Source of the DNA: an uncultured Candidatus Saccharibacteria bacterium
GTDB lineage: Bacteria > Patescibacteriota > Minisyncoccia > Phycocordibacterales > UBA918
Reading direction: 5' to 3'
Length of the DNA stretch: 64,000 nt
Assembly: GCA_964350735.1 (NCBI GenBank)
Contig: CAYGKO010000001.1
Location: 310,578-374,577, forward strand
A program made the position numbers and the translations under genes. Of this stretch, positions 1-64,000 are shown in pieces. A model generated the notes under the pieces. The model was not told the DNA's origin. It ran no database searches and saw only the letters and a list, made by a program, of their open reading frames with translations. Each line of letters begins with the position of its first letter. Within the stretch, counting starts at the first letter, position 1.

Positions 1-1930
1 GCCAGTCGGGCCAGGTAATTTCTGGAACAACGTACTTTCAACGGTACTGCTTTTGGTGATGGTGACAGCTGTCTATACTTATTATGTAGAAGGACAGGAC
101 ACCCCAGAGGAACTCACACTATCGCAGGTAGCTGAGCAGCTGAAAGCGGGAGAAGTGTCAGAGATTATTGTACGAGGGACAACACTTGAAGTGAACTACA
201 CTGACGAGACGCGAAATAGTGGGGAAGCTAAGAAAGAAACTGATTCATCTATTACTGAAACCTTGGTAAATCTAGGAGTAACGACTGAACAAGTTTCTTC
301 AATTGCACTGGACGTACAAAACCCTACTGGTTTTGGGTATTGGGCTGGTAACTTAGCACCGTTCTTATTCCCACTATTATTCCTTGGAATTATTATTTGG
401 TTCTTCACTCGTTCAGTGAAGGGAGCCGGGATGCAGGCACTTAACTTTGGTAACAGCAAGGCGCGCATGATCGATCCTGATGACACCGCCAACAAAGTTA
501 CCTTCAAAGATGTAGCGGGCGCCAAAGAAGCCAAGCAAGAACTGGAAGAGATAGTCGACTTTTTAAAGAATCCAAAGAAGTTTCTCGACATTGGAGCCGA
601 GATTCCGAAAGGAGTGATGATGATGGGTTCACCGGGTACGGGGAAGACGCTCTTGGCCCGAGCCGTAGCAGGGGAGGCCGGTGTGCCATTCTTCTCAATT
701 TCTGGATCAGAGTTCGTGGAGATGTTCGTGGGAGTGGGAGCGTCACGAGTTCGCGACCTATTCCAGATGGCAAAGAAGAATGCTCCAGCGATTATCTTCG
801 TTGATGAAATCGATGCGGTCGGACGTGCTCGTGGTAGTGGTATTGGGGGAGGGAACGACGAGCGTGAACAAACACTCAACCAGATTTTGGTGGAGATGGA
901 CGGTTTTGAACCAAATGCCAAAGTGATCGTGATGGCAGCTACCAACCGACCTGACGTACTCGATCCAGCGTTGTTGCGACCAGGACGATTTGACCGACGA
1001 GTGACCATCGACTTACCTGACCGTGATGATCGCGAAAAAATCTTGCAGGTCCACTCTCGTAAGAAGCCATTGCAAGAAGATGTTGACTTGGCTTTGATTG
1101 CTAAACGAACACCCGGATTCTCTGGAGCTGACCTGCAATCACTGATGAACGAAGGAGCAATCCTCGCAGCTCGAGAGAAGCGCAAGAAGGTAGGACAGTT
1201 TGATCTGATTCGTTCAATCGAAAAGGTGATGCTTGGCCCAGAACGCAAAAGTCACGTGCTTTCAAAGAAAGAGCGGGAAGTCACTGCCTACCATGAGGTG
1301 GGGCACGCTCTAGTTGCATCGGTACTTCCATATGCTGACCCAGTCCAGAAAATTTCTATTATTTCGCGCGGACGAGCCGCTGGGTACACGCTGAAGCTAC
1401 CAGACGAAGATCGCAAGATGCATACCAAAAAAGAGTTCATAGACGATATAGCTATGACTTTGGGGGGATATGTGACCGAAGAGATGATTTTTGGAGATCT
1501 CACTACTGGTCCGAGTAATGACCTACAGGTGGTAGCCAATCTAGCTAGAGATATGGTCACCAAATACGGAATGAGTGACCTTGGTCCGATCGCCTTAGAA
1601 GGCACAGGAGGACGTATGATTGGTGGCGGTGAGAGTATTGATCGGGGCTTTAGCCCGCAGATCGCAAAAGCAATTGATGACGAAGTGGCTAAGCTGATTG
1701 AAAACGGTAAAGAAACAGCTCGAGAAATTCTGACTACTCATAAAGCTGCCCTAGAGTCTATCTCTAAGAAATTGATGGAAGTAGAGACCTTAGAGCGAGA
1801 AGAGTACGAGACACTTCTCAAAGAAGCAGGAGTAGAGATTAAGGATGTCTACCGCGATGCGCGTGAGGCTGAAGAAAAACTAGCTGACCCCAGTAAGGTG
1901 GCAGAAGGGGAAACGAAGGTTAGCGCTTAG
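1..1930 (+). CDS. ftsH: ATP-dependent zinc metalloprotease FtsH. The reading frame is open to the window edge; upstream codons encode the N-terminal TM helix, so the gene is 5'-partial.
   Basis: Walker A GSPGTGKT, Walker [10 protein letters not shown], the AAA second region of homology and the zinc-binding HEVGHAL motif are present. There is no in-frame stop between position 2 and the ORF-track start at 53. Confidence 0.9.
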
Positions 1931-1987
1931 TTTTCCACAGTCAGGTGAGACAAGATAGCAGGAATGCTATATAAATTAGGTATTGGA

Positions 1988-2018
1988 GGCCGGCCCCTAG
2001 CGGAGCCGGCCTTTCTTG
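1988..2018 (+). terminator. Rho-independent terminator after ftsH
   Basis: GC-rich hairpin ggccggcccctagcggagccggcc followed by tttctt. Confidence 0.6.
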
Positions 2019-2047
2019 TGTATTAAAATCTTATTAAATTATTTATC

Positions 2048-5000
2048 ATGACATCAAACACATTCTCATTTACTTCATTAGCACGAATGCTTCTTATGGC
2101 TATAGGCGCATTCGTGTTCATGATGTTTATCACTGCACAATCAGTTAGTGCGCAGTCGTTGGGAGGAGATTTAGAAGGCGGGAGTAACGATCGCTCATTT
2201 AGTATTGGAGACTTAGTAGAGACAACAGACATACTAAAGGTGCGGAATGGTCTCGGGGCTTATCTTGGAACTCAACCAGCTCTTGCCATCGGGAAGATAT
2301 TGAGTGGTCCGCGGACTGCTGGTGAGTTTGCCTACTGGGAAATAGATTTTAACTCGGGCTTTGATGGCTGGAGTGCAGCTCCATGGCTCCGTGAAGTTTC
2401 CGATAATAATGCAGGATTGCAAGACCAGATCAGGATGCTCTTGGCCATGATTGCATCAATGCAAGCTCAGCGTGCTGGAGGCGATGACCCAATTGAAAAC
2501 ATGGGAGTTACACAAAATGGTGTCTTTATGAATATAGATGCCCATGACTTCGATAGCGATCATTCAGCCGGCCAAGAAGATGTCGGAATTATTGAAATTG
2601 ATATCGAAGCACAAGATAGTGATATTGTGATCGAAGATGTATTCATCAAGCTTACACAACTTACAAGAGGATTAGGATTTGATGACTTCGAGAGTTTTGG
2701 TCTTTGGTATGAAGGAAACAAGATCGCTGAAGTTGATTCTTCAAAATTTTCCAATGGTGTGCTCCGTATCCCATTGGTAAACACAGTTGAAGTAGAAGTG
2801 GGCGAAGAAATTGAATTAATTGTTGCGGCATCAATAGCTAATGCCGCACCATCTGGTACCTGGGAGATTGCAGTAACAAATCTTTCCTACTTAGACTTAG
2901 AAGCAAGAGGTACAGATAGTATCGGTAATGACGATGATCGGGTTCGCTTTATGGTTCGAGGAGAAGGGACAGACAGTCTTGTTGTGCGATCATCAGCTGA
3001 TGATCCTGACGCAACCACCTTCCAAATTGAAACAGACGATGTTTCAGATGATTTCATGGTGTTCGCTTTCGATCTAGAGACTGAGGATAACGAAGATGAT
3101 GTCGAGCTATTCCAAATCATTTTGGACGTAGATCTCTATAATGTAAAAGACGGTACTGTGGCTGAGGATGTGATTCATGACGCCGCTCTTATTATTGACG
3201 GCGAACGAATTGATTCAGATCTGCAGTTTACTAACCGAGGGCAACTACTATTGTTCACTGATCTCGAATATTATCTCGATGAAGATGACTCAGTAACAGT
3301 TGAAGTTGAAGTCAGATTTGAATCAGCAAACGAGGCTGAGGGAATAGGCTTTGATATTAGTACTGAGCAAATTCTAGCGGTTACAGATGACGGTGGTGGT
3401 ACACAGATTACGGCTGAAGGGTCAGCGCAGGGAGAAAAGCATGCGCTTCGCAGTGAAGGTATTATCACCGAACTTGTGTCAGTTGATGAAGAATTGATTG
3501 AAAATAGTGATGCAACGTCAAGTGATGATGAAGGGCAGTTCATTATTGAGTTTGATGTGACCGCGTTTGAGTCAGACATCTACATCAATCCAACCACACG
3601 GCATGATGGCGGTGGTGGTCAAGGGACTGAAGGTTTCACCTTCAACTTACGCAACTCAAACTTTATTGAAGGAGCTGAGGGAGCAAGCATAGCAAGTATT
3701 AGTTCAACAGCTGGTAGAGAGCGCAGTGGGCGGTATCGAATTGATGAGGGTGAAACTGAAGGATTTGAGCTAGTGGTACGTTACACTCCTGAAGAATCTG
3801 GTTCCTACCAGATGCAGCTCTTCAGCATCAATTACAACACAGTAGATGCCAATCCAAATCGACACGTTCGTCCTCAGGATGCAGAAGACTTTGAAACAGA
3901 TTTCTTAGTAATTGATGGTTCAGGAGTCTCTACAGACCCAAACAATAATCCATCAGTTGATGTGGAGCTCATACGTACATCTAGAAGTATTCGTGAGAAT
4001 AGTGACGCAACAGAGACTGACGATGAAGGAGTATTTGAAATTACATTTGAAGTTACTGCAGACGATGGCGATGTGTTCGTAAATCAAATTCCAAGTCATG
4101 TCAGCATTCCGAACCGTAGTGACGATGAACTGATAGTGTTCATAGAAAAATCTGGTCGTCGAACTAGTAACTACGACTCTCTTGCTCTAACGCTCGAGTC
4201 TTCAGCCGAACAAAATGGAGAGTATTACGAGGTGCAAGAAGGAGAGACTGAAACATTTACCGTGACCATAGAACTTGAGCCAAAAGAATCAGGTATCTAT
4301 CGAGTAGGGATAACTTCACCATTTGTGTTTAGCAATGATGACGGTAATGGCGATACACTGGAGTCAAGAATTTCAGAATCAACATTCCGAACTGGCTACC
4401 TGGTCATTAATGGTGGTCCGGATGAGGTATTGGAAACAACGGGTACCTATCAGGTATACATTGATGGAAAACTAGCGGTTACTGCTCGAAACACTACTCG
4501 TGAGTACGCAACCAACAGCTGTAAGTCAGCTGCGAAAGATTCTGCTAAATCATATCGGTGTACTTGGAATGGAATTGAAGTGTATAAAACTGAAGCTGAG
4601 TCTGTGAGTACACAAGCTGTACCGACCTTGGTTATGCAACAACGAGTAAACGGCAGTCGTGCATCAGATCGTGATGTGACGGTTAACGAAGGTGATGACC
4701 TTAATTTGTATTGGAAGACCACTGGTGCTACATCTTGTACGTTCTCTACTAAGTCAAATACTAAAGATCGATTTAACGGCTGGGACGGTGACAGAGATTC
4801 AACAATTAATGGAGACGACACTACTGTCGGTATCCCTGACCCCGGAAAAACTGATAATTACGGAATTGTCTGTCGAGGTCCTGGGGGATCAGTTGGAGAT
4901 TCAATTAATGTAACAACACGAGCAACAGAGACTGAGGTTGAGAAAGGAACCTACCAAGGATACGTCGATGGACGACTGTTCATCACTACTCGAGATATAG

Positions 5001-6046
5001 AACGAAGTTACGCCATTGATAACTGTAAACTGAATGCTTCTAAGAATCCTACTAAGTCATACCGGTGTACCTGGAATAATACCGAAGTATATAAAGTCGA
5101 TGCAACTGAAGTCAAAAATGAGGTTGTAGAAGTAGCTACACCAGTAGTTGCTGGTCCTATCCCAGTTCCTGCTCGACCATCACATGCTTGTAGTGCCGAC
5201 GGTAAAACATTGACCATGAACTGGCGAGCGCCTGCTGGCTACGACACCTTCTACTTCCGTATGCAGGATAACAAGACAGGGGCGCGCATTAACTGGGATG
5301 AAAACCTTCAGGCAACTACAAAAAAAGTTAGTGTAACTCCGGGTCAGTCCTACACGTGGTGGGTGCATACCAAGCGAACGAGTGATAGTAAATGGAGTAC
5401 TTCAGTTAAGGAAGAAAATATTGTGTGTGACGCGCCAGTAGTTGCCGCTCCTACTGTCGCTAAAGGAACCTACCTTGGCTACCTCGACAATCGTCAGTTT
5501 ATCCGTACAGCAAGCATTACAGAAGCAGATGCCTTAGCAAACTGTAAATTGAATGCTCGTAATAACCCAACCAAGGCAGTTCGGTGTACGTGGAATGGTG
5601 GAGAGATTTATAAAGCAGAAGGAGAAAAAGTAGCTACACCAGTAGCTGTTAAGGCACAATCAGATTCATCGCTACCAAAACCAAACCAACCAATGCATTT
5701 TTGTAGAAATGATAATACTCGAATGGTTATGCGATGGGATGCGCCAGCGGGATCCGATAATTTCTACTTCCGGATGCGCGACAGTGCGACTAAAACAAGA
5801 ATGAATTGGGAAGAGAAATATTCACGAAAATCAATCGGTGTCGATGTAACACCAGGAGTAAAATATGATTGGTGGGTACATGTGCGTGATGACGCTACAG
5901 GAAACTGGAGTAACCACGTTGGGGAATATGGTATCTCCTGCGGAGGCTCAGTACTAGGTGCTTCAGTTTCTGTAGACGAAGTACGGGCCGAAATTAAAGA
6001 ACGATTAACAGAGATTAAAGATCGACTAGAAGTGTTGCAAAGATAG
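2048..6046 (+). CDS. Large secreted, highly acidic repeat protein (1332 aa), possibly surface-associated. It has three ~55-aa Cys-pair repeats and two ~90-aa W/Y-rich repeats in the C-terminal third.
   Basis: The N-terminal signal peptide reads MTSNTFSFTSLARMLLMAIGAFVFMMFITAQSVSAQS. The N-terminal two-thirds is D/E-rich. The repeats include GTYQ(V/G)Y(I/V)DG...NCK...YRCTWN and RWxAPAGxDxFYFRM...WWVH. Confidence 0.55.
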   Translation: MTSNTFSFTSLARMLLMAIGAFVFMMFITAQSVSAQSLGGDLEGGSNDRSFSIGDLVETTDILKVRNGLGAYLGTQPALAIGKILSGPRTAGEFAYWEIDFNSGFDGWSAAPWLREVSDNNAGLQDQIRMLLAMIASMQAQRAGGDDPIENMGVTQNGVFMNIDAHDFDSDHSAGQEDVGIIEIDIEAQDSDIVIEDVFIKLTQLTRGLGFDDFESFGLWYEGNKIAEVDSSKFSNGVLRIPLVNTVEVEVGEEIELIVAASIANAAPSGTWEIAVTNLSYLDLEARGTDSIGNDDDRVRFMVRGEGTDSLVVRSSADDPDATTFQIETDDVSDDFMVFAFDLETEDNEDDVELFQIILDVDLYNVKDGTVAEDVIHDAALIIDGERIDSDLQFTNRGQLLLFTDLEYYLDEDDSVTVEVEVRFESANEAEGIGFDISTEQILAVTDDGGGTQITAEGSAQGEKHALRSEGIITELVSVDEELIENSDATSSDDEGQFIIEFDVTAFESDIYINPTTRHDGGGGQGTEGFTFNLRNSNFIEGAEGASIASISSTAGRERSGRYRIDEGETEGFELVVRYTPEESGSYQMQLFSINYNTVDANPNRHVRPQDAEDFETDFLVIDGSGVSTDPNNNPSVDVELIRTSRSIRENSDATETDDEGVFEITFEVTADDGDVFVNQIPSHVSIPNRSDDELIVFIEKSGRRTSNYDSLALTLESSAEQNGEYYEVQEGETETFTVTIELEPKESGIYRVGITSPFVFSNDDGNGDTLESRISESTFRTGYLVINGGPDEVLETTGTYQVYIDGKLAVTARNTTREYATNSCKSAAKDSAKSYRCTWNGIEVYKTEAESVSTQAVPTLVMQQRVNGSRASDRDVTVNEGDDLNLYWKTTGATSCTFSTKSNTKDRFNGWDGDRDSTINGDDTTVGIPDPGKTDNYGIVCRGPGGSVGDSINVTTRATETEVEKGTYQGYVDGRLFITTRDIERSYAIDNCKLNASKNPTKSYRCTWNNTEVYKVDATEVKNEVVEVATPVVAGPIPVPARPSHACSADGKTLTMNWRAPAGYDTFYFRMQDNKTGARINWDENLQATTKKVSVTPGQSYTWWVHTKRTSDSKWSTSVKEENIVCDAPVVAAPTVAKGTYLGYLDNRQFIRTASITEADALANCKLNARNNPTKAVRCTWNGGEIYKAEGEKVATPVAVKAQSDSSLPKPNQPMHFCRNDNTRMVMRWDAPAGSDNFYFRMRDSATKTRMNWEEKYSRKSIGVDVTPGVKYDWWVHVRDDATGNWSNHVGEYGISCGGSVLGASVSVDEVRAEIKERLTEIKDRLEVLQR

Positions 6047-6061
6047 AAAAAGAGAAGTAAC

Positions 6062-6094
6062 AAAAAAGCCGACCCGAAAGGGTCGGCTTTTTTG
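6062..6094. terminator. Bidirectional rho-independent terminator between convergent genes
   Basis: aaaaaagccgacccgaaagggtcggcttttttg, a perfect hairpin flanked by A- and T-runs. Confidence 0.75.
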
Positions 6095-6101
6095 TTTCAA
6101 G

Positions 6102-6791
6102 CTACAGTGTTTCAACATCAACAATCAGTCCATCTTCAAGGTGAAAGATCCGATCACATCCGAGTGCGTACTCTCGTTCGTGGGTCACCATGACGATGGT
6201 TTGTTTGGTGGTTTGGTTAAGCTCGGTCAGTAGGTCGATGACCTGGCGACTGGAAGCAGAGTCGAGATTGGCGGTTGGTTCATCAGCAAAAATAATCTTT
6301 GGTTTACTCGCTACCGCTCGAGCAATTGCCACACGCTGCTGTTCTCCACCAGATAGTTCAGAGGGGAGGTTAGGGTACTTGCCAGCTAAGCCAACCGCGT
6401 CCATGGCTGTATCAGCGGTAGCAGCAGCATCATCCCAGCTATGTCCCCGCATTAACAGTGGCATCATGATGTTTTCTCGGGCTGAGAGGTCGGGAACAAG
6501 CGCGTAGTCTTGAAACACATACCCCAAGGTATTGAGCCGGAACTTAGTACGAGCTCGCTCATCCAAAGTGGTTATGTCGGTCCCGTTAATGGTAATGGTT
6601 CCACTAGTTGGTTCATCAAGGGCCGAGAGTTGGTACATCAGAGTTGATTTACCGGCGCCTGAGCGGCCCATGATAGCTACAAACTCACCAGTGTGCACCA
6701 TAATGTCGATGCCATGCAGTACCTTCGTAATGAGGTCACCGGTGCCGAACTGACGGTGGATATTGGTTCCGTTGATGATGGGGATTGTCAT
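6102..6791 (-). CDS. ABC transporter ATP-binding protein (MacB/LolD-type)
   Basis: Walker A GRSGAGKST, ABC signature LSGGEQQRVAIARA, Walker B IIFADEPT. Confidence 0.85.
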   Translation of the reverse strand: MTIPIINGTNIHRQFGTGDLITKVLHGIDIMVHTGEFVAIMGRSGAGKSTLMYQLSALDEPTSGTITINGTDITTLDERARTKFRLNTLGYVFQDYALVPDLSARENIMMPLLMRGHSWDDAAATADTAMDAVGLAGKYPNLPSELSGGEQQRVAIARAVASKPKIIFADEPTANLDSASSRQVIDLLTELNQTTKQTIVMVTHEREYALGCDRIFHLEDGLIVDVETL

Positions 6792-6800
6792 AGTAATAGT

Positions 6801-8048
6801 TTATTTCCGACCGAGGATCGAGTTAAGGGTATTCTGCCTCGCAATCATCCAGGCTGGCAAGAGTCCTGCGATTAGGGTAATAACAAACAGCACTAAAAAT
6901 CGAATAAAAGTTTCATACGGGTCAGCAACTAGAATCCCATCACTGAAGGGGAATTGGATTGGATTGCGATCAAAGTATGGGATGAGCACTAGGTAGGTCA
7001 GGAGCGCCCCCAGTAATGAGCCAGCCAGGGCGTAGAAGGCGGCTTGGATTACATATGCCAGTTCAATCGCACGCCGCTCGATGCCAATCCCCTTGAGGAT
7101 ACCAATATGCCGCCGCCGAGAAAGGGCGTTAATAAAGATTATGATAAAGATGGTGATAGAAGCTACTACGATGCCAATCGAGCCGATCATGGTACCGAGT
7201 AGATTAAAAGTGTTTTTAATATCAATCAAAAACTTGGGTAGACTTTCTTGGAAGGTTTGAATCTTGGCAAACTCGTCAAGACCATTTGCGACGAGGGATG
7301 CTTTCACTGCATCTCCAGAAGCGCCTGGGGTAATCCGGATAGCAATCTGATCAGCATTGCGGTCTAAGCGGCCGAACAGTCGACGAAATTCGCGTTCCGG
7401 GATGTAGCTATTGAGAGAGACCTCGTCTACTTTTGATTGGACAATGCCTTTAATAATAAATTCTTTGCTGACGGTACCCTTAGTCAAACGCACCGTGTCA
7501 CCAGGAGCAACGTTACTGACTGTTTCAAAAATATCACCAAAGTTCTGAGCGTACTCTTCCGTGTAGAGTGCGCCAAGGAGAATATACCCCTCTTCATTTG
7601 GATCTAGAAATTCTCCCGCGATCACATCTTCCGATAAGTTTGTCATCTGGTCTTCTGCAATAGGGTCAATGCCAGTTACAGTGATATTAGCGATATCTCG
7701 TTCACCAGTTAAGTCACGCCGTTCTTTGTAGTTTGCTTCGAGCACCCCGCCATCTTTATAGCGTACCGAGTACTCAGTGATTTCAGGAAAGGCTTCTAGT
7801 TCCCGTAGGATAGCCTGGGTTTCTACGATTCTGTCTTCGTCGTCGCGAGCAGTGATAATGATGTCGCCTAGTGAGCTTTCTTGGATAGCACGCTCAGACC
7901 CTTCGATCAGGCCTACTAAAATTCCTGATACTGCGATCAGGTTAAGGAAGGTGAGCATCATCACAAATATGATCAGACCAGTCGTCCAGATACCGGCGCG
8001 CTGGATTTGTCGTAGGCCAAGCAGTAAGCCAATGCGAACACTTTTCAT
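6801..8048 (-). CDS. ABC transporter permease, FtsX/MacB-like, with a large periplasmic domain and C-terminal TM bundle
   Basis: Operonic with the ATPase. It has N- and C-terminal TM segments with the typical MacB-type permease layout. Confidence 0.75.
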   Translation of the reverse strand: MKSVRIGLLLGLRQIQRAGIWTTGLIIFVMMLTFLNLIAVSGILVGLIEGSERAIQESSLGDIIITARDDEDRIVETQAILRELEAFPEITEYSVRYKDGGVLEANYKERRDLTGERDIANITVTGIDPIAEDQMTNLSEDVIAGEFLDPNEEGYILLGALYTEEYAQNFGDIFETVSNVAPGDTVRLTKGTVSKEFIIKGIVQSKVDEVSLNSYIPEREFRRLFGRLDRNADQIAIRITPGASGDAVKASLVANGLDEFAKIQTFQESLPKFLIDIKNTFNLLGTMIGSIGIVVASITIFIIIFINALSRRRHIGILKGIGIERRAIELAYVIQAAFYALAGSLLGALLTYLVLIPYFDRNPIQFPFSDGILVADPYETFIRFLVLFVITLIAGLLPAWMIARQNTLNSILGRK

Positions 8049-8054
8049 GGCGCA

Positions 8055-9560
8055 CTAAGGGGCAATTACTTCGGTTCCTTCTGATAAGCCGATTACTTCT
8101 GTATAGCCATCGTTACCACTAAAACCAATTTCTATTTCAGTAGTAACAGGACGTTGTTTGGCAGGAAGCAAAACGGACGAAAGTCCATCTGCTGTTGTTA
8201 TGAAGCGCTTAGACAGCCGCAGTACGTCAGTTCGGCTGTCAACAATAATATTTACGTCAGCGTTGAGGCCTGAGCGTAGCCAGGCGGGAGTGTCATTGAA
8301 AGTAATCATTGCCTCGAAGTACGCTACCCCATCGATCTCAGTCGCGAGGGGAGAAATAAAATCAACCGTTCCATATACCAAAGTATCGCTTTGGGCATCA
8401 AACAAAATTTCAGCGTTCTGGCCAGTGATTATCTTTGTGACGTCAATTTCGGGTATTCGCACCGCGAGCTCAAACCCGTCATTTGCGAGTAGGGTAATGA
8501 CCGGTGTATTCGGAGCAGTCTCACCGGGAAGGATATCAATGTTGGTGATTGTGCCTGCAAACGGAGCGACAATAGAGCGATCCGCCAGTTCGGCATCGAT
8601 AACAGCAATTCTGGCCTGAGCTTGGGTGATTGCTGCGTCAGCCCGAGTGATTTCTTCGGTCCGGGGAGCGGCATTAGCAAGCGTCGCTTCATTTGAGGCG
8701 AGAGCAGAGGCATTGAGGGCAGCTTCAATTGCATTCTTGCGTTGGGTCACTGCTAGTTCGTAGGCGTTTTTGTTTGTAATGTACTGGCTGCTACGGGTGT
8801 TGGGTACAGCAATAGTCCAGCTTGATAGATTATATTTTTCGCCAGCTGTAAATTGTAGGAACAAACCACATGTGCCAAATGCACCAGCCGTCTCAGTGAA
8901 GGCGTTGTAGGTGCCACTTTCAAGACCTGATACGCGGTAGGAAAAGCCAGTGTTTGCATTTGATCGGTAGACATCAACAATGTACGTGCCCTCGGTGTCG
9001 CAGGTGTAGGTGCCACTAACTGTAGGCGGTGCTGCATCTTCACGAATATCATCAGTGAGCGCTCCAAGATCACTGGAGAGTAGTGTTTGTCGAGCATTAA
9101 TGACGCGTTCATTTTGTTCAGCTGTTACTTGGCTTAGGGTTGATTGAGTGTTGGCAACAGTAGTATCGGTGACAGTACGTGCCTCACCGCGGGGGCCGGC
9201 GACCAGCTCTGCTTTGTCAGCTTGGGCACGGCGAAGCGCGGCGACCGCATCATTTCGTTCGGCCACAAGACGCGCAGAAGCCAGGGTCGCAAGCACATCT
9301 CCGGCCGCAACCACATCGCCTTCATCCACAAATACTTCAGTCACGATTCCGGTTACAGGGAAGGCCAGCTGAGCCGTGTTTTGTGCTTCGACTACTCCAG
9401 ATACTGCTACGACTTCAGTAATATCTCCGCGCGTAACGGTAGTAGTGATGTACTCAACCTGCTTTTCACTAAAGACACTAGTCAGTAGCCAAAGCGCAGT
9501 TAGGATAAGTCCAGCCGCACCAGCAATGTACCAAGAACGTGATTGGAGAATGATCCGCAT
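8055..9560 (-). CDS. Efflux periplasmic adaptor, HlyD/MacA family, with an inserted Cys-containing beta-rich domain
   Basis: N-terminal TM anchor, coiled-coil/lipoyl-type segments (VSGVVEAQN..., RAQAD..., AELAD...), and a C-terminal beta-barrel. It is operonic with the ABC permease and ATPase. Confidence 0.65.
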   Translation of the reverse strand: MRIILQSRSWYIAGAAGLILTALWLLTSVFSEKQVEYITTTVTRGDITEVVAVSGVVEAQNTAQLAFPVTGIVTEVFVDEGDVVAAGDVLATLASARLVAERNDAVAALRRAQADKAELVAGPRGEARTVTDTTVANTQSTLSQVTAEQNERVINARQTLLSSDLGALTDDIREDAAPPTVSGTYTCDTEGTYIVDVYRSNANTGFSYRVSGLESGTYNAFTETAGAFGTCGLFLQFTAGEKYNLSSWTIAVPNTRSSQYITNKNAYELAVTQRKNAIEAALNASALASNEATLANAAPRTEEITRADAAITQAQARIAVIDAELADRSIVAPFAGTITNIDILPGETAPNTPVITLLANDGFELAVRIPEIDVTKIITGQNAEILFDAQSDTLVYGTVDFISPLATEIDGVAYFEAMITFNDTPAWLRSGLNADVNIIVDSRTDVLRLSKRFITTADGLSSVLLPAKQRPVTTEIEIGFSGNDGYTEVIGLSEGTEVIAP

Positions 9561-9616
9561 TGGTTTTAGTATACCAAGTCAAAAACCAATCTTATTTTAT
9601 ACAGATGAATAACTTG

Positions 9617-9689
9617 TCCGCCCGCTTGGACTTGAACCAAGAACCACGAAGGTATAAGCTTCGCGCTCTACCGATTGAGCTACAGGCGG
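9617..9689 (-). tRNA. tRNA with a UAU anticodon (putative Ile, codon AUA); CCA not encoded
   Basis: Cloverleaf read on the minus strand. Acceptor CCGCCTG/CGGGCGG with one U-G pair, D arm GCTC-AATCGGTA-GAGC, anticodon arm CGAAG-CTTATAC-CTTCG, T arm CTTGG-TTCAAGT-CCAAG, discriminator A. Confidence 0.6.
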
Positions 9690-9858
9690 ATATAAGGAGC
9701 AAAGCACAAAAGTGTACTTTTGTAGTTTGTCCGATTGTCTTGCCTGTATGGTTTCCCATACAGGCGGATATTCGGTGCTGAAACTATACCGTGGTTTGAG
9801 AGTATGTTCAATTATATGATTTCGGTTTTTGTAGTCTTCAAAATTGTATAGTCAATTC

Positions 9859-10410
9859 TTAGCGAAGGATTGTAAACAATGTGATATCAATAATGTATTT
9901 AAACAAAATATAAGAAGTGAGCTGGAATTCTAGGCTGTAAGAAGTGTCCAAGAAATTAAAAAACAACGCTAACAAAGCTAATCCGGCTGCGAGTATGCCG
10001 AATATATATCCAGTACGAGTAATAAATGATTGTTGAAGTTTTTTCGAAAGATGGTGGCTGGTGAGGAGGTATGTATGCGCTAGTAGGGTGCTTGCAAATG
10101 GTGTTAACAGCGCAGCCGCTTGGAGACCACCGTTTTTGATCCCTTCAATAAAATTTGGTAATAATAATACAAACACACTACTCGCTATCACGATGCCAGC
10201 ATACGTGACACCTATGAGTATATTCCGATCAGATTGCAGATGCTGCTGCAGTTGCAAAACAGCGTAGAGCATCATAATAGTGATCTCAAAAGCGAAAAAA
10301 CATATTGCAACTGATATAGGTAAGTTAAAGTAATAAACAGCGATGACACTCAGTGAGGTGTTGAGCCACAATCGTGGTAAATAACTTATAAGTGGTGGCA
10401 AATAATTCAT
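9859..10410 (-). CDS. Hypothetical multi-pass membrane protein
   Basis: 183-aa ORF dominated by hydrophobic helices. No recognisable motif. Confidence 0.35.
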   Translation of the reverse strand: MNYLPPLISYLPRLWLNTSLSVIAVYYFNLPISVAICFFAFEITIMMLYAVLQLQQHLQSDRNILIGVTYAGIVIASSVFVLLLPNFIEGIKNGGLQAAALLTPFASTLLAHTYLLTSHHLSKKLQQSFITRTGYIFGILAAGLALLALFFNFLDTSYSLEFQLTSYILFKYIIDITLFTILR

Positions 10411-10471
10411 ATCTGCATTGTAGCAGCTATTAAAAATGCAGCGTCTCGACCATATTGGATAATTTTGGAGA

Positions 10472-11083
10472 CTATTTTTTACGAGACAAGAAAAGTTCCA
10501 TGAGTGTTTTGGCAGTAATTAATATGATTACACTCAGCAGCATTGGTGGTTTCAAGTAAAACAAGGGCATTGCTACACACAAAAGAAAGACCTGCATTAA
10601 AAAAATTCTTAGGATTGGGTTGCTTCCGGCTTGAAGAGGTGTGTTGTGTCGTGAAGTATTTTGTAGCTGCCATATACAGGCAAAGCTATGTTTGAAAATT
10701 AATGGCACTAATACAACTATGTTGGTTACAAAGAAAGCGGCAGTAAACATAAGGAGCTCAGCGAACGTATTTAATTGGGCACCAATATCCAATACTTGGT
10801 TAAGTAAGACTAGGTGAATAAAAGTGATGCCAAAGAACACTAATGATACAAAAATAATTTTGAGTATGTCACCTAGGATAAAAAAAGTGTATGAAATTTT
10901 TGGTGCCCAGATATTTTTAATAAGTGCAAACAGTAGGAAACAGGTAAGTAGAATAATAGTTTCAAACCAATAAATTAATATAATGTCATTGAAATTAAGA
11001 CTAGAGGTGAATATCAATACCATCAAGATCACTTCTGTTAAAAGAACGTTCCAGATTAGTATGTTTGTTTGTAAAAATTTCAT
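10472..11083 (-). CDS. Hypothetical multi-pass membrane protein
   Basis: 203-aa hydrophobic ORF. No recognisable motif. Confidence 0.35.
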   Translation of the reverse strand: MKFLQTNILIWNVLLTEVILMVLIFTSSLNFNDIILIYWFETIILLTCFLLFALIKNIWAPKISYTFFILGDILKIIFVSLVFFGITFIHLVLLNQVLDIGAQLNTFAELLMFTAAFFVTNIVVLVPLIFKHSFACIWQLQNTSRHNTPLQAGSNPILRIFLMQVFLLCVAMPLFYLKPPMLLSVIILITAKTLMELFLSRKK

Positions 11084-11092
11084 AGTAATAGC

Positions 11093-13336
11093 TTACTCCA
11101 TATGCAGCGCTTCGCCGGTTTGCGTCACCTTGTGGTGGATGAGGGGGAAGTCGCGCGAGAAGTTGGGGTGGGTGGCGACGAGGTCTTGGGCTTCGGTGCG
11201 GGCGGCTTCGACGAGTTTGAGGTTTTTGATCGCTTCCATCCCGAGGTCGGAGAGGCCGGACTGCTTTGCGCCATAGAGTTCGCCGCTGCCCCGGAATTGC
11301 AAATCATGCTCAGCCAGTTCGAAACCGTTTTTCGCCGTCGAGAGGGCTTTGAGGCGTTCTTTGGTTTTTTCACTCTTGCTTTCGGTCACCGCAAAACAAT
11401 ACGGTTGGTGTGTCCCACGGATCACCCGACCACGAAGCTGATGCAGCTGCGAAAGACCAAAGCGTTCAGCTCCCTCGATAATAATGTTGGTGGCATTCGG
11501 GACGTTGACGCCAACTTCTACCACAGAGGTAGCAACTAGAATGTCGAACTTGTGCTCATTGAATTCTTGCATCACTTTGTCTTTCTCGGCTGGTTTCATT
11601 TTGCCGTGCAGGACTCCGATCTCATAGTCTTGAAAAACCTCTTTTTTCAGCCGCACTGCTTCAGCTTTTACGCTCTTGAGCTGCAATGCAGTGGCTTTGT
11701 CGGGATCAGGTTCGTCAATCCGCGGACAGATGACATACGCTTGCCGACCAGTCTCGAGTTCGCTGCGGACGTGGTCGTACATTTTCTTCTGTTGCCCTGG
11801 TCCCACAATTTCAGTCTTGACTGGCTTGCGGCCAGCTGGCATTTGGTCGAGTAGAGTAATGTCGAGGTCACCATATATAGTAAGCGCCAAGGTGCGGGGG
11901 ATTGGCGTGGCGGTCATGGAGAGTAGGTGGGGCATGCGCGCGTCTTTCTTCGCCAGGGCTTTTCGCTGGTTGGTACCAAAGCGGTGCTGCTCGTCTATGA
12001 TCACGTGGGCGAGATGTTTGAATTCAACACTTTTATAGATAAGCGCGTGCGTACCGATGAGAATTGGGATTTCACCATTTTGCACCCATTTCAGCAGCTG
12101 CGCCCGGGAGATATTAGTGGGCTTGGTCGGATCCACTTTGCTGGGGAATTTTTGACAGCCCGAGCCAGTAATCAGTCCAATTTGAATCGGGAGGTGGTGA
12201 AAGTATTCAATAAAACTTTCGAAGTGTTGCTTGGCGAGGATTTCGGTCGGTGCCATGTAGGCAACTTGCAGGTTGCCCCACTCCAGATCTTTCCCGAGAC
12301 CTTCCGGTGGTCTCGAAGTAGCGACGGCGTAGGCGGTGGTCGCGGCCACCGCCGTCTTCCCAGATCCCACATCACCTTCGAGTAAGCGACTCATGGCGTG
12401 CTTGCCACCAAAGTCTTTCAAGACCGCACTGATGGCTTTGTTTTGGGCCGTAGTGAGTTTGAAAGGGAAGCGGTCGGTAAAGGCTTCGACGTGGGCTTTG
12501 GAGGTGTTGAATTGATACGTCGTCGCTACACTCACGGCCGCTCGCTCGATGGCTTTTTGTACTTGAATATAAAACACCTCTTCAAAGGCAAAACGCTTGC
12601 GAGCGCTCTCCGCGTGCTCGGCTTTTTTGGGGGAATGGATCCACACGAGAGCAGTCGATAGTACGGGTAGTTTGTATTTCTGTAAAATTGATTCCGGAAT
12701 TGGGTCGTGGAGATGTTCTAAAATCCCTTTTTCAAAACACTTGAGAGCAGTATGATAAAACCACTTGCTCGTCACCCCTTTGGTCTCCCGGTAGACCGGG
12801 TAAATGGTTTCATCTATCTCAGCATCAGTTCCTTTGAAGATCGAATCGTGGCGATCGATCGGGAGTGTGTCGAGCTTCTCAACTTCGGGGTTCGCGATGT
12901 AGAGCTTACCTTCGCTCCCGGTCACTTTCCCAACCACTTTCACATACATGCCGTCGCTGTACATCTTGGCCAGGTACGGCTGGTTGAACCACATGATCTT
13001 GATCTTGGCTGAACCATCTTCAATGTACCCCTCAGCAATCGGTCGTTTAGTCGTCCAAGCTTTGCGGCTCTTAAGTCCAGATAGTTGGCCGTATACAATC
13101 GCCTCCTGATCTTTCTGCAGGCCACCCACTGACTGCACATCAGAAATATCCTCGTACCGAGCCGGGAGGTGATACAACAGCTCTTCGACCGTAGCGATCC
13201 GCAGGCGCTTGAGCGCCTTTTGGTGGGGCGCATCAATCCGGAAATGGTCAGTGAGCAGGTCAGTTGGTTTCATATTCCCAATCTTATCAGAAATGAGGGA
13301 CATCATTGCGAAAAAATGTATAATGCAACTCGGCAA
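11093..13336 (-). CDS. recG: ATP-dependent DNA helicase RecG
   Basis: N-terminal wedge/OB domain; helicase motifs GDVGSGKT (Walker A), DEQHRFG (DEAH box) and QLRGRVIRG. Confidence 0.9.
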   Translation of the reverse strand: MPSCIIHFFAMMSLISDKIGNMKPTDLLTDHFRIDAPHQKALKRLRIATVEELLYHLPARYEDISDVQSVGGLQKDQEAIVYGQLSGLKSRKAWTTKRPIAEGYIEDGSAKIKIMWFNQPYLAKMYSDGMYVKVVGKVTGSEGKLYIANPEVEKLDTLPIDRHDSIFKGTDAEIDETIYPVYRETKGVTSKWFYHTALKCFEKGILEHLHDPIPESILQKYKLPVLSTALVWIHSPKKAEHAESARKRFAFEEVFYIQVQKAIERAAVSVATTYQFNTSKAHVEAFTDRFPFKLTTAQNKAISAVLKDFGGKHAMSRLLEGDVGSGKTAVAATTAYAVATSRPPEGLGKDLEWGNLQVAYMAPTEILAKQHFESFIEYFHHLPIQIGLITGSGCQKFPSKVDPTKPTNISRAQLLKWVQNGEIPILIGTHALIYKSVEFKHLAHVIIDEQHRFGTNQRKALAKKDARMPHLLSMTATPIPRTLALTIYGDLDITLLDQMPAGRKPVKTEIVGPGQQKKMYDHVRSELETGRQAYVICPRIDEPDPDKATALQLKSVKAEAVRLKKEVFQDYEIGVLHGKMKPAEKDKVMQEFNEHKFDILVATSVVEVGVNVPNATNIIIEGAERFGLSQLHQLRGRVIRGTHQPYCFAVTESKSEKTKERLKALSTAKNGFELAEHDLQFRGSGELYGAKQSGLSDLGMEAIKNLKLVEAARTEAQDLVATHPNFSRDFPLIHHKVTQTGEALHME

Positions 13337-13350
13337 AACAGGAGACCGTC

Positions 13351-13770
13351 ATGACCATTTGGCAAAAAGCCAGAGGTCTATTGAAGGTTCTCTGGCACGA
13401 CTTTGAAATTTCCCGCTATGCTGCAATACATTCAGCACTAGGGATAGTAAATGTGGTTATAATGCTGGTATTACTCCAATACTGGGGTTGGAATCATCAT
13501 ACCGCGACGTTTGTAGGGCATGCGTTTCATGTAGTGTGTGGTTTTTATGCTGACAGATATTTCTCTTTCCGTTCTTTTGAGACAAAGACAGTCATTGGTG
13601 GCCCAAAATACGTAATTATAGAGTCACTATCATATATTTCTATTGTAGGTTCTATGTATGTCTTTTCTGATATCCTCGAACGGGACCCACTGATAGTGAG
13701 ATTTACTATCTCAATGATGCTTGCTAGCGTGATTTCGTTTGGCGCAAATAAATATTGGACATTTAAATAA
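13351..13770 (+). CDS. GtrA-family membrane protein (polysaccharide synthesis / flippase-associated)
   Basis: 139-aa, four-TM protein with GtrA-like architecture. Confidence 0.5.
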   Translation: MTIWQKARGLLKVLWHDFEISRYAAIHSALGIVNVVIMLVLLQYWGWNHHTATFVGHAFHVVCGFYADRYFSFRSFETKTVIGGPKYVIIESLSYISIVGSMYVFSDILERDPLIVRFTISMMLASVISFGANKYWTFK

Positions 13771-13787
13771 TCTTTGTCCAACACCTC

Positions 13788-13811
13788 AAAAGCCCGACAA
13801 GGGCTTTTTTT
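13788..13811 (+). terminator. Rho-independent terminator
   Basis: aaaagcccgacaagggcttttttt. Confidence 0.7.
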
Positions 13812-13838
13812 CTGGAAGATGAAAGTGGTTGATGTATA

Positions 13839-15122
13839 ATGCGTACCACTATACATAGCAAAATAAGTAACATCTGTACTATGGCCGCACCCAAGAAAAA
13901 AGATTACGCTCGAGCGAGCGAGCGTCGTGGCGGAAGCGTTCGTAAGAGCGCTTCCGCCATGACCGAGGGAGTGAAGAGTGCAAGACGTAAGGATTATAAC
14001 AAAATCGCACTTAAGTTACACAAGAAGCTCCGGGGGAAAGTGGCCTTGCAGGTAAAGGGTAGTCTGAAGACTAAAGACGACTGGAGCACGATGTATTCTC
14101 CGGGAGTTGGAGCAGTATCATCACATCTGGCGAAGAATCCGAAAGACGCGCGGGAGTATACCAGTAAGCGTAATACCGTGGCAGTGGTGTCTGACGGGTC
14201 AGCGGTACTAGGACTCGGGAATATTGGCCCTTTGGGGGCGTTGCCAGTGATGGAAGGGAAGGCAGCGATTTTTAAAACGCAGGCTGACGTCGATGCCTGG
14301 CCGTTAGTGCTCGATACGCAAGATACTGAAGAGATCATTAAAATCGTGAAAGCGATTGCCCCTGGGTTTGGTGGAATCAACCTTGAAGATATCGGTGCAC
14401 CCAAGTGTTTTGAAATTGAAGAACGACTGAAGAAAGAATTAGATATCCCGGTCTTTCATGATGACCAACATGGCACCGCGGTAGTGGTGTTAGCGGGCCT
14501 TATCAATGCCGCTAAAGTGGTAAAGAAGAAACTACCTGAGATGCGAATAGTGATCGTCGGTGCGGGAGCAGCGGGGCGAGCGATCGCATTGATCTTGTTG
14601 CAGGCTGGAGTGAGTGATGTAGTGATGACTGATAGCAAGGGAGTGATTCATAAAGGTCGCCCCGCCCTCTCAGGCTACAAGAAAGATTTGGCCAAAGCGA
14701 CTAACCCGCGGGGAATTCAGGGTGAAGTACTTGATGCTACCAATGGTGCGGATGTAATCGTTGGTGTGTCCGGGCCAGGGACGATCTCACGACACCACAT
14801 TGAAGTGATGAGTCGTGATGCTATTGTGTTCGCGCTCGCCAATCCGGTCCCTGAGATCAACCCCGAAGACGCCAAGCGCGCCGGTGCAGCCGTGGTCGCG
14901 ACTGGTCGCTCTGACTACCCTAACCAAGTCAACAACTCCCTCGTGTTCCCAGGCATCTTCCGCGGTGCCCTCGATAAGGGAGTACGCGACATTACCGACG
15001 ACATGAAAGTCGCCGCTGCCAAGAAGCTGGCTGCTCTCGTAAAGAAACCAACCGCCGGAGAAGTGATCCCAAGTATCAGTACCAAGAATCTCGTGAAAAC
15101 GATCGCGAGTGCGATTAAGTAA
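13839..15122 (+). CDS. NAD(P)-dependent malic enzyme (malate dehydrogenase, decarboxylating). The start is uncertain, with alternative in-frame ATGs at 13881 and 13959.
   Basis: YSPGVGAVS..., GNIGPLGALPVMEGKAAIFK, GGINLEDIGAPKCFEIEERL and the Rossmann segment VGAGAAGRAIA. A Lys/Arg-rich N-terminal extension precedes the conserved domain. Confidence 0.8.
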   Translation: MRTTIHSKISNICTMAAPKKKDYARASERRGGSVRKSASAMTEGVKSARRKDYNKIALKLHKKLRGKVALQVKGSLKTKDDWSTMYSPGVGAVSSHLAKNPKDAREYTSKRNTVAVVSDGSAVLGLGNIGPLGALPVMEGKAAIFKTQADVDAWPLVLDTQDTEEIIKIVKAIAPGFGGINLEDIGAPKCFEIEERLKKELDIPVFHDDQHGTAVVVLAGLINAAKVVKKKLPEMRIVIVGAGAAGRAIALILLQAGVSDVVMTDSKGVIHKGRPALSGYKKDLAKATNPRGIQGEVLDATNGADVIVGVSGPGTISRHHIEVMSRDAIVFALANPVPEINPEDAKRAGAAVVATGRSDYPNQVNNSLVFPGIFRGALDKGVRDITDDMKVAAAKKLAALVKKPTAGEVIPSISTKNLVKTIASAIK

Positions 15123-15184
15123 CTTGCACTTTATAAAATTTTATGTCTTAATACTGGCCAGCAAGATAAGCAAAGGAGAGACTA

Positions 15185-15493
15185 ATGCTAGTTGTGTCCC
15201 GAGAACTTGATACAATTGAAGATTTCTTGGCAGCCTTCATCAAGGCTCTAGATCCAGTTCATGACGCACGCCTTCACTGTGCTTTCACAGAAAAGGCGCA
15301 GACTGGAGAATTGAAGGAGTGTACAAAAGTTGATTCGTTAGAGCTGGATTCTCTCGAACAGGTGTTCATTTTCACTCATACCGAAGAGGTGTTTGGAATA
15401 ACTTTTCCAGACGATTTAACGGAATCTTTCGGTGAAAACCCAAGTCTTGGTGACTTGTATGAGCAAACGAAAAAGCTTGTTGCAATGAAGTGA
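15185..15493 (+). CDS. Acyl-carrier-protein-like small acidic protein
   Basis: DSL(E/D) phosphopantetheine-attachment-like motif (KVDSLELDSLEQV) in an acidic ~100-aa protein. Confidence 0.45.
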   Translation: MLVVSRELDTIEDFLAAFIKALDPVHDARLHCAFTEKAQTGELKECTKVDSLELDSLEQVFIFTHTEEVFGITFPDDLTESFGENPSLGDLYEQTKKLVAMK

Positions 15494-15501
15494 TTCCAGA
15501 T

Positions 15502-15572
15502 CCGGTGCGTATTCGCGCACCGGCCGCCGGGGTAATTCTTGAAAAAGAAAATCACCGGTTTTCTTTTGTCTA
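15502..15572 (+). terminator. Terminator region with two hairpins
   Basis: ccggtgcgtattcgcgcaccgg, then aaaatcaccggttttcttttg. Confidence 0.4.
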
Positions 15573-15682
15573 AATTATGATAAATAACAAATATCATAAG
15601 ATGTTTAACATCAGTCCGAGCAGATGAGCTGAGGAAGGTTCGTCCTGCCGGTCTTTTTTTATTTTAAACCAAAATAACAAAG

Positions 15683-15733
15683 GCCGCACATCGTGAGACA
15701 GCGGCCTTTGCCTTTCTGTCTCACCTGTGCGGC
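15683..15733 (-). terminator. Imperfect hairpin downstream of the minus-strand CDS ending at 15735
   Basis: ccgcacatcgtgagacag...ctgtctcacctgtgcgg. Confidence 0.35.
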
Positions 15734-15734
15734 T

Positions 15735-16265
15735 TTAGACAATGGTTACTCCCATCATCTTGATTTCGGCTTCTGCGAACAGATTTTTACCATCGACCGT
15801 TCCTGTCATGGAGAAGAATGAGAAGCATCTCTGCTGCTCCAGGAACGTAACTGTAATTCTTACTTCTTCACCGTACGCAAGGCTGCGACGATAGCTGACA
15901 GGGGTTACTTCCAGGAGTGTCCCTCCAATATCTGTCGCGATTGCGATCGCTGAGATACCGATGAGGCCTGGGGTGGCAAGCGTTGCCTCCTCACCACAGT
16001 GCAGATTGAGGTCACCTCCGAGCACGCCGGAAGCCTCTGGCGACCAAAGTCCTGGAGACACCAGGTACTCCCAGTGTTTGCTAGACTCGACGCTAGTGCG
16101 CTGCAACTTTGGCCAGGTTTCTTCGACGTGGGCGGCAGCAAAAGCACGCCTCGTTTCTTCTAGAAGTTGCCCTAGAACTGGATGCGCCGCATATCTTTTC
16201 ATATATGCTTCAATGTAAGCTTTTTGAGCTTCTTGCATCGAAGTGGCGCGAATCAAATTTGTCAT
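15735..16265 (-). CDS. Hypothetical protein, possibly hotdog-fold. The start is trimmed to the ATG at 16265, which has an AAGGGGGG Shine-Dalgarno sequence.
   Basis: The ORF is open to 16388, but the internal ATG has a strong RBS, and the longer form would abut the tRNA promoter region. Confidence 0.35.
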   Translation of the reverse strand: MTNLIRATSMQEAQKAYIEAYMKRYAAHPVLGQLLEETRRAFAAAHVEETWPKLQRTSVESSKHWEYLVSPGLWSPEASGVLGGDLNLHCGEEATLATPGLIGISAIAIATDIGGTLLEVTPVSYRRSLAYGEEVRITVTFLEQQRCFSFFSMTGTVDGKNLFAEAEIKMMGVTIV

Positions 16266-16400
16266 TCGAACCCCCCTTAGGTTGGTGTACGATTCGGGAG
16301 TCCGAATCTGATGCATTTGTATCATGTCTGAATCAGAAAGCAATAAATTCTTTTTTATACTCTTACAATATGCTATTCTAGCTGCCACAGAGTTACAGAT

Positions 16401-16485
16401 GGAGACGTGTCAGAGTGGTCTATCGTGCTTCCTTGCTAAGGAAGTGGGGTTTACGCCCCCGGAGGTTCGAATCCTCTCGTCTCCG
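16401..16485 (+). tRNA. tRNA-Ser(GCU), class II with long variable arm; CCA not encoded
   Basis: Acceptor GGAGACG/CGTCTCC, anticodon arm CTTCC-TTGCTAA-GGAAG, variable arm TGGGGTTTACGCCCCC, T arm GGAGG-TTCGAAT-CCTCT. Confidence 0.85.
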
Positions 16486-16497
16486 CCCGTATAAAAT

Positions 16498-16522
16498 ACC
16501 GCCCTCAAGGCGGTTATTTTAT
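16498..16522 (+). terminator. Rho-independent terminator after tRNA-Ser
   Basis: accgccctcaaggcggt + tatttt. Confidence 0.6.
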
Positions 16523-16526
16523 TGGG

Positions 16527-16650
16527 CGAAGACGAAGTAACAGTCCGGGGGACTGTTACGCGAGGATTCGAAAAGCTTTTGAGCTAGATTATGAGCAAAG
16601 CGAAATAATCTAGCCAAAAGGTATACTGCTCGTGTAACGAGAGAATCCTC
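16527..16650 (+). repeat. Structured repeat unit, copy 1. The second copy is at 48917-49026.
   Basis: It shares gtaacagtccgggggactgttacg(c/t)g(a/g)ggattcgaaaag and tatactgctcgtgta(a/g)cgagag with copy 2. The middle hairpin differs in sequence but keeps the same structure. Confidence 0.6.
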
Positions 16651-16717
16651 TCTGTGCTACCCCTTCCTTTTATTCTATTTTGACTTCACTAATTTTACGT
16701 CTATAATGCATCGCACT

Positions 16718-16852
16718 GGAGAGTTGGCTGAGTGGATGAATTGAGACCTGCGTCTCAATTCATCCGGTCCCAATCAAGATTGGGAAGCACGATATGAGCG
16801 TAAGCGAATCAGTGCTAGGAGGACGACTTGTCGGACACTCAACCAACTCTCC
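16718..16852 (+). other. Long stem-loop element built from a duplicated tRNA 5' half and its reverse complement, enclosing two internal hairpins
   Basis: ggagagttggctgagtgg (16718-16735) is identical to the 5' end of the downstream tRNA and pairs with actcaaccaactctcc (16837-16852). Internal hairpins lie at 16735-16764 and 16768-16785. Confidence 0.5.
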
Positions 16853-16864
16853 GTCGGTACGAAG

Positions 16865-16951
16865 TAACAGGGAGAGTTGGCTGAGTGGTCGAAAGCAGCA
16901 GTTTACTAAACTGCCGAGCCCTTACAGGCTCCAAGGGTTCGAATCCCTTAC
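16865..16951 (+). tRNA. Class-II (Ser-type) tRNA with the unusual anticodon loop TTACTAA (anticodon ACU by standard numbering). This tRNA is the integration target of the downstream mobile region.
   Basis: Acceptor GGAGAGT/ACTCTCC, D arm GCT-GAGTGGTCGAA-AGC, anticodon arm GCAGT-TTACTAA-ACTGC, long variable arm GAGCC-CTTACA-GGCTC, T arm AAGGG-TTCGAAT-CCCTT. Its 3' end is repeated at 49027. Confidence 0.6.
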
Positions 16952-16979
16952 TCTCCGCCGTCTAGAGCTAGCACGAGAC
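16938..16979 (+). repeat. attL-like direct repeat: tRNA 3' end plus a gcacgagacactat core. Its partner is at 49027-49068.
   Basis: tcccttactctccgccgtctagagctagcacgagacactat matches tcccttactctccgccgtttagagctagcacgagacattat at the far end of the accessory region with two mismatches. Confidence 0.65.
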
Positions 16980-17071
16980 ACTATCGTTCTAGCTTAACAA
17001 AAGCACCTGAATGGGTGTTTTTGTGCCTTGGGCAAATTAATCTATTTTAGAGATGTTTTATTACAAGCATT

Positions 17072-17524
17072 TTGATACAATATGCAGATACTATGTTTTT
17101 GTTAAACAGCCTGAAAAAAAATATTCTACTGTCTCTTCTTATGGCGGTATTTTTAGGCACGCTTTTTCTGAGTCTATTTCACATGTCTGCAGACATAAAC
17201 ACTACGACTCATATGTCTGGTTGTCCGATGTTGATGGAAGGGGGCGTTGTCTGCCAGATGGATTTTAATGAACACCTTACAGTTTGGTCAGCATTATCCT
17301 TAGCTATACCTGTTCTCCTGCTCACTCTACTGTTATTGCTACCATATGCAAAAGCCTTTTCAGTGGCTTGTTCCGTTTTATTTGGGCAGTCAATCTCAGT
17401 ATGGAAATTATCTACAGCAAGTTTCTATCAAAAAAAGTCTCCAACATACATTGTTAGGCCACTGCAAGAATTGTTTTCTAGCGGAATTTTACATCCTAAA
17501 ATTTACCACCCTGTTCTAAGCTAA
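17072..17524 (+). CDS. Small Cys/Met-motif membrane protein, paralogue of 29726-30115 (possible metal-binding protein)
   Basis: FLSLFHMS...GCPMLMEGGVVCQM motif and a C-terminus RPLQELFSSGILHPK shared with the paralogue at 29726. Confidence 0.5.
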   Translation: MIQYADTMFLLNSLKKNILLSLLMAVFLGTLFLSLFHMSADINTTTHMSGCPMLMEGGVVCQMDFNEHLTVWSALSLAIPVLLLTLLLLLPYAKAFSVACSVLFGQSISVWKLSTASFYQKKSPTYIVRPLQELFSSGILHPKIYHPVLS

Positions 17525-17602
17525 CTAAGTCACGATTGCTGTCTAGGCTGCTATTCGTGATACACGTTAGCTTTTTTGTATTTAATCACTTAGTTAACGT
17601 AT

Positions 17603-18361
17603 ATGGAAGAAAATTATAACAAAAACCAACCTAATCAATACCTAATCCCTTTGGCAATTGTAATTGCCGGGGCCTTTGTAGCAGGGGCACTCTACTTTAG
17701 TAATAGTGGAGCTACCGCTAATGCTCCAGTGGCAATTACGGATACTAATCAGCCAGTTGCAGCTGTTCCCGAACCAACTGGTTCAACCGACGCTGTTCGG
17801 CCAGTGACCAGCGAAGATCACATTAAAGGAAATCCCAATGCACCAATTAAAATCGTTGAATATTCAGACTTTGAGTGTCCATTCTGTAAGCGATTTCACG
17901 ACACTATGAACGAAGTGATGGATAAGTACGGGGATTCAGGCGAAGTTGCTTGGGTGTTTAGGCAATTCCCATTAGAACAATTACATCCAGTGAAAGCTCA
18001 ACGTGCCGCAGTTGCCACTGAGTGTGCCGCAGAGCAAGGAGGAAATGATGCTTTTTGGGCTATAGCCGACGGTTATTTTGCTGACCCTTCAACCGGGAAT
18101 AATCGAACGAACCAAGACGTGTTAATTCCGGAATTAGCAGCTGCAGCTGGATTGGATGCAGATCGTTTCAACGAATGTCTGGAGAGTGGAAAGTATGATG
18201 AGCATATACAAGCTGATATAGCGAACGCAGTTGAAACTGGCGGTCGAGGGACCCCATGGAGCGTCATGATTGGTCCAGATGGCAAAACTTATCCAATCAA
18301 TGGTGCCCAGCCACTGGCAGCAATTGAACAGTTAATTTCAATTGCTACGGATAATCAATAA
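17603..18361 (+). CDS. DsbA-like thiol:disulfide oxidoreductase (thioredoxin fold)
   Basis: N-terminal TM anchor and a CPFC active site (SDFECPFCKRFH). Confidence 0.75.
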   Translation: MEENYNKNQPNQYLIPLAIVIAGAFVAGALYFSNSGATANAPVAITDTNQPVAAVPEPTGSTDAVRPVTSEDHIKGNPNAPIKIVEYSDFECPFCKRFHDTMNEVMDKYGDSGEVAWVFRQFPLEQLHPVKAQRAAVATECAAEQGGNDAFWAIADGYFADPSTGNNRTNQDVLIPELAAAAGLDADRFNECLESGKYDEHIQADIANAVETGGRGTPWSVMIGPDGKTYPINGAQPLAAIEQLISIATDNQ

Positions 18362-18366
18362 CTACC

Positions 18367-18915
18367 ATGTACCGCAACGCACTTCAGTTAGTTTTTGTTC
18401 GTCCATTATACTGCTTGCTATTTCTAGCTGTAAGTTTTGTTGTTTTGTCGATTGCAATTCTATTGCCACACATTGGACTGATAAAAACTCTATGGCAGTA
18501 CGAATCTGTGACTGTAATTGAAATTGGACTACTTGTATTGAATCTCTATGGTTCACTCGGAACCAACTTCACTGTTCTCTCAGCCACATACACGGTACTC
18601 ATTGCGGTCTTGTTTGGTTTGCAAATAACCCTACTTACGCACTACATCAGAAGTGTGCGAAGCAAAGCAACCAACCTAGCAAACGTCGGGGCTAGCGGTA
18701 TTGGCGGACTCGTCAGTGGCTTTTTCGGCATTGGTTGTGCTGCCTGCGGAACTTTCTTATTGTCATCAATTCTTGCCTTGTTTGGAGCTGGAGGTGTACT
18801 GGCATGGTTGCCATTTGGCGGTGAGGAGTTCGGGTTACTTGGCGTCGGTTTATTGGTATATGCAAACCATCTCCTTATGAAGAAAATAAACGCACCACTA
18901 GTGTGTGCATCTTAA
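18367..18915 (+). CDS. Hypothetical membrane protein with a Gly-rich GCAACG segment
   Basis: Hydrophobic 182-aa ORF. Its function is not recognisable. Confidence 0.35.
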   Translation: MYRNALQLVFVRPLYCLLFLAVSFVVLSIAILLPHIGLIKTLWQYESVTVIEIGLLVLNLYGSLGTNFTVLSATYTVLIAVLFGLQITLLTHYIRSVRSKATNLANVGASGIGGLVSGFFGIGCAACGTFLLSSILALFGAGGVLAWLPFGGEEFGLLGVGLLVYANHLLMKKINAPLVCAS

Positions 18916-19480
18916 TCAACATTTATCCTTAATTAAAATATCTAACATGAAACTAGCACTTATTATTATAGGCCTATCAATCCTCCTTCTCGTCGGTGGT
19001 TCATGGTGGTCTACTAGCTCACAACAAAAAGCCTACGAACAAGAAATTGTCGGTATCACTTCAACTATCGTGACCGACCGTAGTCATGTGCAAACTGAGG
19101 TTGACTACAAGGACGCTCCACCAGTTGGCGGAAACCATCACCCAGTTTGGTTGAGTTGTAATGGTGATATCTATGATGAACCAGTTGTAGATGAAAATGC
19201 AGTCCATTCACTTGAGCATGGTGCTGTCTGGATTACATACCAGCCCAACTTACCAGTTGCAGATATAGAAACACTGGAGAAAAAAGTCGCTGGCTATTCC
19301 TTTATTAGCCCCTATCCAGAACAAGAGTCTCCGATCATGCTGACCGCTTGGGGTGTACAACTTCCACTTGATTCAGCTGATGATGAACGGGTAGACCAGT
19401 TCCTAGCCAAGTTCCGACAAGGTCCACAAACACCTGAACCAGGAGCTACCTGTAACGCTATTCCTGGTGGCATGCAATAA
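18905..19480 (+). CDS. DUF3105-like secreted/membrane-anchored protein. The start may be the internal ATG near 18947.
   Basis: GGNHHPVW...EHGAVWITY pattern with an N-terminal TM segment. Confidence 0.5.
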   Translation: MHLNQHLSLIKISNMKLALIIIGLSILLLVGGSWWSTSSQQKAYEQEIVGITSTIVTDRSHVQTEVDYKDAPPVGGNHHPVWLSCNGDIYDEPVVDENAVHSLEHGAVWITYQPNLPVADIETLEKKVAGYSFISPYPEQESPIMLTAWGVQLPLDSADDERVDQFLAKFRQGPQTPEPGATCNAIPGGMQ

Positions 19481-19482
19481 AT

Positions 19483-20106
19483 ATGAGTTACAAAATCATC
19501 AAAAAACAACTTCTGGCTTTGATGCTAGGAGTTGTGGTAGGAGTCAGTATGTTTCTGTTTGGACTGAACACGAATCTATCGAATAGTCCTAACGAAGCAG
19601 AGATTGGATTTGCTCAAGACATGAGCGTCCATCACCAGCAAGCAATTGAAATGTCATTCCTCGTCAGAGAACGCACTGACAGACAAGACATTCGAGGGTT
19701 TGCTTTTGACATCATTAACACCCAAGCCAATCAGCGTGGCATGATGCTGGGTTGGTTAGACTTATGGGAAAAACCCCTTACTACTACAAAAAAACCGATG
19801 ATGTGGATGGCCGATAGTATGTCTTCAATGAATCACAGTCAGATGAATGATTCGTTCACTTCAGGAGCATACATGCCTGGCATGGCTACCAAAGCTGAAG
19901 TGGATCAGTTAGTGACACTAGAGGACAAAGCGGCTGAAAAGTTGTTTCTAGAACTCATGATTCGTCACCATCAAGGCGGCGTCATGATGGCAGAAGGTGT
20001 TATTGAGCGTAGCGATACTGAAACCGTGACCCGCTTAGCTCAAACCATGGTTAATGGACAGCAAGCTGAAATTGATTATATGAACGAATTGTTAGAACAA
20101 TATTAA
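19483..20106 (+). CDS. DUF305 family protein (copper/metal-resistance associated)
   Basis: Two His-rich helical repeats, MSVHHQQAIEMS and MIRHHQGGVMMA. Confidence 0.65.
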   Translation: MSYKIIKKQLLALMLGVVVGVSMFLFGLNTNLSNSPNEAEIGFAQDMSVHHQQAIEMSFLVRERTDRQDIRGFAFDIINTQANQRGMMLGWLDLWEKPLTTTKKPMMWMADSMSSMNHSQMNDSFTSGAYMPGMATKAEVDQLVTLEDKAAEKLFLELMIRHHQGGVMMAEGVIERSDTETVTRLAQTMVNGQQAEIDYMNELLEQY

Positions 20107-20116
20107 TTACAATACT

Positions 20117-20776
20117 ATGAAAGAAGTACAAACAAACGAAGAGCCTATTAAACATAGTGACGGAAAAGACCAGCCTTGGCCACCGCGAGCCCAGCAAAAA
20201 CCACTGCTGATTTACGGCGCATTTGCCATTGTTATAGTTTTGGTGATAGGAGTAACTTTGTATACACAAGGTTTAGTCACTGCCGCTAAAGTAAATGGTC
20301 AGTCTATCAGTCGATTAAGTGTCGTTGGTGAGCTGGAAGAACAGGCTGGTGCGGCAGTGCTCGATTCGATGATTTCAGATATTCTGATTGAACAAGCTGC
20401 AACTGAGGCAGGTGTGACGGTGACTGACGATGATGTCGCAACAGAGATTGCGGCTATCGAATCACAGGTTACTGCTCAAGGAGGAACGCTGGAAGAAGTG
20501 TTAGCACAGCAAGGACTAGACAGAGAAAGTCTCGCGGGGCAAATTCGAACGCAAAAAATGCTCGAGTCACTTTTGTCTTCAGATATCGAAGTGACTGAAG
20601 CCGACATCGACGCTTTTTTGGAAGCTAATGGACCAGTACCCGAAGGTCAAGAAGAGGCGGCACGAGCGCAGGTTGCAGAACAGCTTAGAGGGCAAAAGTT
20701 TAGTACAGCAGCGCAAAGCTACGTTACTGGGTTGCGTACGCAGGCTAACATTCAGTATTTCGTTGATTATGAATAG
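20117..20776 (+). CDS. SurA-N-terminal-domain-like periplasmic chaperone (PpiD/SurA family, no obvious PPIase domain)
   Basis: N-terminal TM followed by a helical chaperone-like domain. Confidence 0.4.
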   Translation: MKEVQTNEEPIKHSDGKDQPWPPRAQQKPLLIYGAFAIVIVLVIGVTLYTQGLVTAAKVNGQSISRLSVVGELEEQAGAAVLDSMISDILIEQAATEAGVTVTDDDVATEIAAIESQVTAQGGTLEEVLAQQGLDRESLAGQIRTQKMLESLLSSDIEVTEADIDAFLEANGPVPEGQEEAARAQVAEQLRGQKFSTAAQSYVTGLRTQANIQYFVDYE

Positions 20777-22034
20777 TAGTATGAAATACATAATTTTTAG
20801 CTTCGTTTCTCTTATTCTCGTCGGCGGTGTATTTATAACACTGCACAACTCGGCAGAAACGACTTTCACCTACACTCGTGACAACTCTGAACGTACAACT
20901 GAAGTGAACGTTCAAATAGATGAGCCTTTAGAACAAACCCCTGTTGCTGTTGTTGTACCAACGACGGAAGTGACAGAGATTGAGATTCAACCTGGAGACA
21001 CATTCTCAACCATCATGGAAGAAGTAGCGGTTACCACCGAAGATCAAGATTCCATTCTGACGGCTGTTCAAGATGTGTACGACTTCACTAAACTACAAGC
21101 TGGAAAACTCATACATGTCGTATTTGCTCAAGATGCCCTCGCGTCAGTTGATTACGATCTGAACGATGACAAGAAAATTGTCATCGAAAATGTTGACGGT
21201 CAGTTTATCGCTAAAGAAGAAGCAGTTGAGTATGACGTTACTGAAGTAGTAAGGAGTGCAACAATTGAGTCTTCACTGTTTTATGATGGTGCAAGTGCTG
21301 GGTTGTCGGACAAGACTTTGGTTGAACTAGCTGAAATTTTTCAGTGGGATATAGACTTCAACACTGACATTCAGATTGATGACTCGTTTGTTGTTTTGTA
21401 TGAAGAACGAAAAACAATAGATGGAGTAGAAGCTAGTGCAGGAAAAATCCTTGCGGCTCAGTTCACTAATCAAGGTGAAATGTATGAGGCGTATTACTTT
21501 GAAACATCGAGTAGCACAGGTGGCTACTACGCTGCAAATGGTGAAAGTGTTGAACGTCAGTTCCTAAGCTCACCAATTGGTGTGGGGTATGTTAGTTCTG
21601 GCTTTAGTTATAGTCGACTGAATCCAATTACTAAACGTGTAACTCCGCACCGAGCAATCGACTATGCCGCTCCACACGGTACCCCAATCGTTGCTATTGC
21701 AGATGGAGAGGTGACATTGTCTGGCAGCAGGGGTCCGCTTGGTATTGCGATTGATATCGAGCATGGACAGTATATGAGTCAGTATGCTCACATGTCTCGT
21801 ATTGCCTCTGAAGTGAAGAAAAATCCAGAAGTGAAACAAGGACAAGTCATTGGCTATGTTGGTTCAACTGGTCAATCTACTGGTCCTCATTTGCACTACA
21901 CTCTCTTCAAAGATGGTACTCCTATCAATCCATCTGATGTGGATGTGTCAGTCAGTGAATCGTTGACTGACGTTGAGTTGGACGACTTTCAGACTATCGT
22001 AGAACAATATAGCGTTCAATTGGATGTAGATTAA
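20769..22034 (+). CDS. M23-family metallopeptidase (peptidoglycan endopeptidase), membrane anchored
   Basis: HxxxD and HxH M23 motifs (HRAIDYAAPHGTPI..., GPHLHYTLF). The ATG overlaps the upstream stop (ATGAATAG). Confidence 0.75.
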   Translation: MNSSMKYIIFSFVSLILVGGVFITLHNSAETTFTYTRDNSERTTEVNVQIDEPLEQTPVAVVVPTTEVTEIEIQPGDTFSTIMEEVAVTTEDQDSILTAVQDVYDFTKLQAGKLIHVVFAQDALASVDYDLNDDKKIVIENVDGQFIAKEEAVEYDVTEVVRSATIESSLFYDGASAGLSDKTLVELAEIFQWDIDFNTDIQIDDSFVVLYEERKTIDGVEASAGKILAAQFTNQGEMYEAYYFETSSSTGGYYAANGESVERQFLSSPIGVGYVSSGFSYSRLNPITKRVTPHRAIDYAAPHGTPIVAIADGEVTLSGSRGPLGIAIDIEHGQYMSQYAHMSRIASEVKKNPEVKQGQVIGYVGSTGQSTGPHLHYTLFKDGTPINPSDVDVSVSESLTDVELDDFQTIVEQYSVQLDVD

Positions 22035-22048
22035 AACAATAATTAAAT

Positions 22049-24004
22049 ATGACTGAAAAACACAATAAAAAAGCATCTGTCTGTGATGATTGTGTGGCAG
22101 GAGAAGGCGCAACATCAGCTACAGGTATTCAAGCTGTTTTCTCTCGTACTGGCGCACTTAAAATGCTTACGCCTATTTCAGGCATGTTGCTTGCAGTTGG
22201 CTTTCTAGGTTCATTTTCGTTACCCCAAGAAGGATGGAGTAATCTTTTTTACACACTATCCCTTCTGACTGGCTCCGTCTTTGTCCTACGAAGCGCCATT
22301 AATGGACTCATAAAACAGAGATTCTTAAATATTAGTTTCTTGGTAGTGATTGCCTCTATAGGGGCAATCTATATTGGTGAGTATGGTGAAGCGGCTGCAG
22401 TAGTTTTCCTCTTCTCATTAGCTGAATGGTTTGAGGGTTTTGGAGTTGAGCGGTCGCGTCGAGCCGTTGCATCACTTTTAGAAAAGTCTCCAAAAGTAGC
22501 AAAACTTCTTGATGGCAGCACTGTACCGGTTGAGGACGTTACTGTAGGTGCCATTGTGGTGGTGCGTCCAGGAGAGATGGTTCCGCTTGATGGGGTCGTG
22601 AAGAAAGGTGAATCAGCGGTAGATGAGGCGGCAATTACTGGAGAATCAATACCGGTTGATAAACTACCTGAGGACACCGTGTTTGCGGGCACACTGAACG
22701 TACAAGGGTACTTAGAAGTTAGGGTTGAAAAAGAAAGTGAAGACTCTACGTTTTCCCGTATCATCGCCCTGATCGAAGAAGCGCAGGCATCGCGTGCACC
22801 AACCCAAGCCTTTATTGATAGATTCGCTCGGTACTATACGCCTTTAGTTGTGGTGATTTCAGTTTTGGTGGCAGCTATTCCAACGCTCGTTTTTGGCTTA
22901 CCGTTTGATGACTGGCTCTATCGAGCGATTACTCTTTTGGTGATTGCTTGTCCGTGTGCCTTGGTTATTGCAACCCCAGTAGCAATAGCCTCATCTATTG
23001 GTGGAGCGTCACGCAATGGCATCTTGATAAAAGGTGGAAAGTATCTTGAGAAATTGGCAAAAGTAAAAGCGATTGCGTTTGATAAGACACGTACACTCAC
23101 ATATGGACGACATACAGTTACTGACGTTCTGGTGTTTGGCTCACATACAGAAGAGGAAGTGATCGCTGATGCCGCTGGCATTGAAGCGTTTTCTTCACAT
23201 CCCTTGGCTGAGGCGATTATCGAATACGCCAAAGAGAAGAAAATTACACCGCATAGCATGGACTCCTATCAGAATGTTGCTGGCAAAGGAGGTAAGGCTC
23301 GGTGTTTAGTGTGCAAAGCCAGTAGTCATATTGGCAATGTAAAACTAATGAATGAAAACGGTATTGACACCAAGGTCTTTTTGGCTGATGTGGAGCGACT
23401 CGAAAGAGAAGGTAAAACAGTTGTGTTAGTGGCAGAAGAAAAGGAACTGATTGGTGCCTTGGCTATTTCTGATGCAGTCCGCAGCGAAGCCAAAGACGTG
23501 GTGGTGGAACTAAGGAATACTGGAGTGGAAAGTGTCATGCTCACCGGCGATAATGCACACAGTGCGGCGTACATTGCTGGATTAGTTGGCATTAATGATG
23601 TCCATGCGTCACTCTTGCCTGAAGATAAGGTAGTTAAGGTAAAAGAACTTAAAGCCAAATATGGTCCGACTGCCATGATTGGTGACGGAGTGAACGACGC
23701 GCCGTCTTTGGTCACATCTGACGTCGGGTTTGCCATTGGCGCCGGAGGAACGGATGCTGCAATTGAGTCTTCTGACATAACACTTCTGTCAGGTGATTTG
23801 AGAACCGTACCCCAGTCAATTCGACTGGCAAAAGCAACCATGCGGACTATCCATGTCAACGTGGCTTTGGCACTTGGCATCAAAGTGCTGTTCCTGATTT
23901 TGGTGCCATTTGGACTGACTAATCTTGTGTTTGCCATTGCGGCCGATTCAGGTATGGCGATCGTGGTTATCCTCAATAGTCTGCGATTATTTTCTATTAA
24001 GTAA
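22049..24004 (+). CDS. P1B-type heavy-metal translocating ATPase (CopA/ZntA-like) with an atypical DKTRT phosphorylation motif
   Basis: CPC ion-transduction motif (ACPCALVIATP), SSHPLAEAI, MLTGDN, GDGVNDAPSL. The invariant DKTGT reads DKTRT (gat aag aca cgt aca). Confidence 0.8.
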   Translation: MTEKHNKKASVCDDCVAGEGATSATGIQAVFSRTGALKMLTPISGMLLAVGFLGSFSLPQEGWSNLFYTLSLLTGSVFVLRSAINGLIKQRFLNISFLVVIASIGAIYIGEYGEAAAVVFLFSLAEWFEGFGVERSRRAVASLLEKSPKVAKLLDGSTVPVEDVTVGAIVVVRPGEMVPLDGVVKKGESAVDEAAITGESIPVDKLPEDTVFAGTLNVQGYLEVRVEKESEDSTFSRIIALIEEAQASRAPTQAFIDRFARYYTPLVVVISVLVAAIPTLVFGLPFDDWLYRAITLLVIACPCALVIATPVAIASSIGGASRNGILIKGGKYLEKLAKVKAIAFDKTRTLTYGRHTVTDVLVFGSHTEEEVIADAAGIEAFSSHPLAEAIIEYAKEKKITPHSMDSYQNVAGKGGKARCLVCKASSHIGNVKLMNENGIDTKVFLADVERLEREGKTVVLVAEEKELIGALAISDAVRSEAKDVVVELRNTGVESVMLTGDNAHSAAYIAGLVGINDVHASLLPEDKVVKVKELKAKYGPTAMIGDGVNDAPSLVTSDVGFAIGAGGTDAAIESSDITLLSGDLRTVPQSIRLAKATMRTIHVNVALALGIKVLFLILVPFGLTNLVFAIAADSGMAIVVILNSLRLFSIK

Positions 24005-24015
24005 TAAAGTCTGAT

Positions 24016-24306
24016 ATGAAAAAAGAAGAATTTGAACAAACACTACAAAATGAACCCAACGTCCTTATTCTAGATATACGGCAAGCTGAAGAGGTCTGGA
24101 AAGATAGTAGTATTCCCAATACAAAACACATGCCAATGGGTAAAGTATTCACCGAAGCGGTAAAAGACAACTTACCTAAAGACAAACGCATTATTGTATT
24201 TTGTAGAACTGGGGTACGGGCGGGTATTGTTGCTCGCGAACTAAGTAGTCGTGGATATGATATCGAGGGCTTAGAAGGCGGTCTAGAGGCTCTGAAGAGT
24301 GAATAA
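24016..24306 (+). CDS. Rhodanese-domain protein
   Basis: Active-site loop CRTGVRAG. Confidence 0.75.
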   Translation: MKKEEFEQTLQNEPNVLILDIRQAEEVWKDSSIPNTKHMPMGKVFTEAVKDNLPKDKRIIVFCRTGVRAGIVARELSSRGYDIEGLEGGLEALKSE

Positions 24307-24312
24307 TCAGCT

Positions 24313-24801
24313 ATGTTAGATCTCGTATCAATTTTCTTAGCAACTAAGCTGCATATCGTCGTTATTTTGATAGCGTTGGTAGCTATTGCATTCGCTTCAG
24401 ACTTTCAGCGCTTACGGACACTTGTGCTGGCATCCATTGCTCTGCCGTTAGTATTTTTAACTAGTCGAATTGCTTCACTTTTCTTTGAAAACCCTCGGCC
24501 ATTTCTGGAGCACGATTTTGTACCACTGATAACGCACGCGGCTGACAATGGATTCCCTTCAGATCATGCCTTATTGGTATTTGCGGTTGCTAGTATCGTA
24601 TTCACTTTTAACAAACAGGTTGGAATAAGCTTGTTTGTCTTAGCTGTTTTGGTTGGAGTTGGTCGGGTACTGGTTGGAGTGCATCACGTCATTGATATTG
24701 TGGGAAGTTTTATAATAGCTGCGGTAATTACTTATATGATTGTAGCTATACTACAAATGTTCTTAAATCAAACAAGCCCAAATGATACAAGGATTTTATA
24801 A
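24313..24801 (+). CDS. PAP2-family membrane phosphatase (undecaprenyl-diphosphatase-like)
   Basis: PSDHA and GVHHVID PAP2 motifs. Confidence 0.7.
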   Translation: MLDLVSIFLATKLHIVVILIALVAIAFASDFQRLRTLVLASIALPLVFLTSRIASLFFENPRPFLEHDFVPLITHAADNGFPSDHALLVFAVASIVFTFNKQVGISLFVLAVLVGVGRVLVGVHHVIDIVGSFIIAAVITYMIVAILQMFLNQTSPNDTRIL

Positions 24802-24833
24802 ACTGCTTACGTTTGGTCAAATAGTTATATATT

Positions 24834-26312
24834 ATGACGTTGAGTAATCATTGGTTAATACAATCTACTTTAGTCGGTTTGTTGCTTGGGGCAGGATTCG
24901 TGATTCCATCGTTATGGTTTCTAAGTATCGTTGGGGTAGCTTGGCTAATTCATCAGATGATCAAAGATGGTGCGCTGGTGACTGTAGGCTTTGTTTGGGT
25001 AGCTTGGTTAGTAAAGTATCTCTTGGCCTTGGGCTGGTTCTGGTCTGTATATCCAATTTATTGGCTAGAGACATCAGTTATTACAGAGGCACTAATTATT
25101 GGTTTTTATTGGGTCACGGCATCTCTGTGGCTGTCTGTTGGAGGTTTAGTATTTTATTTCATTTTAAAAAATCTAAAGCAGTTTCTCTCAAGAAAAATTG
25201 TTTTGGGAATAGCTCCGTTCATCTGGCTTCTGTCAGAACTAATAGGGGCATTATTTTTCTCAATTGCAACGATTGGTCCAGGAGGTACAGTTACAACAAA
25301 ATTTAGTTTCGGCTTTATCGGGTATCATCTAGCTCAGCATGACTTGTTGATTCAATTTGCAGTAGTTGCTGGCGTGTATGGTTTAACACTGCTTTTGCTT
25401 GGGCTTTCAGTGATTTTTATATATGGATGGCAAGCTAATTACAGAAAAACTGTTTACGGAGTATTTTTCGTACTACTTGCTTCAAGTTTTATTGGATTAC
25501 CACAAACAACGACTTTTCAAAAAGAAGATCAGATTAGTATTGTGATGGTTGATACCTGGTACCCAAACAATGGATGGGCGTCTGATGAAGATCTTAAAGA
25601 AAAACGAGATCAAAACAGAGCTGCGCTGGATGTTGCCCTTACCCAGAAGGCTGATTACATTATCTTTCCAGAAGATAGTCAGGTATTTGATCAGACTGTA
25701 CCTAGTAGTACATTGCGGGCAATGCTACAGTTTGTATACGGCAGGTCTAGCTCGGTGATAATTGATAGTAGTAGCGTGCCAGTTGAAGGCGGACTCGCTG
25801 TACAAGCAATGGTATTTGATCCTAATTCAGCTGGACTGGAGCAAACACAGAAACAATATCTTGTACCCCAAGGAGAGTACATACCAACACTATATGCTGG
25901 TTTGATGAGGTTGTTTGGGTTTGGTGAGACGGTTGATTTTTTAGAGATGCGTATGAGATATCGGGTTGGCGATATTACTTCAACTAATAGTAATTCATTG
26001 CTTCCACCAGTATTATTTTGTTTCGAAAGTGTCGCACCAAACAGCGTCCGTTCGCTGTTGCAACAACGATCAGAACCGGTTCCGTTTGTGGCTCATATTG
26101 TCTCGCACAGTTGGTTTAATGAACCTGAGATATTGTGGCAGCAATTAGAATCGATGCTGCGTATACAAGCGATTTGGAATGATACACACATAGCCGTAGC
26201 TGGGAATCACTCTTTGGGATACGTTGTTGACCCCAAAGGCTTTATAATTGAGCCTGATGTCATTGATTCAGCTGACTATTGGCAAGTTGGTGTAGTGACT
26301 ATTCCAAAATAA
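24834..26312 (+). CDS. Apolipoprotein N-acyltransferase (Lnt)-like: N-terminal multi-TM domain plus C-terminal carbon-nitrogen hydrolase domain
   Basis: CN-hydrolase catalytic segments YIIFPE...K...FCFESV. Confidence 0.55.
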   Translation: MTLSNHWLIQSTLVGLLLGAGFVIPSLWFLSIVGVAWLIHQMIKDGALVTVGFVWVAWLVKYLLALGWFWSVYPIYWLETSVITEALIIGFYWVTASLWLSVGGLVFYFILKNLKQFLSRKIVLGIAPFIWLLSELIGALFFSIATIGPGGTVTTKFSFGFIGYHLAQHDLLIQFAVVAGVYGLTLLLLGLSVIFIYGWQANYRKTVYGVFFVLLASSFIGLPQTTTFQKEDQISIVMVDTWYPNNGWASDEDLKEKRDQNRAALDVALTQKADYIIFPEDSQVFDQTVPSSTLRAMLQFVYGRSSSVIIDSSSVPVEGGLAVQAMVFDPNSAGLEQTQKQYLVPQGEYIPTLYAGLMRLFGFGETVDFLEMRMRYRVGDITSTNSNSLLPPVLFCFESVAPNSVRSLLQQRSEPVPFVAHIVSHSWFNEPEILWQQLESMLRIQAIWNDTHIAVAGNHSLGYVVDPKGFIIEPDVIDSADYWQVGVVTIPK

Positions 26313-26480
26313 ATGATTATGCGTACTGCATCACAAAAAAAGAAACTTCCAGGTGTGAAATCAGCTTATTTGTGTAATGGAACTTTAAATGGTACAAATA
26401 GTTTATTGCAAGTTTCCTCCGTACTCTTTACCTCAAACACTCTCTCCGAGGTACTTAAAAATTTAATATAAAAATATAAT

Positions 26481-27299
26481 ATGATCGAATGGTTTTTAGC
26501 TTTGGGTCCTGTGACTCAAGCGCTCTTGGCAGGTTGTTTTACCTGGTTTATTACTGCACTTGGTGCTTCAGGAGTAATTTTTTTTAAAGAAATTAACAAA
26601 AAAGTTTTAAACGGAATGCTGGCTTTTGCAGCAGGAGTAATGATTGCGGCCAGTTTCTGGTCGTTACTTTCTCCAGCAATTGAATTATCAGAAGGCGGTG
26701 CGCTACCTAAATGGCTACCTCCATTAATAGGATTCTTACTCGGTGCTGGTACCTTGTGGCTAATGGATAAGGTTATACCGCACCTACATCTCGGTGCTCC
26801 GATGTCTGAAGTTGAAGGAGTGAAAACCTCTTGGCATCGAAGTGTGCTTCTAGTGTCATCAATTACGCTTCATAACATCCCTGAAGGATTAGCGATTGGT
26901 GTTGCATTCGGGGCAGCGGCAGCGGGTATTGAGGGAGCAACTGTTGCAGCCGCTATTGCCTTGGCTGTTGGTATTGGAATTCAGAATTTTCCAGAAGGGG
27001 CAGCCGTTTCAGTTCCATTAAGACGAGAAGGATTCACTCGTTTCAAAGCATTTCTGTACGGTCAGTCATCAGGAATGGTTGAACCAGTTTCAGCAGTGTT
27101 AGGTGCTGCATTAGTTTTGATGTTTGCACCAGTTTTGCCGTATGCTTTATCTTTCGCAGCAGGAGCAATGATGTTTGTAGTTGTAGAAGAGCTGATTCCT
27201 GAATCACAACGTGGTGGTCCAGGTATGGCAGATTTTGCCACAGTCGGAGCGATGATCGGTTTTGCAGTTATGATGTCGTTAGACGTAGCTTTAGGTTAA
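26481..27299 (+). CDS. ZIP-family metal transporter (ZupT-like)
   Basis: [10 protein letters not shown] signature in eight TM helices. Confidence 0.85.
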
Positions 27300-27307
27300 A
27301 ATATAAT

Positions 27308-28204
27308 ATGTCAGGACATCATCATCACGGACACCACCACCAAGGTGACAGAAAGGGCAATATTTTGTTTGCTGCTATCTTAAATTTTACTTTTGTCATT
27401 ATTGAAGTAATCGGAGGTATTCTTACCAATAGTGTCGCCATTCTATCCGATGCTTTGCATGACTTCGGAGACAGTATAGCGCTCTTTTCTGCGTACTTCG
27501 CAGAAAAACAAGCTGAACGTTCACCTGATAAGAAGCGTACGTTTGGATATGCTCGCATATCTGTTTTCTCAGCCCTGTTCAGTGCAGTGATTTTAATTGT
27601 TGGTTCAATCTTCATTCTGAGTGAAGCAGTGCAGCGACTATTTAGCCCAGAGCCAGTGCATGCCACAGGAATGATTTTGTTAGCAGTGTTTGGAGTGAGC
27701 GTAAATCTAGTGGCATTTTTCAGATTGAGTAAGGGCTTGAGTGCTAACGAAAAAGTATTGTCGTGGCACTTACTTGAAGACGTAATTGGTTGGGCTGCTG
27801 TACTGGTTGGAGCAATCATCATTTACTTCACCGATTTCTATATCATTGATCCGATATTGACGGTTGGATACACCCTCTTCATTCTTTGGGGTGTTTGGGG
27901 AGGTCTTAAGAATGTTATGAATATCTTAATGCAGGGTACACCAGCGGAAGTTGATATTGAAAAAATAAAACAAGAAATCTTGAATATCGACGAGGTACAG
28001 GCAGTGCACGACATTCATGTTTGGTCGCTTGATGGAGAGCACAATGTTTTAACTTGTCATGTAGTTCTTAAGAACTGTACTGTCGCTGAGACTAAGCGGG
28101 TAAAAGAGAATATCGAAGAACATATGAAAGCATTTCATATCAACCACACGACAATCGAATGTGAAGTTGACGGAGAGTGCGTTGGAAAAGATTGTATTAA
28201 TTAA
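27308..28204 (+). CDS. Cation diffusion facilitator (CzcD-like Zn/Co/Cd efflux)
   Basis: His-rich N-terminus (HHHGHHHQGD), six TM helices with the HDFGDS motif, and a C-terminal cytoplasmic domain. Confidence 0.85.
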   Translation: MSGHHHHGHHHQGDRKGNILFAAILNFTFVIIEVIGGILTNSVAILSDALHDFGDSIALFSAYFAEKQAERSPDKKRTFGYARISVFSALFSAVILIVGSIFILSEAVQRLFSPEPVHATGMILLAVFGVSVNLVAFFRLSKGLSANEKVLSWHLLEDVIGWAAVLVGAIIIYFTDFYIIDPILTVGYTLFILWGVWGGLKNVMNILMQGTPAEVDIEKIKQEILNIDEVQAVHDIHVWSLDGEHNVLTCHVVLKNCTVAETKRVKENIEEHMKAFHINHTTIECEVDGECVGKDCIN

Positions 28205-28653
28205 TCTAATTCTTTAATCAACTCTCTCATCTCAGCAATCTCACGTTCTTGTGCGGCGATAATTTCGTCAGCTAAGGCGCGGACTCTTGGGTCTTCGAGC
28301 TGTGCACGTTCACTAGTAAGAATGGCAATGGAATGATGTGGAATCATCGCTTCAAGATAATCGACGTCGTCTACTAGCACTTGACTCCTAACTAGAAAGA
28401 GAGATAAGGCAAATAGAGCAACGCTACCACCAACGATATAACGATTCGTGGCTTTGTCGTTATACATATGTCGCATGAACCACAACATGACCAGTGCCAT
28501 GGCGGATGTCATTATCAAGTTCATATAAAGTCGCGTCTCACTAAAAAAGACATGGTCAAAAGCGTATGTATGTAAGTACATGAGGATATACATAAGTACC
28601 GATGATGTTGCAATCATGGCAAAGAATGTTTGGTATGAAGTTTTGTTTTGCAT
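28201..28653 (-). CDS. DUF305-like membrane protein
   Basis: MIPHHSIAI...REIAEMRE pattern. It is the second DUF305 in the island. Confidence 0.55.
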   Translation of the reverse strand: MQNKTSYQTFFAMIATSSVLMYILMYLHTYAFDHVFFSETRLYMNLIMTSAMALVMLWFMRHMYNDKATNRYIVGGSVALFALSLFLVRSQVLVDDVDYLEAMIPHHSIAILTSERAQLEDPRVRALADEIIAAQEREIAEMRELIKELD

Positions 28654-28700
28654 ATTTAACTATTTACACTGACACCCCCCTAGGGTATCATACTCAAACT

Positions 28701-28970
28701 ATGAAATCAGCTGTATCAAACAAAATCATCCGCCAACTTAGTGTCATTGAAGGTCAAGTTAGAGGTCTTAAGAAGATGGTTGAAGACGACAAGTACTGCA
28801 TTGATGTCATTACCCAAGCGTCAGCCATCCGTAATTCTCTTAGTTCAGTCGAAGAGAAAATGCTTGAAAACCACCTTAATACCTGTGCTGTTACTCAAAT
28901 GAAAGGCAAAAAACAAGATCAGGCAGTGAGTGAGATTTTGAAGGTTTATAAACTAGCAAAGCGAAAATAA
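28701..28970 (+). CDS. CsoR/RcnR-family metal-sensing transcriptional repressor
   Basis: IEGQVRGLKKMVEDDKYCIDVITQ...HLNTC conserved helix with Cys/His ligands. The start is set to the ATG at 28701. Confidence 0.8.
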   Translation: MKSAVSNKIIRQLSVIEGQVRGLKKMVEDDKYCIDVITQASAIRNSLSSVEEKMLENHLNTCAVTQMKGKKQDQAVSEILKVYKLAKRK

Positions 28971-28971
28971 T

Positions 28972-29718
28972 ATGGTTGATACAAAACAAGCAGTAGTGTA
29001 TCGAATGGTAATGCCGGGCCACACCTGTCCTTATGGTGTTAAGTCGCTATACCTACTAAGTAAGCATGGCTATGAGACAGAAGATAATCATCTAACTACT
29101 CGCGAAGAAACTGACGCTTTTAAAGCGAAGCACAGCGTAGAAACCACCCCACAAACATTTGTTAATGGTGAACGTATAGGTGGATATACCGAGTTACGCA
29201 AGCATTTTGGCTACTCTGTTTTAGAACCAGGAGACACCACCTATAAACCAGTGGTTGCTATCTTTTCTGTTGCGGCATTACTAGCTGTGGCGGTCGGCTT
29301 TCTTACTGGCTGGCAGTATGGCTATCTCATGACAATTCCTCACTTCATATCAATTGCTATGGTGCTGTTGGCACTCATGAAACTACGAGATGTGGAAGGA
29401 TTTTCTACAATGTTCCTTAACTATGACGTGCTGGCTAAGCGTTGGGTGTCGTATGGCTATATCTACCCCTACGCAGAACTCACGGCTGGCTTACTTATGT
29501 TTGCTGGCATACTATCGGCCGTTTCAATCCCGCTAGCATTGTTTATTGGTGGTATCGGCGCTTGGTCTGTATTCAAAGCTGTATATATAGAAAAACGTGA
29601 ACTTAAATGTGCGTGTGTTGGTGGCGACACAAACGTACCGCTTGGGTTTGTATCACTAACGGAAAACTTGATGATGATTGGAATGGCAGTGTGGATGCTA
29701 ACGATGTTACTTTTTTAG
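28972..29718 (+). CDS. Glutaredoxin-like domain fused to a MauE/DoxX-like membrane domain
   Basis: N-terminal thioredoxin-fold GHTCPYG, then four TM helices. Confidence 0.55.
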   Translation: MVDTKQAVVYRMVMPGHTCPYGVKSLYLLSKHGYETEDNHLTTREETDAFKAKHSVETTPQTFVNGERIGGYTELRKHFGYSVLEPGDTTYKPVVAIFSVAALLAVAVGFLTGWQYGYLMTIPHFISIAMVLLALMKLRDVEGFSTMFLNYDVLAKRWVSYGYIYPYAELTAGLLMFAGILSAVSIPLALFIGGIGAWSVFKAVYIEKRELKCACVGGDTNVPLGFVSLTENLMMIGMAVWMLTMLLF

Positions 29719-29725
29719 ATTAAAC

Positions 29726-30115
29726 ATGAAATTAGTTGGGCACATTATTTTAATAGCAGTACTCGGAAGTATGTTCCTGAGTCTCTTTCATATGTCTACC
29801 GGAATGGACATGACTGGCGGAATGACAGATTGTCCGTTTATGGAACGTGGTGAGGTGATTTGCCCCATGAATCTAGCTGACCATATCGGAGCGTGGAAAG
29901 CCGCCTTTGTATCAGTTACTCCAACCATTGTCACGCTGCTAGTAATTGCTGGAACAGTTGCATTTATAGCTTCAACTGCGCCCTTCTTCTTTTCCCCAAA
30001 AAGAAAACCGATACCGATCCGGTTCAATGCACTTCGTGTGCGAACGTATTCATTTTCATATAGACCATTGCAAGAACTATTTTCTAGCGGAATTTTACAC
30101 CCCAAACTATTTTAG
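29726..30115 (+). CDS. Small Cys/Met-motif membrane protein, paralogue of 17072-17524
   Basis: FLSLFHMS...DCPFMERGEVICPM and the identical C-terminal RPLQELFSSGILHPK. The 3' DNA is also conserved with 17470-17520. Confidence 0.5.
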   Translation: MKLVGHIILIAVLGSMFLSLFHMSTGMDMTGGMTDCPFMERGEVICPMNLADHIGAWKAAFVSVTPTIVTLLVIAGTVAFIASTAPFFFSPKRKPIPIRFNALRVRTYSFSYRPLQELFSSGILHPKLF

Positions 30116-30170
30116 CTATGTACCCATGCGATCTTAATCGCAATATTACTAGCCTAGAAAAGTAAATAAC

Positions 30171-30827
30171 ATGCAAAAAATATACTTTATTGGTGCAAGC
30201 CTCTTTGCACCAGCCATTTCACTAGCTCATTCAGACGAACTGCACACAGCGTGGTACCAAGAACCGATGACGGTTGTCGGCATACTCGTAGCAGTTCTAT
30301 CTCTTGGTGCGCTTAGTTATGGACTCATTACCAAGCAAAAGAACTTCATGACGTTGCCAGTCATAGCGTTGGTAGCGGTAGCTGTCACAGGTTTAGTTTC
30401 CTTTGGTCAAAACAACCTCACCTACGAGCCAGACTTAGTGGTAACCAACTTTGGTGCTGGTCAGTCAGTCACCTTATACAAGAGCCCGAATTGTGGCTGT
30501 TGTAGTGGTCACGCAGCGGCACTCGAAGCAGCTGGCTTTGATGTCACGATTGAAGAAACAAATGAGCTTAACACTATTAAACAATCAAACAATATTCCTC
30601 TGGGTGGAGAGAGCTGTCACACGTCTATCATTGGTGATTACGTAGTAGAAGGTCATGTGCCACTAGAAGCCATTGAAAAACTACTGACTGAACAACCTGA
30701 CATTGCTGGTATTGGATTACCGGGAATGCCAATTGGCACACCAGGTATGCCAGGACCGAAGACTGCTCCTTATGAGGTTTATCAACTATCAAGCGATGGT
30801 GACATGTCACCATACATAACAATCTAA
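30171..30827 (+). CDS. DUF411 (CopG-like) periplasmic metal-binding protein
   Basis: SPNCGCCSGHAAALEAAGFDV motif with an N-terminal signal/TM segment. Confidence 0.65.
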   Translation: MQKIYFIGASLFAPAISLAHSDELHTAWYQEPMTVVGILVAVLSLGALSYGLITKQKNFMTLPVIALVAVAVTGLVSFGQNNLTYEPDLVVTNFGAGQSVTLYKSPNCGCCSGHAAALEAAGFDVTIEETNELNTIKQSNNIPLGGESCHTSIIGDYVVEGHVPLEAIEKLLTEQPDIAGIGLPGMPIGTPGMPGPKTAPYEVYQLSSDGDMSPYITI

Positions 30828-30830
30828 TAT

Positions 30831-32552
30831 ATGAAATATATAGTAGTCATTGGTGTATTTCTTCTCCTTATCGGTGGGGTCTTCTGGTATACCAGTACAC
30901 CCAATATGATGGGAATGAACATGGACGGCATGATGATGGGACAAAACATCTCCAAAGAAGATAACTTATCAATCTTGCACGATGAGAATGTGTCTGAGGT
31001 CAAGCCAACTGAGATTGTTGAACTAAATGACGGCGACACGTTCGACCTCACCGCTTCAATCGTTAAACAAGAGGTTGGTAATCGAACCGTAAAACGTCTA
31101 GCATACAATGGTCAGATTCCTGGACCAATTCTCAAAGTAGAGAAAGGAGCTAATGTTACGGTTAACTTCACTAACAACATCGATATGGAGACCTCATTGC
31201 ACTCACACGGCCTTCGAGGTAACTGGGAAATGGATGGAGCTGTGCCGATTACTCCACCAGTAGGGGTTGGTGAAACCTTTAGCTATGAATTGGTATTTCC
31301 TGATACGGGCGTCTTCTGGTACCACCCACATGTTCGAGAAGACTACCAACAAGACATGGGACTCTACGGCAATATGGTGGTTGAGGAAGATGGCTACTGG
31401 AATGAAGTCGATCAAGAAGAGTACTTGATTATTGATGACATTCTCGAAGACGGTGAATACAGTCGAGAGGTAGTCACCAACACCCTGATGGGACGCTTTG
31501 GTGACCGACTGCTGATCAACGATCAAGAAGACTACAACCTGACCGTACAGCAAGGATCAATCACTCGGGTTGCCTTTACCAATGTGGCGAATACTCGCAC
31601 ATTCAAACTGAGCTTCCCAGGAGCACAAACTAAACTTGTTGGTGGCGACGCCGGTCGGATTGAGCAAGAAGTAATGATTGACGAACAGATTATTGGCACC
31701 TCAGAGCGCTACATCTTCGAACTCTATTACGACACACCTGGTACCTACCCAATTATGCACCGAGACCAAGAGATTGGTGCAGTGACGGTCGAGCCGTCTG
31801 GTATGAATCGTTTGGTCGCCTTTGAGACACTGCGAAGCAATGCGTCTGACTACGCAGACATCCGAAATCAAACATCTAGTCTACTGGCTAAGGCGCCAGA
31901 CAAGAACCTCCGTCTTGATATCGAGATGAAAGGTATGATGGGCGACATGATGATGAATGAACGTGGTATGGGTATGATGGATAACGATGAGATGGTAAAC
32001 CTGATGGGTATGGAAATGAATCGCCAGCAAGCCGTTGAGCATTGTGAAATGATGCCGAATATGGCTGGTTGTGAGCCGTTTGTTGGTGAAGCTGGAGACG
32101 ATATGACGGGAGGCATGATGGAAGAGGGAGAAGAAGCCGGACCACACGGCGAAGACGGTATTGAGTGGGAAGACGAAATGGCTATGATGAATCAGATGAG
32201 TACTGATGAAACTATTGAATGGGTTATTGAGGATATCGACACCGGTTTAGAAAACGGTGATATTGATTGGTCATTCCAAACTGGCGACTTAGTTAAAGTT
32301 CGTATCTACAATGATGAGAATGGGATGCATCCGATGCAACACCCAATTCACTTCCACGGACAGAAGTTTGTCATCTTAGCCAAAGATGGTGAGTTAAACG
32401 ATAACCTGCAGTGGAAGGACTCAGTACTAATCCCGACGGGAGAGACCTACGATCTATTGATTGAGATGAGCAATCCTGGTCAGTGGATGACACACTGTCA
32501 TATTGCTGAGCATCTTGAAGCAGGGATGATGTTCAACTTTGAGGTGAAGTAG
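30831..32552 (+). CDS. Multicopper oxidase (CopA/CueO-like) with a Met-rich copper-binding insert
   Basis: Copper ligand motifs HSHGL, HPHV and HCHIAEH, plus a MMGDMMMNERGMGMM Met-rich region. Confidence 0.85.
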   Translation: MKYIVVIGVFLLLIGGVFWYTSTPNMMGMNMDGMMMGQNISKEDNLSILHDENVSEVKPTEIVELNDGDTFDLTASIVKQEVGNRTVKRLAYNGQIPGPILKVEKGANVTVNFTNNIDMETSLHSHGLRGNWEMDGAVPITPPVGVGETFSYELVFPDTGVFWYHPHVREDYQQDMGLYGNMVVEEDGYWNEVDQEEYLIIDDILEDGEYSREVVTNTLMGRFGDRLLINDQEDYNLTVQQGSITRVAFTNVANTRTFKLSFPGAQTKLVGGDAGRIEQEVMIDEQIIGTSERYIFELYYDTPGTYPIMHRDQEIGAVTVEPSGMNRLVAFETLRSNASDYADIRNQTSSLLAKAPDKNLRLDIEMKGMMGDMMMNERGMGMMDNDEMVNLMGMEMNRQQAVEHCEMMPNMAGCEPFVGEAGDDMTGGMMEEGEEAGPHGEDGIEWEDEMAMMNQMSTDETIEWVIEDIDTGLENGDIDWSFQTGDLVKVRIYNDENGMHPMQHPIHFHGQKFVILAKDGELNDNLQWKDSVLIPTGETYDLLIEMSNPGQWMTHCHIAEHLEAGMMFNFEVK

Positions 32553-32572
32553 TCACTCTGAGAGATTGTAGA

Positions 32573-32604
32573 AGAAAACACCTGATTTTCAGGTGTTTTC
32601 TTAT
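32573..32604 (+). terminator. Rho-independent terminator after the multicopper oxidase gene
   Basis: gaaaacacctgattttcaggtgttttcttatt. Confidence 0.7.
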
Positions 32605-32629
32605 TGTGTGTAAGTGGTATAAATAGTCT

Positions 32630-33262
32630 ATGTCAAATAGATGGGTAGAAAGTGTTAAAAAGAATCTCTTACCTCTGAGTAAAGAAAAAACCGACCTCAA
32701 CCAAGCATTGAGCGAGTGGTTTTATACTGGAGACACCTATGACCTTACTCGCCCTGAGGAAGATTGTGAATTGTGTGATCATCCTGGAATTAGATTTCAA
32801 TTTGAAATAAAAAATCAGCATACTAAAGAAGTTCTGCTAATTGGATCTGAATGTATATTACGATTCTCAATTTCAGCAATTGATGATGAAGGTAATGTAC
32901 TTGATCAAGTTTCCACTACCAAAAAAGTGCACCAAGATAGACGTAAACTTATATCTAACGCTAGAACAAAAAGAGTTATCACTAGCTTAGTAGATTTGTC
33001 ACAAAAAGATAAAGAGTTTGATGACATAAATAATTCAATTGAGTACTTTCAAGAGAGAGGAGCCTTTTCACCTAGACACCTGCTATTTCTATTATGGAGA
33101 ATGAAAAAGAGTGGCGTTTCATTTAACAAAACAGATTTTAAAATGACAATTAGAAGAAATAGAGAGAAAGATCAATTGTTAGCTATGAAGGACTGGGAAG
33201 TAAGAAAAATAAAGCCAGCCATGTCCGCCGCTCAACAAAAATGGTATCAAGAAAATTCATAG
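32630..33262 (+). CDS. Hypothetical protein with a possible Cys4 zinc-binding motif, adjacent to the recombinase
   Basis: CELCDH...GSECI. No other recognisable domain. Confidence 0.35.
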   Translation: MSNRWVESVKKNLLPLSKEKTDLNQALSEWFYTGDTYDLTRPEEDCELCDHPGIRFQFEIKNQHTKEVLLIGSECILRFSISAIDDEGNVLDQVSTTKKVHQDRRKLISNARTKRVITSLVDLSQKDKEFDDINNSIEYFQERGAFSPRHLLFLLWRMKKSGVSFNKTDFKMTIRRNREKDQLLAMKDWEVRKIKPAMSAAQQKWYQENS

Positions 33263-34555
33263 TCATTTTACTATTGATAGTAATTTATTTTTTAGTATTA
33301 ATTTGCTTTCTAAGCTTTCAAATAGACTTCTTTTTTCATTAATATCACCATCTTTTAAAACGAACTTAAAATAATTTTTGACATCTTTATCCGATACTTT
33401 GATTTCAGTACTTTTGCCTGACAGTGCTAACTGAAACTTCTTAAATCTAGTTACTTCAGCTTTTAGTTTAATCAGCACGGTATTTTCTTTTAATTTTATT
33501 GTATCCACTAAATCTTGCAGTTGTGTTATTAGCTCAGTTTCATTTAAGTATCCACTTTTGCAATTCTTATCCTTAGCTTTGGTGCAACCGTAATATATGT
33601 GAGTATTGAACTTTCCATTCTTCAATTTCTTATACTTTTCATCAGCACTTATGCCTGAACCACACAAGCCGCAAGTCATGAGCTTAGTGAACGCAAATTC
33701 TTTATCCGTCCGCGTCTTCAATTCGTTGCCTTTAAGTTGTGTCTGTACTTCGTCATATAACTCTTTAGTTACAATCGGCTCATGTTTTCCTTGATACCAC
33801 TGACCGCTACCTTTGGGGTATTCAAAACTTCCATAATAGAAAGTGTTATCTAAGATTTTGTATATGTTTCCAAGACTCAGATGTTTCTTTCCCGCATGAG
33901 TCCTAAAGTTAAGCTCGAACTTCAGCCAGTGATAGAGTTTGCGACCAGACCATTGCTCATACGCTACTTTCTCGAACATCTGTTTAATGACTGGAGCACG
34001 GTCTTCATCTATCAAGCATTCATTCTTTCGGTCCAGTCTACGTTCTTTGATATATCCAGTGGCAGCGTTAGTAGGCCACAGACCCAGTTCACATCTAGCT
34101 CTCAGCCCACGCTTTACATTGATGCCTCTGTTGTCATTCTCTAGTTTTGCTTGAGAACACAGAATCATCAGCAAGAACTTCTCGTTAGGAGAGTTACTAA
34201 ATGTCTGTCCATACGTACGAATTGAATGTAATTTTTGCTCATCCATCAAATCCACTACTGAGCCTAAGTCACCAGCATTACGACTTAACCTATCTGGTGC
34301 CCACGTTAATATTGCATTAAACTTTTCCTGTTTCACATCTCCTAACAATTCTTTAAATATCGGTCTATTCCCAGAATCCTTAGCAGACTTTGATTCTCGT
34401 CTGATATCAACTACTTCAAGATTCTCACGCTCTGCAATCTGTAACATTTCGTTAACTTGAGATTCAATCGACAACGCTTGTCGCTCATCACTCTCAGTAC
34501 TTTTTCTTGCATACAAACAGTACTTTAATTTCTCCTCAGTTACTCCTTCTATCAT
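33263..34555 (-). CDS. Large serine recombinase (resolvase/invertase catalytic domain + recombinase domain + zinc ribbon)
   Basis: YARKSTESDE...S catalytic region and the C-terminal CGLCGS...YYGC ribbon. Confidence 0.85.
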   Translation of the reverse strand: MIEGVTEEKLKYCLYARKSTESDERQALSIESQVNEMLQIAERENLEVVDIRRESKSAKDSGNRPIFKELLGDVKQEKFNAILTWAPDRLSRNAGDLGSVVDLMDEQKLHSIRTYGQTFSNSPNEKFLLMILCSQAKLENDNRGINVKRGLRARCELGLWPTNAATGYIKERRLDRKNECLIDEDRAPVIKQMFEKVAYEQWSGRKLYHWLKFELNFRTHAGKKHLSLGNIYKILDNTFYYGSFEYPKGSGQWYQGKHEPIVTKELYDEVQTQLKGNELKTRTDKEFAFTKLMTCGLCGSGISADEKYKKLKNGKFNTHIYYGCTKAKDKNCKSGYLNETELITQLQDLVDTIKLKENTVLIKLKAEVTRFKKFQLALSGKSTEIKVSDKDVKNYFKFVLKDGDINEKRSLFESLESKLILKNKLLSIVK

Positions 34556-34740
34556 GTATATATTAATGACAGACCAGTTTTTATTGCATAGCTATGCAAG
34601 CTAAATAAAACGTCACATACTCGCTTAGCAAAACTACCATTTAGCGATACAATCCCATTAATAGTAGTTTTCTGCTATTATGTTCAACACAACTGAATAC
34701 AAGGCCTAACCCTTTAGTTTCCTAGAGATATGGCCGACCA

Positions 34741-34881
34741 AACGCGATCAACGTAAAAACCCCGACATCAGGGGCGTTGATCGCGTTGCGTGGGGAAACT
34801 TGCGTAGGAACCTTCGGGTTCACCTTGGTGTTCGGGTTTTTGTGTACCTGAACATTTAATTACTCATAAAACGCGATCAAC
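34741..34881. promoter_or_regulatory. Three copies of AACGCGATCAAC(G) (two forming a 13-bp-stem cruciform) upstream of the Ltp-like gene: candidate operator, origin or att site
   Basis: aacgcgatcaacg (34741-34753) pairs with cgttgatcgcgtt (34775-34787), with a ccccgacatcagggg sub-hairpin in the loop. A third copy lies at 34868-34881, 5 bp before the ATG at 34886. Confidence 0.4.
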
Positions 34882-34885
34882 ATTT

Positions 34886-35644
34886 ATGGAAAAAAAAGAA
34901 ACTAAAATCACCCTCGGACTAATTGTCGGGTGGGTACTTGGAGTATTAGTAGGTATTGCTGGAGTGGGTCTGCTTTTCACCGAACCTATACCAGGAATAT
35001 TATTCATTCTGTTATCTTTGGTACTTTTACCTCCAGCTAATCGGATGATAAAAGAGAGATTTAATTTCTCACTCTCAGGCGGAGTAAAGGTAGTATTGGC
35101 AATCGTATTGTTTGTTATAGCTGGAGCGACTATGGATACTGAATCAGTTTCGGATGATAACCCTGTTGTTACTGACATACAGCAAGATACTCTTGAAGAA
35201 GTTGAAGCAAGTGATATGCCATCAAATGAAGTCGTCAGCGAGACTGAAGTAGCAGCGCAAGAACCTGTCTATATAGTGGATACACCAACTAACCAGCAAG
35301 CAGAAGAAAGTCCTGAAACTATTGTTGCGGCACCTGCGGTCGCCCAAGAACAGCCCACTCTGGGAGAAAGACAAGCTATCCGAGCAGCTCAAAACTATAT
35401 CGACTTTAAAGCCTTCTCAAGATCAGGTCTTGTTGAACAACTAGAATTTGAGGGATATTCAAGAACAGAAGCTGAATACGGTGTGTCGGGAATCACTGTC
35501 GATTGGAACGAGCAGGCTGCACTATCAGCTGCTAGCTACCTCGAATACACCAACTTCTCTCGTAGTGGTCTTATTGAACAGCTAGAATTTGAAGGATATA
35601 CGACAGCACAAGCTCAGTATGGAGCTACTGCTGTAGGGTATTAA
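34886..35644 (+). CDS. Ltp-like (host-cell-surface-exposed lipoprotein family) superinfection-exclusion-type membrane protein with two C-terminal Ltp repeats
   Basis: Two repeats: QAIRAAQNYIDFKAFSRSGLVEQLEFEGYSRTEAEYGV and QAALSAASYLEYTNFSRSGLIEQLEFEGYTTAQAQYG. N-terminal TM helices. Confidence 0.6.
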   Translation: MEKKETKITLGLIVGWVLGVLVGIAGVGLLFTEPIPGILFILLSLVLLPPANRMIKERFNFSLSGGVKVVLAIVLFVIAGATMDTESVSDDNPVVTDIQQDTLEEVEASDMPSNEVVSETEVAAQEPVYIVDTPTNQQAEESPETIVAAPAVAQEQPTLGERQAIRAAQNYIDFKAFSRSGLVEQLEFEGYSRTEAEYGVSGITVDWNEQAALSAASYLEYTNFSRSGLIEQLEFEGYTTAQAQYGATAVGY

Positions 35645-37248
35645 CATCTAGAGCTTTTTCGACTTTGTGGTGTATCTACGGTCTCAATCCGTTCTTTGGC
35701 TTCGGGAGTGAGACAATCAACATCTTGCAAGACATCGCGATAGTCGTGATACCAGCAGGTGTTGTCGTCCATTGATCCAGGCCCTAGAGACGCGATCAAG
35801 AAGGTACTTTCTTTAGTGAATTCTTCGACGATTTTGTGTATAAGGATTGAAAATGCGTCAGCTAGGTCGTCATGTTTTTCAACTCCAAAACCAATCATCT
35901 GCTCGATAAGATGTTCACAACCAGTATCAGGAAACAAGACAGTACCTTTTTGGATCATGGAAGACGTCAGAGCTAATCGAGTTCTTTTATCACTCTTTGG
36001 CTTAACTGATATCGCTCTCACTCCTTGTGAATCAAGCATCTGTGGCAGAGCGTCCTGGTATGCCACACTTTCCACAATTAGCTCGTCGGAACTACCATTC
36101 AAATGAATGTTGCTGTGCTGCTTCATCAGCTCTACTTGTTGTGGAAAGGTTAGTCGCTTGTTGATAAGATGAGGCTCGATAAAGATACGCAACGCTTCAT
36201 TGCGACCAAATATACGAGCGGTAACCATAGCAGTACAATCCGCGGTATCTTTTTGTGAGATAGCTAAATCAACGCCAGTGTATGTTGCTCGATACGCTTT
36301 ACTGGACCTCGGCGGCAGTTTGTCAGCATGGTAACAGCAGAGCCAGTCAGGATGAATAACCTGATCTTCATCTGGAATAATGTTGAGTAAGTATTCACGT
36401 TGCCACGCGATATCGTCACCAATTTTCTTTCGCTCCTTTTCAATAGAAGCCAGCGTTGGGAACTTTCCTGGCCAGGCTGATTTATTATCTTTAGTGATCA
36501 AGGCACAGGACATAAACGTGCCGTCTATTTCATTCTTTAAGGCTCGTTCTCGCAACCTCATAAGTAATGAGTCTTCATGAAGCAAGTTACCAACCACGAT
36601 CAAGCGGGTGTTTTGATCACCAGCCGGTATCACATCACCAGTGAGCCACTTGTGTGTTTTATTACGTCCCTCACGTGTTTTGGTGGAAGCTACATCTTCA
36701 ACGTCATCACAAATAAACAAGTCTGGTCGATGTTGATGGTGTCGCATCCCTCGGATACTTTGCTCTGACGAAGCAACAGTGATTCGAGCCTGAGTATTCG
36801 AGAACACAATCGAATGTGAACCCCATTCGTCTGAACTTTCACTAAATGGTCCAAGGTCATTTTTAAGCAACAAGTTATTCTCTAGCTCATTACGAATGTT
36901 CATCATATGTTGTTTGGCTTGTACTCGTGTCTGACAGAATATCACCACAAACTTCTTTTGTTGCTGACCAAGAATTGACCAGATAGGATAGGCGGTCGTA
37001 ATAATTGTTGATTTACCAGAGCCACGAAACGCCACAATGAATAGATTTTCATCAGGTTGATTTTCCACCTTTGCAATTAAATCTTTTTGGAAGGTAGCGG
37101 TTGGAAATAGAACGTAATGTGCGAAGTAGAAATGGAAGAAGTAGTTAAAACTACCCTGCATAACTTGTCGCCTGATCACCTTGTCTTTAGCAAGCGACTG
37201 GAACATCTCCTCAGGAATTGGATTTGGGTTATTGTTTTTCATCTTCAT
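35641..37248 (-). CDS. Phage terminase large subunit
   Basis: Walker A AFRGSGKST, with the ATPase then nuclease layout typical of TerL. Confidence 0.75.
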   Translation of the reverse strand: MKMKNNNPNPIPEEMFQSLAKDKVIRRQVMQGSFNYFFHFYFAHYVLFPTATFQKDLIAKVENQPDENLFIVAFRGSGKSTIITTAYPIWSILGQQQKKFVVIFCQTRVQAKQHMMNIRNELENNLLLKNDLGPFSESSDEWGSHSIVFSNTQARITVASSEQSIRGMRHHQHRPDLFICDDVEDVASTKTREGRNKTHKWLTGDVIPAGDQNTRLIVVGNLLHEDSLLMRLRERALKNEIDGTFMSCALITKDNKSAWPGKFPTLASIEKERKKIGDDIAWQREYLLNIIPDEDQVIHPDWLCCYHADKLPPRSSKAYRATYTGVDLAISQKDTADCTAMVTARIFGRNEALRIFIEPHLINKRLTFPQQVELMKQHSNIHLNGSSDELIVESVAYQDALPQMLDSQGVRAISVKPKSDKRTRLALTSSMIQKGTVLFPDTGCEHLIEQMIGFGVEKHDDLADAFSILIHKIVEEFTKESTFLIASLGPGSMDDNTCWYHDYRDVLQDVDCLTPEAKERIETVDTPQSRKSSRC

Positions 37249-37630
37249 GTTGTTTAGTTGGGATAATTTGTGCCATCTCTAATGCTTTACGGACAATTGC
37301 TTCTTGTTCAGGATTTAGCTCGTCAATGTCGTGCTTATTGGTTACTTCAAGCTTGTCTTTATAGGCTGGGTGTCGCTTGTTCAGCCAAAAGCGAACCGCA
37401 GAAAAGTTCTTTTCTTTAATGAGTTGCAGTAGTTGGTTTTCACTCATGTCGTTCACAAATGCCACACCGTCGGACAGGGCTTTGTCGAACTCTTTTTCAA
37501 AGTCTTTATCCTCTCGCTTCCAGCGGTAGACGGTATTGCGTGATACACCTGTCTTCTCACAAGCTACCTGCACAATTGGCACCTTCTTAAGCTCCTCCAG
37601 GAATTGCTTAGAGTATTTAGGCTTTTTCAT
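37229..37630 (-). CDS. Phage terminase small subunit-like HTH protein
   Basis: HTH (VACEKTGVSRNTVYRWK) directly upstream of and overlapping TerL. Confidence 0.45.
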   Translation of the reverse strand: MKKPKYSKQFLEELKKVPIVQVACEKTGVSRNTVYRWKREDKDFEKEFDKALSDGVAFVNDMSENQLLQLIKEKNFSAVRFWLNKRHPAYKDKLEVTNKHDIDELNPEQEAIVRKALEMAQIIPTKQHEDEKQ

Positions 37631-38900
37631 AGTAGTTTTTGATTACTTTAACTTTTTGATCAGTTAGTTTTTCATAACGCCTTCGCACCACTTCGCAAAA
37701 CACAGGGCTTTGTTCAATGGTATATACTCGTCGTCCAAGTGACTCAGCCGCAATCAAAGTACTACCTGAGCCAGCAAAGGAATCAAGAATAATGTCGCCT
37801 GGTTTGGTGCAACGTTTGATTGCTTTCTCGTGGAGTGACGGTGGTTTAGATGTTGGGTGCTCATACTCAGATGATTTCAATCTTTTAGCGCCCCATACGT
37901 TACTGAGGTCTTCAAGTAGTTGATTGCCAGTCCCAAGTTCTTTGTTTTGCACTTCGGTAGCATCCTGCGTCTGTTTGGATAGGTGCGGACTTCCTATGGT
38001 GCCGTATACACAAAATTCGATCACCTTGTTAAACGCAACCGTTGGTGTTGGTGATGCGTTATTCTTGAGCCAGACGTTCAGTCGACGGTTTTTAATACTG
38101 AGTTCGTTGTATAAGATTTGGAATACCCAGACCCAAGCCTCGTCGCACCAGTAGAAGAAGTGAGTGTCTTTCGTGGATACTGCAAGAGCTGCTTCAAGTG
38201 TCTGCTTGATAAAGGCTTTATATTGATCTGGTTTCTTGTCGTCATCAACCCTGCCACCATATGAGGCTTTGTTACCGACACCTTTGTCGTAGTCCAAATT
38301 TATGTTGTATGGTGGATCAGAGTATATGAAGCTAGTCTTATCTTGTCCGAATAATGCCTCAACTGCTTTACTGTCAGTACAATCGGAACAAAGCAATTTG
38401 TGCTTGCCAAGGATAAGCAAATCACCTGATTCGATATCTGTATCTTTGGCAGTTTCGACTGCTTTCTCTTCATCAAAGTCGTCATTTTCTGTACTTAGAT
38501 CCTCATCCCAAAATGAAGCTAGTTCAAGATCGTCAAAACCTGAGTCGGTGAGTAGACCGAGATCAAAGCTCTTTAAGGCTTCGAAATCCCAGTCACCGGT
38601 AACTTTGTTAGAGGTGATGAGATATTCTTCATATTCTTTTTTGGTGAGCTTGCGATTCGGCACGCGCACGTCAACCTCTTCATGACCACGGTCAAGGAGT
38701 TGCATCACTTTAAGACGTTGGTGCCCGGCTATCACTTTGTTGTCTGTATCAATCGCTGGGATCTCAACTAGATTAAACTTCTCCAGACTTTGCTTTAATT
38801 TTTTAAGTTGTATATCGCTCAGGGTACGAGGATTGCTCTCGTACGGGATTAAATCTTTGATGACACGGGTTTCGGTGTGCCAAGCTAGTTTTTTAGACAT
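37617..38900 (-). CDS. ParB-like nuclease domain fused to an N4/N6 DNA methyltransferase
   Basis: ParB N-terminal motif (GHQRL), SDPPYNI methyltransferase motif IV, and FAGSGST motif I. Confidence 0.8.
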   Translation of the reverse strand: MSKKLAWHTETRVIKDLIPYESNPRTLSDIQLKKLKQSLEKFNLVEIPAIDTDNKVIAGHQRLKVMQLLDRGHEEVDVRVPNRKLTKKEYEEYLITSNKVTGDWDFEALKSFDLGLLTDSGFDDLELASFWDEDLSTENDDFDEEKAVETAKDTDIESGDLLILGKHKLLCSDCTDSKAVEALFGQDKTSFIYSDPPYNINLDYDKGVGNKASYGGRVDDDKKPDQYKAFIKQTLEAALAVSTKDTHFFYWCDEAWVWVFQILYNELSIKNRRLNVWLKNNASPTPTVAFNKVIEFCVYGTIGSPHLSKQTQDATEVQNKELGTGNQLLEDLSNVWGAKRLKSSEYEHPTSKPPSLHEKAIKRCTKPGDIILDSFAGSGSTLIAAESLGRRVYTIEQSPVFCEVVRRRYEKLTDQKVKVIKNYYEKA

Positions 38901-39065
38901 TTTATTAAGTCTTACTTAAATAAAATGTGTAGATATAGAAAAAGCCTACGTCCACACACGAAATAAAGAGCGGTTAAGCTATCTATTTCTTGCGCGGAGT
39001 AGGCACGGTGGGTGAGACTATGCGTTACTCTTCTTTTTACTACGCAATATAGTATTTATATTAAA

Positions 39066-39479
39066 TCAAGTTGTCTTCTCTTTGGCAAGTCGACGTAGTA
39101 GACGCTTGCCACTTTTGCTCGCGAGGAATTGTTGTGTATCAGGACCAAATTTTACCGGTACTCCTTCTTTTGGTATTTGTAGGACTACCTTGTATCCGTT
39201 CGATTGTTCTTGTTGCACATACTCAACGAACGACGGATCCTTTTGTAGGTTTTCTGCGAAGACTGACCAGTCCTTGCCAATATCTCCAGTCGTTGGAGAG
39301 TAGATACGTCCAGGTTCATCTTTACGAAATGCTTTTGCTACTTTACGACCGACAGATTTTAATGGTGGATGCTTAGTGGTATGAACCAGAAAATCAGTGA
39401 TCTCGATCACTTTATATTTCTGGCCATGCACTGGTTTGTGCGGCTTGAGTTGCAATTCTGTTACAAACTCTTCTGCCAT
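39066..39479 (-). CDS. Hypothetical protein
   Basis: 137-aa ORF with reasonable coding potential. No recognised motif. Confidence 0.35.
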   Translation of the reverse strand: MAEEFVTELQLKPHKPVHGQKYKVIEITDFLVHTTKHPPLKSVGRKVAKAFRKDEPGRIYSPTTGDIGKDWSVFAENLQKDPSFVEYVQQEQSNGYKVVLQIPKEGVPVKFGPDTQQFLASKSGKRLLRRLAKEKTT

Positions 39480-39703
39480 AACTACTTTCGCTTTCGGGTA
39501 CTTGGTCGCTGTGAAAGGGCACTACCAGCTGCAGTCTTTGATTTGCTTGAGGTACGTCCGTCACGGAGTACACTACTCGACGCTTTGGCGGCTCGTGAAC
39601 TCGTTACTTTGCTTCGGTTGCTTTTGGGCATGATGAAGTTTTTTAGTGGATAATGACTCTATTGTATTCCTGCATTTTGGAAGTGTCAAGAGTGTAAAAT
39701 AAG

Positions 39704-39753
39704 TTGACTAAATAGTGTGTAATTTAGGCTGAAATATGGTATAATAAGGGGGT
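39704..39753 (+). promoter_or_regulatory. Putative promoter with an extended -10 (TGgTATAAT) and a strong RBS for the LexA-like gene
   Basis: TTGACT at 39704-39709, TGGTATAAT at 39737-39745, AAGGGGG immediately before the ATG at 39754. Confidence 0.4.
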
Positions 39754-40398
39754 ATGCACGAACTACAATCAAAACTATACAACCTGGCCAAGCACGAAGA
39801 CCTCGGTAAATTGAGTCTTCGCCAGATAGCCAAGATGATCGGTGCGGATAATAAGCCTCAGATAGCAAAGCATCACCTACTACAACTCGATAAAATTGGT
39901 CTGTTACAGGTGAATCTTGATGAGGGTGTGGTGAAGCCTACAAAGCGTGGCTTTAACATGCCTGCCGCTAAACGTTTATTTTATTCTCTGCCAATTGTCG
40001 GCATGGCCAATTGTGGCCCCGCTAATGTTTTTGCTGAAGAGCGGATTGAGGGCTACCTCAAAGTGTCAGCGAAAATGCTACCGCACCGTAAGAGTGACTT
40101 ATTTGTTCTAGTGGCTGATGGTCCGTCGATGAATAAGGCTGAGGTGCGTGACGGAGTGACGATTGAAGATGGTGATTATGTAGTAGTCGATAGCGCAGAC
40201 AGAACCCCTACTAACGGAGATGTTGTTGTTGCGGTGATTGAGGGGCTAGCAACGATTAAACGGTACCGAAAAGATACTAAGAATAATCGAGTATTGCTTG
40301 AAGCAGATTCAACTGAAAAGTATCACCCGATTGTTATTGCTGAGGATGACGAGTTCGTAATTAGCGGAATAGTAGTAGATGTGATTAAGAAAAATTAG
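39754..40398 (+). CDS. LexA-like transcriptional repressor (winged-helix DNA-binding domain + S24 autopeptidase)
   Basis: The N-terminal HTH resembles the LexA DNA-binding domain. The C-terminal S24 domain has the Ser (GPSMNKA) and Lys (ATIKRY) dyad. Confidence 0.8.
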   Translation: MHELQSKLYNLAKHEDLGKLSLRQIAKMIGADNKPQIAKHHLLQLDKIGLLQVNLDEGVVKPTKRGFNMPAAKRLFYSLPIVGMANCGPANVFAEERIEGYLKVSAKMLPHRKSDLFVLVADGPSMNKAEVRDGVTIEDGDYVVVDSADRTPTNGDVVVAVIEGLATIKRYRKDTKNNRVLLEADSTEKYHPIVIAEDDEFVISGIVVDVIKKN

Positions 40399-40407
40399 AA
40401 CCGGAAT

Positions 40408-41403
40408 ATGAATGAAATAAATACTGCATTGGATAAATTACTTAAAGTGAATATAAATATCGGTCAAACAGCACGCTCACAAGGATCTATTAGTCATAAC
40501 TATATTCGCGATGTTTTAAAAGGTAAGAGCAGTACTAATCCACTCTTTCCACGTCTGGTGGATGGAGATTTTTTAAGTGGTTCGTATGCTCGAGGGACAA
40601 AGTTGAAGCCGCTTGATGACATTGACGTTATGGTGGTGATAGATGGTGCCGGATTACATGTCGTTAACAGTGGGTTGGTGCAAAACATTGGAGTTAGAGG
40701 ATCAGAGAAACACGATAATCCAATTTTGCAACACATTGGAGTTGATTCACTTCTAAGTTCTGCCAAAGTGATGTCACTTTTTCAAAAAGCGTTGAGTGAA
40801 ACCCACCCCAACTCAAAGATTCGCAATGATGAGCAGGCGGTAAACGTATGGTTAGAATCATATGGTCTTGGCATAGATGTTGTGCCATGTTTCCATCTTA
40901 TTCCACAAAGTGGCACGAGAGATTATTATTTTATTCCTGAAGGAAACGGCGGTACTGGCTGGAAGACAACAAATCCAAAAATTGATGAAGAGATATCAAG
41001 TACTCTTCACGAACGTCACGATAAAAAGCTAAAGAAAGTAATTCGTTTGGTTAAGTATTGGAACACTGTAAGTAATAACGGCAATCTCAAGTCGTATCAT
41101 ATTGAAACGCTTGCATGGCACATATTCGATAAGCGTACAGAAGTTATTCGTTCGCTAGAAGATGGATTGATAGCATTCTTTGTAGGTGCAGACGAGTTCC
41201 TTGCTATTGCGTGCGCTGACAAAACAGCTCTAGGAGGTCCGGTCGACCACTATCTTTCTGAAACTGCTCGCGCTAATTCTCGTCAGAAAGTTCGCGAAGT
41301 GTTTGGATTATTGTCTGATACGTATGTTACTCACGAGAATGACCCAGCCTTAAGAAAACGTGTCTGGCAAACGATATTTTCAAATAAACTTTCATTTGCA
41401 TGA
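40408..41403 (+). CDS. cGAS/DncV-like nucleotidyltransferase (CD-NTase / SMODS-type), candidate CBASS-like signal synthase
   Basis: Pol-beta NTase motif GSYARGTKLKPLDDIDVMVV (GS...DxD), a third acidic residue in GIDVVPCF, and a helical C-terminal domain with RLVKYWN. Confidence 0.6.
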   Translation: MNEINTALDKLLKVNINIGQTARSQGSISHNYIRDVLKGKSSTNPLFPRLVDGDFLSGSYARGTKLKPLDDIDVMVVIDGAGLHVVNSGLVQNIGVRGSEKHDNPILQHIGVDSLLSSAKVMSLFQKALSETHPNSKIRNDEQAVNVWLESYGLGIDVVPCFHLIPQSGTRDYYFIPEGNGGTGWKTTNPKIDEEISSTLHERHDKKLKKVIRLVKYWNTVSNNGNLKSYHIETLAWHIFDKRTEVIRSLEDGLIAFFVGADEFLAIACADKTALGGPVDHYLSETARANSRQKVREVFGLLSDTYVTHENDPALRKRVWQTIFSNKLSFA

Positions 41404-42248
41404 ATAATGATTTACTGAAAAAGGTGGTTGAATTGGAAAGTTTGGCCAAGCTTCTGTTTGATAAGGCAGTCTCTCTACGGTACTCAGCGTTGGGAATCGA
41501 GGTTCTGGCGGGGTTGCTAGCAGTCGCTATTGCCTTATTACAACCGTCTAAGACGGTGCTGTTTTGGTTTGCGGTAATTGGGTTCGTAATGCTGACTGTT
41601 TCGTATGTGCTGAAGGTATATTTCTCTATTATTTACGAACGGGCTGAAACCATGCGACGGCAAGCAGTACTGGCCAATGCTTTGGGTTGGGACATCCAGA
41701 AGGTTCAATTCAGTGAGTGGAGGCAATTAGCTGGAAAGAATCTCTTGAAGAAGTTAGAGAGTGCAACGCTTGACGAGGATTACTATGCAACAAAACAAGA
41801 ATCAGGCGCTTTACGATTACTTGAGATGACACAAGAATCAGCTTTTTGGACACGGCATCTATATAATAGTATCAAGACGTATCTATGGATAATTTTCGGT
41901 ATTGCGACCTTACTGTTCCTTACTGTTCTCACAGTAACATCCTCATACACACTCAACGGCAATCTTTCATTGCAAATTGCTTACGTTGTGTACCTACTAA
42001 TGCCGCTTATCTTAACTATTGATGTATTGGGTTGGGCAATCAAGCTACACATTGTCGCTGGTTCTATTAAAGAAATCGAATGTGACCTGGAACGACTAAA
42101 GGAAAATCATCAGGTGAATGAAGTTAACGTATTGAGACTGGTGTCAGAATACAACTGCCAAGTCATCCAGGGTTTCCCAGTCCCTAGCTGGTTTTTCAGC
42201 ATGCACCATGACCACACAGCTGTTCTTTGGAAAAAAAACAATGAGTAG
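41400..42248 (+). CDS. Multi-pass membrane protein translationally coupled to the NTase: candidate membrane-disrupting effector (SLATT-like)
   Basis: ATGA start/stop overlap with the NTase gene. Two pairs of TM helices separated by a soluble segment. No enzymatic motif. Confidence 0.45.
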   Translation: MNNDLLKKVVELESLAKLLFDKAVSLRYSALGIEVLAGLLAVAIALLQPSKTVLFWFAVIGFVMLTVSYVLKVYFSIIYERAETMRRQAVLANALGWDIQKVQFSEWRQLAGKNLLKKLESATLDEDYYATKQESGALRLLEMTQESAFWTRHLYNSIKTYLWIIFGIATLLFLTVLTVTSSYTLNGNLSLQIAYVVYLLMPLILTIDVLGWAIKLHIVAGSIKEIECDLERLKENHQVNEVNVLRLVSEYNCQVIQGFPVPSWFFSMHHDHTAVLWKKNNE

Positions 42249-42669
42249 CCCGTTTTCGATTGGTGAAATATGTGCAGTTATTTTTTCACAGACTTCGCAC
42301 ACTATTTATGCAACTGTATTAGAGTTGGTTATTTTTCTCTGGCCGTGGTATTGGCTCCTTATCGTACTTGGTCTTGGTGGTTGGATTGCTTTTGAAATTA
42401 CGACTAGAAACGGCACTATTCATCACAACTCAGAAAATGGTTTTTCACCAGTGTTTAATAGTTTTGTAGGGAGTTGTACATATACTGGATTACAAACATT
42501 TTTTTTCTTCATACTGACGTCGCTGTTTGGTTCAGGTGTCTATTGTTTCGTCTGGCCATTTGCAATACATATCTTGATATTTCTATCGACGGGTAAGTTA
42601 CTACACGTTATTGGATTTTGGCCGAGACTTGAGCGTCCAAACAATAGACGTCGGAATAGGAGGCGGTAA
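42241..42669 (+). CDS. Small membrane protein with an Arg-rich C-terminal tail, overlapping the preceding gene (ATGAGTAG)
   Basis: Two or three TM helices and a C-terminal RPNNRRRNRRR. The start is trimmed to the ATG at 42241, which overlaps the upstream stop. Confidence 0.4.
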   Translation: MSSPFSIGEICAVIFSQTSHTIYATVLELVIFLWPWYWLLIVLGLGGWIAFEITTRNGTIHHNSENGFSPVFNSFVGSCTYTGLQTFFFFILTSLFGSGVYCFVWPFAIHILIFLSTGKLLHVIGFWPRLERPNNRRRNRRR

Positions 42670-42731
42670 AAGTTACAGTTACATGTAACTTTAGATCTTT
42701 GATCTGTGTAACTTTTGTAACGTTTTCTTGC

Positions 42732-42830
42732 GCACGAGACACTATCGAATTGAATTCTGAATGTAAGCTAATCGGTCAAGCCCTGCTTGACCGACCACGG
42801 TTCTAGCTCGAGACAGCCCGCAGTTGACGA
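42732..42830 (+). repeat. Complex ~100-bp repeat (att-like), direct repeat of 49543-49690
   Basis: gcacgagacactatcg...ctga...gtaagctaatcggtcaagcc...cacggttct...ctcgagacagcccgcag shows about 80% identity to the 49543 copy. Confidence 0.6.
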
Positions 42831-44275
42831 ATTGAGGCATTTTTAGGGGTATTTGCGAGTACTTGATACTCGTCTTTAAACTGAAAGCTAGCCACATTTT
42901 CGTTCTCAATCGTAAGGTTCGAAAGCAACTTTTCTAGCAGTTTACGTTTAGATTCATCTTTTGCTTCGATGTACTCATTTGAGGCTGTATTTCCTTGTTT
43001 AAATACGTTTTTGATTTGTTCGAAAGTAGAATCTGAGAGTGGTCCTTTTTTATCAATTTCTTTGAGTTGATTTTTGAGAGCGGTGCGGTCGTTTTCGATT
43101 TGTTTCATCTTTTCCTCAAAGAGAGGTTTTTTAATAAGAAGTGATGTATATCCATCAACTAAGGTAGATTCTTTCGTGTCGAGCAATTTTAGCTCTTCTA
43201 GGATGCTTTCTCGTGCAGAGTCAGTGTAGGTGTCAGTTGAAGTGTTTTTCTGTCTGTAGGCTTCGGCAGAGAGCTTGATAGTTTCTTCATCAATATGAAG
43301 TTCTTCAAAGAGTTTTCCGATCAGTGCGTCCATTTTCTCGGACCGCAGATACTTGCGGGGAGCAGAGCAGATTTTCTTGCCGTTGGTGCAGTAATAGTAC
43401 TGATGTCCTTTCTTCGTATCTCCTGTATAGGTACAGCCACAGTTGGCACAAGTAACAAAGCCACGAGCAGAGTAGAAATGTTTTTCTTTCTTAGGGTGGT
43501 TCCGATTATTGAAGACGTTTTGAACCGACTCGTATAATTTACTGCTGACAATAGCTTTGTGTTTCCCTTGGTAGACAGTACCTCTAAATTCCATTAGTCC
43601 GGTGTAGAAGATTTGGTTGAGGATTTTGTGGATTTGAGATTTATACACCTTGTTACCAGCAGGGGTACGCATTCCCTCGTTGTACATAATGTCTACTAGG
43701 TCAGTGAGAGTGTACGCACCGGTAGCGTAGAGGTCGAAGATACGTTTTACATACTTGGCGCGTTTGGGTACGACTTTCACTAGTCTGTCTTCTTTGTCAT
43801 TACGATAGCCATAGGGAGCAATGTTCGGCCATTCTCCACGTTCTAGTTTTGCTCTATTGCCACGCTTCACGTTTACACTCAGATCACGGAGATATTGAGT
43901 AGCCATAGCTTGTTCAATACTCATGATGAGTACGTTGTCATGAGGAGAGTAGGTTTTCTCGAATGTTGTTATGCATTGAATATTGCCTTTTTGAAGTAGC
44001 CACTGAATTTGTCCTCCGTCTACTGGATTACGGGTGAGACGGTCGATTTTCCAGCAAAGAATAGCATCAGCTTCACCAGCTAGAATTTTAGTCATCATCT
44101 GATTGAAGACAGGGCGACCAGGAGCTTTGGCAGACATGCTCTCAGTCATGATTTCTACAATCTCAATACCCTGAGCTTCAGCGAGTCGTTTGAGTTCATT
44201 TTCTTGTGACTCTAAAGAGAGGACCTGTCTGTCTTCAGTATCAGTTGATTTTCGAGTGTAGAGAATATATTTCAT
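42803..44275 (-). CDS. Large serine recombinase
   Basis: YTRKSTDTEDRQVLSLESQ catalytic N-terminus, recombinase domain, and a Cys-rich zinc ribbon (CANCGC...YYYC). Confidence 0.85.
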   Translation of the reverse strand: MKYILYTRKSTDTEDRQVLSLESQENELKRLAEAQGIEIVEIMTESMSAKAPGRPVFNQMMTKILAGEADAILCWKIDRLTRNPVDGGQIQWLLQKGNIQCITTFEKTYSPHDNVLIMSIEQAMATQYLRDLSVNVKRGNRAKLERGEWPNIAPYGYRNDKEDRLVKVVPKRAKYVKRIFDLYATGAYTLTDLVDIMYNEGMRTPAGNKVYKSQIHKILNQIFYTGLMEFRGTVYQGKHKAIVSSKLYESVQNVFNNRNHPKKEKHFYSARGFVTCANCGCTYTGDTKKGHQYYYCTNGKKICSAPRKYLRSEKMDALIGKLFEELHIDEETIKLSAEAYRQKNTSTDTYTDSARESILEELKLLDTKESTLVDGYTSLLIKKPLFEEKMKQIENDRTALKNQLKEIDKKGPLSDSTFEQIKNVFKQGNTASNEYIEAKDESKRKLLEKLLSNLTIENENVASFQFKDEYQVLANTPKNASIRQLRAVSS

Positions 44276-44357
44276 AACTGAATGTTTATCTGATAATACG
44301 TCTTATTTCTTCATTCTTCAAATATGACTAATTAGTCAAGGGACTGGGTCGCTTGGG

Positions 44358-45158
44358 CTACGCCCACGCGCGACCCCAGTCCTCAAATAAGTCATCATCA
44401 TATGTTGTACCTTTGATAGCTTCGATGAGCTTTTTTGCATCGGTGAAGTACATGTATTCACCGGGAAGTACATACACATATGGATTCATGTTTTTGACAC
44501 GTTTCTTACTCATACCAGATTTATTCCATTGACGTAGTCGTGCTTTTTGCCAGCGACGAAAGATTCGGAAGTTGCGTCTAATAATCTTGATGTCTTCTTT
44601 TGTTCCGACAATGATAGCGATGTTTCTGTGTAGAAGTGATCGACTATAGCCCCAGAACTGACCACAATCGTGATAAAAGTAGGGAACGGTCTTTTGAGCT
44701 TCTTTGGTTAAATACGAAGCGAGATAGCGCTTGAAGGCTTCGGTCTTACGAATAGGAGATATATGCGCTCCGTGTTCACGATGGCGTTTGTCTTTTGATC
44801 CTACGATCTCATACCACATTCGTTTAAGTTCATCTTCGTTGATTTCTTTATCGGCAAGAATATGGAAGTGACACGCACCTCGTTCTTGAAATTCCATGAA
44901 CCAAAACCAGCGGATACCTCTGTAGTTAAAACGGAGCATCATCTTGTGCAGATGGGACTTTACGATTTTTCCATCCTTTGGGAATTTTCGAGGATATGTG
45001 AGCCCGATTTCGTGCGTCATCTCGTCTGGTAAATTCCTCAGAATATGGCGTGCGCGCTTGATCGAACCGTACGAAAGCCTTTTGATTTGGCCCCTTTCTT
45101 TCCGATTCTGGTCGGTTAATAAATTCTTCGACTGATTGTTCTTGTTTCTTTTTTCCAT
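44358..45158 (-). CDS. Rolling-circle replication initiator (HUH endonuclease, phiX gpA-like double-Tyr type). The start is uncertain, with an internal ATG near 45020.
   Basis: HUH motif ACHFHIL and motif 3 YLASYLTK, which resembles phiX174 gpA YVAKYVNK. Confidence 0.55.
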   Translation of the reverse strand: MEKRNKNNQSKNLLTDQNRKERGQIKRLSYGSIKRARHILRNLPDEMTHEIGLTYPRKFPKDGKIVKSHLHKMMLRFNYRGIRWFWFMEFQERGACHFHILADKEINEDELKRMWYEIVGSKDKRHREHGAHISPIRKTEAFKRYLASYLTKEAQKTVPYFYHDCGQFWGYSRSLLHRNIAIIVGTKEDIKIIRRNFRIFRRWQKARLRQWNKSGMSKKRVKNMNPYVYVLPGEYMYFTDAKKLIEAIKGTTYDDDLFEDWGRAWA

Positions 45159-45553
45159 AAGGTATTTGTGTGCAAGGTCCTATCTTCAAATCGAATGGCC
45201 ACATCTCAATTTTTAAGGTCTCGTCTTTATGCCAACGAGGCCCTTGGATTAAGGGGTGCAATATGTCGATTGGTTTTAGCTTCCCAGCGTCAGCTAAGAA
45301 GTATCGGACTTGCTTCATTTTTTATTTTGTACGAGCTCACTGAACACTTCGTAGAAGTCAGCTAGAGCGTTTAGGTGCTCGATAGCTGTTTCATCACTAA
45401 TTTCCTCACCGTGTCTGATGAGTACATATAGCTTCATGCGTTTGATAAGCTCGTGGTTAAAACTCATAACCTACGCATTGTCGAGTCGCCATGTGTCGGA
45501 AAAGGAGTACAATGGAATAGTGATGGCTAAAAACCTCGCTATCTTTACAGAGT

Positions 45554-46459
45554 ATGAAAACTTTTAAGACTAAAAAACCCTCATTCTTCAAGAAAGGAAC
45601 GCTGGTTTTTTCTGACTCTGGTCATAAGCTAGTGAGAGACGGCAAATATTACAGGTGCTCTAAAAACACAAACGGAGAGTGCGATCTGCATAAACCAATA
45701 TCGCTAGAAGCGTTCGAGACAAAATTCTCTCGCTTAGCTACTAAGCTTTACTCTGAACGATTGGACTTTGATTCAATTTTCAAAAATCTCTTTCGCGACC
45801 ATTTCTGGGATATCGTTTTTGGTATAGATGAACGCCTGCTGGGGAAAGAGGAAGTGGCGGATTCTACTATCGAACTGCTAAAGAAGGATGCAGGAAATGG
45901 TAAGAAACCGTCTCGATCGTTAGTAAAGGATTTTGAAGAGAACTACATAGAATCACTTAAAGCTGATTATCCGGTAATGTTGCTGGGTTATGCAGTAGGC
46001 ATGGTGCGTGTTTGTTCTATCGAACAAAAGAAATCTGAAATGGGGAGAAGCTTAGCTCATTTCTCTAAAAAGATTTATATCGGAAATGATGGAGAGATTG
46101 AGGTTATAGAATTAGAGCGTTGGGCTTGGTACGTATTTAATGCCGTGATCAAGAAAGCTTATCCTGAGTATCTCAATGAACGAGAGGATTTAAAATTTAT
46201 GAATGAAGAAGACGTTCTGCATACGATGAGTATCACAAAAGCATGCGAAGCGTTTGGTGAAACTGAATTCAATGATGCTCTTGGTGAAAATTTCATTGCT
46301 TGTATAGGCTGGATTAAATTCCTCAAGGAATCTTTCACAGGAATGTTTGATGACGGTCAGGAGGGTGAAATGAACTCCCAGTTTCCGGAACTGATAGAAA
46401 AAATGCAGAATGACCCAGCGCTAGGGATTATGATGAGAGTTAGTGCTATAACAAAATAA
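45554..46459 (+). CDS. Hypothetical protein; first gene of a coupled pair
   Basis: 301-aa ORF. Its stop is 3 nt before the next ATG. Confidence 0.4.
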   Translation: MKTFKTKKPSFFKKGTLVFSDSGHKLVRDGKYYRCSKNTNGECDLHKPISLEAFETKFSRLATKLYSERLDFDSIFKNLFRDHFWDIVFGIDERLLGKEEVADSTIELLKKDAGNGKKPSRSLVKDFEENYIESLKADYPVMLLGYAVGMVRVCSIEQKKSEMGRSLAHFSKKIYIGNDGEIEVIELERWAWYVFNAVIKKAYPEYLNEREDLKFMNEEDVLHTMSITKACEAFGETEFNDALGENFIACIGWIKFLKESFTGMFDDGQEGEMNSQFPELIEKMQNDPALGIMMRVSAITK

Positions 46460-46461
46460 TT

Positions 46462-47577
46462 ATGAAAATTGATAGACAGTTAGTAGAGAACTACAATGAA
46501 CTTGATTGGGAAAGACTTCTTAGAGCAGATCTGGGTAACGCTGGTCAATTGAGCGCAGCTAAACCTTATTTCGACAGAATTAAGAATACTTTTGACTCGA
46601 TTTTAAATAATCCAATTACAGATAGTCTTTCAGATGATGCTAATCAAAGAGTTGAAGTGGAGCTAAATAACTTCATAACTTTTTTGCAAAGTGAAATTGT
46701 GAATTTCTCAGATGTCTCATTGAGAAAACAAAAGCTTACAGCGGTACAAAATAAAGAGTGGCAGATAATAACTAACTTAAATGCTGTCATTTCATACCTG
46801 GTTCTTAATGAGGAAAAAGTGAATATTAAAGACACTGAACTATTACTAGAGAATGCAAAGAAGGAATTAGATTTGGAAAGAGCAAAGTCAAAGTCCCAAA
46901 ACGAAAATATAGCAAGCACTTTCGATAAGTTATCCGAGTCTATAAAACTGGCTGATTCATTAGAGAGTAAATCAGGTGTTATAAAAACTGCAATCATTAG
47001 AGCAGAAGAATGGATAAGTAAAAATGAAGATGCTGTTCAACTCATTTTAAAAAGTAACGCTACAGATTCTGCTAAAAAAGCTGAAGAACATAAAACCTTT
47101 AAGTTTGAATGGGTGAGTATTTGGCTTTTTAAGCACATTCCATACTTACAAAAAATAAAGCAACCTGCAGTTGAAGGTACATTCTTTTGGATTTTGTCCG
47201 CTATTATCTCTGGAACTTTTGTAATGTCTATTATAGGTTTTTTTGTTTATCTTGATTATTTAGGTCGTGAAATTAATGTAGCTAGTGTTCTGTTGAGGTT
47301 ATCAGCAGTCTTAATACCTGCTTACTTTACATTCTTCAGTGCTCAACAATATTTAAGCCATCGAAGGTTATATGAAGCATATAGATTCAGAGACGTAACC
47401 CTGCAAACAATGATTAGTTTGAGAGACCAAAGTCCAGACGATACGTTGGCAAAAGAGCACATTCTTAAAAAAGCTGTTGAGGTAATGTTCGCTGAGCCAA
47501 AAATGAGCGGGGAAGTTAAGTACGACAAGCAGGTTGTGTCTCAATTGTTGGACTTGGCTAGGAACAGATTAGGTTAA
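46462..47577 (+). CDS. Hypothetical coiled-coil protein with two C-terminal TM helices; second gene of the pair
   Basis: About 230 aa of coiled coil, then TM helices GTFFWILSAIISGTFVMSIIGFFVYL and LLRLSAVLIPAYFTFFSA, followed by a conserved-looking Y/R helix. Confidence 0.4.
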   Translation: MKIDRQLVENYNELDWERLLRADLGNAGQLSAAKPYFDRIKNTFDSILNNPITDSLSDDANQRVEVELNNFITFLQSEIVNFSDVSLRKQKLTAVQNKEWQIITNLNAVISYLVLNEEKVNIKDTELLLENAKKELDLERAKSKSQNENIASTFDKLSESIKLADSLESKSGVIKTAIIRAEEWISKNEDAVQLILKSNATDSAKKAEEHKTFKFEWVSIWLFKHIPYLQKIKQPAVEGTFFWILSAIISGTFVMSIIGFFVYLDYLGREINVASVLLRLSAVLIPAYFTFFSAQQYLSHRRLYEAYRFRDVTLQTMISLRDQSPDDTLAKEHILKKAVEVMFAEPKMSGEVKYDKQVVSQLLDLARNRLG

Positions 47578-47695
47578 AATATTTCTAACCCCAGCATGCA
47601 CTTAGGGTTGACATTTGCTTGTATAAGTGTTTCTCTTCTATAGAATCGCTCTTTAAAGAGCACCTTACAACACAAAAAATACAGAGGAGGCAGAC

Positions 47696-48787
47696 ATGGA
47701 TCTGACCAAAATCAACGAAATCTTGGCCGCAGAAAGCAAAGCGTTCAAAGAAGGTGTCCAGGACGCTATCGACGCAGCAATTGATCGACGGAAGGATATG
47801 AAGTCTGAAGTCGCAACAATCCTTGGTCTCGACAGCGGCACTACTCTCACAGAGGAAAGCTTCTTCGCAATCCTCGATGGATTTACAGAGATCTCTGGCA
47901 ATCTCGATTCTGTCTTGCAGCAAGCTGGCTTCGACTCAAAGGTCGCAGGCGCTTGGCTTCGTAAAGAAGACCCTCCCAAGGAGGGGTTTCGTGGGCCAAC
48001 GCTTCGTATGTTGGCGGAGGTAGTCTTTGACTACTACGCCGACAACCGTCTTTATCATGACCTGCATCAGGTCTTGGAAGACTGGGGTGACCCTGAGGTA
48101 CTCGCAGCAGCGGCTCATAAGACCCTACCTCTCGATTCTGCACTGGAAGAACTCGGTGTGTTTGATGATGTTAGGGCGCTTGACCAGGGCACAAGAATCC
48201 GTAACTGCATTAAGAATGAAGGTCTTATCACTCTTGGCGAATTGCTGAGTCGTGCGGAAATCGAGTGGCGGCGTGTGCCAAACTTTGGGAACAAGAGTCT
48301 GAGAACCTTAGAGGCTTATCTTAAGGACCGTTTTGGTACTGGATTCATAGACCTCGAAAATCCAGACCCTGACTTAGAACGTTTCCAGAGTATGTCATGG
48401 GAGAGACTGAGCCTTAAAGCGGCTGCGGGTAAACTTTTAGTTACGCAATGGCATGAGAGTGAGAAGAAGCCAGAATACGCTGACCTTGATTACCATGCGT
48501 TTCAGCCCGTATTGCGCGAAAAGGGGCCTGAAGAGGTTTATGTGCAAATTTATGCTGACCATGACTTGATGGAGGCTCTCAAAGAGGCAGGCATTCTGCA
48601 CTGCACTCAGTTAGCAACAGCTCCGCAAAAGGTACTTGATCAAATCTGTCATGGTCAAACTGAATGGCAAGAACAACTTCCGAAGCTCTTAGACTGTGAT
48701 CGTTCCAGTCACTATTATAGGTCTTTGTCGCTGGGAATGGGAACTCCTCTGTTTCTCGACCCAGAGGTTGAAGTATATACCTCATAA
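47696..48787 (+). CDS. Protein with an RNA polymerase alpha-subunit C-terminal-domain-like (helix-hairpin-helix) module; higher GC than its neighbours
   Basis: TRIRNCIKNEGLITLGELLSRAEIEWRRVPNFGNKSLRTLEAYL matches the alpha-CTD pattern (RSxNCLKxxGIxTxGDL...PNxGKKSL). Codon GC is visibly higher than in flanking genes. Confidence 0.5.
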   Translation: MDLTKINEILAAESKAFKEGVQDAIDAAIDRRKDMKSEVATILGLDSGTTLTEESFFAILDGFTEISGNLDSVLQQAGFDSKVAGAWLRKEDPPKEGFRGPTLRMLAEVVFDYYADNRLYHDLHQVLEDWGDPEVLAAAAHKTLPLDSALEELGVFDDVRALDQGTRIRNCIKNEGLITLGELLSRAEIEWRRVPNFGNKSLRTLEAYLKDRFGTGFIDLENPDPDLERFQSMSWERLSLKAAAGKLLVTQWHESEKKPEYADLDYHAFQPVLREKGPEEVYVQIYADHDLMEALKEAGILHCTQLATAPQKVLDQICHGQTEWQEQLPKLLDCDRSSHYYRSLSLGMGTPLFLDPEVEVYTS

Positions 48788-48795
48788 GAAGCTTT

Positions 48796-48829
48796 GGGCC
48801 GTGCGATGATAATCGCGCGGCTCTTTTTC
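48796..48829 (+). terminator. Rho-independent terminator
   Basis: gggccgtgcgatgataatcgcgcggctc + tttttc. A second hairpin, cacgcccgcaagggcgtttttg, lies at 48889-48909. Confidence 0.6.
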
Positions 48830-48916
48830 TTGGTTTATTATCTCAAGAATAGTTCGGATTTCGTCCCACACTGCCCGCACAGACAATCACGCCCGCAAGG
48901 GCGTTTTTGTATGTGC

Positions 48917-49026
48917 GGAGAGTAAAGTAACAGTCCGGGGGACTGTTACGTGGGATTCGAAAAGGTTGCCTGATATTTTCGCCAGAAAATATCGACAACC
49001 TATACTGCTCGTGTAGCGAGAGAAAT
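48917..49026 (+). repeat. Structured repeat unit, copy 2. It begins GGAGAGT and is immediately followed by the duplicated tRNA 3' end.
   Basis: Same conserved blocks as 16527-16650. The middle hairpin (gatattttcgccagaaaatatc within ggttg...caacc) differs in sequence from copy 1 but keeps the structure. Confidence 0.6.
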
Positions 49027-49068
49027 TCCCTTACTCTCCGCCGTTTAGAGCTAGCACGAGACATTATG
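49027..49068 (+). repeat. attR-like direct repeat: duplicated tRNA 3' end plus the cacgagacattat core, followed by a terminator hairpin
   Basis: tcccttactctccgccgtttagagctagcacgagacattat. The hairpin agcacgagacattatgtttcgtgct + ggtttt lies at 49054-49084. Confidence 0.65.
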
Positions 49069-49097
49069 TTTCGTGCTGGTTTTGGTATAATTGCATT

Positions 49098-49541
49098 ATG
49101 GATTGGATCAGTGTCGTACAAAGTCTACTCGTCGCAGTCGTTACTGCTATTGTTGTGTCATTAATTAACCACTACTTAACAACGGCTCAGCGCAAGAAAA
49201 ACGAGATTCGAGAAATGAAACGTAAAGCATATTCTGAATTGTTAGACAGTTCCAGAGCGTTTTTGGATGATCCAAATCTAAGTAAAGATGAAAGGAGAGC
49301 TATAAAAAAGAAATTTTTAGAAAAATACTACAATGAAATTATCCTATTTGCCGATACTGATGTTCAGAATGGAATCGAGGATTTTGTAAAAACTGGGGGA
49401 GTGTCTTCAACAAATCCTGGTTCACAAGTTTCAAAACTTAAGAATATGATTATCTCTATAAGAAAAGATTTGGAATTTGAAGATTCAGTTTCAGAAGACT
49501 TTAAAATGTATTCTCTTGATATAGGTGAAGAAAGAGATTAG
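49098..49541 (+). CDS. Hypothetical protein with an N-terminal TM helix (single-gene cassette)
   Basis: 147-aa ORF bounded by core-motif repeats on both sides. Confidence 0.4.
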   Translation: MDWISVVQSLLVAVVTAIVVSLINHYLTTAQRKKNEIREMKRKAYSELLDSSRAFLDDPNLSKDERRAIKKKFLEKYYNEIILFADTDVQNGIEDFVKTGGVSSTNPGSQVSKLKNMIISIRKDLEFEDSVSEDFKMYSLDIGEERD

Positions 49542-49542
49542 C

Positions 49543-49728
49543 GCTCGAGACACTATTGTACCAAAATCTGAGAAGTAGCTAATCGGTCAAGCCTGGCTTA
49601 ACATCACACGGTTCTCACCACAAGAGTATTTCCGAAATTATATTCCAGTAAACTTTTATTAATTTCTAGGTCAACTCGAGACCGCCCGCAGATGCCAAAC
49701 CCCAACAGAGCTTAAGCTCTGTTGGGGT
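49543..49728 (+). repeat. Complex repeat (att-like), partner of 42732-42830. It carries a ~60-bp insertion and a terminal hairpin.
   Basis: gctcgagacactattg...gtagctaatcggtcaagcc...cacggttct...ctcgagaccgcccgcag, then aaccccaacagagcttaagctctgttggggtt. Confidence 0.6.
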
Positions 49729-49837
49729 TTGCTGCATTCTGCGCGAGAGTAAGGGGTTACTAATATTTTGCACCTTCGCCAGGAGTCACCTGGCGATCTA
49801 CATTTGTTTAATAGGTTTATGCTGCTATACTTTTTAT

Positions 49838-50302
49838 ATGAAAAAATTTCTATATCTAAACTTCAGCGTCCTGTTTTTGCTTGCTGCTCTGGTTATCTTT
49901 CCTAAAAGTTTGATTCAAGGTATTGGAATTTCAATCCTATTTACACCGTTGCTGCTCGTTTACATACTCCTGCTCGGAGCTGCGCTTGTTTTTGTTTTTA
50001 AAGCAAGAAATCCATTAAGTAAAATGGTTAGCAAGATACTTCTGGGAGGTAATTTATTGTTTATAGCACTCTTTGCTTTAGATGCTATAAACTTGAGCGC
50101 TTACCCTAGATATCTGCCGTTCTTTTTAATTTCTAAGCCGTTTTTTGTTGCATACCTGTTTTTGATTAGCGTCCTTAGTTTTGTGGCTCTGTTTAAACTT
50201 CAATTTTCATCGCGTGCAAAATTAGTAGTGATAGTAGCCGCCTCATTAATTTTAGTTTATTCAATTGTTCTGTTTCGGGCACATATAAACTTGATGCAGT
50301 AG
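49838..50302 (+). CDS. Hypothetical multi-pass membrane protein (single-gene cassette)
   Basis: 154-aa hydrophobic ORF lying between core-motif sites. Confidence 0.4.
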   Translation: MKKFLYLNFSVLFLLAALVIFPKSLIQGIGISILFTPLLLVYILLLGAALVFVFKARNPLSKMVSKILLGGNLLFIALFALDAINLSAYPRYLPFFLISKPFFVAYLFLISVLSFVALFKLQFSSRAKLVVIVAASLILVYSIVLFRAHINLMQ

Positions 50303-50321
50303 TTCTGAAGTTGTTAAAACA

Positions 50322-50337
50322 GCACTCGAGACTTTAT
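50322..50337 (+). repeat. Partial copy of the core motif (gcactcgagactttat)
   Basis: Matches the gc(a/t)cgagac core of the sites at 16965, 42732, 49057 and 49543. Confidence 0.35.
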
Positions 50338-50430
50338 TCATCAGTCGTTATCAATCTTGGATATAAAAAACAAGCGGATCGAAGCATTAAACTAATCACT
50401 CAATTAGAGCAGCGGTAATATACTCACTCT

Positions 50431-51075
50431 ATGAATATTCTCTCTCGGCCGGTCTACATTGCTGTTGCTGCTATGGCGGCGACGGTAATCATTTCCAATA
50501 TATTAGTGCAGCATCTGTTTGGAAATTGGTTAACGCTCGCTGCGTTTACCTACCCGATCGCTTTTTTGATTACCGACATCACGAACCGTACAATGGGGAG
50601 TAAGAAGGCTAAGCAGGTTGTACTTGTCGGATTTGTTGTAGGAGTTGTATGTTCACTGATCGCCTCCCAGATAGTGAATGCAGATGGGGCGGCTTTGACC
50701 ACGCTCCGGATTGCTATAGGGTCAGGGACGGCCTTCTTGATCGCTCAGCTGGTAGACGTGTCTGTTTTTAACCGATTGCGAAATAGGGTCTGGTGGCGAG
50801 CGCCGCTTACGTCCACACTGGTTGGAGCGACTCTTGATTCAATTATATTTTTTACGATTGCCTTCTCAGCCATATTTGTTTTCATCGACCCGACTGACCC
50901 TAATGGTTGGGCTCTCGATTTAGTCCCACTTCTGGGTGTTGGCCCACTACTGCCACTTTGGGTAAGTTTGGCGGTGGCTGATTTTATAGTGAAGCTCTCG
51001 GTAGCACTTTTGGCTCTTATCCCATTCCGGCTGCTTACAAAGCAGAAGGAAACTACGACATATGGAATTAATTAG
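50431..51075 (+). CDS. YhhQ/DUF165-family membrane protein (queuosine-precursor transporter family)
   Basis: Six TM helices with the conserved N-terminal ISNIL...AFTYP region typical of the family. Confidence 0.5.
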   Translation: MNILSRPVYIAVAAMAATVIISNILVQHLFGNWLTLAAFTYPIAFLITDITNRTMGSKKAKQVVLVGFVVGVVCSLIASQIVNADGAALTTLRIAIGSGTAFLIAQLVDVSVFNRLRNRVWWRAPLTSTLVGATLDSIIFFTIAFSAIFVFIDPTDPNGWALDLVPLLGVGPLLPLWVSLAVADFIVKLSVALLALIPFRLLTKQKETTTYGIN

Positions 51076-51367
51076 TACATCTCTTGGTCAAATGATCGTC
51101 GCTATTTTTGTTGTAATAAACACAGCTGCCTTTTGGGTGATGGCTTACGACAAACGAAAAGCGGTACGTGGATATAATGCTGAGCGTACGCCGGAGGGAG
51201 TACTGTTTTTTATGGCAGCACTTTTCGGGAGTGGGGGCGTATATCTGGGTATGTTTATCTTCCGGCACAAGATTCGCACCTGGTATTTCCAGCTCGGCAT
51301 CCCACTTCTTATATTGCAGAATGCGGCGACAGTATATCTGGTGTGGGAGATGATACAGATGCTATAA
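51062..51367 (+). CDS. DUF1294-like small membrane protein
   Basis: AYDKRKA...RTPE motif in a three-TM, ~100-aa protein. Confidence 0.45.
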   Translation: MELISTSLGQMIVAIFVVINTAAFWVMAYDKRKAVRGYNAERTPEGVLFFMAALFGSGGVYLGMFIFRHKIRTWYFQLGIPLLILQNAATVYLVWEMIQML

Positions 51368-51534
51368 ACTAAGACTCGTATTCTGCAATTGCGTCCATAA
51401 ACTTTTGCCAAATTTCTTTAGTTTCTTGTCGCCGACACCGTTTGTCCAGCGATTTGCCCAAGGGCAGAACAAATCGGGACATAAATTCAGAATAGTCGCC
51501 ACGCTCGTTTCTTCATTTAATTTCTAAAAACGCT

Positions 51535-53145
51535 TTAGCCGCCTTCGTACTCTTTGATTGCTGACATAAAGGTAGCTCCAAATTTTTTCAACTTTTTCTC
51601 ACCCACACCGTTTATTTTCAGGAAGGCGGCTTTGGTTTGGGGTTTGTGTTGGCACATGCCGCGGAGTGCCTTGTCGCCGAATACTATATATGGTGCGACG
51701 CGCAGGCGCTTTGATTCGCGCATCCGCAGTTGCTTGAGGATGTCAAAGAGATCACTATCGTAGTCGCCGTCGTCCACACTTGTTGTGCGACGATTTGATT
51801 TGAATGGACGCGACTTTGCTTTCACAGTTGCTGGCTCGAGGGCATCAAAGGTGATGCAACGGTCGCAGTTGACGCAATTGTCTGCTGCGTAGTCTTCATT
51901 AAAATATTGCAGCAGGAACTTTCGTCGACAGGAACTTAGTCTGCCATACTCGAGGGTTTGGTCGAGATTACTTTGCGCTTGAGCCTTTTCTTCTGCGTTG
52001 CTGATCAGGCTGATGAAATAATCTTGTTTGTATTTGTCGGCGTTCGAGAAAAGTAAGACGCAGCGGGCAGGGAGTCCATCACGGCCGGCGCGGCCAGTTT
52101 CTTGGTAGTAGCCTTCGATTGATTTGGGGAGGCTGTGGTGTATGACTAAACGCACGTCAGGTTTGTCGATCCCCATCCCGAAGGCGATCGTGGCGACCAT
52201 GATATGAATCTCGTCACGAATAAAAGCGTCTTGGTTGTCACATCGCTTGTCGGCAGATAGTCCAGCGTGGTAGGTGCCGGCCCGGTGGCCTTCGGCCTTG
52301 AGTTTCTTTGCTAGATTCTCAGTGTCTTTGCGGGAGAAGCAGTAGATGATGACGCTTTCTTTTGGGTAGAGCTCGATGAGCGACAGGATGGTACCAAAGG
52401 ATTCTTTTTTAGGCAGGACTTCGTAGCTGAGGTTCTCGCGGTTGAAGCTCGAGGTAAAGATATGAGGAGCGGGGAGGTTGAGTTGCTTCACAATGTCGTC
52501 GCGGACTTTCTGAGTAGCTGTCGCTGTGAGAGCAATGATCGGGACAGTGGGGAAGTTGGTCCGTAATTGATTGAGGTTGCGGTAGTCGGGCCGGAAGTCA
52601 TGACCCCATTCGGAAATACAGTGCGCTTCATCGATCGCGAAGAGACTGATTGGTAGCGTCTGTAGTAATTCTTGAAAGCCAGGGACGGACAACCGCTCTG
52701 GGGCAATATAGAGAAGCTTGGTGGTGCCACTTTGCACGTCGCGCAAGATCTGTACTTTTTCGTCGGCGGTCAAGGTGCTATTGAGATAGGCAGCGTTGAT
52801 ACCGTTCTGTTTCAGCGCATCAACCTGATCTTTCATCAGGGAGATGAGTGGTGAGACTACGACTGTTAGACCGTCTTGGAGCAGAGTCGGCAGCTGAAAA
52901 CACAGTGACTTACCACCACCAGTTGGCATCAGTACCAAACAGTCTTCTTTCTCAAGCACCCGCTCAATGATGTCTTGCTGCAGGGGTCGGAACTCGTCGT
53001 AGCCGAAGTGGGTTTTGAGGGTTTCGTGCATGTAAGACTGCAGTATCTCACGTTGCGCTGATATTTGAAATGAGTCTTGGTATGAAAGGTTTCGCTCGGG
53101 ATGCTCTGACCGGGATTGGCTACTTGTCCACAGCATAAAAACCAA
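51535..53145 (-). CDS. recQ: ATP-dependent DNA helicase RecQ
   Basis: Helicase motifs MPTGGGKSLCFQ and DEAHC, the zinc-binding region CxxCDxC, and an HRDC C-terminal domain. Confidence 0.9.
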   Translation of the reverse strand: MVFMLWTSSQSRSEHPERNLSYQDSFQISAQREILQSYMHETLKTHFGYDEFRPLQQDIIERVLEKEDCLVLMPTGGGKSLCFQLPTLLQDGLTVVVSPLISLMKDQVDALKQNGINAAYLNSTLTADEKVQILRDVQSGTTKLLYIAPERLSVPGFQELLQTLPISLFAIDEAHCISEWGHDFRPDYRNLNQLRTNFPTVPIIALTATATQKVRDDIVKQLNLPAPHIFTSSFNRENLSYEVLPKKESFGTILSLIELYPKESVIIYCFSRKDTENLAKKLKAEGHRAGTYHAGLSADKRCDNQDAFIRDEIHIMVATIAFGMGIDKPDVRLVIHHSLPKSIEGYYQETGRAGRDGLPARCVLLFSNADKYKQDYFISLISNAEEKAQAQSNLDQTLEYGRLSSCRRKFLLQYFNEDYAADNCVNCDRCITFDALEPATVKAKSRPFKSNRRTTSVDDGDYDSDLFDILKQLRMRESKRLRVAPYIVFGDKALRGMCQHKPQTKAAFLKINGVGEKKLKKFGATFMSAIKEYEGG

Positions 53146-53177
53146 AATTGTATTTTAGACGTATAATGCAAGTATTG

Positions 53178-53209
53178 GAGGCCGCCCTTTAAAGGGCGGC
53201 CTCTTTCGT
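53178..53209. other. Strong hairpin in the recQ upstream region (possible insulator or terminator)
   Basis: ggaggccgccctttaaagggcggcctc + tttcg. Confidence 0.35.
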
Positions 53210-53255
53210 GCCTCGGCACATAGTATTCATTTAATAATTAAACCAATTTATATTT

Positions 53256-53960
53256 ATGAGTAACGTAAAAGTAATTGAAAAACAGTTGACAGCTGTTCTG
53301 ATGGGAGCTGTCGCTTGTTTTGCATTTTTCGCCTTGAGTATCTCACCAGCCCAGGCTGAAGAGACAGACGGAGGAGAGCAAATGAATGGTGGACGGGAAG
53401 CGATGATGGAAAAGGTGCAAACGCTGCGGGCCCTGATTGAAGCGCGCCGGGGTGAAGTACAAGAAAATCAGGCTGAACGTAAAGAAGAGCGACAGGAAAA
53501 TCGAGCAGAATATAAAGAAGCGCAAAAAGAAAATAAAACCAACTTCATGGCCAGCATCGCTGACCTTGAAGGCGAAGAGAAACGAGCCGCAATCATGGAG
53601 TTCATGATGTCACTGCGAGCACAGATTGAAGAGCGGAAAGCGGCAGCAGAAGAAATGAAAGCTGAGGTGATGGACAACCGAGCTGAGCGTAAAGAAATGC
53701 GCGCAGACGCAAAAGCTGACTTTAAAGATATGACGCGAGAAGAGAAGATTGCCGCTATTATGGCCCGGATTGCTAAACTCCAGTCAGGCAATGACATGGA
53801 TGAGTCTGAAGACGAAGAAGAAATCGAATCAGAAGATTCTGATGAAACTGAGGAGTCAGACGATGACTCTGAAGACGCTGATGAGTCTGATGATGATTCA
53901 GAATCTGAAGAAGGGTCAGATGACGAAGATGACGCAGATGAAGCAGTGGCGGCAGAATAA
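53256..53960 (+). CDS. Secreted acidic coiled-coil protein with a low-complexity E/D/K-rich C-terminus
   Basis: Signal peptide, repeated ...ERKE...RAEYKE... heptad-like segments, and a C-terminal D/E/S-rich tail. Confidence 0.45.
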   Translation: MSNVKVIEKQLTAVLMGAVACFAFFALSISPAQAEETDGGEQMNGGREAMMEKVQTLRALIEARRGEVQENQAERKEERQENRAEYKEAQKENKTNFMASIADLEGEEKRAAIMEFMMSLRAQIEERKAAAEEMKAEVMDNRAERKEMRADAKADFKDMTREEKIAAIMARIAKLQSGNDMDESEDEEEIESEDSDETEESDDDSEDADESDDDSESEEGSDDEDDADEAVAAE

Positions 53961-53981
53961 TTTTGATTTGATCAAGATTAC

Positions 53982-54006
53982 AAAAAGACCCGTGAGGGTC
54001 TTTTTG
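53982..54006. terminator. Bidirectional terminator
   Basis: aaaaagacccgtgagggtctttttg. Confidence 0.7.
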
Positions 54007-54008
54007 TT

Positions 54009-54371
54009 TTAGTGTTTTTTACAAGTTCCTTTCAGTGTTAATTCAAAATCTTCAATAGAGAAATTTTTCAAACGGAGCATTTTCTTTACTTCTTCATCGG
54101 CTATTTCAAAGTGAAGGACTTTGTTGCAGTCATTGCAAATGGCGTGATGGTGGGGTTTTTCCTGATACTCGTATTCGGCTTCACCACTGGTGAGGTGAAA
54201 TTGCTTAATTAATTTCTCCTTAGTGAATAGCTCAAGGTTTCGGTAAATGGTCACTAAATCAATTGAGGGTAGGGCAGTGTGAATTTCTGCCGCCCGCATG
54301 GTGCCGGGTTGTTTTTTCAATACGTCGAGGATTGCTTGACGTTTTTTAGTAAGTCGGATATTCATATGCAA
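54009..54371 (-). CDS. Fur-family metalloregulator (probably Zur)
   Basis: Winged helix plus the metal-site motifs HHHAICNDCNKVLHF. It is divergent from the ZIP transporter gene. Confidence 0.8.
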   Translation of the reverse strand: MHMNIRLTKKRQAILDVLKKQPGTMRAAEIHTALPSIDLVTIYRNLELFTKEKLIKQFHLTSGEAEYEYQEKPHHHAICNDCNKVLHFEIADEEVKKMLRLKNFSIEDFELTLKGTCKKH

Positions 54372-54426
54372 ATGACTTGCATTATAGCAAGACCGCAGTA
54401 TACTAGCAATTGCAAATGATTTGCAT
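54366..54426. promoter_or_regulatory. Two tandem 16-bp operator-like repeats, TGCAAATGA(C/T)TTGCAT (the second contains a perfect 7-1-7 palindrome), in the divergent fur/ZIP promoter region
   Basis: atgcaaatgacttgcat (54366-54382) overlaps the fur start codon. TGCAAAT-G-ATTTGCA lies at 54411-54425. Confidence 0.5.
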
Positions 54427-54448
54427 TACTACTGTTTAAATTTTAATT

Positions 54449-55264
54449 ATGTTTTTAGATGCTATTTTAGCCGCGTGTGTAGTTGCCGCCGCTTCATTAG
54501 TTGGAGCGCTCTTTTTTGGGAATAGTCGCAGCTTAGTGGGTGTGCAACGATTTGTGGTGCCAGTAGCAGTTGGTGTTTTCTTGAGTATCGTATTATTCGA
54601 ACTGATTCCAGTAACTTTGGCTGCGGCACCGACTATTGGTGGAATTGTGATTGCGCTAGGGTTTGTGGCCTTTTATATTTTGGCTCAAGTACTGCATCAG
54701 CGGTATCACCATTTGGATGTGGCTGACTGTGACCGTCGGGGAGCAGCTGTCTTGCTGCTGGTGAGTAATACTATTCACGGAGTTGCCGATGGAGTGATCC
54801 TTGGAAGCGCATTTTTATTAAACCCGGCGGCCGGGTTTGCGGTCGCCGTGGGATTGGCGGCGCATAAAATCCCGTTGGAGATTGTGGAATTTGGTGTGTT
54901 GGTACGTGGTGGGTATTCTTACATGGAAGCAATTGTTCGAAACCTTCTCTCGTCTAGTAGTATTTTACTGGGAACAATTTTAGTATTTGTGTTGTCTGAA
55001 CATGCAATGGATTCAGTTTGGATTATTACTGGATTTGCGGCTGGTAATTTATTATTCTTGGCGGCTAGTGATTTGCTGCCTCGGATCCACGGAAATTTAG
55101 AAATGTATAGAAGTGTCTGGCACGCTACAGCTGCAATACTGTTTGGGTTTGTGGTTATGACCACGGTGCTTGTATGGAGTCATGAATTTACTCCGGCACA
55201 TGAGGGACACGATCATGGAATAGAATCGTCTGAACATCATGATGATCACGGACACGCACACTAA
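54449..55264 (+). CDS. ZIP-family zinc transporter with a His-rich C-terminus
   Basis: HKIPLEIVEF ZIP signature-like helix and a C-terminal HEGHDHGIESSEHHDDHGHAH. Confidence 0.65.
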   Translation: MFLDAILAACVVAAASLVGALFFGNSRSLVGVQRFVVPVAVGVFLSIVLFELIPVTLAAAPTIGGIVIALGFVAFYILAQVLHQRYHHLDVADCDRRGAAVLLLVSNTIHGVADGVILGSAFLLNPAAGFAVAVGLAAHKIPLEIVEFGVLVRGGYSYMEAIVRNLLSSSSILLGTILVFVLSEHAMDSVWIITGFAAGNLLFLAASDLLPRIHGNLEMYRSVWHATAAILFGFVVMTTVLVWSHEFTPAHEGHDHGIESSEHHDDHGHAH

Positions 55265-55278
55265 GAGGAGGTAGTAAC

Positions 55279-55311
55279 AAAAAAGCGCGACCTTAAGGTC
55301 GCGCTTTTTTG
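55279..55311. terminator. Bidirectional terminator
   Basis: aaaaaagcgcgaccttaaggtcgcgcttttttg. Confidence 0.75.
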
Positions 55312-55698
55312 TTAAGCGATTTCCAGCTTAGTTTTTATTTTTTCTACAATCTCAGTCAGCTTCCAGTCGGTCTTAACTAGGTATTCAAAATTGACCCCAC
55401 CTGGAATGACAGCATCAGATATTTTGCTAATGTCAGATTGAGCGGTCAACATCATGACTGGCACATTTACACCCCAGCCTGCATCAGTTCGAATTTGAGT
55501 CAGGGCTGCGACGCCGTCTACTTTTGGCATTTGTAGATCGAGTACCAGTAGATCAGGTTTTTCTACCGTAGCGACTGCAATTGCTTCAGCTCCGTCGGCA
55601 ACTGTAATAACTTCTAGTCCTGATGACCGGAGAGCGGTTGCTAAGGCTTCTCGTAAATCAGCTTCATCGTCGGCAACTAAAACTTTTTTTGTATCCAT
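55312..55698 (-). CDS. Single-domain response regulator (CheY-like receiver)
   Basis: VLVADDE...D (DD pair), the phospho-acceptor Asp in LLVLDLQMP, and a conserved T/K. Confidence 0.8.
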   Translation of the reverse strand: MDTKKVLVADDEADLREALATALRSSGLEVITVADGAEAIAVATVEKPDLLVLDLQMPKVDGVAALTQIRTDAGWGVNVPVMMLTAQSDISKISDAVIPGGVNFEYLVKTDWKLTEIVEKIKTKLEIA

Positions 55699-55714
55699 AT
55701 AGTCGAATTGTACC

Positions 55715-57007
55715 TTATGTTCGAGGGATGCTGACCGTAAAAGTAGTGCCTTGGTTAATAACGGATTGTACCGCTATGGTACCGCCCAGTTTTTCGATTG
55801 CTTGCGACACTATATATAGTCCCAGGCCAGTCCCTTCGGTCACTTCATTTTTAGCATTAGTGGCGCGGAAGAACTTACTAAACAGCTGTGTCTGCTCAGC
55901 CTCAGGGATACCCATGCCAGTATCGGTGACCGTGAAAGTGATTTGATGTTGATCAGCTGTATAGGCAACCGTAACGGCACCAGTGTCTGGTGTGTACTTA
56001 ACCGCATTAGAAACGAGGTTGCTGATAGCATTATGAAGAAGGTGTTCATCAGTTTTGAGTGTGAGTGTGCCGCCAGGATAGTTTTTGTTAAACGAAATGT
56101 TCTTGCGGGCAATACGTTCGGTAAATTCTTCATAGATTTTTTCCAGAAACGAATTCAGCTCAACTGAAATAATTTCAGTTGCAAAAGTTCCCATTTCCAG
56201 TTGTGAGACATCAAGGAAGTCGTTGATGATTAGATTCATCTTTTCGGTATTGCGGGAAATTTTTTGGAGGTACGCTTTTTGCTCTACAGTCAGCGGCCCT
56301 AAGTTTTCTCCCGCCATTAATTCAATGTTCCAGCGCATGGCTGATATTGGAGTTCGTAATTGATGTGAGGCGAGACTGACAAATTCACTCTTGGCTTTGT
56401 CGACTTCTTTTTGTTTAGTAATATCAAATAGGGTGAGCAGACTTTCCTGGTTGTGACCGTAGGGAAAAGAGGAGAGTAAGGCCCACTGAATCGCACCACT
56501 GGTGTTTTGAGTGGAAATCTCTTCGTCATTTATATATTGACCGCGACGTATAAGAGTTGGCAGGAGTTCAGATTTTTGGGTGTCACTAACAGTGAGTAGA
56601 GAAAAAATATCGAGACCATCTAGGCGGCCTTCTTCCACTTTAAAGAATCGCAACATCGCATTGTTTACTGAAATGATCGTACCGTTACGTTTCATGCGCA
56701 AGTAGGGGACGGGACTGTTTTTGTAGAGCTCATGAAAGAGCTCATTAGAGGCGGTCAGGTCTTCGTTCATCGCTGCAGCAATTATGCGAGCGGTGCCAGT
56801 AGTATGAAGCAGTTGAATGAGGTTGGTGACAGTCAGAAAAATGATCGCAAGGAAGCAGTAGGCAAAATATTTTGCTGTTGTGTGCGCAGGGTCTGGAAAT
56901 AGATAACCAATGATTAGAAATCCGCCAATGATCAAAAGACTTAGGAAGACCAATAAAAATATTTTTGGAGATGTGCTCACTCGCATATGCTCCATATATC
57001 GTAGCAT
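55715..57007 (-). CDS. Sensor histidine kinase (TM + PAS-like + HisKA + HATPase_c)
   Basis: H-box SHQLRTP, N-box NLVSNAVKYT, and G-boxes DTGMGI and GTGLGL. Confidence 0.8.
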   Translation of the reverse strand: MLRYMEHMRVSTSPKIFLLVFLSLLIIGGFLIIGYLFPDPAHTTAKYFAYCFLAIIFLTVTNLIQLLHTTGTARIIAAAMNEDLTASNELFHELYKNSPVPYLRMKRNGTIISVNNAMLRFFKVEEGRLDGLDIFSLLTVSDTQKSELLPTLIRRGQYINDEEISTQNTSGAIQWALLSSFPYGHNQESLLTLFDITKQKEVDKAKSEFVSLASHQLRTPISAMRWNIELMAGENLGPLTVEQKAYLQKISRNTEKMNLIINDFLDVSQLEMGTFATEIISVELNSFLEKIYEEFTERIARKNISFNKNYPGGTLTLKTDEHLLHNAISNLVSNAVKYTPDTGAVTVAYTADQHQITFTVTDTGMGIPEAEQTQLFSKFFRATNAKNEVTEGTGLGLYIVSQAIEKLGGTIAVQSVINQGTTFTVSIPRT

Positions 57008-57010
57008 GCA

Positions 57011-57610
57011 CTAATGGGCAATCGCGAGACAAAGAACAGAATAATTTTTAGAAGTTAGTACGGCGCGCTTTGCAGCCCCAAGAGTCGCTCCGGTAGTGAC
57101 GACATCGTCACAAATAATAAGTTGTTTTATGGGAGGAGAGCTTTTTAGTTTAAACACAGCTCTTGTTTCCATATTTTTAATCCGCTCTTGCCGTGACAAA
57201 TTAGCTTGTGGGGGTGTGTGTTGAGGGCGTTCAAGTAGTGGTTCTATTGGATTAGAGATCTTTGTACCACCAGTTAAAATGGAAGTGACCTGGTTGTGAC
57301 CTCTTTCCCTAAGTCTTTGTGCGGAGAGCGGGACTGGAACTAATAGGAGAGCGGTCTTTTGGTGTGTTGTAAGGTAGTGTGCAATGATTCCATGTAACAG
57401 TTTTTGAGCGTGCTTGTTATCGTAAAATTTAGCCTCAACAACACAAGCTCGAACTGCAGGGTGCTTATACGGGAGTAGCGCGATCCAGTTTGGTGTAACG
57501 ACTGGTTGTACCAGCTTGCGTAGATCCTCTATGGTTGTTTTTGAAACAATGAGAGCGGTACTCCGTTTTGGGAGTATGATTGCCCACAAAGATGCGATAA
57601 AAGTAAACAT
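57011..57610 (-). CDS. ComF-family phosphoribosyltransferase-domain protein (competence protein ComFC-like)
   Basis: PRTase motif LIICDDVVTTGATL. Confidence 0.65.
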   Translation of the reverse strand: MFTFIASLWAIILPKRSTALIVSKTTIEDLRKLVQPVVTPNWIALLPYKHPAVRACVVEAKFYDNKHAQKLLHGIIAHYLTTHQKTALLLVPVPLSAQRLRERGHNQVTSILTGGTKISNPIEPLLERPQHTPPQANLSRQERIKNMETRAVFKLKSSPPIKQLIICDDVVTTGATLGAAKRAVLTSKNYSVLCLAIAH

Positions 57611-57646
57611 TTTTTAGTACTGTAGCATGCTAGAATATGAAATAAA

Positions 57647-58738
57647 TTGAGTATGGATTTTTCGCTATCTAACCTTCTCACAACACTTAAGAAACAAGCC
57701 GGAGCCACAGACTCGAAAGTGGTTGGTATTGATTTGGGGAGCTCGTCAATCAAAGTAGTTGAGTTAGAAAATACGGATCGTGCCATCACCTTAAAAACCT
57801 ATGGCGAGTTGCAATTGGGCCCTTATGGAGAAACAGACCTAGGAAGTACAGTGCAACTGAGTGAAGAAAAGCGCATTGAAGCATTAGTTGATGTACTCCG
57901 GGAGGCGAATGTGAAAGCTAAAGCTGGAGTTCTGGCGATGCCATTATCGTCTAGTTTTGTGGTTACCATCCCGTTGACGATTGGCCAAGACGAAGATATT
58001 GAGAACAAGATCCCAATAGAGGCACGCAAATATATACCGGTTCCATTGAGTGATGTGATTTTAGATTGGACAGAGCTTCCAGTACATGGAAATACTGAAT
58101 CATCGGTACATGAGGTTTTGCTTGCAGCTATTCAGACAGATGAACTGGCGACACTCAATAGTATTATGCGTGCAGTCAGTATGAGTTCTCAACCTTCAGA
58201 AATTGAAGTCTTTAGTGCAGTGCGCGCTATTCAAAAACCCGGTGTTGCTACTACTGTCATTATTGATATGGGGGCTCAGGTGACTAAGTTATACATCGCT
58301 AATGACGGTGTGTTAGAACGAATCCATCGGGTGTCAGTTGGTGGCACCTCAATCACAAACAAACTCGCACAACTGTTACAGGTTTCATTTCAAGAGGCTG
58401 AGAATATGAAGCGAAGCAAAGAGTTGCAACCTGAAGTCAAACAAGAGCTCGACAAAGTGACCTCGAGTACATTAAGTGGTGCCTTGCAAGAATTCAAGCG
58501 TATTATCGATCAATATGAAAGTCGCACTTCACTACAGATTTCAACTGTGGTGCTGGTGGGTGGGGTAGCTCAAATGTCAGGTGTCGCTAGTGTGGCGCGT
58601 GAAGTGCTGGGGCGAGATGTCCAGATTGGTAACGCGTTTGATAAAGTAGCGTATCCAGCATTTATGGAAGATACGCTGAAAGAAATCGGTCCAAATTTCG
58701 CTGTGAGTTTAGGGGCCGCTCTTCGAGCGCTCGAGTAG
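57647..58738 (+). CDS. pilM: Type IV pilus assembly protein PilM (actin-like ATPase fold)
   Basis: VVGIDLGSSSIKVVEL N-terminal phosphate-1 motif and a C-terminal VVLVGGVAQMSG. Confidence 0.8.
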   Translation: MSMDFSLSNLLTTLKKQAGATDSKVVGIDLGSSSIKVVELENTDRAITLKTYGELQLGPYGETDLGSTVQLSEEKRIEALVDVLREANVKAKAGVLAMPLSSSFVVTIPLTIGQDEDIENKIPIEARKYIPVPLSDVILDWTELPVHGNTESSVHEVLLAAIQTDELATLNSIMRAVSMSSQPSEIEVFSAVRAIQKPGVATTVIIDMGAQVTKLYIANDGVLERIHRVSVGGTSITNKLAQLLQVSFQEAENMKRSKELQPEVKQELDKVTSSTLSGALQEFKRIIDQYESRTSLQISTVVLVGGVAQMSGVASVAREVLGRDVQIGNAFDKVAYPAFMEDTLKEIGPNFAVSLGAALRALE

Positions 58739-58791
58739 TCTGTCCACATCAGGATACAATATTACTCTAGAAGCATCGTATACTATCTCTA

Positions 58792-59613
58792 ATGGCACAG
58801 ACAGGATCTTTTATTCCCAAGCAGGCGAAACCAGTAGCGTCACGCACTCGTACTGTACGAAAAGTATACTTATTTAGCTACATCAGCTACGTTGTATTTT
58901 TTGGAACACTGTTAGTGGTAGCTGCTCTGTTTGTATACGAAGTGCAAATAAATAAAAATTTAAATAATCAAAAATCAGCACTGATCGCAGAGCGCGAGAG
59001 TTTTAGTCAAAGTGATATTGAAAGAGTTCGTGAATTTGAGGCAAGACTGCTGACTGCAAATATGTTGTTTTCTCAGCATGCAGCTGTTTCAGTGCTGCTT
59101 GAAGGGTTTGAGAAGACAGTTCTTGAGAATGTTCAATTTAATAACTTTAGCTTCTTACGTGAACCTGATGGTACGTATGTAGCGAGTGCAGAAGGAGTAA
59201 CGTCAGACTTTGATTCATTGTTGTTCCAGCGACAAGTACTAAAAGAAGATGATTTGTTTTCTCAATCTGAAATCTCCAACATCGGATTCAGTTCGACCGA
59301 GGATGAGGATAGTGCTTCAAGCGAATCTCGTATTTCATTTACATTAAAAAAAGTCGTCACTCCAGCAGAAATTTCATATATGAATATAGCTGCAGCGCAA
59401 GCAAACGCACCAGAATCTACTGACGACAGTCTGTCCGCATCGCTTGCAGATGACACGGTGCTTTTTGACCAAGTGAATGAAGATGTAGTTGAATTCGCAG
59501 AAGATTTTTCTGATACAGCACAAGACACAGGATTTTTTGAAGATGGTTTTGCTGAAACACCGGATGCTAATGTAAATGACCAGATGGATCAATTTAACCA
59601 AAATCAGCAATAG
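58792..59613 (+). CDS. PilN-like membrane protein with an acidic C-terminal extension
   Basis: Single N-terminal TM helix, periplasmic coiled coil, position immediately after pilM, and a D/E/Q-rich tail. Confidence 0.45.
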   Translation: MAQTGSFIPKQAKPVASRTRTVRKVYLFSYISYVVFFGTLLVVAALFVYEVQINKNLNNQKSALIAERESFSQSDIERVREFEARLLTANMLFSQHAAVSVLLEGFEKTVLENVQFNNFSFLREPDGTYVASAEGVTSDFDSLLFQRQVLKEDDLFSQSEISNIGFSSTEDEDSASSESRISFTLKKVVTPAEISYMNIAAAQANAPESTDDSLSASLADDTVLFDQVNEDVVEFAEDFSDTAQDTGFFEDGFAETPDANVNDQMDQFNQNQQ

Positions 59614-59615
59614 TT

Positions 59616-60230
59616 ATGGCTTACCGTTCAATCACACAAATTATATTGCTCGTCATTGCATTGGTGGTTATTTTTTCGTACATAAAGCCAAAGATGGCGG
59701 AAATAAAAGTAGTGCAAGATGAGGTAGTGCAATACGAGGAGGCGGTGAATAAAGCAACTGAATTTAATATGCTACTCTCATCGCTTTTGACGAAGAGTGC
59801 TGACTTTACGCAAGAAGAAGTCAAAGCATTAGAACGATATGTGCCTGGCGATCAAGATATGGTTTCTGTGGCACGAGATTTAAATATTATCGCAGATCGA
59901 GCTGGAGTGGCCTTTGTTTCAGTTGGATTGGAAGAAGTTAGAGAAACGACTGGTCGGAGTGCTCGTTCAGGAGCACAAGGTGCGAATGAAGATGCTGTTG
60001 GTAATGATCTTGTCAGTCAAGAAATTACCGTTTCCATTTCAGGAACGTACATAAATAGTAAAGAGTTCATTAAGCTTGTCGAAAGCAATGCGTATCCGCT
60101 TGAATTGATCTCACTAGAGCTAAACGGAAATGGATCAGAAGGGGCTGAGTCTCTCGAGCTGATTTCAGAAGAAGCGGAGTATAGCTTTACGCTCGTATAT
60201 GAAACATATAGCCTAAATACACAAATATAA
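59616..60230 (+). CDS. PilO-like membrane protein
   Basis: N-terminal TM helix, coiled coil, and position in the pilMNO block. Confidence 0.45.
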   Translation: MAYRSITQIILLVIALVVIFSYIKPKMAEIKVVQDEVVQYEEAVNKATEFNMLLSSLLTKSADFTQEEVKALERYVPGDQDMVSVARDLNIIADRAGVAFVSVGLEEVRETTGRSARSGAQGANEDAVGNDLVSQEITVSISGTYINSKEFIKLVESNAYPLELISLELNGNGSEGAESLELISEEAEYSFTLVYETYSLNTQI

Positions 60231-60232
60231 GT

Positions 60233-60529
60233 ATGAGTTCCTTAATCAAAAATACCTTAATCCTGGGAGGGCTACTAGTTTTAGCTGGACTGGGTTACTA
60301 CCTCTTTGTTATTAACAGTTCAAGTGTTATTCAAGTTAATAATGAACAAGTTTCACTCCAAGCGGAAGCAGAAACTCAGGATTTCCTTCGGCGCCTTAAT
60401 GAACTAAAGACAATTGAATTATCAAGTTCATTGTTTACAGGGACTGACTTTTTACGTTTAGTAGACTACACCACTCCAATTCAACCTCAAACAATCGGAA
60501 GAGACGATCCCTTTAAACCAGTATTCTAA
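60233..60529 (+). CDS. Small membrane-anchored protein (possible PilP-like)
   Basis: 98-aa ORF with an N-terminal TM helix, lying between pilO and pilB. Confidence 0.3.
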   Translation: MSSLIKNTLILGGLLVLAGLGYYLFVINSSSVIQVNNEQVSLQAEAETQDFLRRLNELKTIELSSSLFTGTDFLRLVDYTTPIQPQTIGRDDPFKPVF

Positions 60530-60535
60530 ATCGTT

Positions 60536-62332
60536 ATGGATTTATTGGATGCACTTAAGTCAAAAAGCCTGATCACAGAAGATGTGTTCTCAGCTGCTGC
60601 CGAAAAAGTTACTGAAGGCATGACAGAAGAGGCTGCCTTGCTTAGCTTGGATGTTTCTGCTGATTTAGTACGGGAAGAGCAGGCTTCATACTATGGACTA
60701 GCTCCGTACAAACCCGCTGAAACAGAATCCATTGCTGAAGAGATTTTAAATTACCTGTCTGAAGATTCTGCCCGTCACTATAAAATTGTTCCTTTGAGAA
60801 TCGATGAGGGAGTTCTATTGGTTGCGACTAATGATCCAGAGAGTTTACAGATCCGCGAGGTATTAAACTTCGTTAGTACAAAACACAATGTTCCGTATAA
60901 ATTAGTTTTTGTACTAGAAAATGATCTTGATGCACTTTTGAGTGCATACGACTCATTGACTGGTGAAGTAGGGCAAGCATTAACGTCTCTCGAAACAGAG
61001 CTAGATCAAGAGATTGCAGAAAAACAAAAAGAGAAGCCTGGAGGGAATAAAGCCCAGGAACACATTGAAGAAGATGCTCCGGTAACAAAAATTGTAGCAA
61101 CTATTCTCAGATATGCAGTTGATGGCGGCGCTTCTGATATTCACGTTGAGCCGTTTGATGATCAGATTCGAGTTCGCTTTCGGGTTGATGGTGATTTACA
61201 AACTAGTTTGCAGCTGCCAAAAAATGTACAGTCAGCAGTTGTGGCCCGAGTAAAAATTCTGTCTTCTATGCGTTTAGATGAGCGGCGCAAGCCACAAGAT
61301 GGGCGCTTCTCAGCAACCTTTGATGGCAGAAAGATTGATTTTCGGGTGTCTGTATTACCTACCAGTCACGGCGAGAAGGTCGTGATGCGTATTTTGGATA
61401 ATTCGCGGGGAGTGACCTCACTTGAAGACACGGGGATTTCTGCTTCCCATATGGAGGTGATCAAGCGAGTGGTGAAAGAACCTTACGGAATCATTCTTAT
61501 CTCTGGTCCAACTGGTTCTGGTAAATCCACAACTTTGTATTCAATGCTTGGGGAAGTAGATAAACTTTCTAAGAACGTACTTTCACTAGAAGATCCAGTT
61601 GAGTACAACATCGAGGGTGTTAGCCAATCGCAAGTGCGGCCAGAAATTGGTTATACGTTTGCGCATGGATTACGTTCGGCTCTTCGGCAAGATCCAGATA
61701 TTATTATGGTTGGTGAGATTCGAGATAAAGAGACTGCGCAGCTGGCAATTCAGGCGGCACTAACTGGGCACTTGGTGTTTTCTACCATTCACACTAATAA
61801 TTCGATTGGAGTAATTCCTCGTTTGATAGATATGGGTGTTGATCCCTATCTTATTGCTCCAACTCTAAAGTTGGCGATTGCACAACGACTAGCCCGTCGT
61901 ATTTGCCCTGGAACAGGAAAGGAAATGCCGGTTGAAGGATCGGTAAAAATGATGATGGAGAAAGAATTTGAAACTTTGCCAGAACAATATCGCGATGTTA
62001 TTCCAACTAGTAATACTGTTCTTCATCCAGAACCATCAGCTGGTTGTGCATCAGGAACCAAAGGTCGGGTGGCTGTCATGGAAACATTGCAAATCAGTCC
62101 TGAAATTGAAAACATGATTTTAACCGGTGGTTCTGAAGAAGATATTTACAACGCAGCTAGGAAGCAAGGCTTCACTAGTATGAAAGAGGATGCGATCATC
62201 AAGGCCTTAAATCACGTCATTCCGTACGAGGAAGTGAATACTTTTGGTACTAAAGTTGGAAAAGATAATGTACTTAATGAAACGCACTCGCCTGTCGATA
62301 ACCTAGAAGAAGACGCTGCGAGTGACGTATAA
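60536..62332 (+). CDS. pilB: Type IV pilus assembly ATPase PilB (GspE family)
   Basis: N-terminal T2SE_N domain, Walker A GPTGSGKSTT, Asp box, and a zinc-binding CPGTG...C region. Confidence 0.9.
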   Translation: MDLLDALKSKSLITEDVFSAAAEKVTEGMTEEAALLSLDVSADLVREEQASYYGLAPYKPAETESIAEEILNYLSEDSARHYKIVPLRIDEGVLLVATNDPESLQIREVLNFVSTKHNVPYKLVFVLENDLDALLSAYDSLTGEVGQALTSLETELDQEIAEKQKEKPGGNKAQEHIEEDAPVTKIVATILRYAVDGGASDIHVEPFDDQIRVRFRVDGDLQTSLQLPKNVQSAVVARVKILSSMRLDERRKPQDGRFSATFDGRKIDFRVSVLPTSHGEKVVMRILDNSRGVTSLEDTGISASHMEVIKRVVKEPYGIILISGPTGSGKSTTLYSMLGEVDKLSKNVLSLEDPVEYNIEGVSQSQVRPEIGYTFAHGLRSALRQDPDIIMVGEIRDKETAQLAIQAALTGHLVFSTIHTNNSIGVIPRLIDMGVDPYLIAPTLKLAIAQRLARRICPGTGKEMPVEGSVKMMMEKEFETLPEQYRDVIPTSNTVLHPEPSAGCASGTKGRVAVMETLQISPEIENMILTGGSEEDIYNAARKQGFTSMKEDAIIKALNHVIPYEEVNTFGTKVGKDNVLNETHSPVDNLEEDAASDV

Positions 62333-62335
62333 TAA

Positions 62336-62704
62336 GTGAATATGAAGATCTTGCTTGTTGACGATGACGCATTCTTGCGTGATATGTATGCAACTAAATT
62401 TACTGAAGCGGGTCACGAGGTTTTAGTTGCGTCAGGTGGGCAAGCGGGACTTGTTTCAATTGATGAGAACGGTCCGTTTGATGTTATCTTACTTGATATG
62501 GTTATGCCGGGCTTGAGTGGAGTAGATTTCTTAAAAGAGATTAAGCTCCGTGATGATACTGCTGCAACAAAATGTATAGTGCTATCAAACCAAGGGGAGG
62601 AGAGTGATAAAAAAGCTGCTACAGACGCTGGCGCAGCCGGGTATATCGTAAAGGCAGAATCAATTCCTAGTGAAGTAGTAGCCCAAGTTGAAAGTTCAAT
62701 ATAA
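62336..62704 (+). CDS. Response regulator receiver protein (PilH-like)
   Basis: DDD acidic pocket (LLVDDDAF...D) and the phospho-acceptor Asp in ILLDMVMPG. Confidence 0.75.
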   Translation: MNMKILLVDDDAFLRDMYATKFTEAGHEVLVASGGQAGLVSIDENGPFDVILLDMVMPGLSGVDFLKEIKLRDDTAATKCIVLSNQGEESDKKAATDAGAAGYIVKAESIPSEVVAQVESSI

Positions 62705-62707
62705 TTT

Positions 62708-63778
62708 ATGACAAAAGTTGATTACAAAAAAGAATTAAAAGATTTAGTTGATATTGTCATTTCAGAATCTGGTTCAGACCTACACTTATCGGTAGGGTCT
62801 CATCCGATGATTCGGGTATCTGGTTCACTTATTCCACTCGTCAAAAAACCAGTATTAACTAATGAAGATGTGGGCGGTTTTTTAGAGGCTATGATGACAG
62901 CTGATCAATACGCTGCTTTTCAAGACAGATTAGAGCTCGACTTTTCATATGCACACGGAGAAGAGGTTCGTTTCCGAGGTAATGCTTTTTATGAGAGGGG
63001 ACAGATGTCAGCCGCACTGCGACATATCCCTAACACCATTCGAACTCTAGAAGATTTGGCGTTACCTCCAATCTTGGAAAGCTTCGCCCTACGACCACAA
63101 GGATTCTTCCTGTGTGTGGGGCCGGTTGGTCAGGGAAAATCAACCACCCTAGCGGCTATGGTACAGCTGGTCAATGACAATAGGTCAGATCATATTATTA
63201 CTATCGAAGACCCGATCGAGTATGTCTTTACCGCTAATCAATCACTCATCGATCAGCGAGAAGTTCGGGTAGACACTAAGGACTTTGGGGTTGCTCTGCA
63301 TTCTGCTCTACGACAAGATGTGGATGTGATTATGGTAGGAGAGATGCGTAATCCTGAAACGATTGCGACAGCGGTAACGGCAGCAGAGACTGGTCACTTG
63401 GTGCTCTCAACGCTGCACACTAATAGCGCAGCCCAAACCATTGACCGTATTATTGATAGTTTCCCAGCTGGTCAACAAGATCAGATCAGGGTTCAGCTAG
63501 CGGGCTCTTTGGCTGGAATATTCTCACAGCGTCTGATTCCTCGTATTTCTGGTGGGATGGTTCCTGCGTATGAATTACTGATTAATAACAGTGCTGTTTC
63601 AAACCTAATCCGTGAACATCGAACTCACGAAATTCAAACGGTGATTGAGACTGGTTTAGAGCACGGCATGATTGACATGAATCGATCGCTCGTCGACTTG
63701 GTAAAGAAGGGTGAGATCACGGTAGAGAATGCATTTGCGTATTCCATTAATCCTAAAGGTCTGGAACGACTAATGTAA
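62708..63778 (+). CDS. pilT: Twitching motility ATPase PilT
   Basis: Walker A GPVGQGKSTT, Asp box, and the His box GHLVLSTLHTN. Confidence 0.9.
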   Translation: MTKVDYKKELKDLVDIVISESGSDLHLSVGSHPMIRVSGSLIPLVKKPVLTNEDVGGFLEAMMTADQYAAFQDRLELDFSYAHGEEVRFRGNAFYERGQMSAALRHIPNTIRTLEDLALPPILESFALRPQGFFLCVGPVGQGKSTTLAAMVQLVNDNRSDHIITIEDPIEYVFTANQSLIDQREVRVDTKDFGVALHSALRQDVDVIMVGEMRNPETIATAVTAAETGHLVLSTLHTNSAAQTIDRIIDSFPAGQQDQIRVQLAGSLAGIFSQRLIPRISGGMVPAYELLINNSAVSNLIREHRTHEIQTVIETGLEHGMIDMNRSLVDLVKKGEITVENAFAYSINPKGLERLM

Positions 63779-63780
63779 TA

Positions 63781-64000
63781 TGCTTTTTTCCTATAAAGCA
63801 ATCGATCAGAATAATGCTTCCCGTGAAGGGACAGTAGAAGCGGCTAACGTTGACGCGGCTATTTCTACGGTACAGAAACGTGGATACACGGTGGTATCCA
63901 TTGATCCTATCGATACTAATAAAAATATTTTAAATCTTGAAATTACTTGGTTTCAGTCTATTTCAAACAAAGAACTGGTGATTCTTTCCCGTCAAATTGC
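63781..64000 (+). CDS. pilC: Type IV pilus platform protein PilC (GspF family), 3'-partial at the window edge
   Basis: The N-terminus MLFSYKAIDQNNASREGTVEAANVDAAISTVQKRGYTVVSI matches the PilC/GspF N-terminal domain pattern. Confidence 0.7.

Follow-up and report, generated by a model that had tools for sequence, protein, structure and literature searches.

The window analysed here is a 64,000-nt stretch of an ultra-small Patescibacteria chromosome, whose nearest matches are labelled Kaiserbacteria, Nomurabacteria and Paceibacterota. Starting just downstream of a tRNA-Ser(ACU) gene, it carries ~33 kb of accessory DNA (~16,960 to ~49,756), which is a composite genomic island: a Cu/Zn-resistance and anti-phage element, a nested plasmid-like element and decayed remnants (table 1). 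The array reads tRNA, element A, LSR2 element (LSR, large serine recombinase), terminator and unit B, ORF147 cassette and decayed end. The initial annotation had placed accessory DNA at the 3' end of a Ser-type tRNA, which is upheld by relatives that have the same tRNA-Ser(ACU) without the island. It had also confined the region to 16498-49084, and here it fell short: hallmark sequences that it overlooked (the ORF147 cassette and a second decayed end module) extend to at least ~49,756. The G+C content supports the island reading (0.41-0.43 inside, compared with 0.46 to the left and 0.44 to the right), and a Logan contig from the same sample covers 39.0-49.7 kb, which speaks against misassembly in that stretch.

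Table 1. Features of the tRNA block and the accessory region (positions in the window).
Feature	Position	Strand	Basis or remark
tRNA-Ser(GCU), core gene	16400-16488	+	ARAGORN and Rfam; identical sequence in L135
Terminator after tRNA-Ser(GCU)	16498-16514		terminator scan
Unit A, tRNA-end-matched structured element	16524-16663	+	covariance-model match, 130.9 bits
Sigma-70-like promoter, TTGACT-16 nt-TATAAT	16680-16707	+	consensus scan, 11/12 matches
Element X, structured leader	16718-16852	+	read from sequence
tRNA-Ser, anticodon ACU, hotspot gene	16871-16959	+	ARAGORN and Rfam, 57.9 bits
Left repeat copy S1: tRNA 3' end, PAL-left, shortened right arm (TCGTTCTAGCTT)	16944-16994	+	repeat family D4
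Cu/Zn resistance cargo of element A	16995-32552	+	Pfam
LSR1, large serine recombinase of element A	33263-34555	-	Pfam Resolvase, Recombinase, Zn_ribbon_recom
LOOT RNA (Rfam RF03000)	34703-34822	+	72.9 bits (gathering score 46.4), full-length model
Phage-like and defence half of element A	34886-42669		Pfam, PHROGs, PADLOC
Ltp, ORF153	within 34886-42669		
TerL	35641-37248	-	E=5e-72
TerS	37229-37630	-	PHROGs
N6/N4 methylase	37617-38900	-	
S24 repressor	39754-40398		
CBASS cyclase	40408-41403		PADLOC Cyclase E=1.9e-54; Pfam SMODS
CBASS 4TM effector	41400-42248		PADLOC E=2.7e-25
Right-end module of element A: core a (CACGAGACACTAT), ~60 nt with hairpin, core b (CTAGCTCGAGACAGCCCGC)	42730-42821	+	
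LSR2	42803-44275	-	last 6 codons inside core b
Nested 6.06-kb LSR2/Rep element	42822-48879		comparison with L153; Pfam, PHROGs
Rolling-circle Rep	44358-45158	-	Pfam, PHROGs
Terminator before unit B	~48889-48910		
Unit B, tRNA-end-matched structured element	48914-49042	+	covariance-model match, 136.2 bits
Right repeat copy S3: tRNA 3'-end copy, full PAL palindrome, GGTTTT	49027-49077	+	repeat family D4
Cassette C and decayed end module	49078-49756	+	
TATAAT and ORF147 (cassette C)	49098-49541		
Decayed end module, core a	49544-49556		
Decayed end module, core b	49675-49689		
Decayed end module, terminator	49697-49731		
Decayed end module, unit left-arm remnant	49741-49756		

The hotspot tRNA is of Ser type, as first read, but lies a few nucleotides to the right of the 16865-16951 given initially; the same gene is present in comparison loci L120, L127, L134, L135 and L139. 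Upstream of it, the arms of unit A match the 3' end of tRNA-Ser(GCU), the right arm being degenerate, and orthologous copies of this unit occur in L135 and L120. Element X contains the tRNA's first 18 nt twice, as a direct copy and then as its reverse complement, together with internal hairpins. Similar elements precede tRNA-Ser in L020, L124, L135 and L138; no Rfam family matched element X. From its sequence, the promoter at 16680 would drive both element X and tRNA-Ser(ACU).

Two copies of a direct repeat (S1 and S3) agree at 45 of 51 positions (88%), a match whose chance occurrence within 64 kb is negligible. The 42-bp repeat reported earlier is therefore real, although its left copy sits 6 nt further right than was stated. 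The repeat comprises the final 16 nt of tRNA-Ser(ACU) and PAL-left, the left-hand half of a conserved palindrome that we name PAL (two 15-bp arms round a 3-bp centre). The S1 junction is near-identical in L124/L129 (1 mismatch in 90 nt), and the complete PAL seen in S3 also follows tRNA-Ser in L125, L126, L130, L135 and L137. As first described, a structured repeat unit comes before the right copy (unit B, whose left counterpart is unit A), and a hairpin followed by GGTTTT completes it. A core, GCWCGAGAC, occurs five times in the window (16971, 42732, 42806, 49054 and 49543; 0.74 expected by chance); all five, overlooked by the initial annotation, are on the plus strand and each lies at a module boundary. 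PAL-left starts both element A and the ORF147 cassette. The confinement of the repeat and of the same-strand cores to module boundaries counts in favour of serial insertion.

This repeat had been taken for a classic attL/attR signature. It is probably a recurrent module boundary instead, and not the simple attL/attR of one 32-kb event, because the tRNA portion is the right arm belonging to a unit type that also occurs away from islands, and the remainder is the conserved sequence with which many different cassettes begin. Nor is the signature classic, since serine enzymes stand in place of a tyrosine integrase: 40 island ORFs scanned against Pfam yielded only two serine recombinases and no Phage_integrase match. 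The attP and attB sites of large serine recombinases are ~40-50 bp long, with inverted half-sites and little in common beyond the central dinucleotide, and the resulting attL and attR are hybrids distinct from both. S1 and S3 share 42-51 bp and both resemble the unoccupied site, whereas typical LSR att sites have only a 2-bp crossover in common, a discrepancy that speaks against the explanation favoured below. The two LSR2 junctions have GCCCGCA and partial similarity in common.

Element A (~16,960-42,821, ~25.9 kb) is a member of a recurrent family, with its architecture and both end sequences found again in other metagenome contigs. It combines LSR1 and a metal-resistance cargo with a TerL-TerS-methylase-S24 repressor core and with defence cargo that varies, in this case a type I CBASS (a CD-NTase cyclase beside its effector, without Cap2 or Cap3). 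Pfam matches substantiate the metal-resistance island proposed at first. The cargo encodes DsbA-like, DUF3105, DUF305, M23 peptidase, P-type ATPase, rhodanese and PAP2 proteins, together with ZIP, CDF, CsoR, MauE, DUF411 and multicopper oxidase. This gene order is kept in L124 (62-98% amino-acid identity); in L124/L129 the metal-resistance end, with the same junction, adjoins another tRNA-Ser, and L128 and L139 show variants of this arrangement. Both the LSR1 half and the right-end sequence are found again in L153 and L156/L157, and the right-end module is conserved in these and in L136, L140 and L135. The variable slot that separates LSR1 from TerL here holds a LOOT RNA, assigned to its family by a score above the gathering threshold. 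In ultra-small, host-dependent Patescibacteria, LSR1-family recombinases are highly abundant: at least 8000 homologues are listed, and the best 120 of these are 72-99% identical and come from Patescibacteria data.

The TerL and TerS matches also vindicate the phage-like module of the initial annotation. No portal, capsid or tail gene was found there, the remaining ORFs having no structural PHROG or Pfam match, so the half is not an intact prophage. Phage satellites, or phage-inducible chromosomal islands, combine an integrase, an S24 or CI-like repressor, terminase genes and defence cargo with no virion genes. The gene content here fits such a PICI-like satellite (integrase, S24 repressor, terminase subunit genes, defence cargo, structural genes absent), but it has TerL besides TerS, a serine-type integrase and an attached 15 kb metal-resistance cargo. 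Its core module is also present in L153, in L156-L160 and in the IMG/VR loci L161-L165. The LSR1 half might, then, be a decayed prophage or phage satellite that moves by helper-phage packaging and not as part of a whole island, the metal genes having been inserted later between it and the tRNA. We give this somewhat less than an even chance. It agrees with the presence of TerL, TerS, the methylase, the S24 repressor and Ltp in the absence of virion genes, and with the L161-L165 contigs, in which an S24-methylase-TerS-TerL-cargo-LSR core has its LSR 115-200 nt from a tRNA 3' end and no metal genes between. Yet metal genes adjoin LSR1 in three independent contigs (L153, L154 and L156/L157). They also come after every S1-type junction, so the composite spreads as a unit as well; moreover, no helper phage or packaging site is known.

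The LSR2/Rep element has boundaries of its own that had been overlooked: it is flanked by GCCCGCA (42816-42822 and 48873-48879) and sits within the right-end module of element A, at GCCCGC/A. Besides LSR2 and the rolling-circle Rep, which Pfam and PHROGs confirm as first noted, it holds three ORFs with no assigned function. On either side of this element, L153 aligns collinearly with the window, but precisely 42,822-48,879 is missing from it, so at least two events took place. This already contradicts a single 32-kb element with the repeat as its attL and attR, a reading that we regard as very improbable. In its favour, a direct tRNA 3' fragment at the far end of a recombinase-bearing island is the Islander signature (PMC4383910). 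Against it, the region is punctuated by five cores and two decayed end modules, hallmark sequences continue to ~49,756, and L153 points to a mosaic history, being 92% identical in nucleotides to 27255-34712 and ~71% identical beyond 34,712.

At the right end, the arms of unit B match tRNA-Ser(ACU), with the left-arm segments GCGGAGAGT and GGATTCGAA each at 9/9. The arrangement in L135 parallels that of cassette C with a different ORF. Such units form a widespread family of 130-165 nt, whose arms are a reverse complement and a direct copy of the end of the adjacent tRNA and vary with it (Ser-GCU, Ser-ACU, Ser-UGA, Arg-UCU, Arg-UCG and Gln); element X is the mirror image upstream. No integration event is needed to account for the right repeat copy, which can be read as a unit arm joined to the conserved beginning of a cassette; this counts against the explanation favoured below. 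That is, the copy might be the right arm of a resident unit followed by the PAL start of the next cassette, and the island might merely have been inserted between the tRNA and a pre-existing trailer. We think this rather unlikely, despite arm-matched units directly after tRNA-Ser, tRNA-Arg and tRNA-Gln, some in stretches where no recombinase homologue was seen (L126, L138, L141, L120 and L135). The module ends are consistent with it as well: every array module terminates in the tRNA-3'-like (C)CCGC(C), and the base at +3 beyond CCGCC varies with the kind of module that lies to the right (C or A in 5/5 A-type junctions, T in 12/14 others). However, tRNA-Ser(ACU) is never directly followed by a unit in L120, L135, L127, L134 or L139, and units with ACU-type arms always come after a core a/core b end module (the window, L153, L136 and L140), which suggests that units travel with elements.

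The explanation that we consider likely is a composite island built by successive site-specific insertions at the tRNA-Ser(ACU) hotspot. LSR1 and LSR2 would catalyse the insertions, placing them at the 3' end of a tRNA or tRNA-like sequence or immediately beside it, with the crossover either at the tRNA end or at the PAL centre, and modules without a recombinase would be moved in trans. If every insertion carries its own tRNA-3'-like end, the target would be regenerated each time and elements could stack in tandem. Both enzymes, rightly identified from the start as large serine recombinases, match PF00239, PF07508 and PF13408 and have an intact catalytic motif (YARKS in LSR1, YTRKS in LSR2). 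These intact enzymes, the lack of a tyrosine integrase among the island ORFs scanned and five further loci with LSR genes convergent with tRNA 3' ends (listed below) count in favour of this explanation. Further observations count against it. LSR1 lies in the middle of element A, away from either end, so its att sites remain putative. The nearest LSR2 homologue (79% identity, L141) has none of the cores. A search for an excision junction or circular form found none.

Relatives without the island argue for the serial or tandem integrations at one hotspot that were suggested initially, as do the L124/L129, L128, L139, L153 and L156/L157 comparisons. In L120, a plain terminator and then core genes come after tRNA-Ser(ACU); the tRNA block is inverted, with the ComF-like and PilM genes (window homologues at 57,011-58,738) on its opposite side. 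L135 has an identical tRNA, next to it an intact PAL and, after that, a small cassette of another kind. Neither locus is a clean empty site with identical flanks, which counts against the composite explanation, and no relative lacking the island (L120, L135) or the LSR2 element (L153) is of the same species.

Tandem genomic islands at tRNA genes are a known kind, textbook examples being attributed to tyrosine integrases; what is unusual here is that serine recombinases are apparently the movers. As in Islander/TIGER tDNA islands, an intact tRNA stands at one end and a direct 3' fragment at the other (16 nt at 49027-49042, inside the 51-nt repeat and in the same orientation as the tRNA), resistance and defence cargo travel with an on-board recombinase, and several islands are stacked at one tRNA. 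In contrast to those islands, the recombinases are not tyrosine integrases, and a palindromic structured unit encloses the tRNA fragment. In staphylococci, the large serine recombinases CcrAB and CcrC build composite SCC/SCCmec islands at rlmH, where direct repeats bound each element and regenerate the site, and arrays include modules with no recombinase. The present array shares with SCC its serine recombinases, insertion at the 3' end of one conserved gene, tandem organization, short direct repeats that would regenerate the site and some modules lacking a recombinase. It is not of SCC type, since the target is a tRNA or tRNA-like 3' end (here tRNA-Ser) and not rlmH, the phylum differs and the punctuation modules are much larger (~330 nt) and structured; the likeness is in the working only. 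Integrons likewise have promoter-proximal cassette arrays split by structured, partly palindromic recombination-site-like modules, better conserved in structure than in sequence. Unlike theirs, these modules (~330 nt, with tRNA-end mimics) are not attC sites, an Rfam search of them giving no attC-type family, and the cassettes span 0.5 to 26 kb with their own promoters; the IntI tyrosine recombinase is absent.

The island shows how reduced genomes gain Cu/Zn resistance and CBASS anti-phage defence as portable modules. To our knowledge, there are almost no genetic tools for these organisms at present; if LSR1 acts on PAL, the pair would be a testable recombinase/att candidate.

We propose two linked readings, and jointly they are tentative. 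The 130-165-nt units and the mirror-image X may be a new element class: they could be structure-specified recombination sites or, alternatively, leader/trailer RNAs that control tRNA maturation via alternative pairing. Either way, the tRNA-end-matched units are a testable family of structured elements. Patescibacteria may also host abundant LSR elements that use tRNA 3' ends specifically, which would build integron-like, self-regenerating cassette arrays at these ends. A 2014 survey did not know large serine recombinases to target tRNA genes. In addition to the hotspot described here, at least five other loci pair the two, with LSR genes convergent with the tRNA 3' ends: near tRNA-Ser in L050 and L096, near tRNA-Glu in L163, near tRNA-Asp in L164 and, in L143, overlapping tRNA-Gln by 61 nt.

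The region is best read, with fair confidence, as a serially assembled island at a tRNA hotspot, driven by serine recombinases. Serial or tandem integration at one hotspot, as the initial annotation proposed, is backed by a nested element around the recombinase LSR2 (its limits come from a related contig, L153) and by repeated module ends. Pfam, PHROGs and PADLOC confirmed the gene content first described, namely the large serine recombinases (LSRs), metal resistance, a phage-like module and a rolling-circle Rep. LSR1 and LSR2 each carry the full set of three LSR domains, with the catalytic motif intact, and the search of the island turned up no tyrosine integrase. In its workings the island resembles SCC composite islands. 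Published accounts of genomic islands in Patescibacteria stay general (PMC12455944).

Positions in the window of the features used in the analysis
Feature	Position	Strand	Basis
tRNA-Ser(GCU)	16400-16488		ARAGORN, Rfam
tRNA-Ser, anticodon loop ACU	16871-16959		ARAGORN, Rfam
GCWCGAGAC core copies	16971, 42732, 42806, 49054, 49543	+	
Cu/Zn resistance block	17.0-32.6 kb		Pfam, PHROGs, PADLOC
LSR1	33263-34555		Pfam, PHROGs, PADLOC
LOOT RNA, then Ltp	34703-34822 (LOOT RNA)		Rfam RF03000, 72.9 bits
LSR2, then rolling-circle Rep and unknown ORFs	42803-44275 (LSR2)		Pfam, PHROGs, PADLOC
Second core a	49544		
Core b after second core a	49675-49689		
Terminator			
Remnant of unit left arm, 16 nt	49741-49756		

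The 42-bp direct repeat described initially does exist, but its left copy lies 6 nt further right than was stated. The two copies (16944-16994 and 49027-49077) agree at 45 of 51 bases and are made up of the tRNA's final 16 nt followed by GT(C/T)TAGAGCTAGCACGAGACA(C/T)TAT. The shorter core GCWCGAGAC is present five times in the window, all on one strand, against 0.74 copies expected by chance. It encodes the peptide ARDTI in one frame in every copy (16972-16986, 42733-42747, 49544-49558; ~350-365 in L135), which we judged incidental; a long ORF reads through the core only in L135.

Sequence following the tRNA was traced with a metagenome scan, queried with the tRNA end and the 21 nt that come right after it; 18 contigs were returned. 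Both there and in L065, a Saccharibacteria genome, tRNA-Ser genes with several anticodons (GCU, ACU, UGA, GGA, CGA) are followed by an imperfect palindrome (PAL), AGCTAGCACGAGACA-CTA-TGTTTCGTGCTAGTT, then TTTTG and often TATAAT and an ORF. Contexts differ at once after GAGACA-CT(A) of PAL, and base +3 after CCGCC tracks the right-hand module. Taken with the LSR2 junction, the behaviour of this base lends weak support to a crossover at the tRNA-like end over one at the centre of PAL. A single PAL-left match in IMG/VR (L166) was set aside as a high-G+C chance match.

The 42-bp repeat is probably not simply the attL/attR pair of a single event. It sits at module boundaries, and the same type of boundary recurs from module to module. 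The ends of the tRNA, of element A (~25.9 kb, with the metal-resistance genes and LSR1), of the LSR2 element, of the terminator with unit B (a tRNA-matched structured element, described below) and of the ORF147 cassette C all read (C)CCGC(C), and PAL-left opens both A and C. The repeat is therefore a recurrent module boundary, and A's own integration may or may not have produced it.

Element A belongs to a single recurrent family. Its distal end, GTAACTTTTGTMACKTTTTCTTGCG, core a (CWCGAGACACTAT), ~60 nt and core b (CTAGCTCGAGACAGCCCGC), is conserved between the window, L153 and L156/L157, with a similar version in L136. L153 matches window positions 27255-34712 at 92% nucleotide identity. In L153 and L156/L157 metal genes abut the LSR1 3' end, and on the other side of LSR1 stand a small ORF, TerL, TerS, a methylase, the S24 repressor and variable defence cargo (PycTM in L153, DncV-like CBASS in L156). 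The window itself has TerL (E=5e-72), TerS, an N6/N4 methylase and the S24 repressor in this order, followed by a type I CBASS (cyclase and 4TM effector). At least 8000 LSR1 homologues were among the matches listed, and the best 120 of them, from Patescibacteria data, are 72-99% identical. A's core is shared by five IMG/VR contigs (L161-L165), with methylase, TerS, TerL, cargo and LSR in L161-L164 and S24 in L163 and L165. Among the ORFs of these contigs that are related to the window's, the set covered by annotation, no portal or capsid gene appeared. Here 115-200 nt separate the LSR 3' end from a convergent tRNA-Glu or tRNA-Asp.

Two further features of A were also seen. The LOOT RNA lies 148 nt upstream of LSR1, and high identity to L153, L154 and L155 stops at 34712, its 5' edge; none of 15 related loci scanned has this RNA. 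A 46-nt repeat (17455-17500 and 30061-30106, 87% identical) within the metal-resistance block falls at the C-termini of ORF150 and ORF129, a pair of paralogous small membrane proteins that share the ending ...RPLQELFSSGILHPK.

By alignment with L153, the LSR2/Rep element is nested in A's end. In L153, core b is followed directly by terminator, unit and tRNA 3' copy; the contig is collinear with the window up to 42,821 and again from 48,88x, without the 6.06 kb between. GCCCGCA borders the element on both sides (42816-42822 and 48873-48879), and the LSR2 gene has its last six codons and its stop codon inside core b. A larger LSR2 element, spanning from the core copy at 42733 (S2) as its attL to the right-hand repeat (S3), was considered and dropped once L153 gave the true boundaries. 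An inovirus was considered because the Rep is of G2P type and inoviruses have been reported in CPR bacteria (PMC6813254); this too was dropped, as the other ORFs have no Pfam, PHROG or PADLOC match and no coat-like small ORFs were seen. No relatives of the Rep protein were found in IMG/VR. Loss of the element as in L153 would join ...GAGACAGCCCGC to ACAGACAAT, and loss of both A and the LSR2 element would join tRNA...CTCTCCGCC to the sequence after 49,043 or 49,077; neither the predicted circle junctions nor PAL were found in IMG/VR.

The association with tRNA genes extends beyond this locus. An LSR in L143, 63% identical to LSR2, overlaps tRNA-Gln by 61 nt; at its far end, that element has a unit matched to tRNA-Gln and repeats the tRNA 3' fragment once more. 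LSR genes elsewhere, in Patescibacteria or viral contigs (L050, L096, L143-L147, L163, L164), run convergent to tRNA-Ser, -Gln, -Glu and -Asp genes at their 3' ends or overlap those ends, which suggests that these recombinases have a general preference for tRNA genes.

The units are a family of structured elements of 130-165 nt beside tRNA genes (Ser, Arg, Gln). Copies occur at 16524-16663 and 48914-49042 in the window and in L120, L126, L135, L136, L138, L140 (three), L141, L143, L145 and L153, and a covariance model search yields more. In each, a terminator is followed by a left arm reverse-complementary to the acceptor 3' strand of the tRNA next to it, and then by the conserved hairpin H1 (CAGTCTGGGAGACTG). 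Next come a stretch reverse-complementary to the T-loop and T-stem 3' strand, e.g. GGATTCGAA, and H2, a hairpin that is long and variable. TACTG and hairpin H3 (loop TGTAA) precede the right arm, which directly copies the tRNA's last 19-22 nt. The arms vary with the tRNA (Ser-GCU, Ser-ACU, Ser-UGA, Arg-UCU, Arg-UCG, Gln), the Arg-UCU arm matching at 9/9 positions (GGAATCGAA vs TTCGATTCC). H1 and H3 are conserved while H2 covaries, and RNAalifold on six copies predicts 39 pairs, 19 of them with compensatory changes. Helix mismatches are equally G-U and A-C (eight each) and do not separate an RNA from a DNA role. Two otherwise near-identical contigs, L143 and L145, differ by one 145-nt unit-like insert (~11516-11690) exactly at the LSR gene/tRNA-Gln junction, flanked by a CGCCAAGATCAT repeat, which points to a unit having been gained or lost recently. 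The leader X (16718-16852), upstream of tRNA-Ser(ACU), is a mirror image of the unit. It combines a duplicate of the tRNA's initial 18 nt, hairpins and the duplicate's reverse complement, and is preceded by a near-consensus promoter (16680-16707). X recurs in L020 (~3990-3850), L124, L135 and L138 (~7600-7730). With a permissive threshold, Rfam had no family matching the units, X or the end modules.

Scanning the genome collection for the tRNA 3' end proved too unspecific (120 loci, many phyla), only L020, L050, L065, L085, L096 and L120 being useful; together with blast comparisons it places the window within Patescibacteria. The RecG and malic-enzyme left flank is common to the window, L120 (Ca. 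Kaiserbacteria) and L085 (Ca. Paceibacterota), and L020 (Ca. Nomurabacteria) shares the malic-enzyme gene, X and the tRNA region. Exact-protein look-ups for the left-flank genes gave no match. The empty-site comparison with relatives suggested initially bears out an insertion: L120 and L135 lack the island, and L153 lacks exactly the nested LSR2 element. In L120 tRNA-Ser(ACU) is followed by a plain terminator without PAL, and ComF-like and PilM genes, whose window homologues lie at 57,011-58,738, stand across the tRNA block, which is inverted. In L135 both tRNA-Ser genes are identical to the window's and the 32-kb island is absent; tRNA-Ser(ACU) runs into an intact PAL, followed by another ORF, a core a/core b module and one more cassette. 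The left repeat junction recurs in L124/L129 with one mismatch over 90 nt, and there the metal genes (17072-24801) keep their order next to another tRNA-Ser(GCU). Variants are present in L128 and L139.

The tRNA-Ser(ACU) gene is not an island artefact, because it is conserved in L120, L127, L134, L135 and L139. Its anticodon (A34) is unusual for bacterial tRNA-Ser; the neighbouring tRNA-Ser(GCU) is normal. A tRNA-Ile with anticodon UAU also occurs in the window (9616-9689, minus strand) and in L120 (174-247). In most bacteria AUA is decoded by a lysidine-modified CAU tRNA instead.

The right-hand end was first placed at 49,084, but hallmarks run on beyond it. The right repeat is followed by TATAAT and ORF147, after which come a second core a and core b, the terminator and the unit-arm remnant, so the hallmark region ends near 49,756. 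From there to 57,007 hallmarks are absent; by synteny with L120, the accessory stretch could reach 57,007. Between the island and the ComF-like/PilM genes, which in L120 adjoin the tRNA block, 49838-57007 encodes ORF154, Vut_1, DUF1294, RecQ, a ZIP transporter and a histidine kinase, and may be an older acquired segment. Vut_1 and RecQ match a pair in unrelated, non-syntenic contigs (L149-L152) at 78% identity. Lacking synteny, the relatives of this right-flank Vut_1 gene yielded no clean empty site; other Vut_1 relatives are alphaproteobacterial. Far to the left, a diverged repeat at 4439-5508 (three copies, ~510-nt spacing) lies inside a 1332-aa ORF (2048-6046) and is probably a tandem domain repeat.

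Follow-up and report, generated by a model that had tools for sequence, protein, structure and literature searches.

The window, by which we mean the whole stretch of 64,000 nucleotides, contains two copies of a folded unit of ~120 nt in the vicinity of serine tRNA genes, and the locus raises the question whether this unit is an RNA, an arm of an attachment site, or a repeat that resides behind tRNA genes. The original prediction placed both copies upstream of duplicated tRNA ends, which has been confirmed for copy 2, whereas copy 1 is the trailer of the tRNA-Ser(GCU) gene. The parts said to be shared are indeed present. Both copies carry the hairpin P1 (gtaacagtcc-ggg-ggactgttac), the block ..ggattcgaaaag (with a 1-nt indel between the copies) and the block tatactgctcgtgtaRcgagag, and a terminator-like hairpin precedes each of them. 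The middle hairpins (P3) differ in sequence and keep their position and length, and the flanked segments of copies 1 and 2 agree at 77% mean column identity. The general plan of the unit comprises P1, a three-way junction with conserved joints, the variable P3, and P4, which consists of 5 bp and a GUA loop. In and around copy 1, the following features have been located.

16400-16488, + strand: tRNA-Ser(GCU), detected by ARAGORN and the Rfam tRNA model
16498-16514, + strand: bidirectional terminator-like hairpin between tRNA-Ser(GCU) and copy 1
16524-16534, + strand: 5′ strand of copy 1, gggcgaagacg
16537-16559, + strand: P1 of copy 1, 10 bp with a GGG loop
16562-16650, + strand: three-way junction of copy 1
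16562-16569 with 16643-16650, + strand: closing stem GAGGATTC/GAATCCTC, 8 bp, T-stem-like
Before P3, + strand: joint GAAAAG
16576-16620, + strand: P3 of copy 1
16621-16628, + strand: joint GTATACTG
16629-16641, + strand: P4 of copy 1, 5 bp with a GUA loop
16651-16663, + strand: decayed acceptor 3′ strand tctgtgctacccc, compared with tcgtctccgcccg of the tRNA, as read from the sequence

Copy 1 ends with GAATCCTCTC, the T-arm 3′ half of tRNA-Ser(GCU), followed by the decayed acceptor strand, and consequently has no acceptor-like outer stem. Its 5′ strand is complementary at 10 of 11 positions to the acceptor 3′ strand and trailer of tRNA-Ser(GCU), and the latter two constitute the left arm of a long hairpin with this strand (-50.2 kcal/mol for the fold of 16477-16566). 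No promoter-like site has been found in the interval between tRNA-Ser(GCU) and copy 1. Copy 1 is a chromosomal, partly decayed trailer of tRNA-Ser(GCU) and not of tRNA-Ser(ACU). Copy 2, on the other hand, is an intact unit matched to tRNA-Ser(ACU) and is situated at the right end of a nested 32-kb island.

16871-16959, + strand: tRNA-Ser(ACU), with its 3′ end (16944-16959) repeated at the end of copy 2
48853-48879, + strand: pseudo tRNA 3′ end TTCGGATTTCGTCCCACACTGCCCGCA ahead of the terminator of copy 2
48889-48904, + strand: terminator-like hairpin ahead of copy 2
48917-49042, + strand: copy 2, intact
48917-48923, + strand: acceptor-like 5′ strand GGAGAGT
48927-48949, + strand: P1 of copy 2
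48952-48958, + strand: T-stem-like GGGATTC
48964-49000, + strand: P3 of copy 2
49001-49007, + strand: TATACTG
49008-49020, + strand: P4 of copy 2
49021-49026, + strand: AGAAAT
49027-49042, + strand: end of copy 2, TCCCTTACTCTCCGCC, identical to the 3′ end of tRNA-Ser(ACU)

The pseudo tRNA 3′ end block of 48853-48879 also precedes a unit in one of the related loci (L015). The tRNA-Ser(ACU) of the window is itself unusual, as it has an A at position 34 and adjoins the normal tRNA-Ser(GCU); it is also kept in L005, L010, L011, L019, and L065. Just upstream of this gene, a second tRNA-like structured RNA candidate has been noticed at 16680-16853 (-69 kcal/mol, z -6.9), which starts with the first 18 nt of tRNA-Ser(ACU) (GGAGAGTTGGCTGAGTGG), ends with CCAACTCTCC plus G, and has a near-consensus promoter ahead of it (TTGACT-16-TATAAT, 16680-16707). 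Homologues with a covarying first hairpin are located at L011 2934-3030 and L010 378-466 and are absent from L065, and a GAGCGUAAGCGAA motif in this structure resembles the P3 tips of the unit.

Searches for relatives have been based on sequence patterns and on a covariance model. A two-block DNA pattern has returned 19 contigs from metagenomes, and a looser pattern has returned 43 contigs from genomes, of which ~38 are true units, distributed over Saccharibacteria, Paceibacterota/Paceibacteria, Nomurabacteria, Vogelbacteria, Minisyncoccia, and Parcubacteria. Five genome matches (two in Clostridia and one each in Lachnospiraceae, an alphaproteobacterium and Neglectibacter) have been discarded as chance, since they have none of the other features of the unit. 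Every confirmed copy with a named source genome derives from Patescibacteria (CPR), to which the organism of the window therefore most probably belongs as well. The covariance model (R1), trained on 54 unit cores, has matched 72 copies, 69 of them distinct, across 53 sources. Applied to the 64-kb window, it has detected copy 1 and copy 2 alone (92.6 and 74.9 bits; E of 1e-20 and 2.6e-16), the following match having an E of 0.034. The comparison with Rfam by Infernal that had been proposed for both copies has given no tmRNA, tRNA-like or other family, with only noise over copy 1 and copy 2 and no family at E ≤ 10; the self-cleaving ribozyme and riboswitch models of Rfam 15 likewise have matched nothing over either copy at this limit. 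At the Rfam gathering score, 13 related loci contain tRNAs and LOOT only, and no RF00391. Exact 22-23-nt blocks of the unit have found no match among viral contigs, among which the looser pattern has yielded one provirus-like contig, L065. A genome scan with the 176-aa host protein adjoining tRNA-Ser(GCU) has found no match, and a search of the literature on CPR bacteria for a described motif like the unit has found none of relevance. Behind tRNA-Ser(GCU) in L011 (1440-1900), the units form a tandem array with a period of 127 nt, in which a truncated copy accompanies three full ones, and another array, with a period of 157 nt, lies behind tRNA-Gln in L021 (505-830); L053, a contig related to L011, has one unit copy fewer. 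The units thus make up a hitherto uncatalogued family of folded elements that is widespread in Patescibacteria, extends over several classes and is absent from Rfam. This wide spread, the many tRNA species involved and the assignment of copy 1 to tRNA-Ser(GCU) go beyond what had been predicted from the window.

The fold of the family is well reflected in the 69 distinct sequences, in which 95.5% of the cells have been found to be paired, compared with 74.6% in shuffles. In 15 of the 17 modelled pairs both sides have changed with pairing kept, and the covariation score of 0.559 compares with 0.166 for shuffled alignments and 0.09-0.14 with partners slid. As this alignment has been fitted to the model, P4 has been extracted separately by a plain regular expression, which has shown the GUA triloop to be invariant and to be enclosed by more than 25 different 5-bp stems of Watson-Crick pairs. 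P1 occurs as ~20 different, perfectly paired stems. The conserved joints of the junction (UUCGAAAAG, GGUAUACUG, and AGAAAU) have shown little variation, an apparent invariance that has to be read with the fact that two of the three joints were part of the search pattern. Near-invariant joints across Patescibacteria classes, together with covariation in all stems, point to purifying selection on a fold, and the original view of a functional RNA or structured arm, as opposed to a passive duplicate, has accordingly been borne out by the covariation among these homologues. The three-way junction occupies the position of the T loop. In most copies (type 1), P1 is inserted between the acceptor-like and the T-like parts, and in type 2 units P1 is absent and the helix is continuous over 12-19 bp.

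The fold is also specific for one strand. The tRNA-sense strand is the better folder in 63 of the 69 units (mean difference to the complement -4.0 kcal/mol, Wilcoxon p 1e-11) and contains 95 G-U pairs, compared with 49 on the complement; in P4 alone, 11 G-U stand against 3 A-C combinations. Compared with shuffles, copy 1 and copy 2 fold with z = -6.2 and -7.0, respectively. Several readings of the conserved parts have been discarded. The arrangement CUG-[P4]-AGAAA recalls a hammerhead, whose CUGANGA core has been found missing on inspection; an interpretation of P4 as an anticodon loop with GUA is incompatible with the flanking positions, which covary as a base pair (U-A 55, C-G 7, U-G 3); and TATACT has been dismissed as a -10 promoter box, as a -35 box at workable spacing is missing.

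The units are linked to tRNA genes. Wherever a tRNA gene is found at most 90 nt away (46 units), the unit lies downstream of it and on the same strand (46/46). The tRNAs ahead of units represent 14 anticodon types and comprise tRNA-Ser (GCU, ACU, GGA, UGA), Tyr, Gln, Pro, Val, Leu, Trp, Ile, Cys, and Lys (CUU, UUU). The 3′ end of the unit is a copy of the T-stem 3′ half, the acceptor 3′ strand and the discriminator of the tRNA, often with 2-4 trailer bases, and exact identity extends over 8-24 nt in nearly all tRNA-linked units (16 nt in copy 2, 10 nt in copy 1). Because the 5′ strand is complementary to the unit's own tRNA-end copy, the two ends of the unit pair into a helix resembling the acceptor and T stems of that tRNA as they stack on each other. 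The tRNA-like acceptor stem that had been proposed for copy 2 from its closure GGAGAGT/ACTCTCC has thereby turned out to be a property of the whole family, in which the closing helix copies the neighbouring tRNA. Since the 5′ strand complements the end of the tRNA as well, the tRNA 3′ strand, the spacer and the 5′ strand constitute one long hairpin at every locus. In copy 1, L027, L043, L060, L063, and L064, the acceptor 3′ strand within the unit has decayed or been cut short, and the 5′ strand still complements the upstream tRNA. In the chimeric unit of L024, the 5′ strand fits the upstream tRNA and the 3′ end is of another type, and L010 has tRNA-Ser(ACU) and the terminator and no unit.

The surroundings of the units vary. 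The interval between tRNA and unit is devoid of a terminator in L049, L050, L061, and behind the tRNA-Lys of L060, a locus with the order tRNA-Cys, unit, 11 nt, tRNA-Lys, unit. Paceibacteria and Nomurabacteria loci have housekeeping neighbours, e.g., ClpB, a DnaJ-domain protein, TypA/BipA, and NUDIX. Near-identical cores, P3 tip and P4 included, have been observed behind different tRNAs in the same or related genomes. These core subtypes (a Ser-GCU/Ser-ACU/Gln cluster, a Trp/Leu/Tyr/Ser cluster, and a Ser/Lys cluster) are also common to Saccharibacteria and Paceibacteria, which indicates that the family spreads or is homogenised and that the end strands are tRNA-specific. Gene conversion with the tRNA, template switching in a quasi-palindrome, and selection for pairing are candidate routes by which the end strands may have become so. 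Regarding their origin, the 5′ strand of the L046 unit, behind a tRNA-Leu with an unusual T loop, agrees less well with the 5′ strands of that tRNA than with the complement of its 3′ region; at G-U positions, which discriminate a copy of the tRNA 5′ strand from a complement of the 3′ strand, the picture has been mixed for tRNA-Tyr and tRNA-Trp loci inspected by eye. Reverse transcription of a mature tRNA or derivation from a primer-binding site has been discarded, as the copied end lacks CCA and contains genomic trailer bases (e.g., ..GCACAAA), and as no complement of CCA is present in the 5′ strand.

Our leading explanation, to which we assign about an even chance, is that the unit is an RtT-like RNA that would be co-transcribed with the tRNA and released by the tRNA-processing enzymes. 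Read-through transcription from the tRNA promoter is predicted to cover the unit, RNase P would cut on its 5′ side, and RNase Z together with the CCA-adding enzyme would finish its 3′ side; since its ends mimic a tRNA minihelix, the unit would be excised by the enzymes that mature tRNAs. The junction may then be the working part, binding a putative partner. Strand-specific folding, the G-U bias and the invariant orientation would support an RNA in the direction of the tRNA. The terminator-free lineages, the operon order of L060 and the lack of a promoter-like site before copy 1 are consistent with co-transcription, and the housekeeping neighbours in several lineages would fit an RNA of the host. 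Read-through would be needed where a terminator-like hairpin stands before the unit, as in both copies of the window and in many relatives. Several observations speak against this explanation. The decayed acceptor strand in a sizeable minority of units is not predicted by a strict minihelix requirement, near-identical cores behind different tRNAs suggest spread or gene conversion and could mean selfish DNA, and the G-U bias would equally fit a folded single DNA strand. A role as attachment arm and a selfish spread are not mutually exclusive with an RNA product.

The attachment-site question arises from the DNA between copy 2 and its tRNA, ~32 kb which have been inserted by large-serine-recombinase elements. 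Two such recombinases are encoded within 16960-49026, i.e., between the two tRNA-Ser(ACU) 3′-end repeats. The first of them (33263-34555) is accompanied by phage-like remnants and has a 92% identical relative in L012. The remaining features are as follows.

16960-16995: att-like site after tRNA-Ser(ACU), AGCTAGCACGAGACACTAT cgttctagct, left border, from the comparison with L012
42732-42821: left end of the inner element, with att-like GCACGAGACACTAT (42732-42745) and the hairpin GGTCAAG..CTTGACC
42799-42821: pseudo tRNA 3′ end GGTTCTAGCTCGAGACAGCCCGC at the left end of the inner element, overlapping the stop of the recombinase gene
42803-44275, - strand: large serine recombinase of the inner element (Resolvase, Recombinase, Zn_ribbon_recom)
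44358-45158, - strand: rolling-circle type replication protein (REP_ORF2-G2P) of the inner element
49043-49080: att-like palindrome after copy 2, AGCTAGCACGAGACATTAT gtttcgtgctgg, right border, with the shape of a terminator-like hairpin
49543-49756: decayed third att-arm module, with att-like GCTCGAGACACTAT, the GGTCAAG hairpin and a terminator (49700-49727)
49741-49756, + strand: truncated 5′ strand of a type 2 (hairpin-less) unit, GCGCGAGAGTAAGGGG; compare L004, L015, and L016

The motif GCACGAGACACTAT occurs at 16971, 42732, 49054, and 49543, and the attB has been reconstructed as ..AGCTAGCACGAGACACTAT GTTTCGTGCTGG... In the third module, the pseudo tRNA 3′ end is split by an insertion. 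L012 contains two occurrences of a ~290-nt module, composed of an att half-site, an arm, the GGTCAAG hairpin, a pseudo tRNA 3′ end and a terminator, followed by the unit, the tRNA-end copy and the palindrome AGCTAGCACGAGAC-ACTAT-GTTTCGTGCTAG; this layout recurs around the inner element of the window. The attB of the recombinases would be the terminator-like palindrome that directly follows the unit or tRNA, the elements would carry a unit in their attP arm, and the inner element probably spans ~42746-49067. The palindrome is located ~11 nt and the presumed crossover ~25 nt beyond the 3′ end of the unit, and the unit itself contains no imperfect ~30-50-bp att-core palindrome, as AGCTAGCACGAGAC-ACTAT-GTTTCGTGCTAG sits downstream. 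Copy 2 lies in the arm and adjoins the presumed crossover site, without being this site itself. Scans of the window and of neighbouring genes in related loci have found no tyrosine integrase, and this enzyme has been dismissed as the source of the direct repeat.

The remaining contents of the island are recorded here as observations in their own right. A metal-handling island directly follows the tRNA (17603-33262) and encodes a DsbA-like protein, DUF3105, DUF305 (twice), DUF411, a P-type ATPase, ZIP and cation-efflux transporters, and a multicopper oxidase. The phage-like remnants at 35641-41403 include terminase-like large and small subunits and a DNA methylase, and are followed by two paired genes, for Peptidase_S24 and a SMODS nucleotidyltransferase, which possibly form a defence module. 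The last gene product of the inner element, encoded directly ahead of copy 2 (47696-48787), measures 363 aa and contains an RNA polymerase alpha C-terminal domain. LOOT RNA (RF03000) has been detected at 34703-34822 of the window (72.9 bits) and at 4313-4434 of L065 (56.3 bits), in each case divergently oriented to a large serine recombinase gene (33263-34555 in the window, 4576-5877 in L065) and ~150 nt upstream of it. Its place beside a recombinase in both loci suggests that LOOT belongs to the control region of the recombinase or to the att region.

Based on this arrangement, the unit could be understood in general as the conserved att-site arm of integrative elements that target tRNA genes, with hairpins that bind protein or extrude as cruciforms and with chromosomal copies that are scars or solo att modules of past integrations, as had also been considered in the original prediction. 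Copy 2, which ends in a 51-nt direct repeat (D4) of the tRNA-Ser(ACU) 3′ end and flank with 88% identity and is separated from that tRNA by 32 kb with two serine recombinases, corresponds well to this description, as do the two modules of L012 and their counterpart at the inner element, the similar layouts of pseudo-3′-end plus unit in L008, L020, L032, and L058, the chimeric unit of L024 and the tandem arrays of L011 and L021. Partial tRNA repeats are moreover a hallmark of serial integration at tRNA genes (10.1101/2020.12.28.424599). Serine recombinases, however, use short palindromic sites, and the palindrome lies outside the unit; a tyrosine integrase is missing from the window and the scanned neighbours of related loci, and recombinase homologues have been found only in L012 and L065 among more than 55 loci. 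Freely covarying stems and a G-U bias on one strand are also unlike double-stranded protein-binding sites, and many units lie within tRNA operons or among housekeeping genes and not only at the borders of mobile DNA. The attachment-arm proposal has held in part for copy 2, which lies in the arm beside the att palindrome of a serine recombinase, and fails for the family as a whole, because most members reside behind tRNA genes among housekeeping genes; as a general explanation we judge it unlikely. A related possibility is that the unit acts as a folded single-stranded DNA site of a rolling-circle element, or as a single-strand origin, in which the closing helix would imitate the double-stranded end of the tRNA gene, as CTX phage does with dif. 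The inner element does encode a rolling-circle type replication protein, folding is strand-specific, and the target sequence appears in duplex form in the closing helix. Homologues of the replication protein have, however, been seen in the window's own element only, most units are chromosomal and free of mobile genes, and serine recombinases act on duplex DNA, with no tyrosine recombinase associated, so that we consider this possibility very improbable.

The distribution of the cores allows for another explanation, in which the unit is a selfish repeat behind tRNA genes, i.e., a small non-autonomous element or a concertedly evolving repeat with no host function, and its end strands are re-templated from the tRNA by template switching in the quasi-palindrome of tRNA 3′ end, terminator and 5′ strand. 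Core subtypes that are common to different tRNAs and to Saccharibacteria and Paceibacteria, P3 tip and P4 included, would be expected for such a repeat. The same applies to the long hairpin of tRNA 3′ strand, trailer and 5′ strand, which is always near-perfect, to L010 with its tRNA-Ser(ACU) and terminator and no unit, to the different copy numbers in the arrays of L011 and L053, and to the L046 tRNA-Leu, whose 3′ region, read as its complement, matches the 5′ strand of the unit better than the tRNA's 5′ strands do. Near-invariant joints combined with covarying stems nevertheless imply purifying selection on the fold, no transposase or other mobilising gene is associated, and template switching is itself only a putative origin of the end strands; we see a minor chance for an element devoid of host function. 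In a variant that we regard as more doubtful again, the unit would be a self-adapting element targeted to tRNAs, whose end strands are rewritten from the tRNA via the palindrome and which is carried in the attachment regions of serine recombinases. If this were true, the terminal helix would effectively be programmed by the neighbouring tRNA, elements would use the unit, e.g., for the rebuilding of a locus or the marking of a landing site, and a new coupling of a structured RNA or DNA module to tRNA genes would be at hand.

A fold with near-invariant joints across Patescibacteria classes that is not in Rfam represents a candidate new non-coding RNA in a large and little understood lineage. A terminal helix that tracks at least 14 anticodon types poses the question whether tRNA-like processing or recognition selects it or a templating mechanism produces it. 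In genome annotation, the units flag hot spots of tRNA-linked integration and account for the "partial tRNA" repeats of Patescibacteria genomes.

Among known systems, tRNA (RF00005) and the tRNA-like domain of tmRNA resemble the units in the stacking of an acceptor-like on a T-stem-like helix and in UUCGA, with which the junction begins in the manner of a T loop, whereas the units have no D arm, anticodon arm, tag reading frame or pseudoknots. Accordingly, they are undetected by tRNA and tmRNA models, and ARAGORN and Rfam have returned three tRNAs only and no tmRNA in the window. The tycheposons of Prochlorococcus are islands that arise from serial integration with partial-tRNA repeats (Hackl et al., 10.1101/2020.12.28.424599). 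They resemble the present island in the tRNA 3′-end repeat at the far border, in nested or serial elements, in the occurrence of some large serine recombinases and in remnants, and differ in that the repeat there is a bare tRNA fragment, whereas here a conserved, covarying fold of ~120 nt is found, also where no island is present. With regard to RNA processing, the units compare with the t-elements of plant mitochondria and the mascRNA of MALAT1, which are mimics of the acceptor and T arm without anticodon arm, and in which RNase P and RNase Z set the ends of an RNA. The processing mechanism considered for the units would be of this kind by analogy; t-elements and mascRNA are organellar or eukaryotic, unrelated in sequence, contain no copy of a neighbouring tRNA and have no conserved junction in the T loop.

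The closest known relative in architecture is the RtT RNA of E. coli (RF00391). At tyrT-tyrV, 178-nt repeats that all terminate with 19 nt from the 3′ end of tRNA-Tyr follow tyrV in 3.1 copies, and one more RtT copy, the fourth, is placed by Rfam in the interval from tyrT to tyrV; as a positive control, RF00391 has scored 133-138 bits on E. coli. Bosl and Kersten reportedly described in 1991 that processing of the tyrT transcript sets rtT RNA free, and to our knowledge its function is not clear, decades after its description. Both kinds of unit are placed directly behind a tRNA gene on the same strand, can form tandem repeats (E. coli; L011 and L021) and end in a copy of the tRNA 3′ end, which measures 19 nt in E. 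coli and 8-24 nt in Patescibacteria. The copied end in the latter is without CCA because the tRNA genes there do not encode CCA. In both, the closing helix consists of the tRNA-end copy and a complementary upstream strand; the RF00391 consensus has GGGGAAGGAU paired with the tRNA-Tyr-end copy, and copy 1 keeps only its 8 T-stem-like bp. Within the window, copy 1 has the RtT position behind tRNA-Ser(GCU), and copy 2 is parted from its tRNA by the inserted elements. The differences are equally clear, as RF00391 has no match in the window at E ≤ 10 and the model R1 has no match at the E. coli locus, from which it follows that the units are an independent family of the same kind and not members of RtT. 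The Patescibacteria core is another, smaller three-way junction, most copies have the extra hairpin P1, the units stand behind at least 14 anticodon types compared with one for RtT, and they also ride on serine-recombinase elements. The RtT RNA of E. coli thereby gains a distant architectural counterpart, and the shared design is open to comparative study.

Follow-up and report, generated by a model that had tools for sequence, protein, structure and literature searches.

A tRNA-inserted island of Patescibacteria encodes DNA-packaging enzymes without virion genes and resembles a phage satellite

Why does a bacterial locus keep phage-type packaging enzymes together with defence genes when no gene for a virion is at hand? 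The question is raised by about 8 kb inside the 64-kb stretch of DNA analysed here (the window), for which the initial annotation had proposed either a PICI-type phage satellite or a decayed prophage. We find that these 8 kb form the conserved core of an integrative island of about 25.9 kb (window 16960-42823), which is inserted at a tRNA gene and belongs to a large Patescibacteria-specific family. The island would act like a phage satellite, yet it lies outside every described satellite family. Ultra-small Patescibacteria have islands that encode their own DNA-packaging enzymes, lack virus-shell genes and carry anti-phage and metal-resistance genes. Full-text literature searches, several of them host-directed, found no description of a terminase-bearing island in Patescibacteria, in agreement with the earlier statement that no such element is established for this host group.

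The packaging core is intact and lacks virion genes

The large terminase subunit TerL (35641-37248, minus strand; phrog_38, E 5e-72) is of the Terminase_6 (headful) type. Its Walker A motif AFRGSGKST, its Walker B motif CDDVED and the nuclease aspartates are intact and invariant across 24 relatives. Immediately upstream of TerL, in the window as in 81 of 82 loci, is the gene of a TerS-like HTH protein (37229-37630, minus strand) that overlaps both its neighbours. This protein matched PHROG TerS families at 3e-10 to 6e-5 (phrog_4044, 3e-10) and Sf6_terminase weakly. It is preceded by a fusion of ParB-N with an N6/N4 DNA methyltransferase (37617-38900, minus strand; PF01555 1e-29, phrog_498 1e-82, ParB-like phrog_620 6e-25), found in 78 of the 82 loci. 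The first gene of the operon encodes a 137-aa core protein, u137 (39066-39479, minus strand), which is present in 37-38 loci and has 97 homologues; the source names, given for few of these, are Patescibacteria. The AF2 model of u137 was confident (pLDDT 82.9), and PDB and BFVD yielded neither a fold nor a sequence match. The TerL, TerS-like, ParB-methylase, Ltp and repressor genes named by the initial annotation were all found intact where it had placed them (Pfam, PHROGs).

When the ORFs of 17-51 kb were searched with Pfam and PHROGs, no capsid, portal, protease or tail family was found, and the earlier claim that structural genes are absent held for capsid, portal and tail genes throughout the 64-kb window. 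An autonomous virus with unrecognisable structural proteins, or an element exported in vesicles, would explain this if the ORFs without detectable family (u137, c6, c8, c19, c28 and c31) were virion genes, and profile libraries do cover Patescibacteria proteins poorly. However, about 8-15 conserved genes would be expected for a set of capsid, portal and tail proteins, whereas the sole family-conserved unassigned ORF is u137, with 137 aa and in just 38 loci. Moreover, bounded elements of 12-19 kb are already filled by the core and recognisable cargo. We therefore regard this explanation as very improbable.

The same gene order, namely S24 repressor / small ORF, ParB-methylase, TerS, TerL, optional cargo and large serine recombinase, was present in about 80 fetched Patescibacteria loci, mostly from MAGs. 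Beyond these module genes, any gene family was limited to at most 15 of 89 loci. TerL relatives occur at 473 places in species-representative genomes. More than 3600 TerL homologues were found, of which the best 120 are at least 58% identical and nearly all from Patescibacteria; those at E<=1e-30 form 425 clusters at 50% identity. In a phage record collection, the best matches were only 22-35% identical. A comparison with phage contigs that share the TerL had been suggested. Just 7 relatives were found among 2.9 million IMG/VR contigs, a scarcity that counts against the helper-dependent reading proposed below but may have no other cause than that the elements are not called viral. The TerL relatives at 36-49% identity kept the methylase-TerS-TerL arrangement, with ParB_N + N6_N4_Mtase again as the companion, and none had an adjacent portal.

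These data bear on the decayed prophage, in which packaging and defence genes would have been left by chance. Such a remnant would have phage-type genes without structural genes, as here, and TerL is split in one relative (L008). However, the about 80 loci come from different species and share an identical minimal gene set, order and ends with intact, invariant catalytic residues; the end block, the LOOT RNA and the leader described below are also kept, and TerL relatives down to 36% identity never stand beside a portal. Since independent decay would not yield about 80 loci with the same intact gene order, we rejected this part of the initial annotation as scarcely credible.

The core lies in an island at the 3' end of a tRNA gene

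The attachment site is the 3' end of a tRNA-Ser gene with anticodon ACT (16871-16959, plus strand; ARAGORN; Rfam tRNA, 57.9 bits), and the island side starts at 16960. At least 25 other loci likewise have a tRNA gene at the corresponding position, its 3' end toward the element. The proximal copy of a 37-bp direct repeat (16944-16980, plus strand) consists of the last 16 nt of the tRNA and the palindrome-like motif GAGCTAGCACGAGACA. The distal copy (49027-49063, plus strand) has a tRNA-Ser 3' fragment and the palindrome; the copies are identical at 36 of 37 positions and bracket 16944-49063. The att-like motif GCTAGCWCGAGA, allowing at most one mismatch, had four matches in the window. They were confined to three junctions, at 16961/16967 (overlapping, on opposite strands), 42802 and 49050, and this number was reached by none of 100 shuffles. 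In other loci the motif also follows tRNA-His, -Gln, -Lys, -Ser and -Asn.

The opposite end is marked by a conserved non-coding block of 155 nt (42668-42823, plus strand), detected by profile nhmmer in 65 of 90 sources. It contains the inverted repeat GTTACA-N6-TGTAAC, the element GTAAC-N4-GTAAC (a GTCAC version in most other loci), GCACGAGAC and the terminal motif TCTAGCTCGAGACAGCCCGCAG. Among the loci fetched through TerL, the block has a constant orientation beyond the S24 arm, and conservation drops sharply at its outer edge, which is 42823 in the window. In 9 loci, the window among them, the tRNA 3' end and the outer side of the block are linked by direct repeats of 15-37 bp. RNA structure and covariation were looked for in the block and neither was found, so we consider it a DNA-level site. 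The module had been delimited as 34560-42830: its right end matches the sharp element end at 42823, whereas on the left the recombinase was left out, together with all sequence as far as the tRNA-Ser at 16959. Also beyond the initial annotation are the attachment site in the tRNA gene, the 16 kb of metal-resistance cargo, the end block, the LOOT RNA and a second element. The window at 1-16 kb and 51-64 kb contains host genes, and pilus genes are among the window's content.

A related genome (L100) has the syntenic site without the island, and another (L098) has a 1-kb mini-element at tRNA-Ser with the same ends as the island. Several copies per genome at different tRNAs were found in the pairs L005/L028, L026/L051 and L036/L052, each from one MAG. 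A domesticated or split gene-transfer-agent-like system, with head and tail genes elsewhere in the carrier genomes, would account for a TerL so strongly conserved across Patescibacteria classes and for a TerL clade distinct from the phage records searched. Against it, att-type repeats flank the module, related genomes differ in whether they have it, one genome can have several copies at different tRNAs, and a repressor and an integrase are part of it. Because of these properties we favour a selfish mobile element over a fixed host function and hold the gene-transfer-agent explanation to be quite unlikely.

Recombinase, LOOT RNA and cargo

The integrase of the element is the large serine recombinase SerRec1 (33263-34555, minus strand), with Resolvase, Recombinase and Zn_ribbon_recom domains and a match to the integrase family phrog_95 (1e-60). 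A recombinase 52-76% identical to it lies downstream of TerL in 73-74 of 82 loci, and almost every copy (76 of 81) shares the strand of TerL. The recombinase sequence tracks the tRNA target (identity 0.746 versus 0.633, permutation p<0.0005). A 210-aa ORF (32630-33262, plus strand) abuts its stop; this ORF has a weak phrog_27072 match, no Pfam or PADLOC match, and did not recur in other loci.

On the other side of the recombinase gene, an orphan LOOT RNA (Rfam RF03000; 34703-34822, plus strand) scored 72.9 bits, well above the gathering score of 46.4. It exceeded the gathering score in 7 of 7 further loci tested, and a purpose-built covariance model found it in 42 of 89 sources, almost always beside the recombinase gene. 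It lies 5' of the gene in cargo slot B, which encodes an Ltp-repeat membrane protein of the superinfection-exclusion type (34886-35644, plus strand; phrog_15667, 7.7e-34). The two repeats that had been noted were recovered with PF07553 (1.6e-24). From the translation, the protein has no cysteine and is therefore predicted to be anchored by transmembrane helices and not as a lipoprotein. Its cluster, c12, occupies slot B in 11 loci.

Slot A (40408-42669, plus strand) holds the operon previously called CBASS-like, which is a type I CBASS with a cyclase (40408-41403, plus strand; PADLOC 1.9e-54) and a 4TM effector (41400-42248, plus strand; PADLOC 2.7e-25), and in addition a 153-aa membrane ORF. 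The identical cyclase/4TM effector pairing occurs in slot A of L036, and in other loci the slot contains CBASS-Cap15, caspase, ThsA or 8xMP. Slot C (17072-32552, plus strand) contains copper/metal resistance and envelope genes, assigned with Pfam to DsbA-like, DUF3105, DUF305, M23 peptidase, P-type ATPase, PAP2, ZIP, CDF, CsoR, MauE-like, DUF411 and multicopper oxidase families. Outside the window these families were again seen downstream of the recombinase, with ATPase genes in 14 loci, CsoR genes in 8 and multicopper oxidase genes in 5, and the closest relatives L090 and L092 have them too. No further recombinase or att-like motif was found in 16981-33262. The repeat positions and the recurrence in other loci suggest that the 16-kb copper cargo is inside the mobile unit. 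Over the three slots, the cargo of the family comprises CBASS, restriction-modification, reverse transcriptase, Thoeris, Ltp and copper resistance.

Could the terminase serve the integrated element in situ? In a platform of the lateral-transduction type, headful packaging would start from a pac site and run in the terS-to-terL direction, so that capsids from a phage would take up the recombinase gene, the cargo slot downstream and neighbouring chromosomal DNA, and not the whole excised element. Restriction-modification and copper cargo do pile up in that direction downstream of TerL and the recombinase, and the island lacks a replication module. In Staphylococcus, pac-type prophages and PICIs perform lateral transduction with this polarity. 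One study reports defence systems moved by phage- and PICI-mediated lateral transduction (PMC12829572), and we counted both points in favour. However, the defined ends, the direct repeats, the target-tracking recombinase, the mini-derivative and the tandem arrays argue for an excised unit, and we judge packaging in situ to be unlikely.

A cleavable repressor and a structured leader accompany the packaging operon

A divergent control region (39480-39753) separates the packaging operon from the gene of an S24 (LexA/CI-like) self-cleaving repressor (39754-40398, plus strand), whose earlier assignment as LexA-like is borne out by PF00717 (1.5e-20). The best sigma-70-like site of 32.5-43 kb, by consensus match only, is TTGACA-17-TACAAT at 39689-39661 on the minus strand, directed toward the operon. 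The S24 repressor adjoins the core in 44-52 loci. An ImmA/IrrE peptidase was found in 6 loci, 4 of them with an XRE HTH partner, and S24 is absent from 5 of these 6; the S24 and ImmA/XRE modules occupy an equivalent position among the loci. The organisation is satellite-like, as described at the outset: packaging and defence genes are combined under a cleavable repressor, and virion genes are missing.

Ahead of the ParB-methylase gene, a terminator-like, covarying leader was found (38894-39004, minus strand). It consists of a long hairpin with a U-run (38939-39004) and a second hairpin (38894-38931) that buries the methylase start codon. Its minimum free energy is -49.1 kcal/mol (z -5.65). Compensatory changes were seen at 12 of 15 pairs, and 91.8% of the alignment cells were paired, compared with 28-51% in slid controls. 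The covariation of 0.434, against at most 0.141, was reached by 0 of 500 shuffles. An Rfam search of the leader gave no matching family.

The operon is also relevant to a repurposed terminase module, which would act in anti-phage interference by cutting or mis-packaging invader DNA, or in other DNA processing, while transfer of the island would depend on another route, for example natural transformation. Defence systems dominate the cargo, satellites interfere with helper packaging, and Patescibacteria depend on type IV pili and competence, with pilus genes in the window. Nevertheless, TerS, an intact TerL ATPase/nuclease and a methylase in a repressor-controlled operon are the standard arrangement for packaging of an element's own DNA, and interference and transfer are compatible with each other. 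Repurposing in place of transfer appears improbable to us.

Comparison with known mobile elements

Like classical PICIs (SaPIs, EcCICFT073), the element is an integrated island in the 10-26 kb range with att repeats at its flanks and a master repressor divergent from an operon with packaging genes at its end. As in PICIs, capsid, tail and lysis genes are absent, the cargo includes accessory and defence genes, and a TerS-like protein is encoded by the island itself. However, the PICI integrase is a tyrosine recombinase, whereas the window island uses a large serine recombinase, and neither a primase/helicase replication module nor an ori was found in it. Classical PICIs take TerL from the helper, whereas the island encodes TerL and a ParB-methylase fusion. 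Its S24 self-cleaving repressor differs from Stl or AlpA logic, and the host is of another phylum. With its large serine recombinase, its own TerL and no replication module, the island is not a PICI, contrary to the initial proposal. The cf-PICIs are satellites that also encode both TerS and TerL, and their TerL forms deep clades apart from phage TerL, just as the TerL of the Patescibacteria island is set apart. They also encode capsid, protease, portal, head connectors and HNH, all of which are absent from the island.

Temperate phages with large serine integrases, for example Firmicutes/Actinobacteria siphoviruses, have a packaging head with ParB-methylase, TerS and TerL. The methylase-TerS-TerL trio, the serine integrase and the S24/CI-type switch are phage-type parts. 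In those phages portal and capsid genes come after TerL, whereas in all loci examined the island TerL is followed by cargo and integrase. SCCmec-type cassettes and CIMEs move by means of large serine recombinases and accumulate in tandem at a single attachment site with direct repeats of 15-40 bp, and their non-autonomous derivatives keep the ends only, comparable to the L098 mini-element and window 49027-49695. They have no terminase or repressor-controlled packaging operon and target orfX and fda, not tRNA genes, in contrast to the island. The tycheposons of marine cyanobacteria are reportedly tRNA-targeting cargo islands with niche-adaptive genes in tandem arrays at hot spots. Some are said to have large serine recombinases, and capsid or vesicle links are reportedly suspected. 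They are said to be defined by replication helicase/primase modules and to lack the TerL/TerS/methylase core, so that, compared by description, tRNA-targeted cargo is common to both and the core modules differ.

A helper-dependent packaging cycle is proposed

We favour, at a probability of roughly one half, a helper-dependent satellite-like element that packages its own DNA into a helper's procapsids and ferries its cargo; we infer the use of borrowed capsids. The serine recombinase would insert the element at the tRNA 3' end and later excise it. At rest, the leftward operon would be kept off by the S24 repressor, in some relatives by the ImmA/XRE pair. Repressor cleavage would follow DNA damage or phage attack, the small first protein would be made, and transcription would read past the terminator-like leader into methylase-TerS-TerL(-recombinase). 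TerS and TerL would then recognise, cut and pump the element DNA, marked by the methylase, into the procapsids of a co-resident or infecting helper phage. The cargo (in the window CBASS, Ltp and copper resistance) would thereby be spread, and the element probably also interferes with the helper. Several points were counted against this helper-dependent cycle. No replication module was found in the core, though the usual substrate of a terminase is a concatemer. TerL must dock on a portal of foreign origin, an interaction that is usually specific, and the satellites known to encode TerL have portal and capsid genes of their own. Possible helpers in the phylum are the prophages of about 44 kb reported from Patescibacteria MAGs including nzgw467 (PMC12455944). 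The MAG nzgw467 also bears a member of the island family (L049).

A second recombinase element and a remnant unit adjoin the island

Beside the island lies a 6.2-kb recombinase-Rep element (42824-49026, with ORFs at 42803-48787). It encodes a second large serine recombinase (42803-44275, minus strand), a rolling-circle Rep (44358-45158, minus strand) and three further ORFs without an assigned role, the last of which has an RNAP alpha-CTD-like domain. The sole database match of the Rep was a 3-kb 'Inoviridae sp.' contig, and the genes of this element did not recur with the TerL core among the loci compared. The last six codons of the second recombinase are encoded by the terminal motif of the end block, and a recombinase ORF likewise overlaps the outer end of the block in L024, L033, L036 and L043. 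Beyond the distal repeat follows a miniature or remnant unit (49064-49695, plus strand) with a 147-aa ORF (49098-49541) and a degenerate second end block (49541-49695), laid out like the 1-kb mini-element of L098.

Genes of the packaging module

The initial annotation placed a phage-satellite-like module, either of the PICI type or left by a decayed prophage, at 34560-42830, and every gene named in it was recovered in the ORF map and by profile searches. The minus strand encodes the large terminase subunit TerL (35641-37248; phrog_38, 5e-72), a TerS-like HTH protein (37229-37630) and a ParB-N/N6-N4 methylase (37617-38900). The plus strand carries an Ltp-repeat protein of 252 aa (34886-35644), an S24 LexA/CI-like repressor (39754-40398) and a SMODS cyclase (40408-41403; PADLOC, 1.9e-54) with an adjoining membrane partner, identified by PADLOC as the 4TM effector (2.7e-25). 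The pair, previously called CBASS-like, could be assigned to type I CBASS: a cyclase and an adjacent transmembrane effector, with neither Cap2/Cap3 nor HORMA/TRIP13. It is flanked by the S24 repressor and by a membrane ORF of 153 aa without a match. The module itself is real, but a start at 34560 cuts off the large serine recombinase SerRec1 (33263-34555, minus strand), which is part of the core.

TerL was examined as a possible pseudogene and found to be intact. The Walker A (AFRGSGKST) and Walker B (CDDVED) motifs and the nuclease aspartates were invariant among 24 aligned relatives. The two C-terminal repeats of the Ltp protein were recognised as two stretches of PF07553 (1.6e-24), preceded by an N-terminus of several hydrophobic helices. 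The translation, read directly, contains zero cysteines and hence has no lipobox. The sequence points to a member of the Ltp 'lipoprotein' family that would be held in the membrane by other means in this host.

No ORF between 17 and 51 kb matched a capsid, portal, protease, tail or lysis family of Pfam or PHROGs, as the initial annotation had stated for structural genes. The remainder of the window is ordinary chromosome with FtsH, MacB/HlyD, RecG, malic enzyme, RecQ, a two-component system and type IV pilus genes. Its RecG shares 83-86% identity with proteins recorded under 'Patescibacteria group bacterium', which places the host in the Patescibacteria.

The core is conserved in a family of Patescibacteria islands

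More than 3600 TerL homologues were found. The best 120 were all at least 58% identical and, where a source was named, came nearly all from Patescibacteria MAGs, many on contigs of 0.1-1.2 Mb. When one genome of each species was scanned, 473 TerL-encoding stretches came to light, of which 80 were kept with 10-kb flanks for comparison. When the window proteins were searched against 82 loci, TerS was present in 81, the ParB-methylase in 78, the S24 repressor in 44 and the 137-aa ORF u137 (39066-39479, minus strand) in 37. The large serine recombinase was found in 73-74 loci at 52-76% identity, downstream of TerL and nearly always on the same strand. The gene order of 33263-40398 is that of the comparison loci L002-L092: S24 or ImmA/XRE on one side and, on the other, a small ORF, the ParB-methylase, TerS, TerL, a variable slot and the large serine recombinase.

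We clustered 1690 ORFs from 90 sequences. Beyond the six core families no family occurred in more than 15 of the 89 loci, so a conserved structural or replication module does not travel with the core. PHROG scans of the alternative first-position genes (clusters c8, c43, c51, c59, c103 and c114) and of clusters c6, c19, c28 and c31 gave no informative match. One rival reading makes the locus part of a split GTA-like system, with its head genes elsewhere.

The TerL clade comprises 425 clusters at 50% clustering (E<=1e-30). Distant members with 49%, 38% and 36% identity again stand behind a ParB-methylase and TerS, and no portal gene was seen after them; the loci of distant TerLs L093 and L094 also contain the serine recombinase. 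The best TerL matches in the phage record collection were only 22-35% identical, and at the nucleotide level 33.0-45.5 kb matched none of 50,697 phage records. An unrecognised virus is a further rival reading. Only 7 relatives were present among 2.9 million IMG/VR contigs; they had the same architecture, and neither structural genes nor evidence of circularity was found in them.

The decayed prophage proposed initially would have kept only packaging genes and anti-phage cargo, and the structural and lysis modules of an intact or defective prophage are indeed absent from the island. The gene set, however, is regular and conserved, with no irregular remnants and zero structural matches. Since members of the clade down to 36% identity have the same context and phage matches are only 22-35% identical, independent prophage decay is effectively excluded. 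Real decay does occur inside the family: in locus L008 (10853-11539 and upstream) TerL is split into two ORFs of 284 and 228 aa, unlike the intact window copy.

Full-text searches, and PMC5737381, PMC8550312 and PMC12455944, yielded no description of the family. The locus represents a widespread, apparently undescribed Patescibacteria family of terminase-bearing cargo islands that have defined ends, target tRNAs and are accompanied by RNAs, and we regard it as very probable that the family exists with the architecture described here.

Two family members were located on different contigs of one MAG in three cases (L005/L028, L026/L051 and L036/L052), and L037 consists of two members in tandem. 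Some of the MAGs with an island bear the labels Omnitrophota, Bdellovibrionales or Gammaproteobacteria, which probably reflect mistakes in binning or labelling. The member L069 is from Gracilibacteria, a group reported to use an alternative genetic code; its TerL is open under the standard code.

Ends of the island and its tRNA target

On the repressor side the island ends in a non-coding block of 155 nt (42668-42823) that is conserved in 65 of 90 sources and has a constant orientation in the loci fetched through TerL. Its conservation breaks off abruptly after ...TCTAGCTCGAGACAGCCCGCAG. The block contains the fixed DNA motifs GTTACA-N6-TGTAAC and GTCAC-N4-GTCAC as well as CGAGAC boxes. A structured RNA was considered and rejected: RNAalifold gave -0.1 kcal/mol, of the 9 predicted pairs 1 covaried, in a single sequence, and Rfam had no match. 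GTTACA-N6-TGTAAC was likewise rejected as an operator of the control region, since this operator-like repeat occurs in the block only and is absent from the repressor/operon control region.

At the recombinase end an inverted copy of the terminal motif of the block, as in a classical attP half-site, was sought and not found. The recombinase stop was also rejected as the right boundary; the boundary is a tRNA. At least 25 loci have a tRNA gene (Gln, Glu, Asn, Ser, His, Lys or Trp) on the far side of the variable cargo, oriented so that its 3' end points towards the element. A direct repeat of between 15 and 37 bp connects this 3' end with a position immediately beyond the block in the window and in L012, L021, L025, L027, L038, L041, L042 and L045; the repeat of L021 is a perfect one of 29 bp. 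In most of these loci the palindrome-like motif (T)CGTGCTAGCACGAGA follows directly after the tRNA, whatever the tRNA, and the repeats differ in how far they reach into it.

In the window, the tRNA 3' end is followed by the GCTAGCACGAGA-type motif and a direct repeat stands beyond the block. The proximal repeat (16944-16980) consists of the last 16 nt of tRNA-Ser(ACT) and the motif, and the distal repeat (49027-49063) is identical to it at 36 of 37 positions. The sequence GCTAGCWCGAGA has four matches in the window, all at the two repeat sites and the block end (42802), a number reached in 0 of 100 shuffles. From the positions of block, repeats and tRNA, the window holds one element of 25.9 kb (16960-42823).

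Grouping by tRNA target is far stronger for the recombinase sequences (identity 0.746 vs 0.633, p<0.0005) than for TerL or the methylase. Within the tRNA-Glu group, identity among recombinases is 74-80%, whereas for TerL it is only 60%. This grouping identifies the recombinase as the integrase.

Two tRNA-Ser genes are found at this end, GCT at 16400-16488 and ACT, an unusual anticodon, at 16871-16959, with a tRNA-Ser-like pseudogene between them at about 16718-16853. tRNA-Ser(ACT) is the junction tRNA in L022, L026 and L058 as well. Since two related genomes, L098 and L100, have tRNA-Ser(GCT) alone here, the ACT copy may have been brought or remodelled by the element.

Order of the island and its cargo

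Read from tRNA-Ser, the palindrome is followed by 16 kb of copper/metal cargo (17072-32552), an unassigned ORF, the recombinase, LOOT RNA with the Ltp gene, TerL, TerS, the methylase and u137. Then come the S24 repressor, CBASS with the membrane ORF, and the end block to 42823. SerRec1 is not at the very end of the island. The metal genes count as cargo because that slot is occupied by the same families in many loci, including the closest relatives L090 and L092, because no other recombinase or att-like motif separates them from the core, and because the direct repeat lies beyond them. Across the family the cargo includes CBASS, Thoeris, restriction-modification, reverse transcriptases, superinfection exclusion and copper resistance. 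Alongside so many defence genes, the terminase might itself be put to purely defensive use; the intact catalytic motifs and the near-constant TerS-TerL pairing count against this rival reading.

Control region and associated RNAs

The repressor gene and the u137-methylase-TerS-TerL operon diverge from a 274-bp region. The best sigma-70-like site in the entire 10 kb lies there, as a match to the consensus only, and points into the operon. Six relatives (L007, L009, L021, L035, L049 and L070) have ImmA/IrrE (Peptidase_M78) at the usual position of S24; four of the six also encode an XRE HTH protein and five lack S24. Temperate phages and ICEs show the same exchange of regulators.

The gap between the first gene of the operon and the methylase clusters around 150-190 nt and contains a long hairpin followed by a U-run (38939-39004, minus strand). 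Compensatory changes were present at 12 of 15 pairs, and 91.8% of cells were paired compared with 28-51% in slid controls. The covariation score was 0.434, against at most 0.141 in controls, and 0 of 500 shuffles reached it. For the window copy of the leader the folding energy is -49.1 kcal/mol (z = -5.65). The start codon of the methylase is hidden in a second hairpin, so that the whole leader spans 38894-39004 on the minus strand; it is kept throughout the family, and no Rfam family was found for it. The leader resembles a conditional terminator set to guard the packaging genes and is a candidate attenuator or target of antitermination. We infer that u137 may be the factor acting on it. The predicted model of u137 is confident (pLDDT 82.9), and searches of PDB and BFVD found no relative of its fold or sequence.

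LOOT RNA (RF03000) was detected at 34703-34822 on the plus strand with 72.9 bits, against a gathering threshold of 46.4. Seven other loci (L003, L004, L009, L031, L055, L058 and L061) scored 61.8-86.5 bits. In total LOOT was present in 42 of 89 sources and adjoined the serine recombinase gene in almost every case, either between the cargo of the TerL-recombinase slot and the recombinase start or just past the recombinase stop. In the loci inspected the gene downstream of it was a small cargo gene whose product is secreted or membrane-bound (Ltp-like, DUF4352 or SNase). Its placement suggests a cis-regulatory leader or a cassette-associated RNA. Full-text searches yielded no text on LOOT beyond its listing. 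This orphan RNA now gains a genomic home and a testable role.

Comparison with known elements and a possible packaging route

The island is integrated at a tRNA, bears its own recombinase, is controlled by a repressor and has a complete conserved terminase with no virion or replication genes. Its satellite-like layout agrees with the initial proposal and resembles classical PICIs in layout and logic. Like these it has an integrase with flanking att repeats, SerRec1 and the 37-bp repeats, although the enzyme is a large serine recombinase whereas the usual PICI type is a tyrosine one, and it lacks capsid, tail and lysis genes. Membership among the PICIs did not hold. Classical PICIs use the TerL of a phage and encode at most TerS or capsid-redirection genes, so an island with its own TerL falls outside their definition. 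Their replication module, a primase/helicase or Rep with ori, is also absent from the island, and neither the ORFs of 16960-42823 nor the recurrent clusters tested matched a replication family of Pfam or PHROGs; the one Rep detected is part of the neighbouring element.

The cf-PICIs encode hnh-terS-terL together with their own capsid, protease, portal and head connectors. Their TerL, like that of the island family, forms a deep clade apart from phages; in contrast, none of these head genes is present in the window and zero such families recur in the 89 loci. Tycheposons, SCCmec and CIMEs combine tRNA or hot-spot targeting with serine recombinases, tandem accretion and mini-derivatives, all of which the island shares. 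None of them is known to encode a terminase.

A complete terminase, TerS and TerL, in an element with no portal, capsid or replication module is a mechanistic puzzle. We propose that the island is packaged with the help of a phage and give this reading a probability of about one half. Loss of the repressor would turn on u137, and read-through would then allow the methylase, TerS, TerL and the recombinase to be made. The element would excise and its DNA would be packaged by the terminase into helper-phage procapsids, so that the cargo would spread, probably at the expense of the helper. Patescibacteria MAGs, among them one that also carries the family member L049, are reported to contain prophages of about 44 kb (PMC12455944), so candidate helpers exist in the phylum. 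The lack of a replication module to make concatemers weighs against borrowed capsids, as does the need for TerL to dock on the portal of another phage. A rival is in-situ packaging of the lateral-transduction type, in which the terminase would act on downstream cargo from the integrated element. If the island is instead packaged in borrowed capsids as we propose, it would represent a new satellite strategy between classical PICIs, with TerS only, and cf-PICIs, with the whole head.

A large part of bacterial diversity belongs to the Patescibacteria (the candidate phyla radiation), whose genomes are tiny. To our knowledge, little is known about their gene exchange or phage resistance, and one element family at 473 places could account for much of their gene traffic. 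We tentatively suggest an undescribed, phylum-wide family of terminase-encoding, capsid-less islands that may form a new class of satellite or transduction platform. This class would be marked by a deep TerL clade, tRNA-targeting serine integrases, regulatory RNAs (LOOT and the attenuator-like leader) and mini-derivatives, and might be a principal vehicle of defence and metal resistance in these ultra-small, host-dependent bacteria. The compact tRNA-specific serine integrases with their defined sites could also aid genetics in a tool-poor phylum.

Presence and absence in related genomes, variants and neighbouring units

The comparison genomes L098 and L100 have a RecG 90% identical to that of the window. 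L100 is syntenic with the window at 3.5-15.1 kb and 53.2-58.5 kb and has only about 4.7 kb in between, namely the tRNA-Ser(GCT) region and about 2.8 kb of unrelated genes; the palindrome and the TerL island are absent from this site. L098 contains a 1-kb miniature at tRNA-Ser(GCT) (reverse-complement coordinates 15146-16230), with the order tRNA, palindrome, two small ORFs, half block, second tRNA fragment and palindrome. It looks like a non-autonomous derivative with the ends of the family.

The block is followed exactly at its outer end by a second, separate element of 6.2 kb that ends at 49026. It encodes a 490-aa large serine recombinase and a rolling-circle Rep (44358-45158). Of its three other ORFs two are unassigned, and the product of the third has an RNA polymerase alpha-CTD-like domain. 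The last six codons of the 490-aa recombinase (from 42803) are supplied by the terminal motif of the block, and longer recombinases overlap the block end likewise in L024, L033, L036 and L043. The sole match of the Rep was a 3-kb 'Inoviridae sp.' contig (28.5% identity, E 5e-10), and among the fetched loci the Rep was not found to recur with the TerL core. These overlaps suggest a hitchhiker that targets the block.

After the distal repeat, a small unit (49064-49695) holds a 147-aa ORF and a degenerate second block. This unit, taken from 49027 to 49695, and the miniature of L098 have the family ends only: tRNA fragment and palindrome, one or two small ORFs and half block. Such units resemble non-autonomous derivatives and could be mobilisable in trans.

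Two loci differ in arrangement. In L060 (12020-13650) the block of recombinase, LOOT and SNase is inverted relative to TerL, and in L003, which is the closest GTDB relative, it is the end of the block (4666-4891) and not the recombinase side that adjoins a full tRNA-Ser(TGA). A near-palindromic crossover site could permit inversion as well as excision.

A segment of about 150 nt is repeated at 16494-16648 and 48870-49026 and occurs also in L092 (4083-4273), L098 and L100. It contains the hairpin GTAACAGTCCGGGGGACTGTTAC and GGGATTCGAAAAG, the latter reading as a minus-strand tRNA 3' fragment. The distal copy (48870-49041) ends in a tRNA-Ser-like acceptor strand, and in several related genomes the segment flanks an insertion hot spot.
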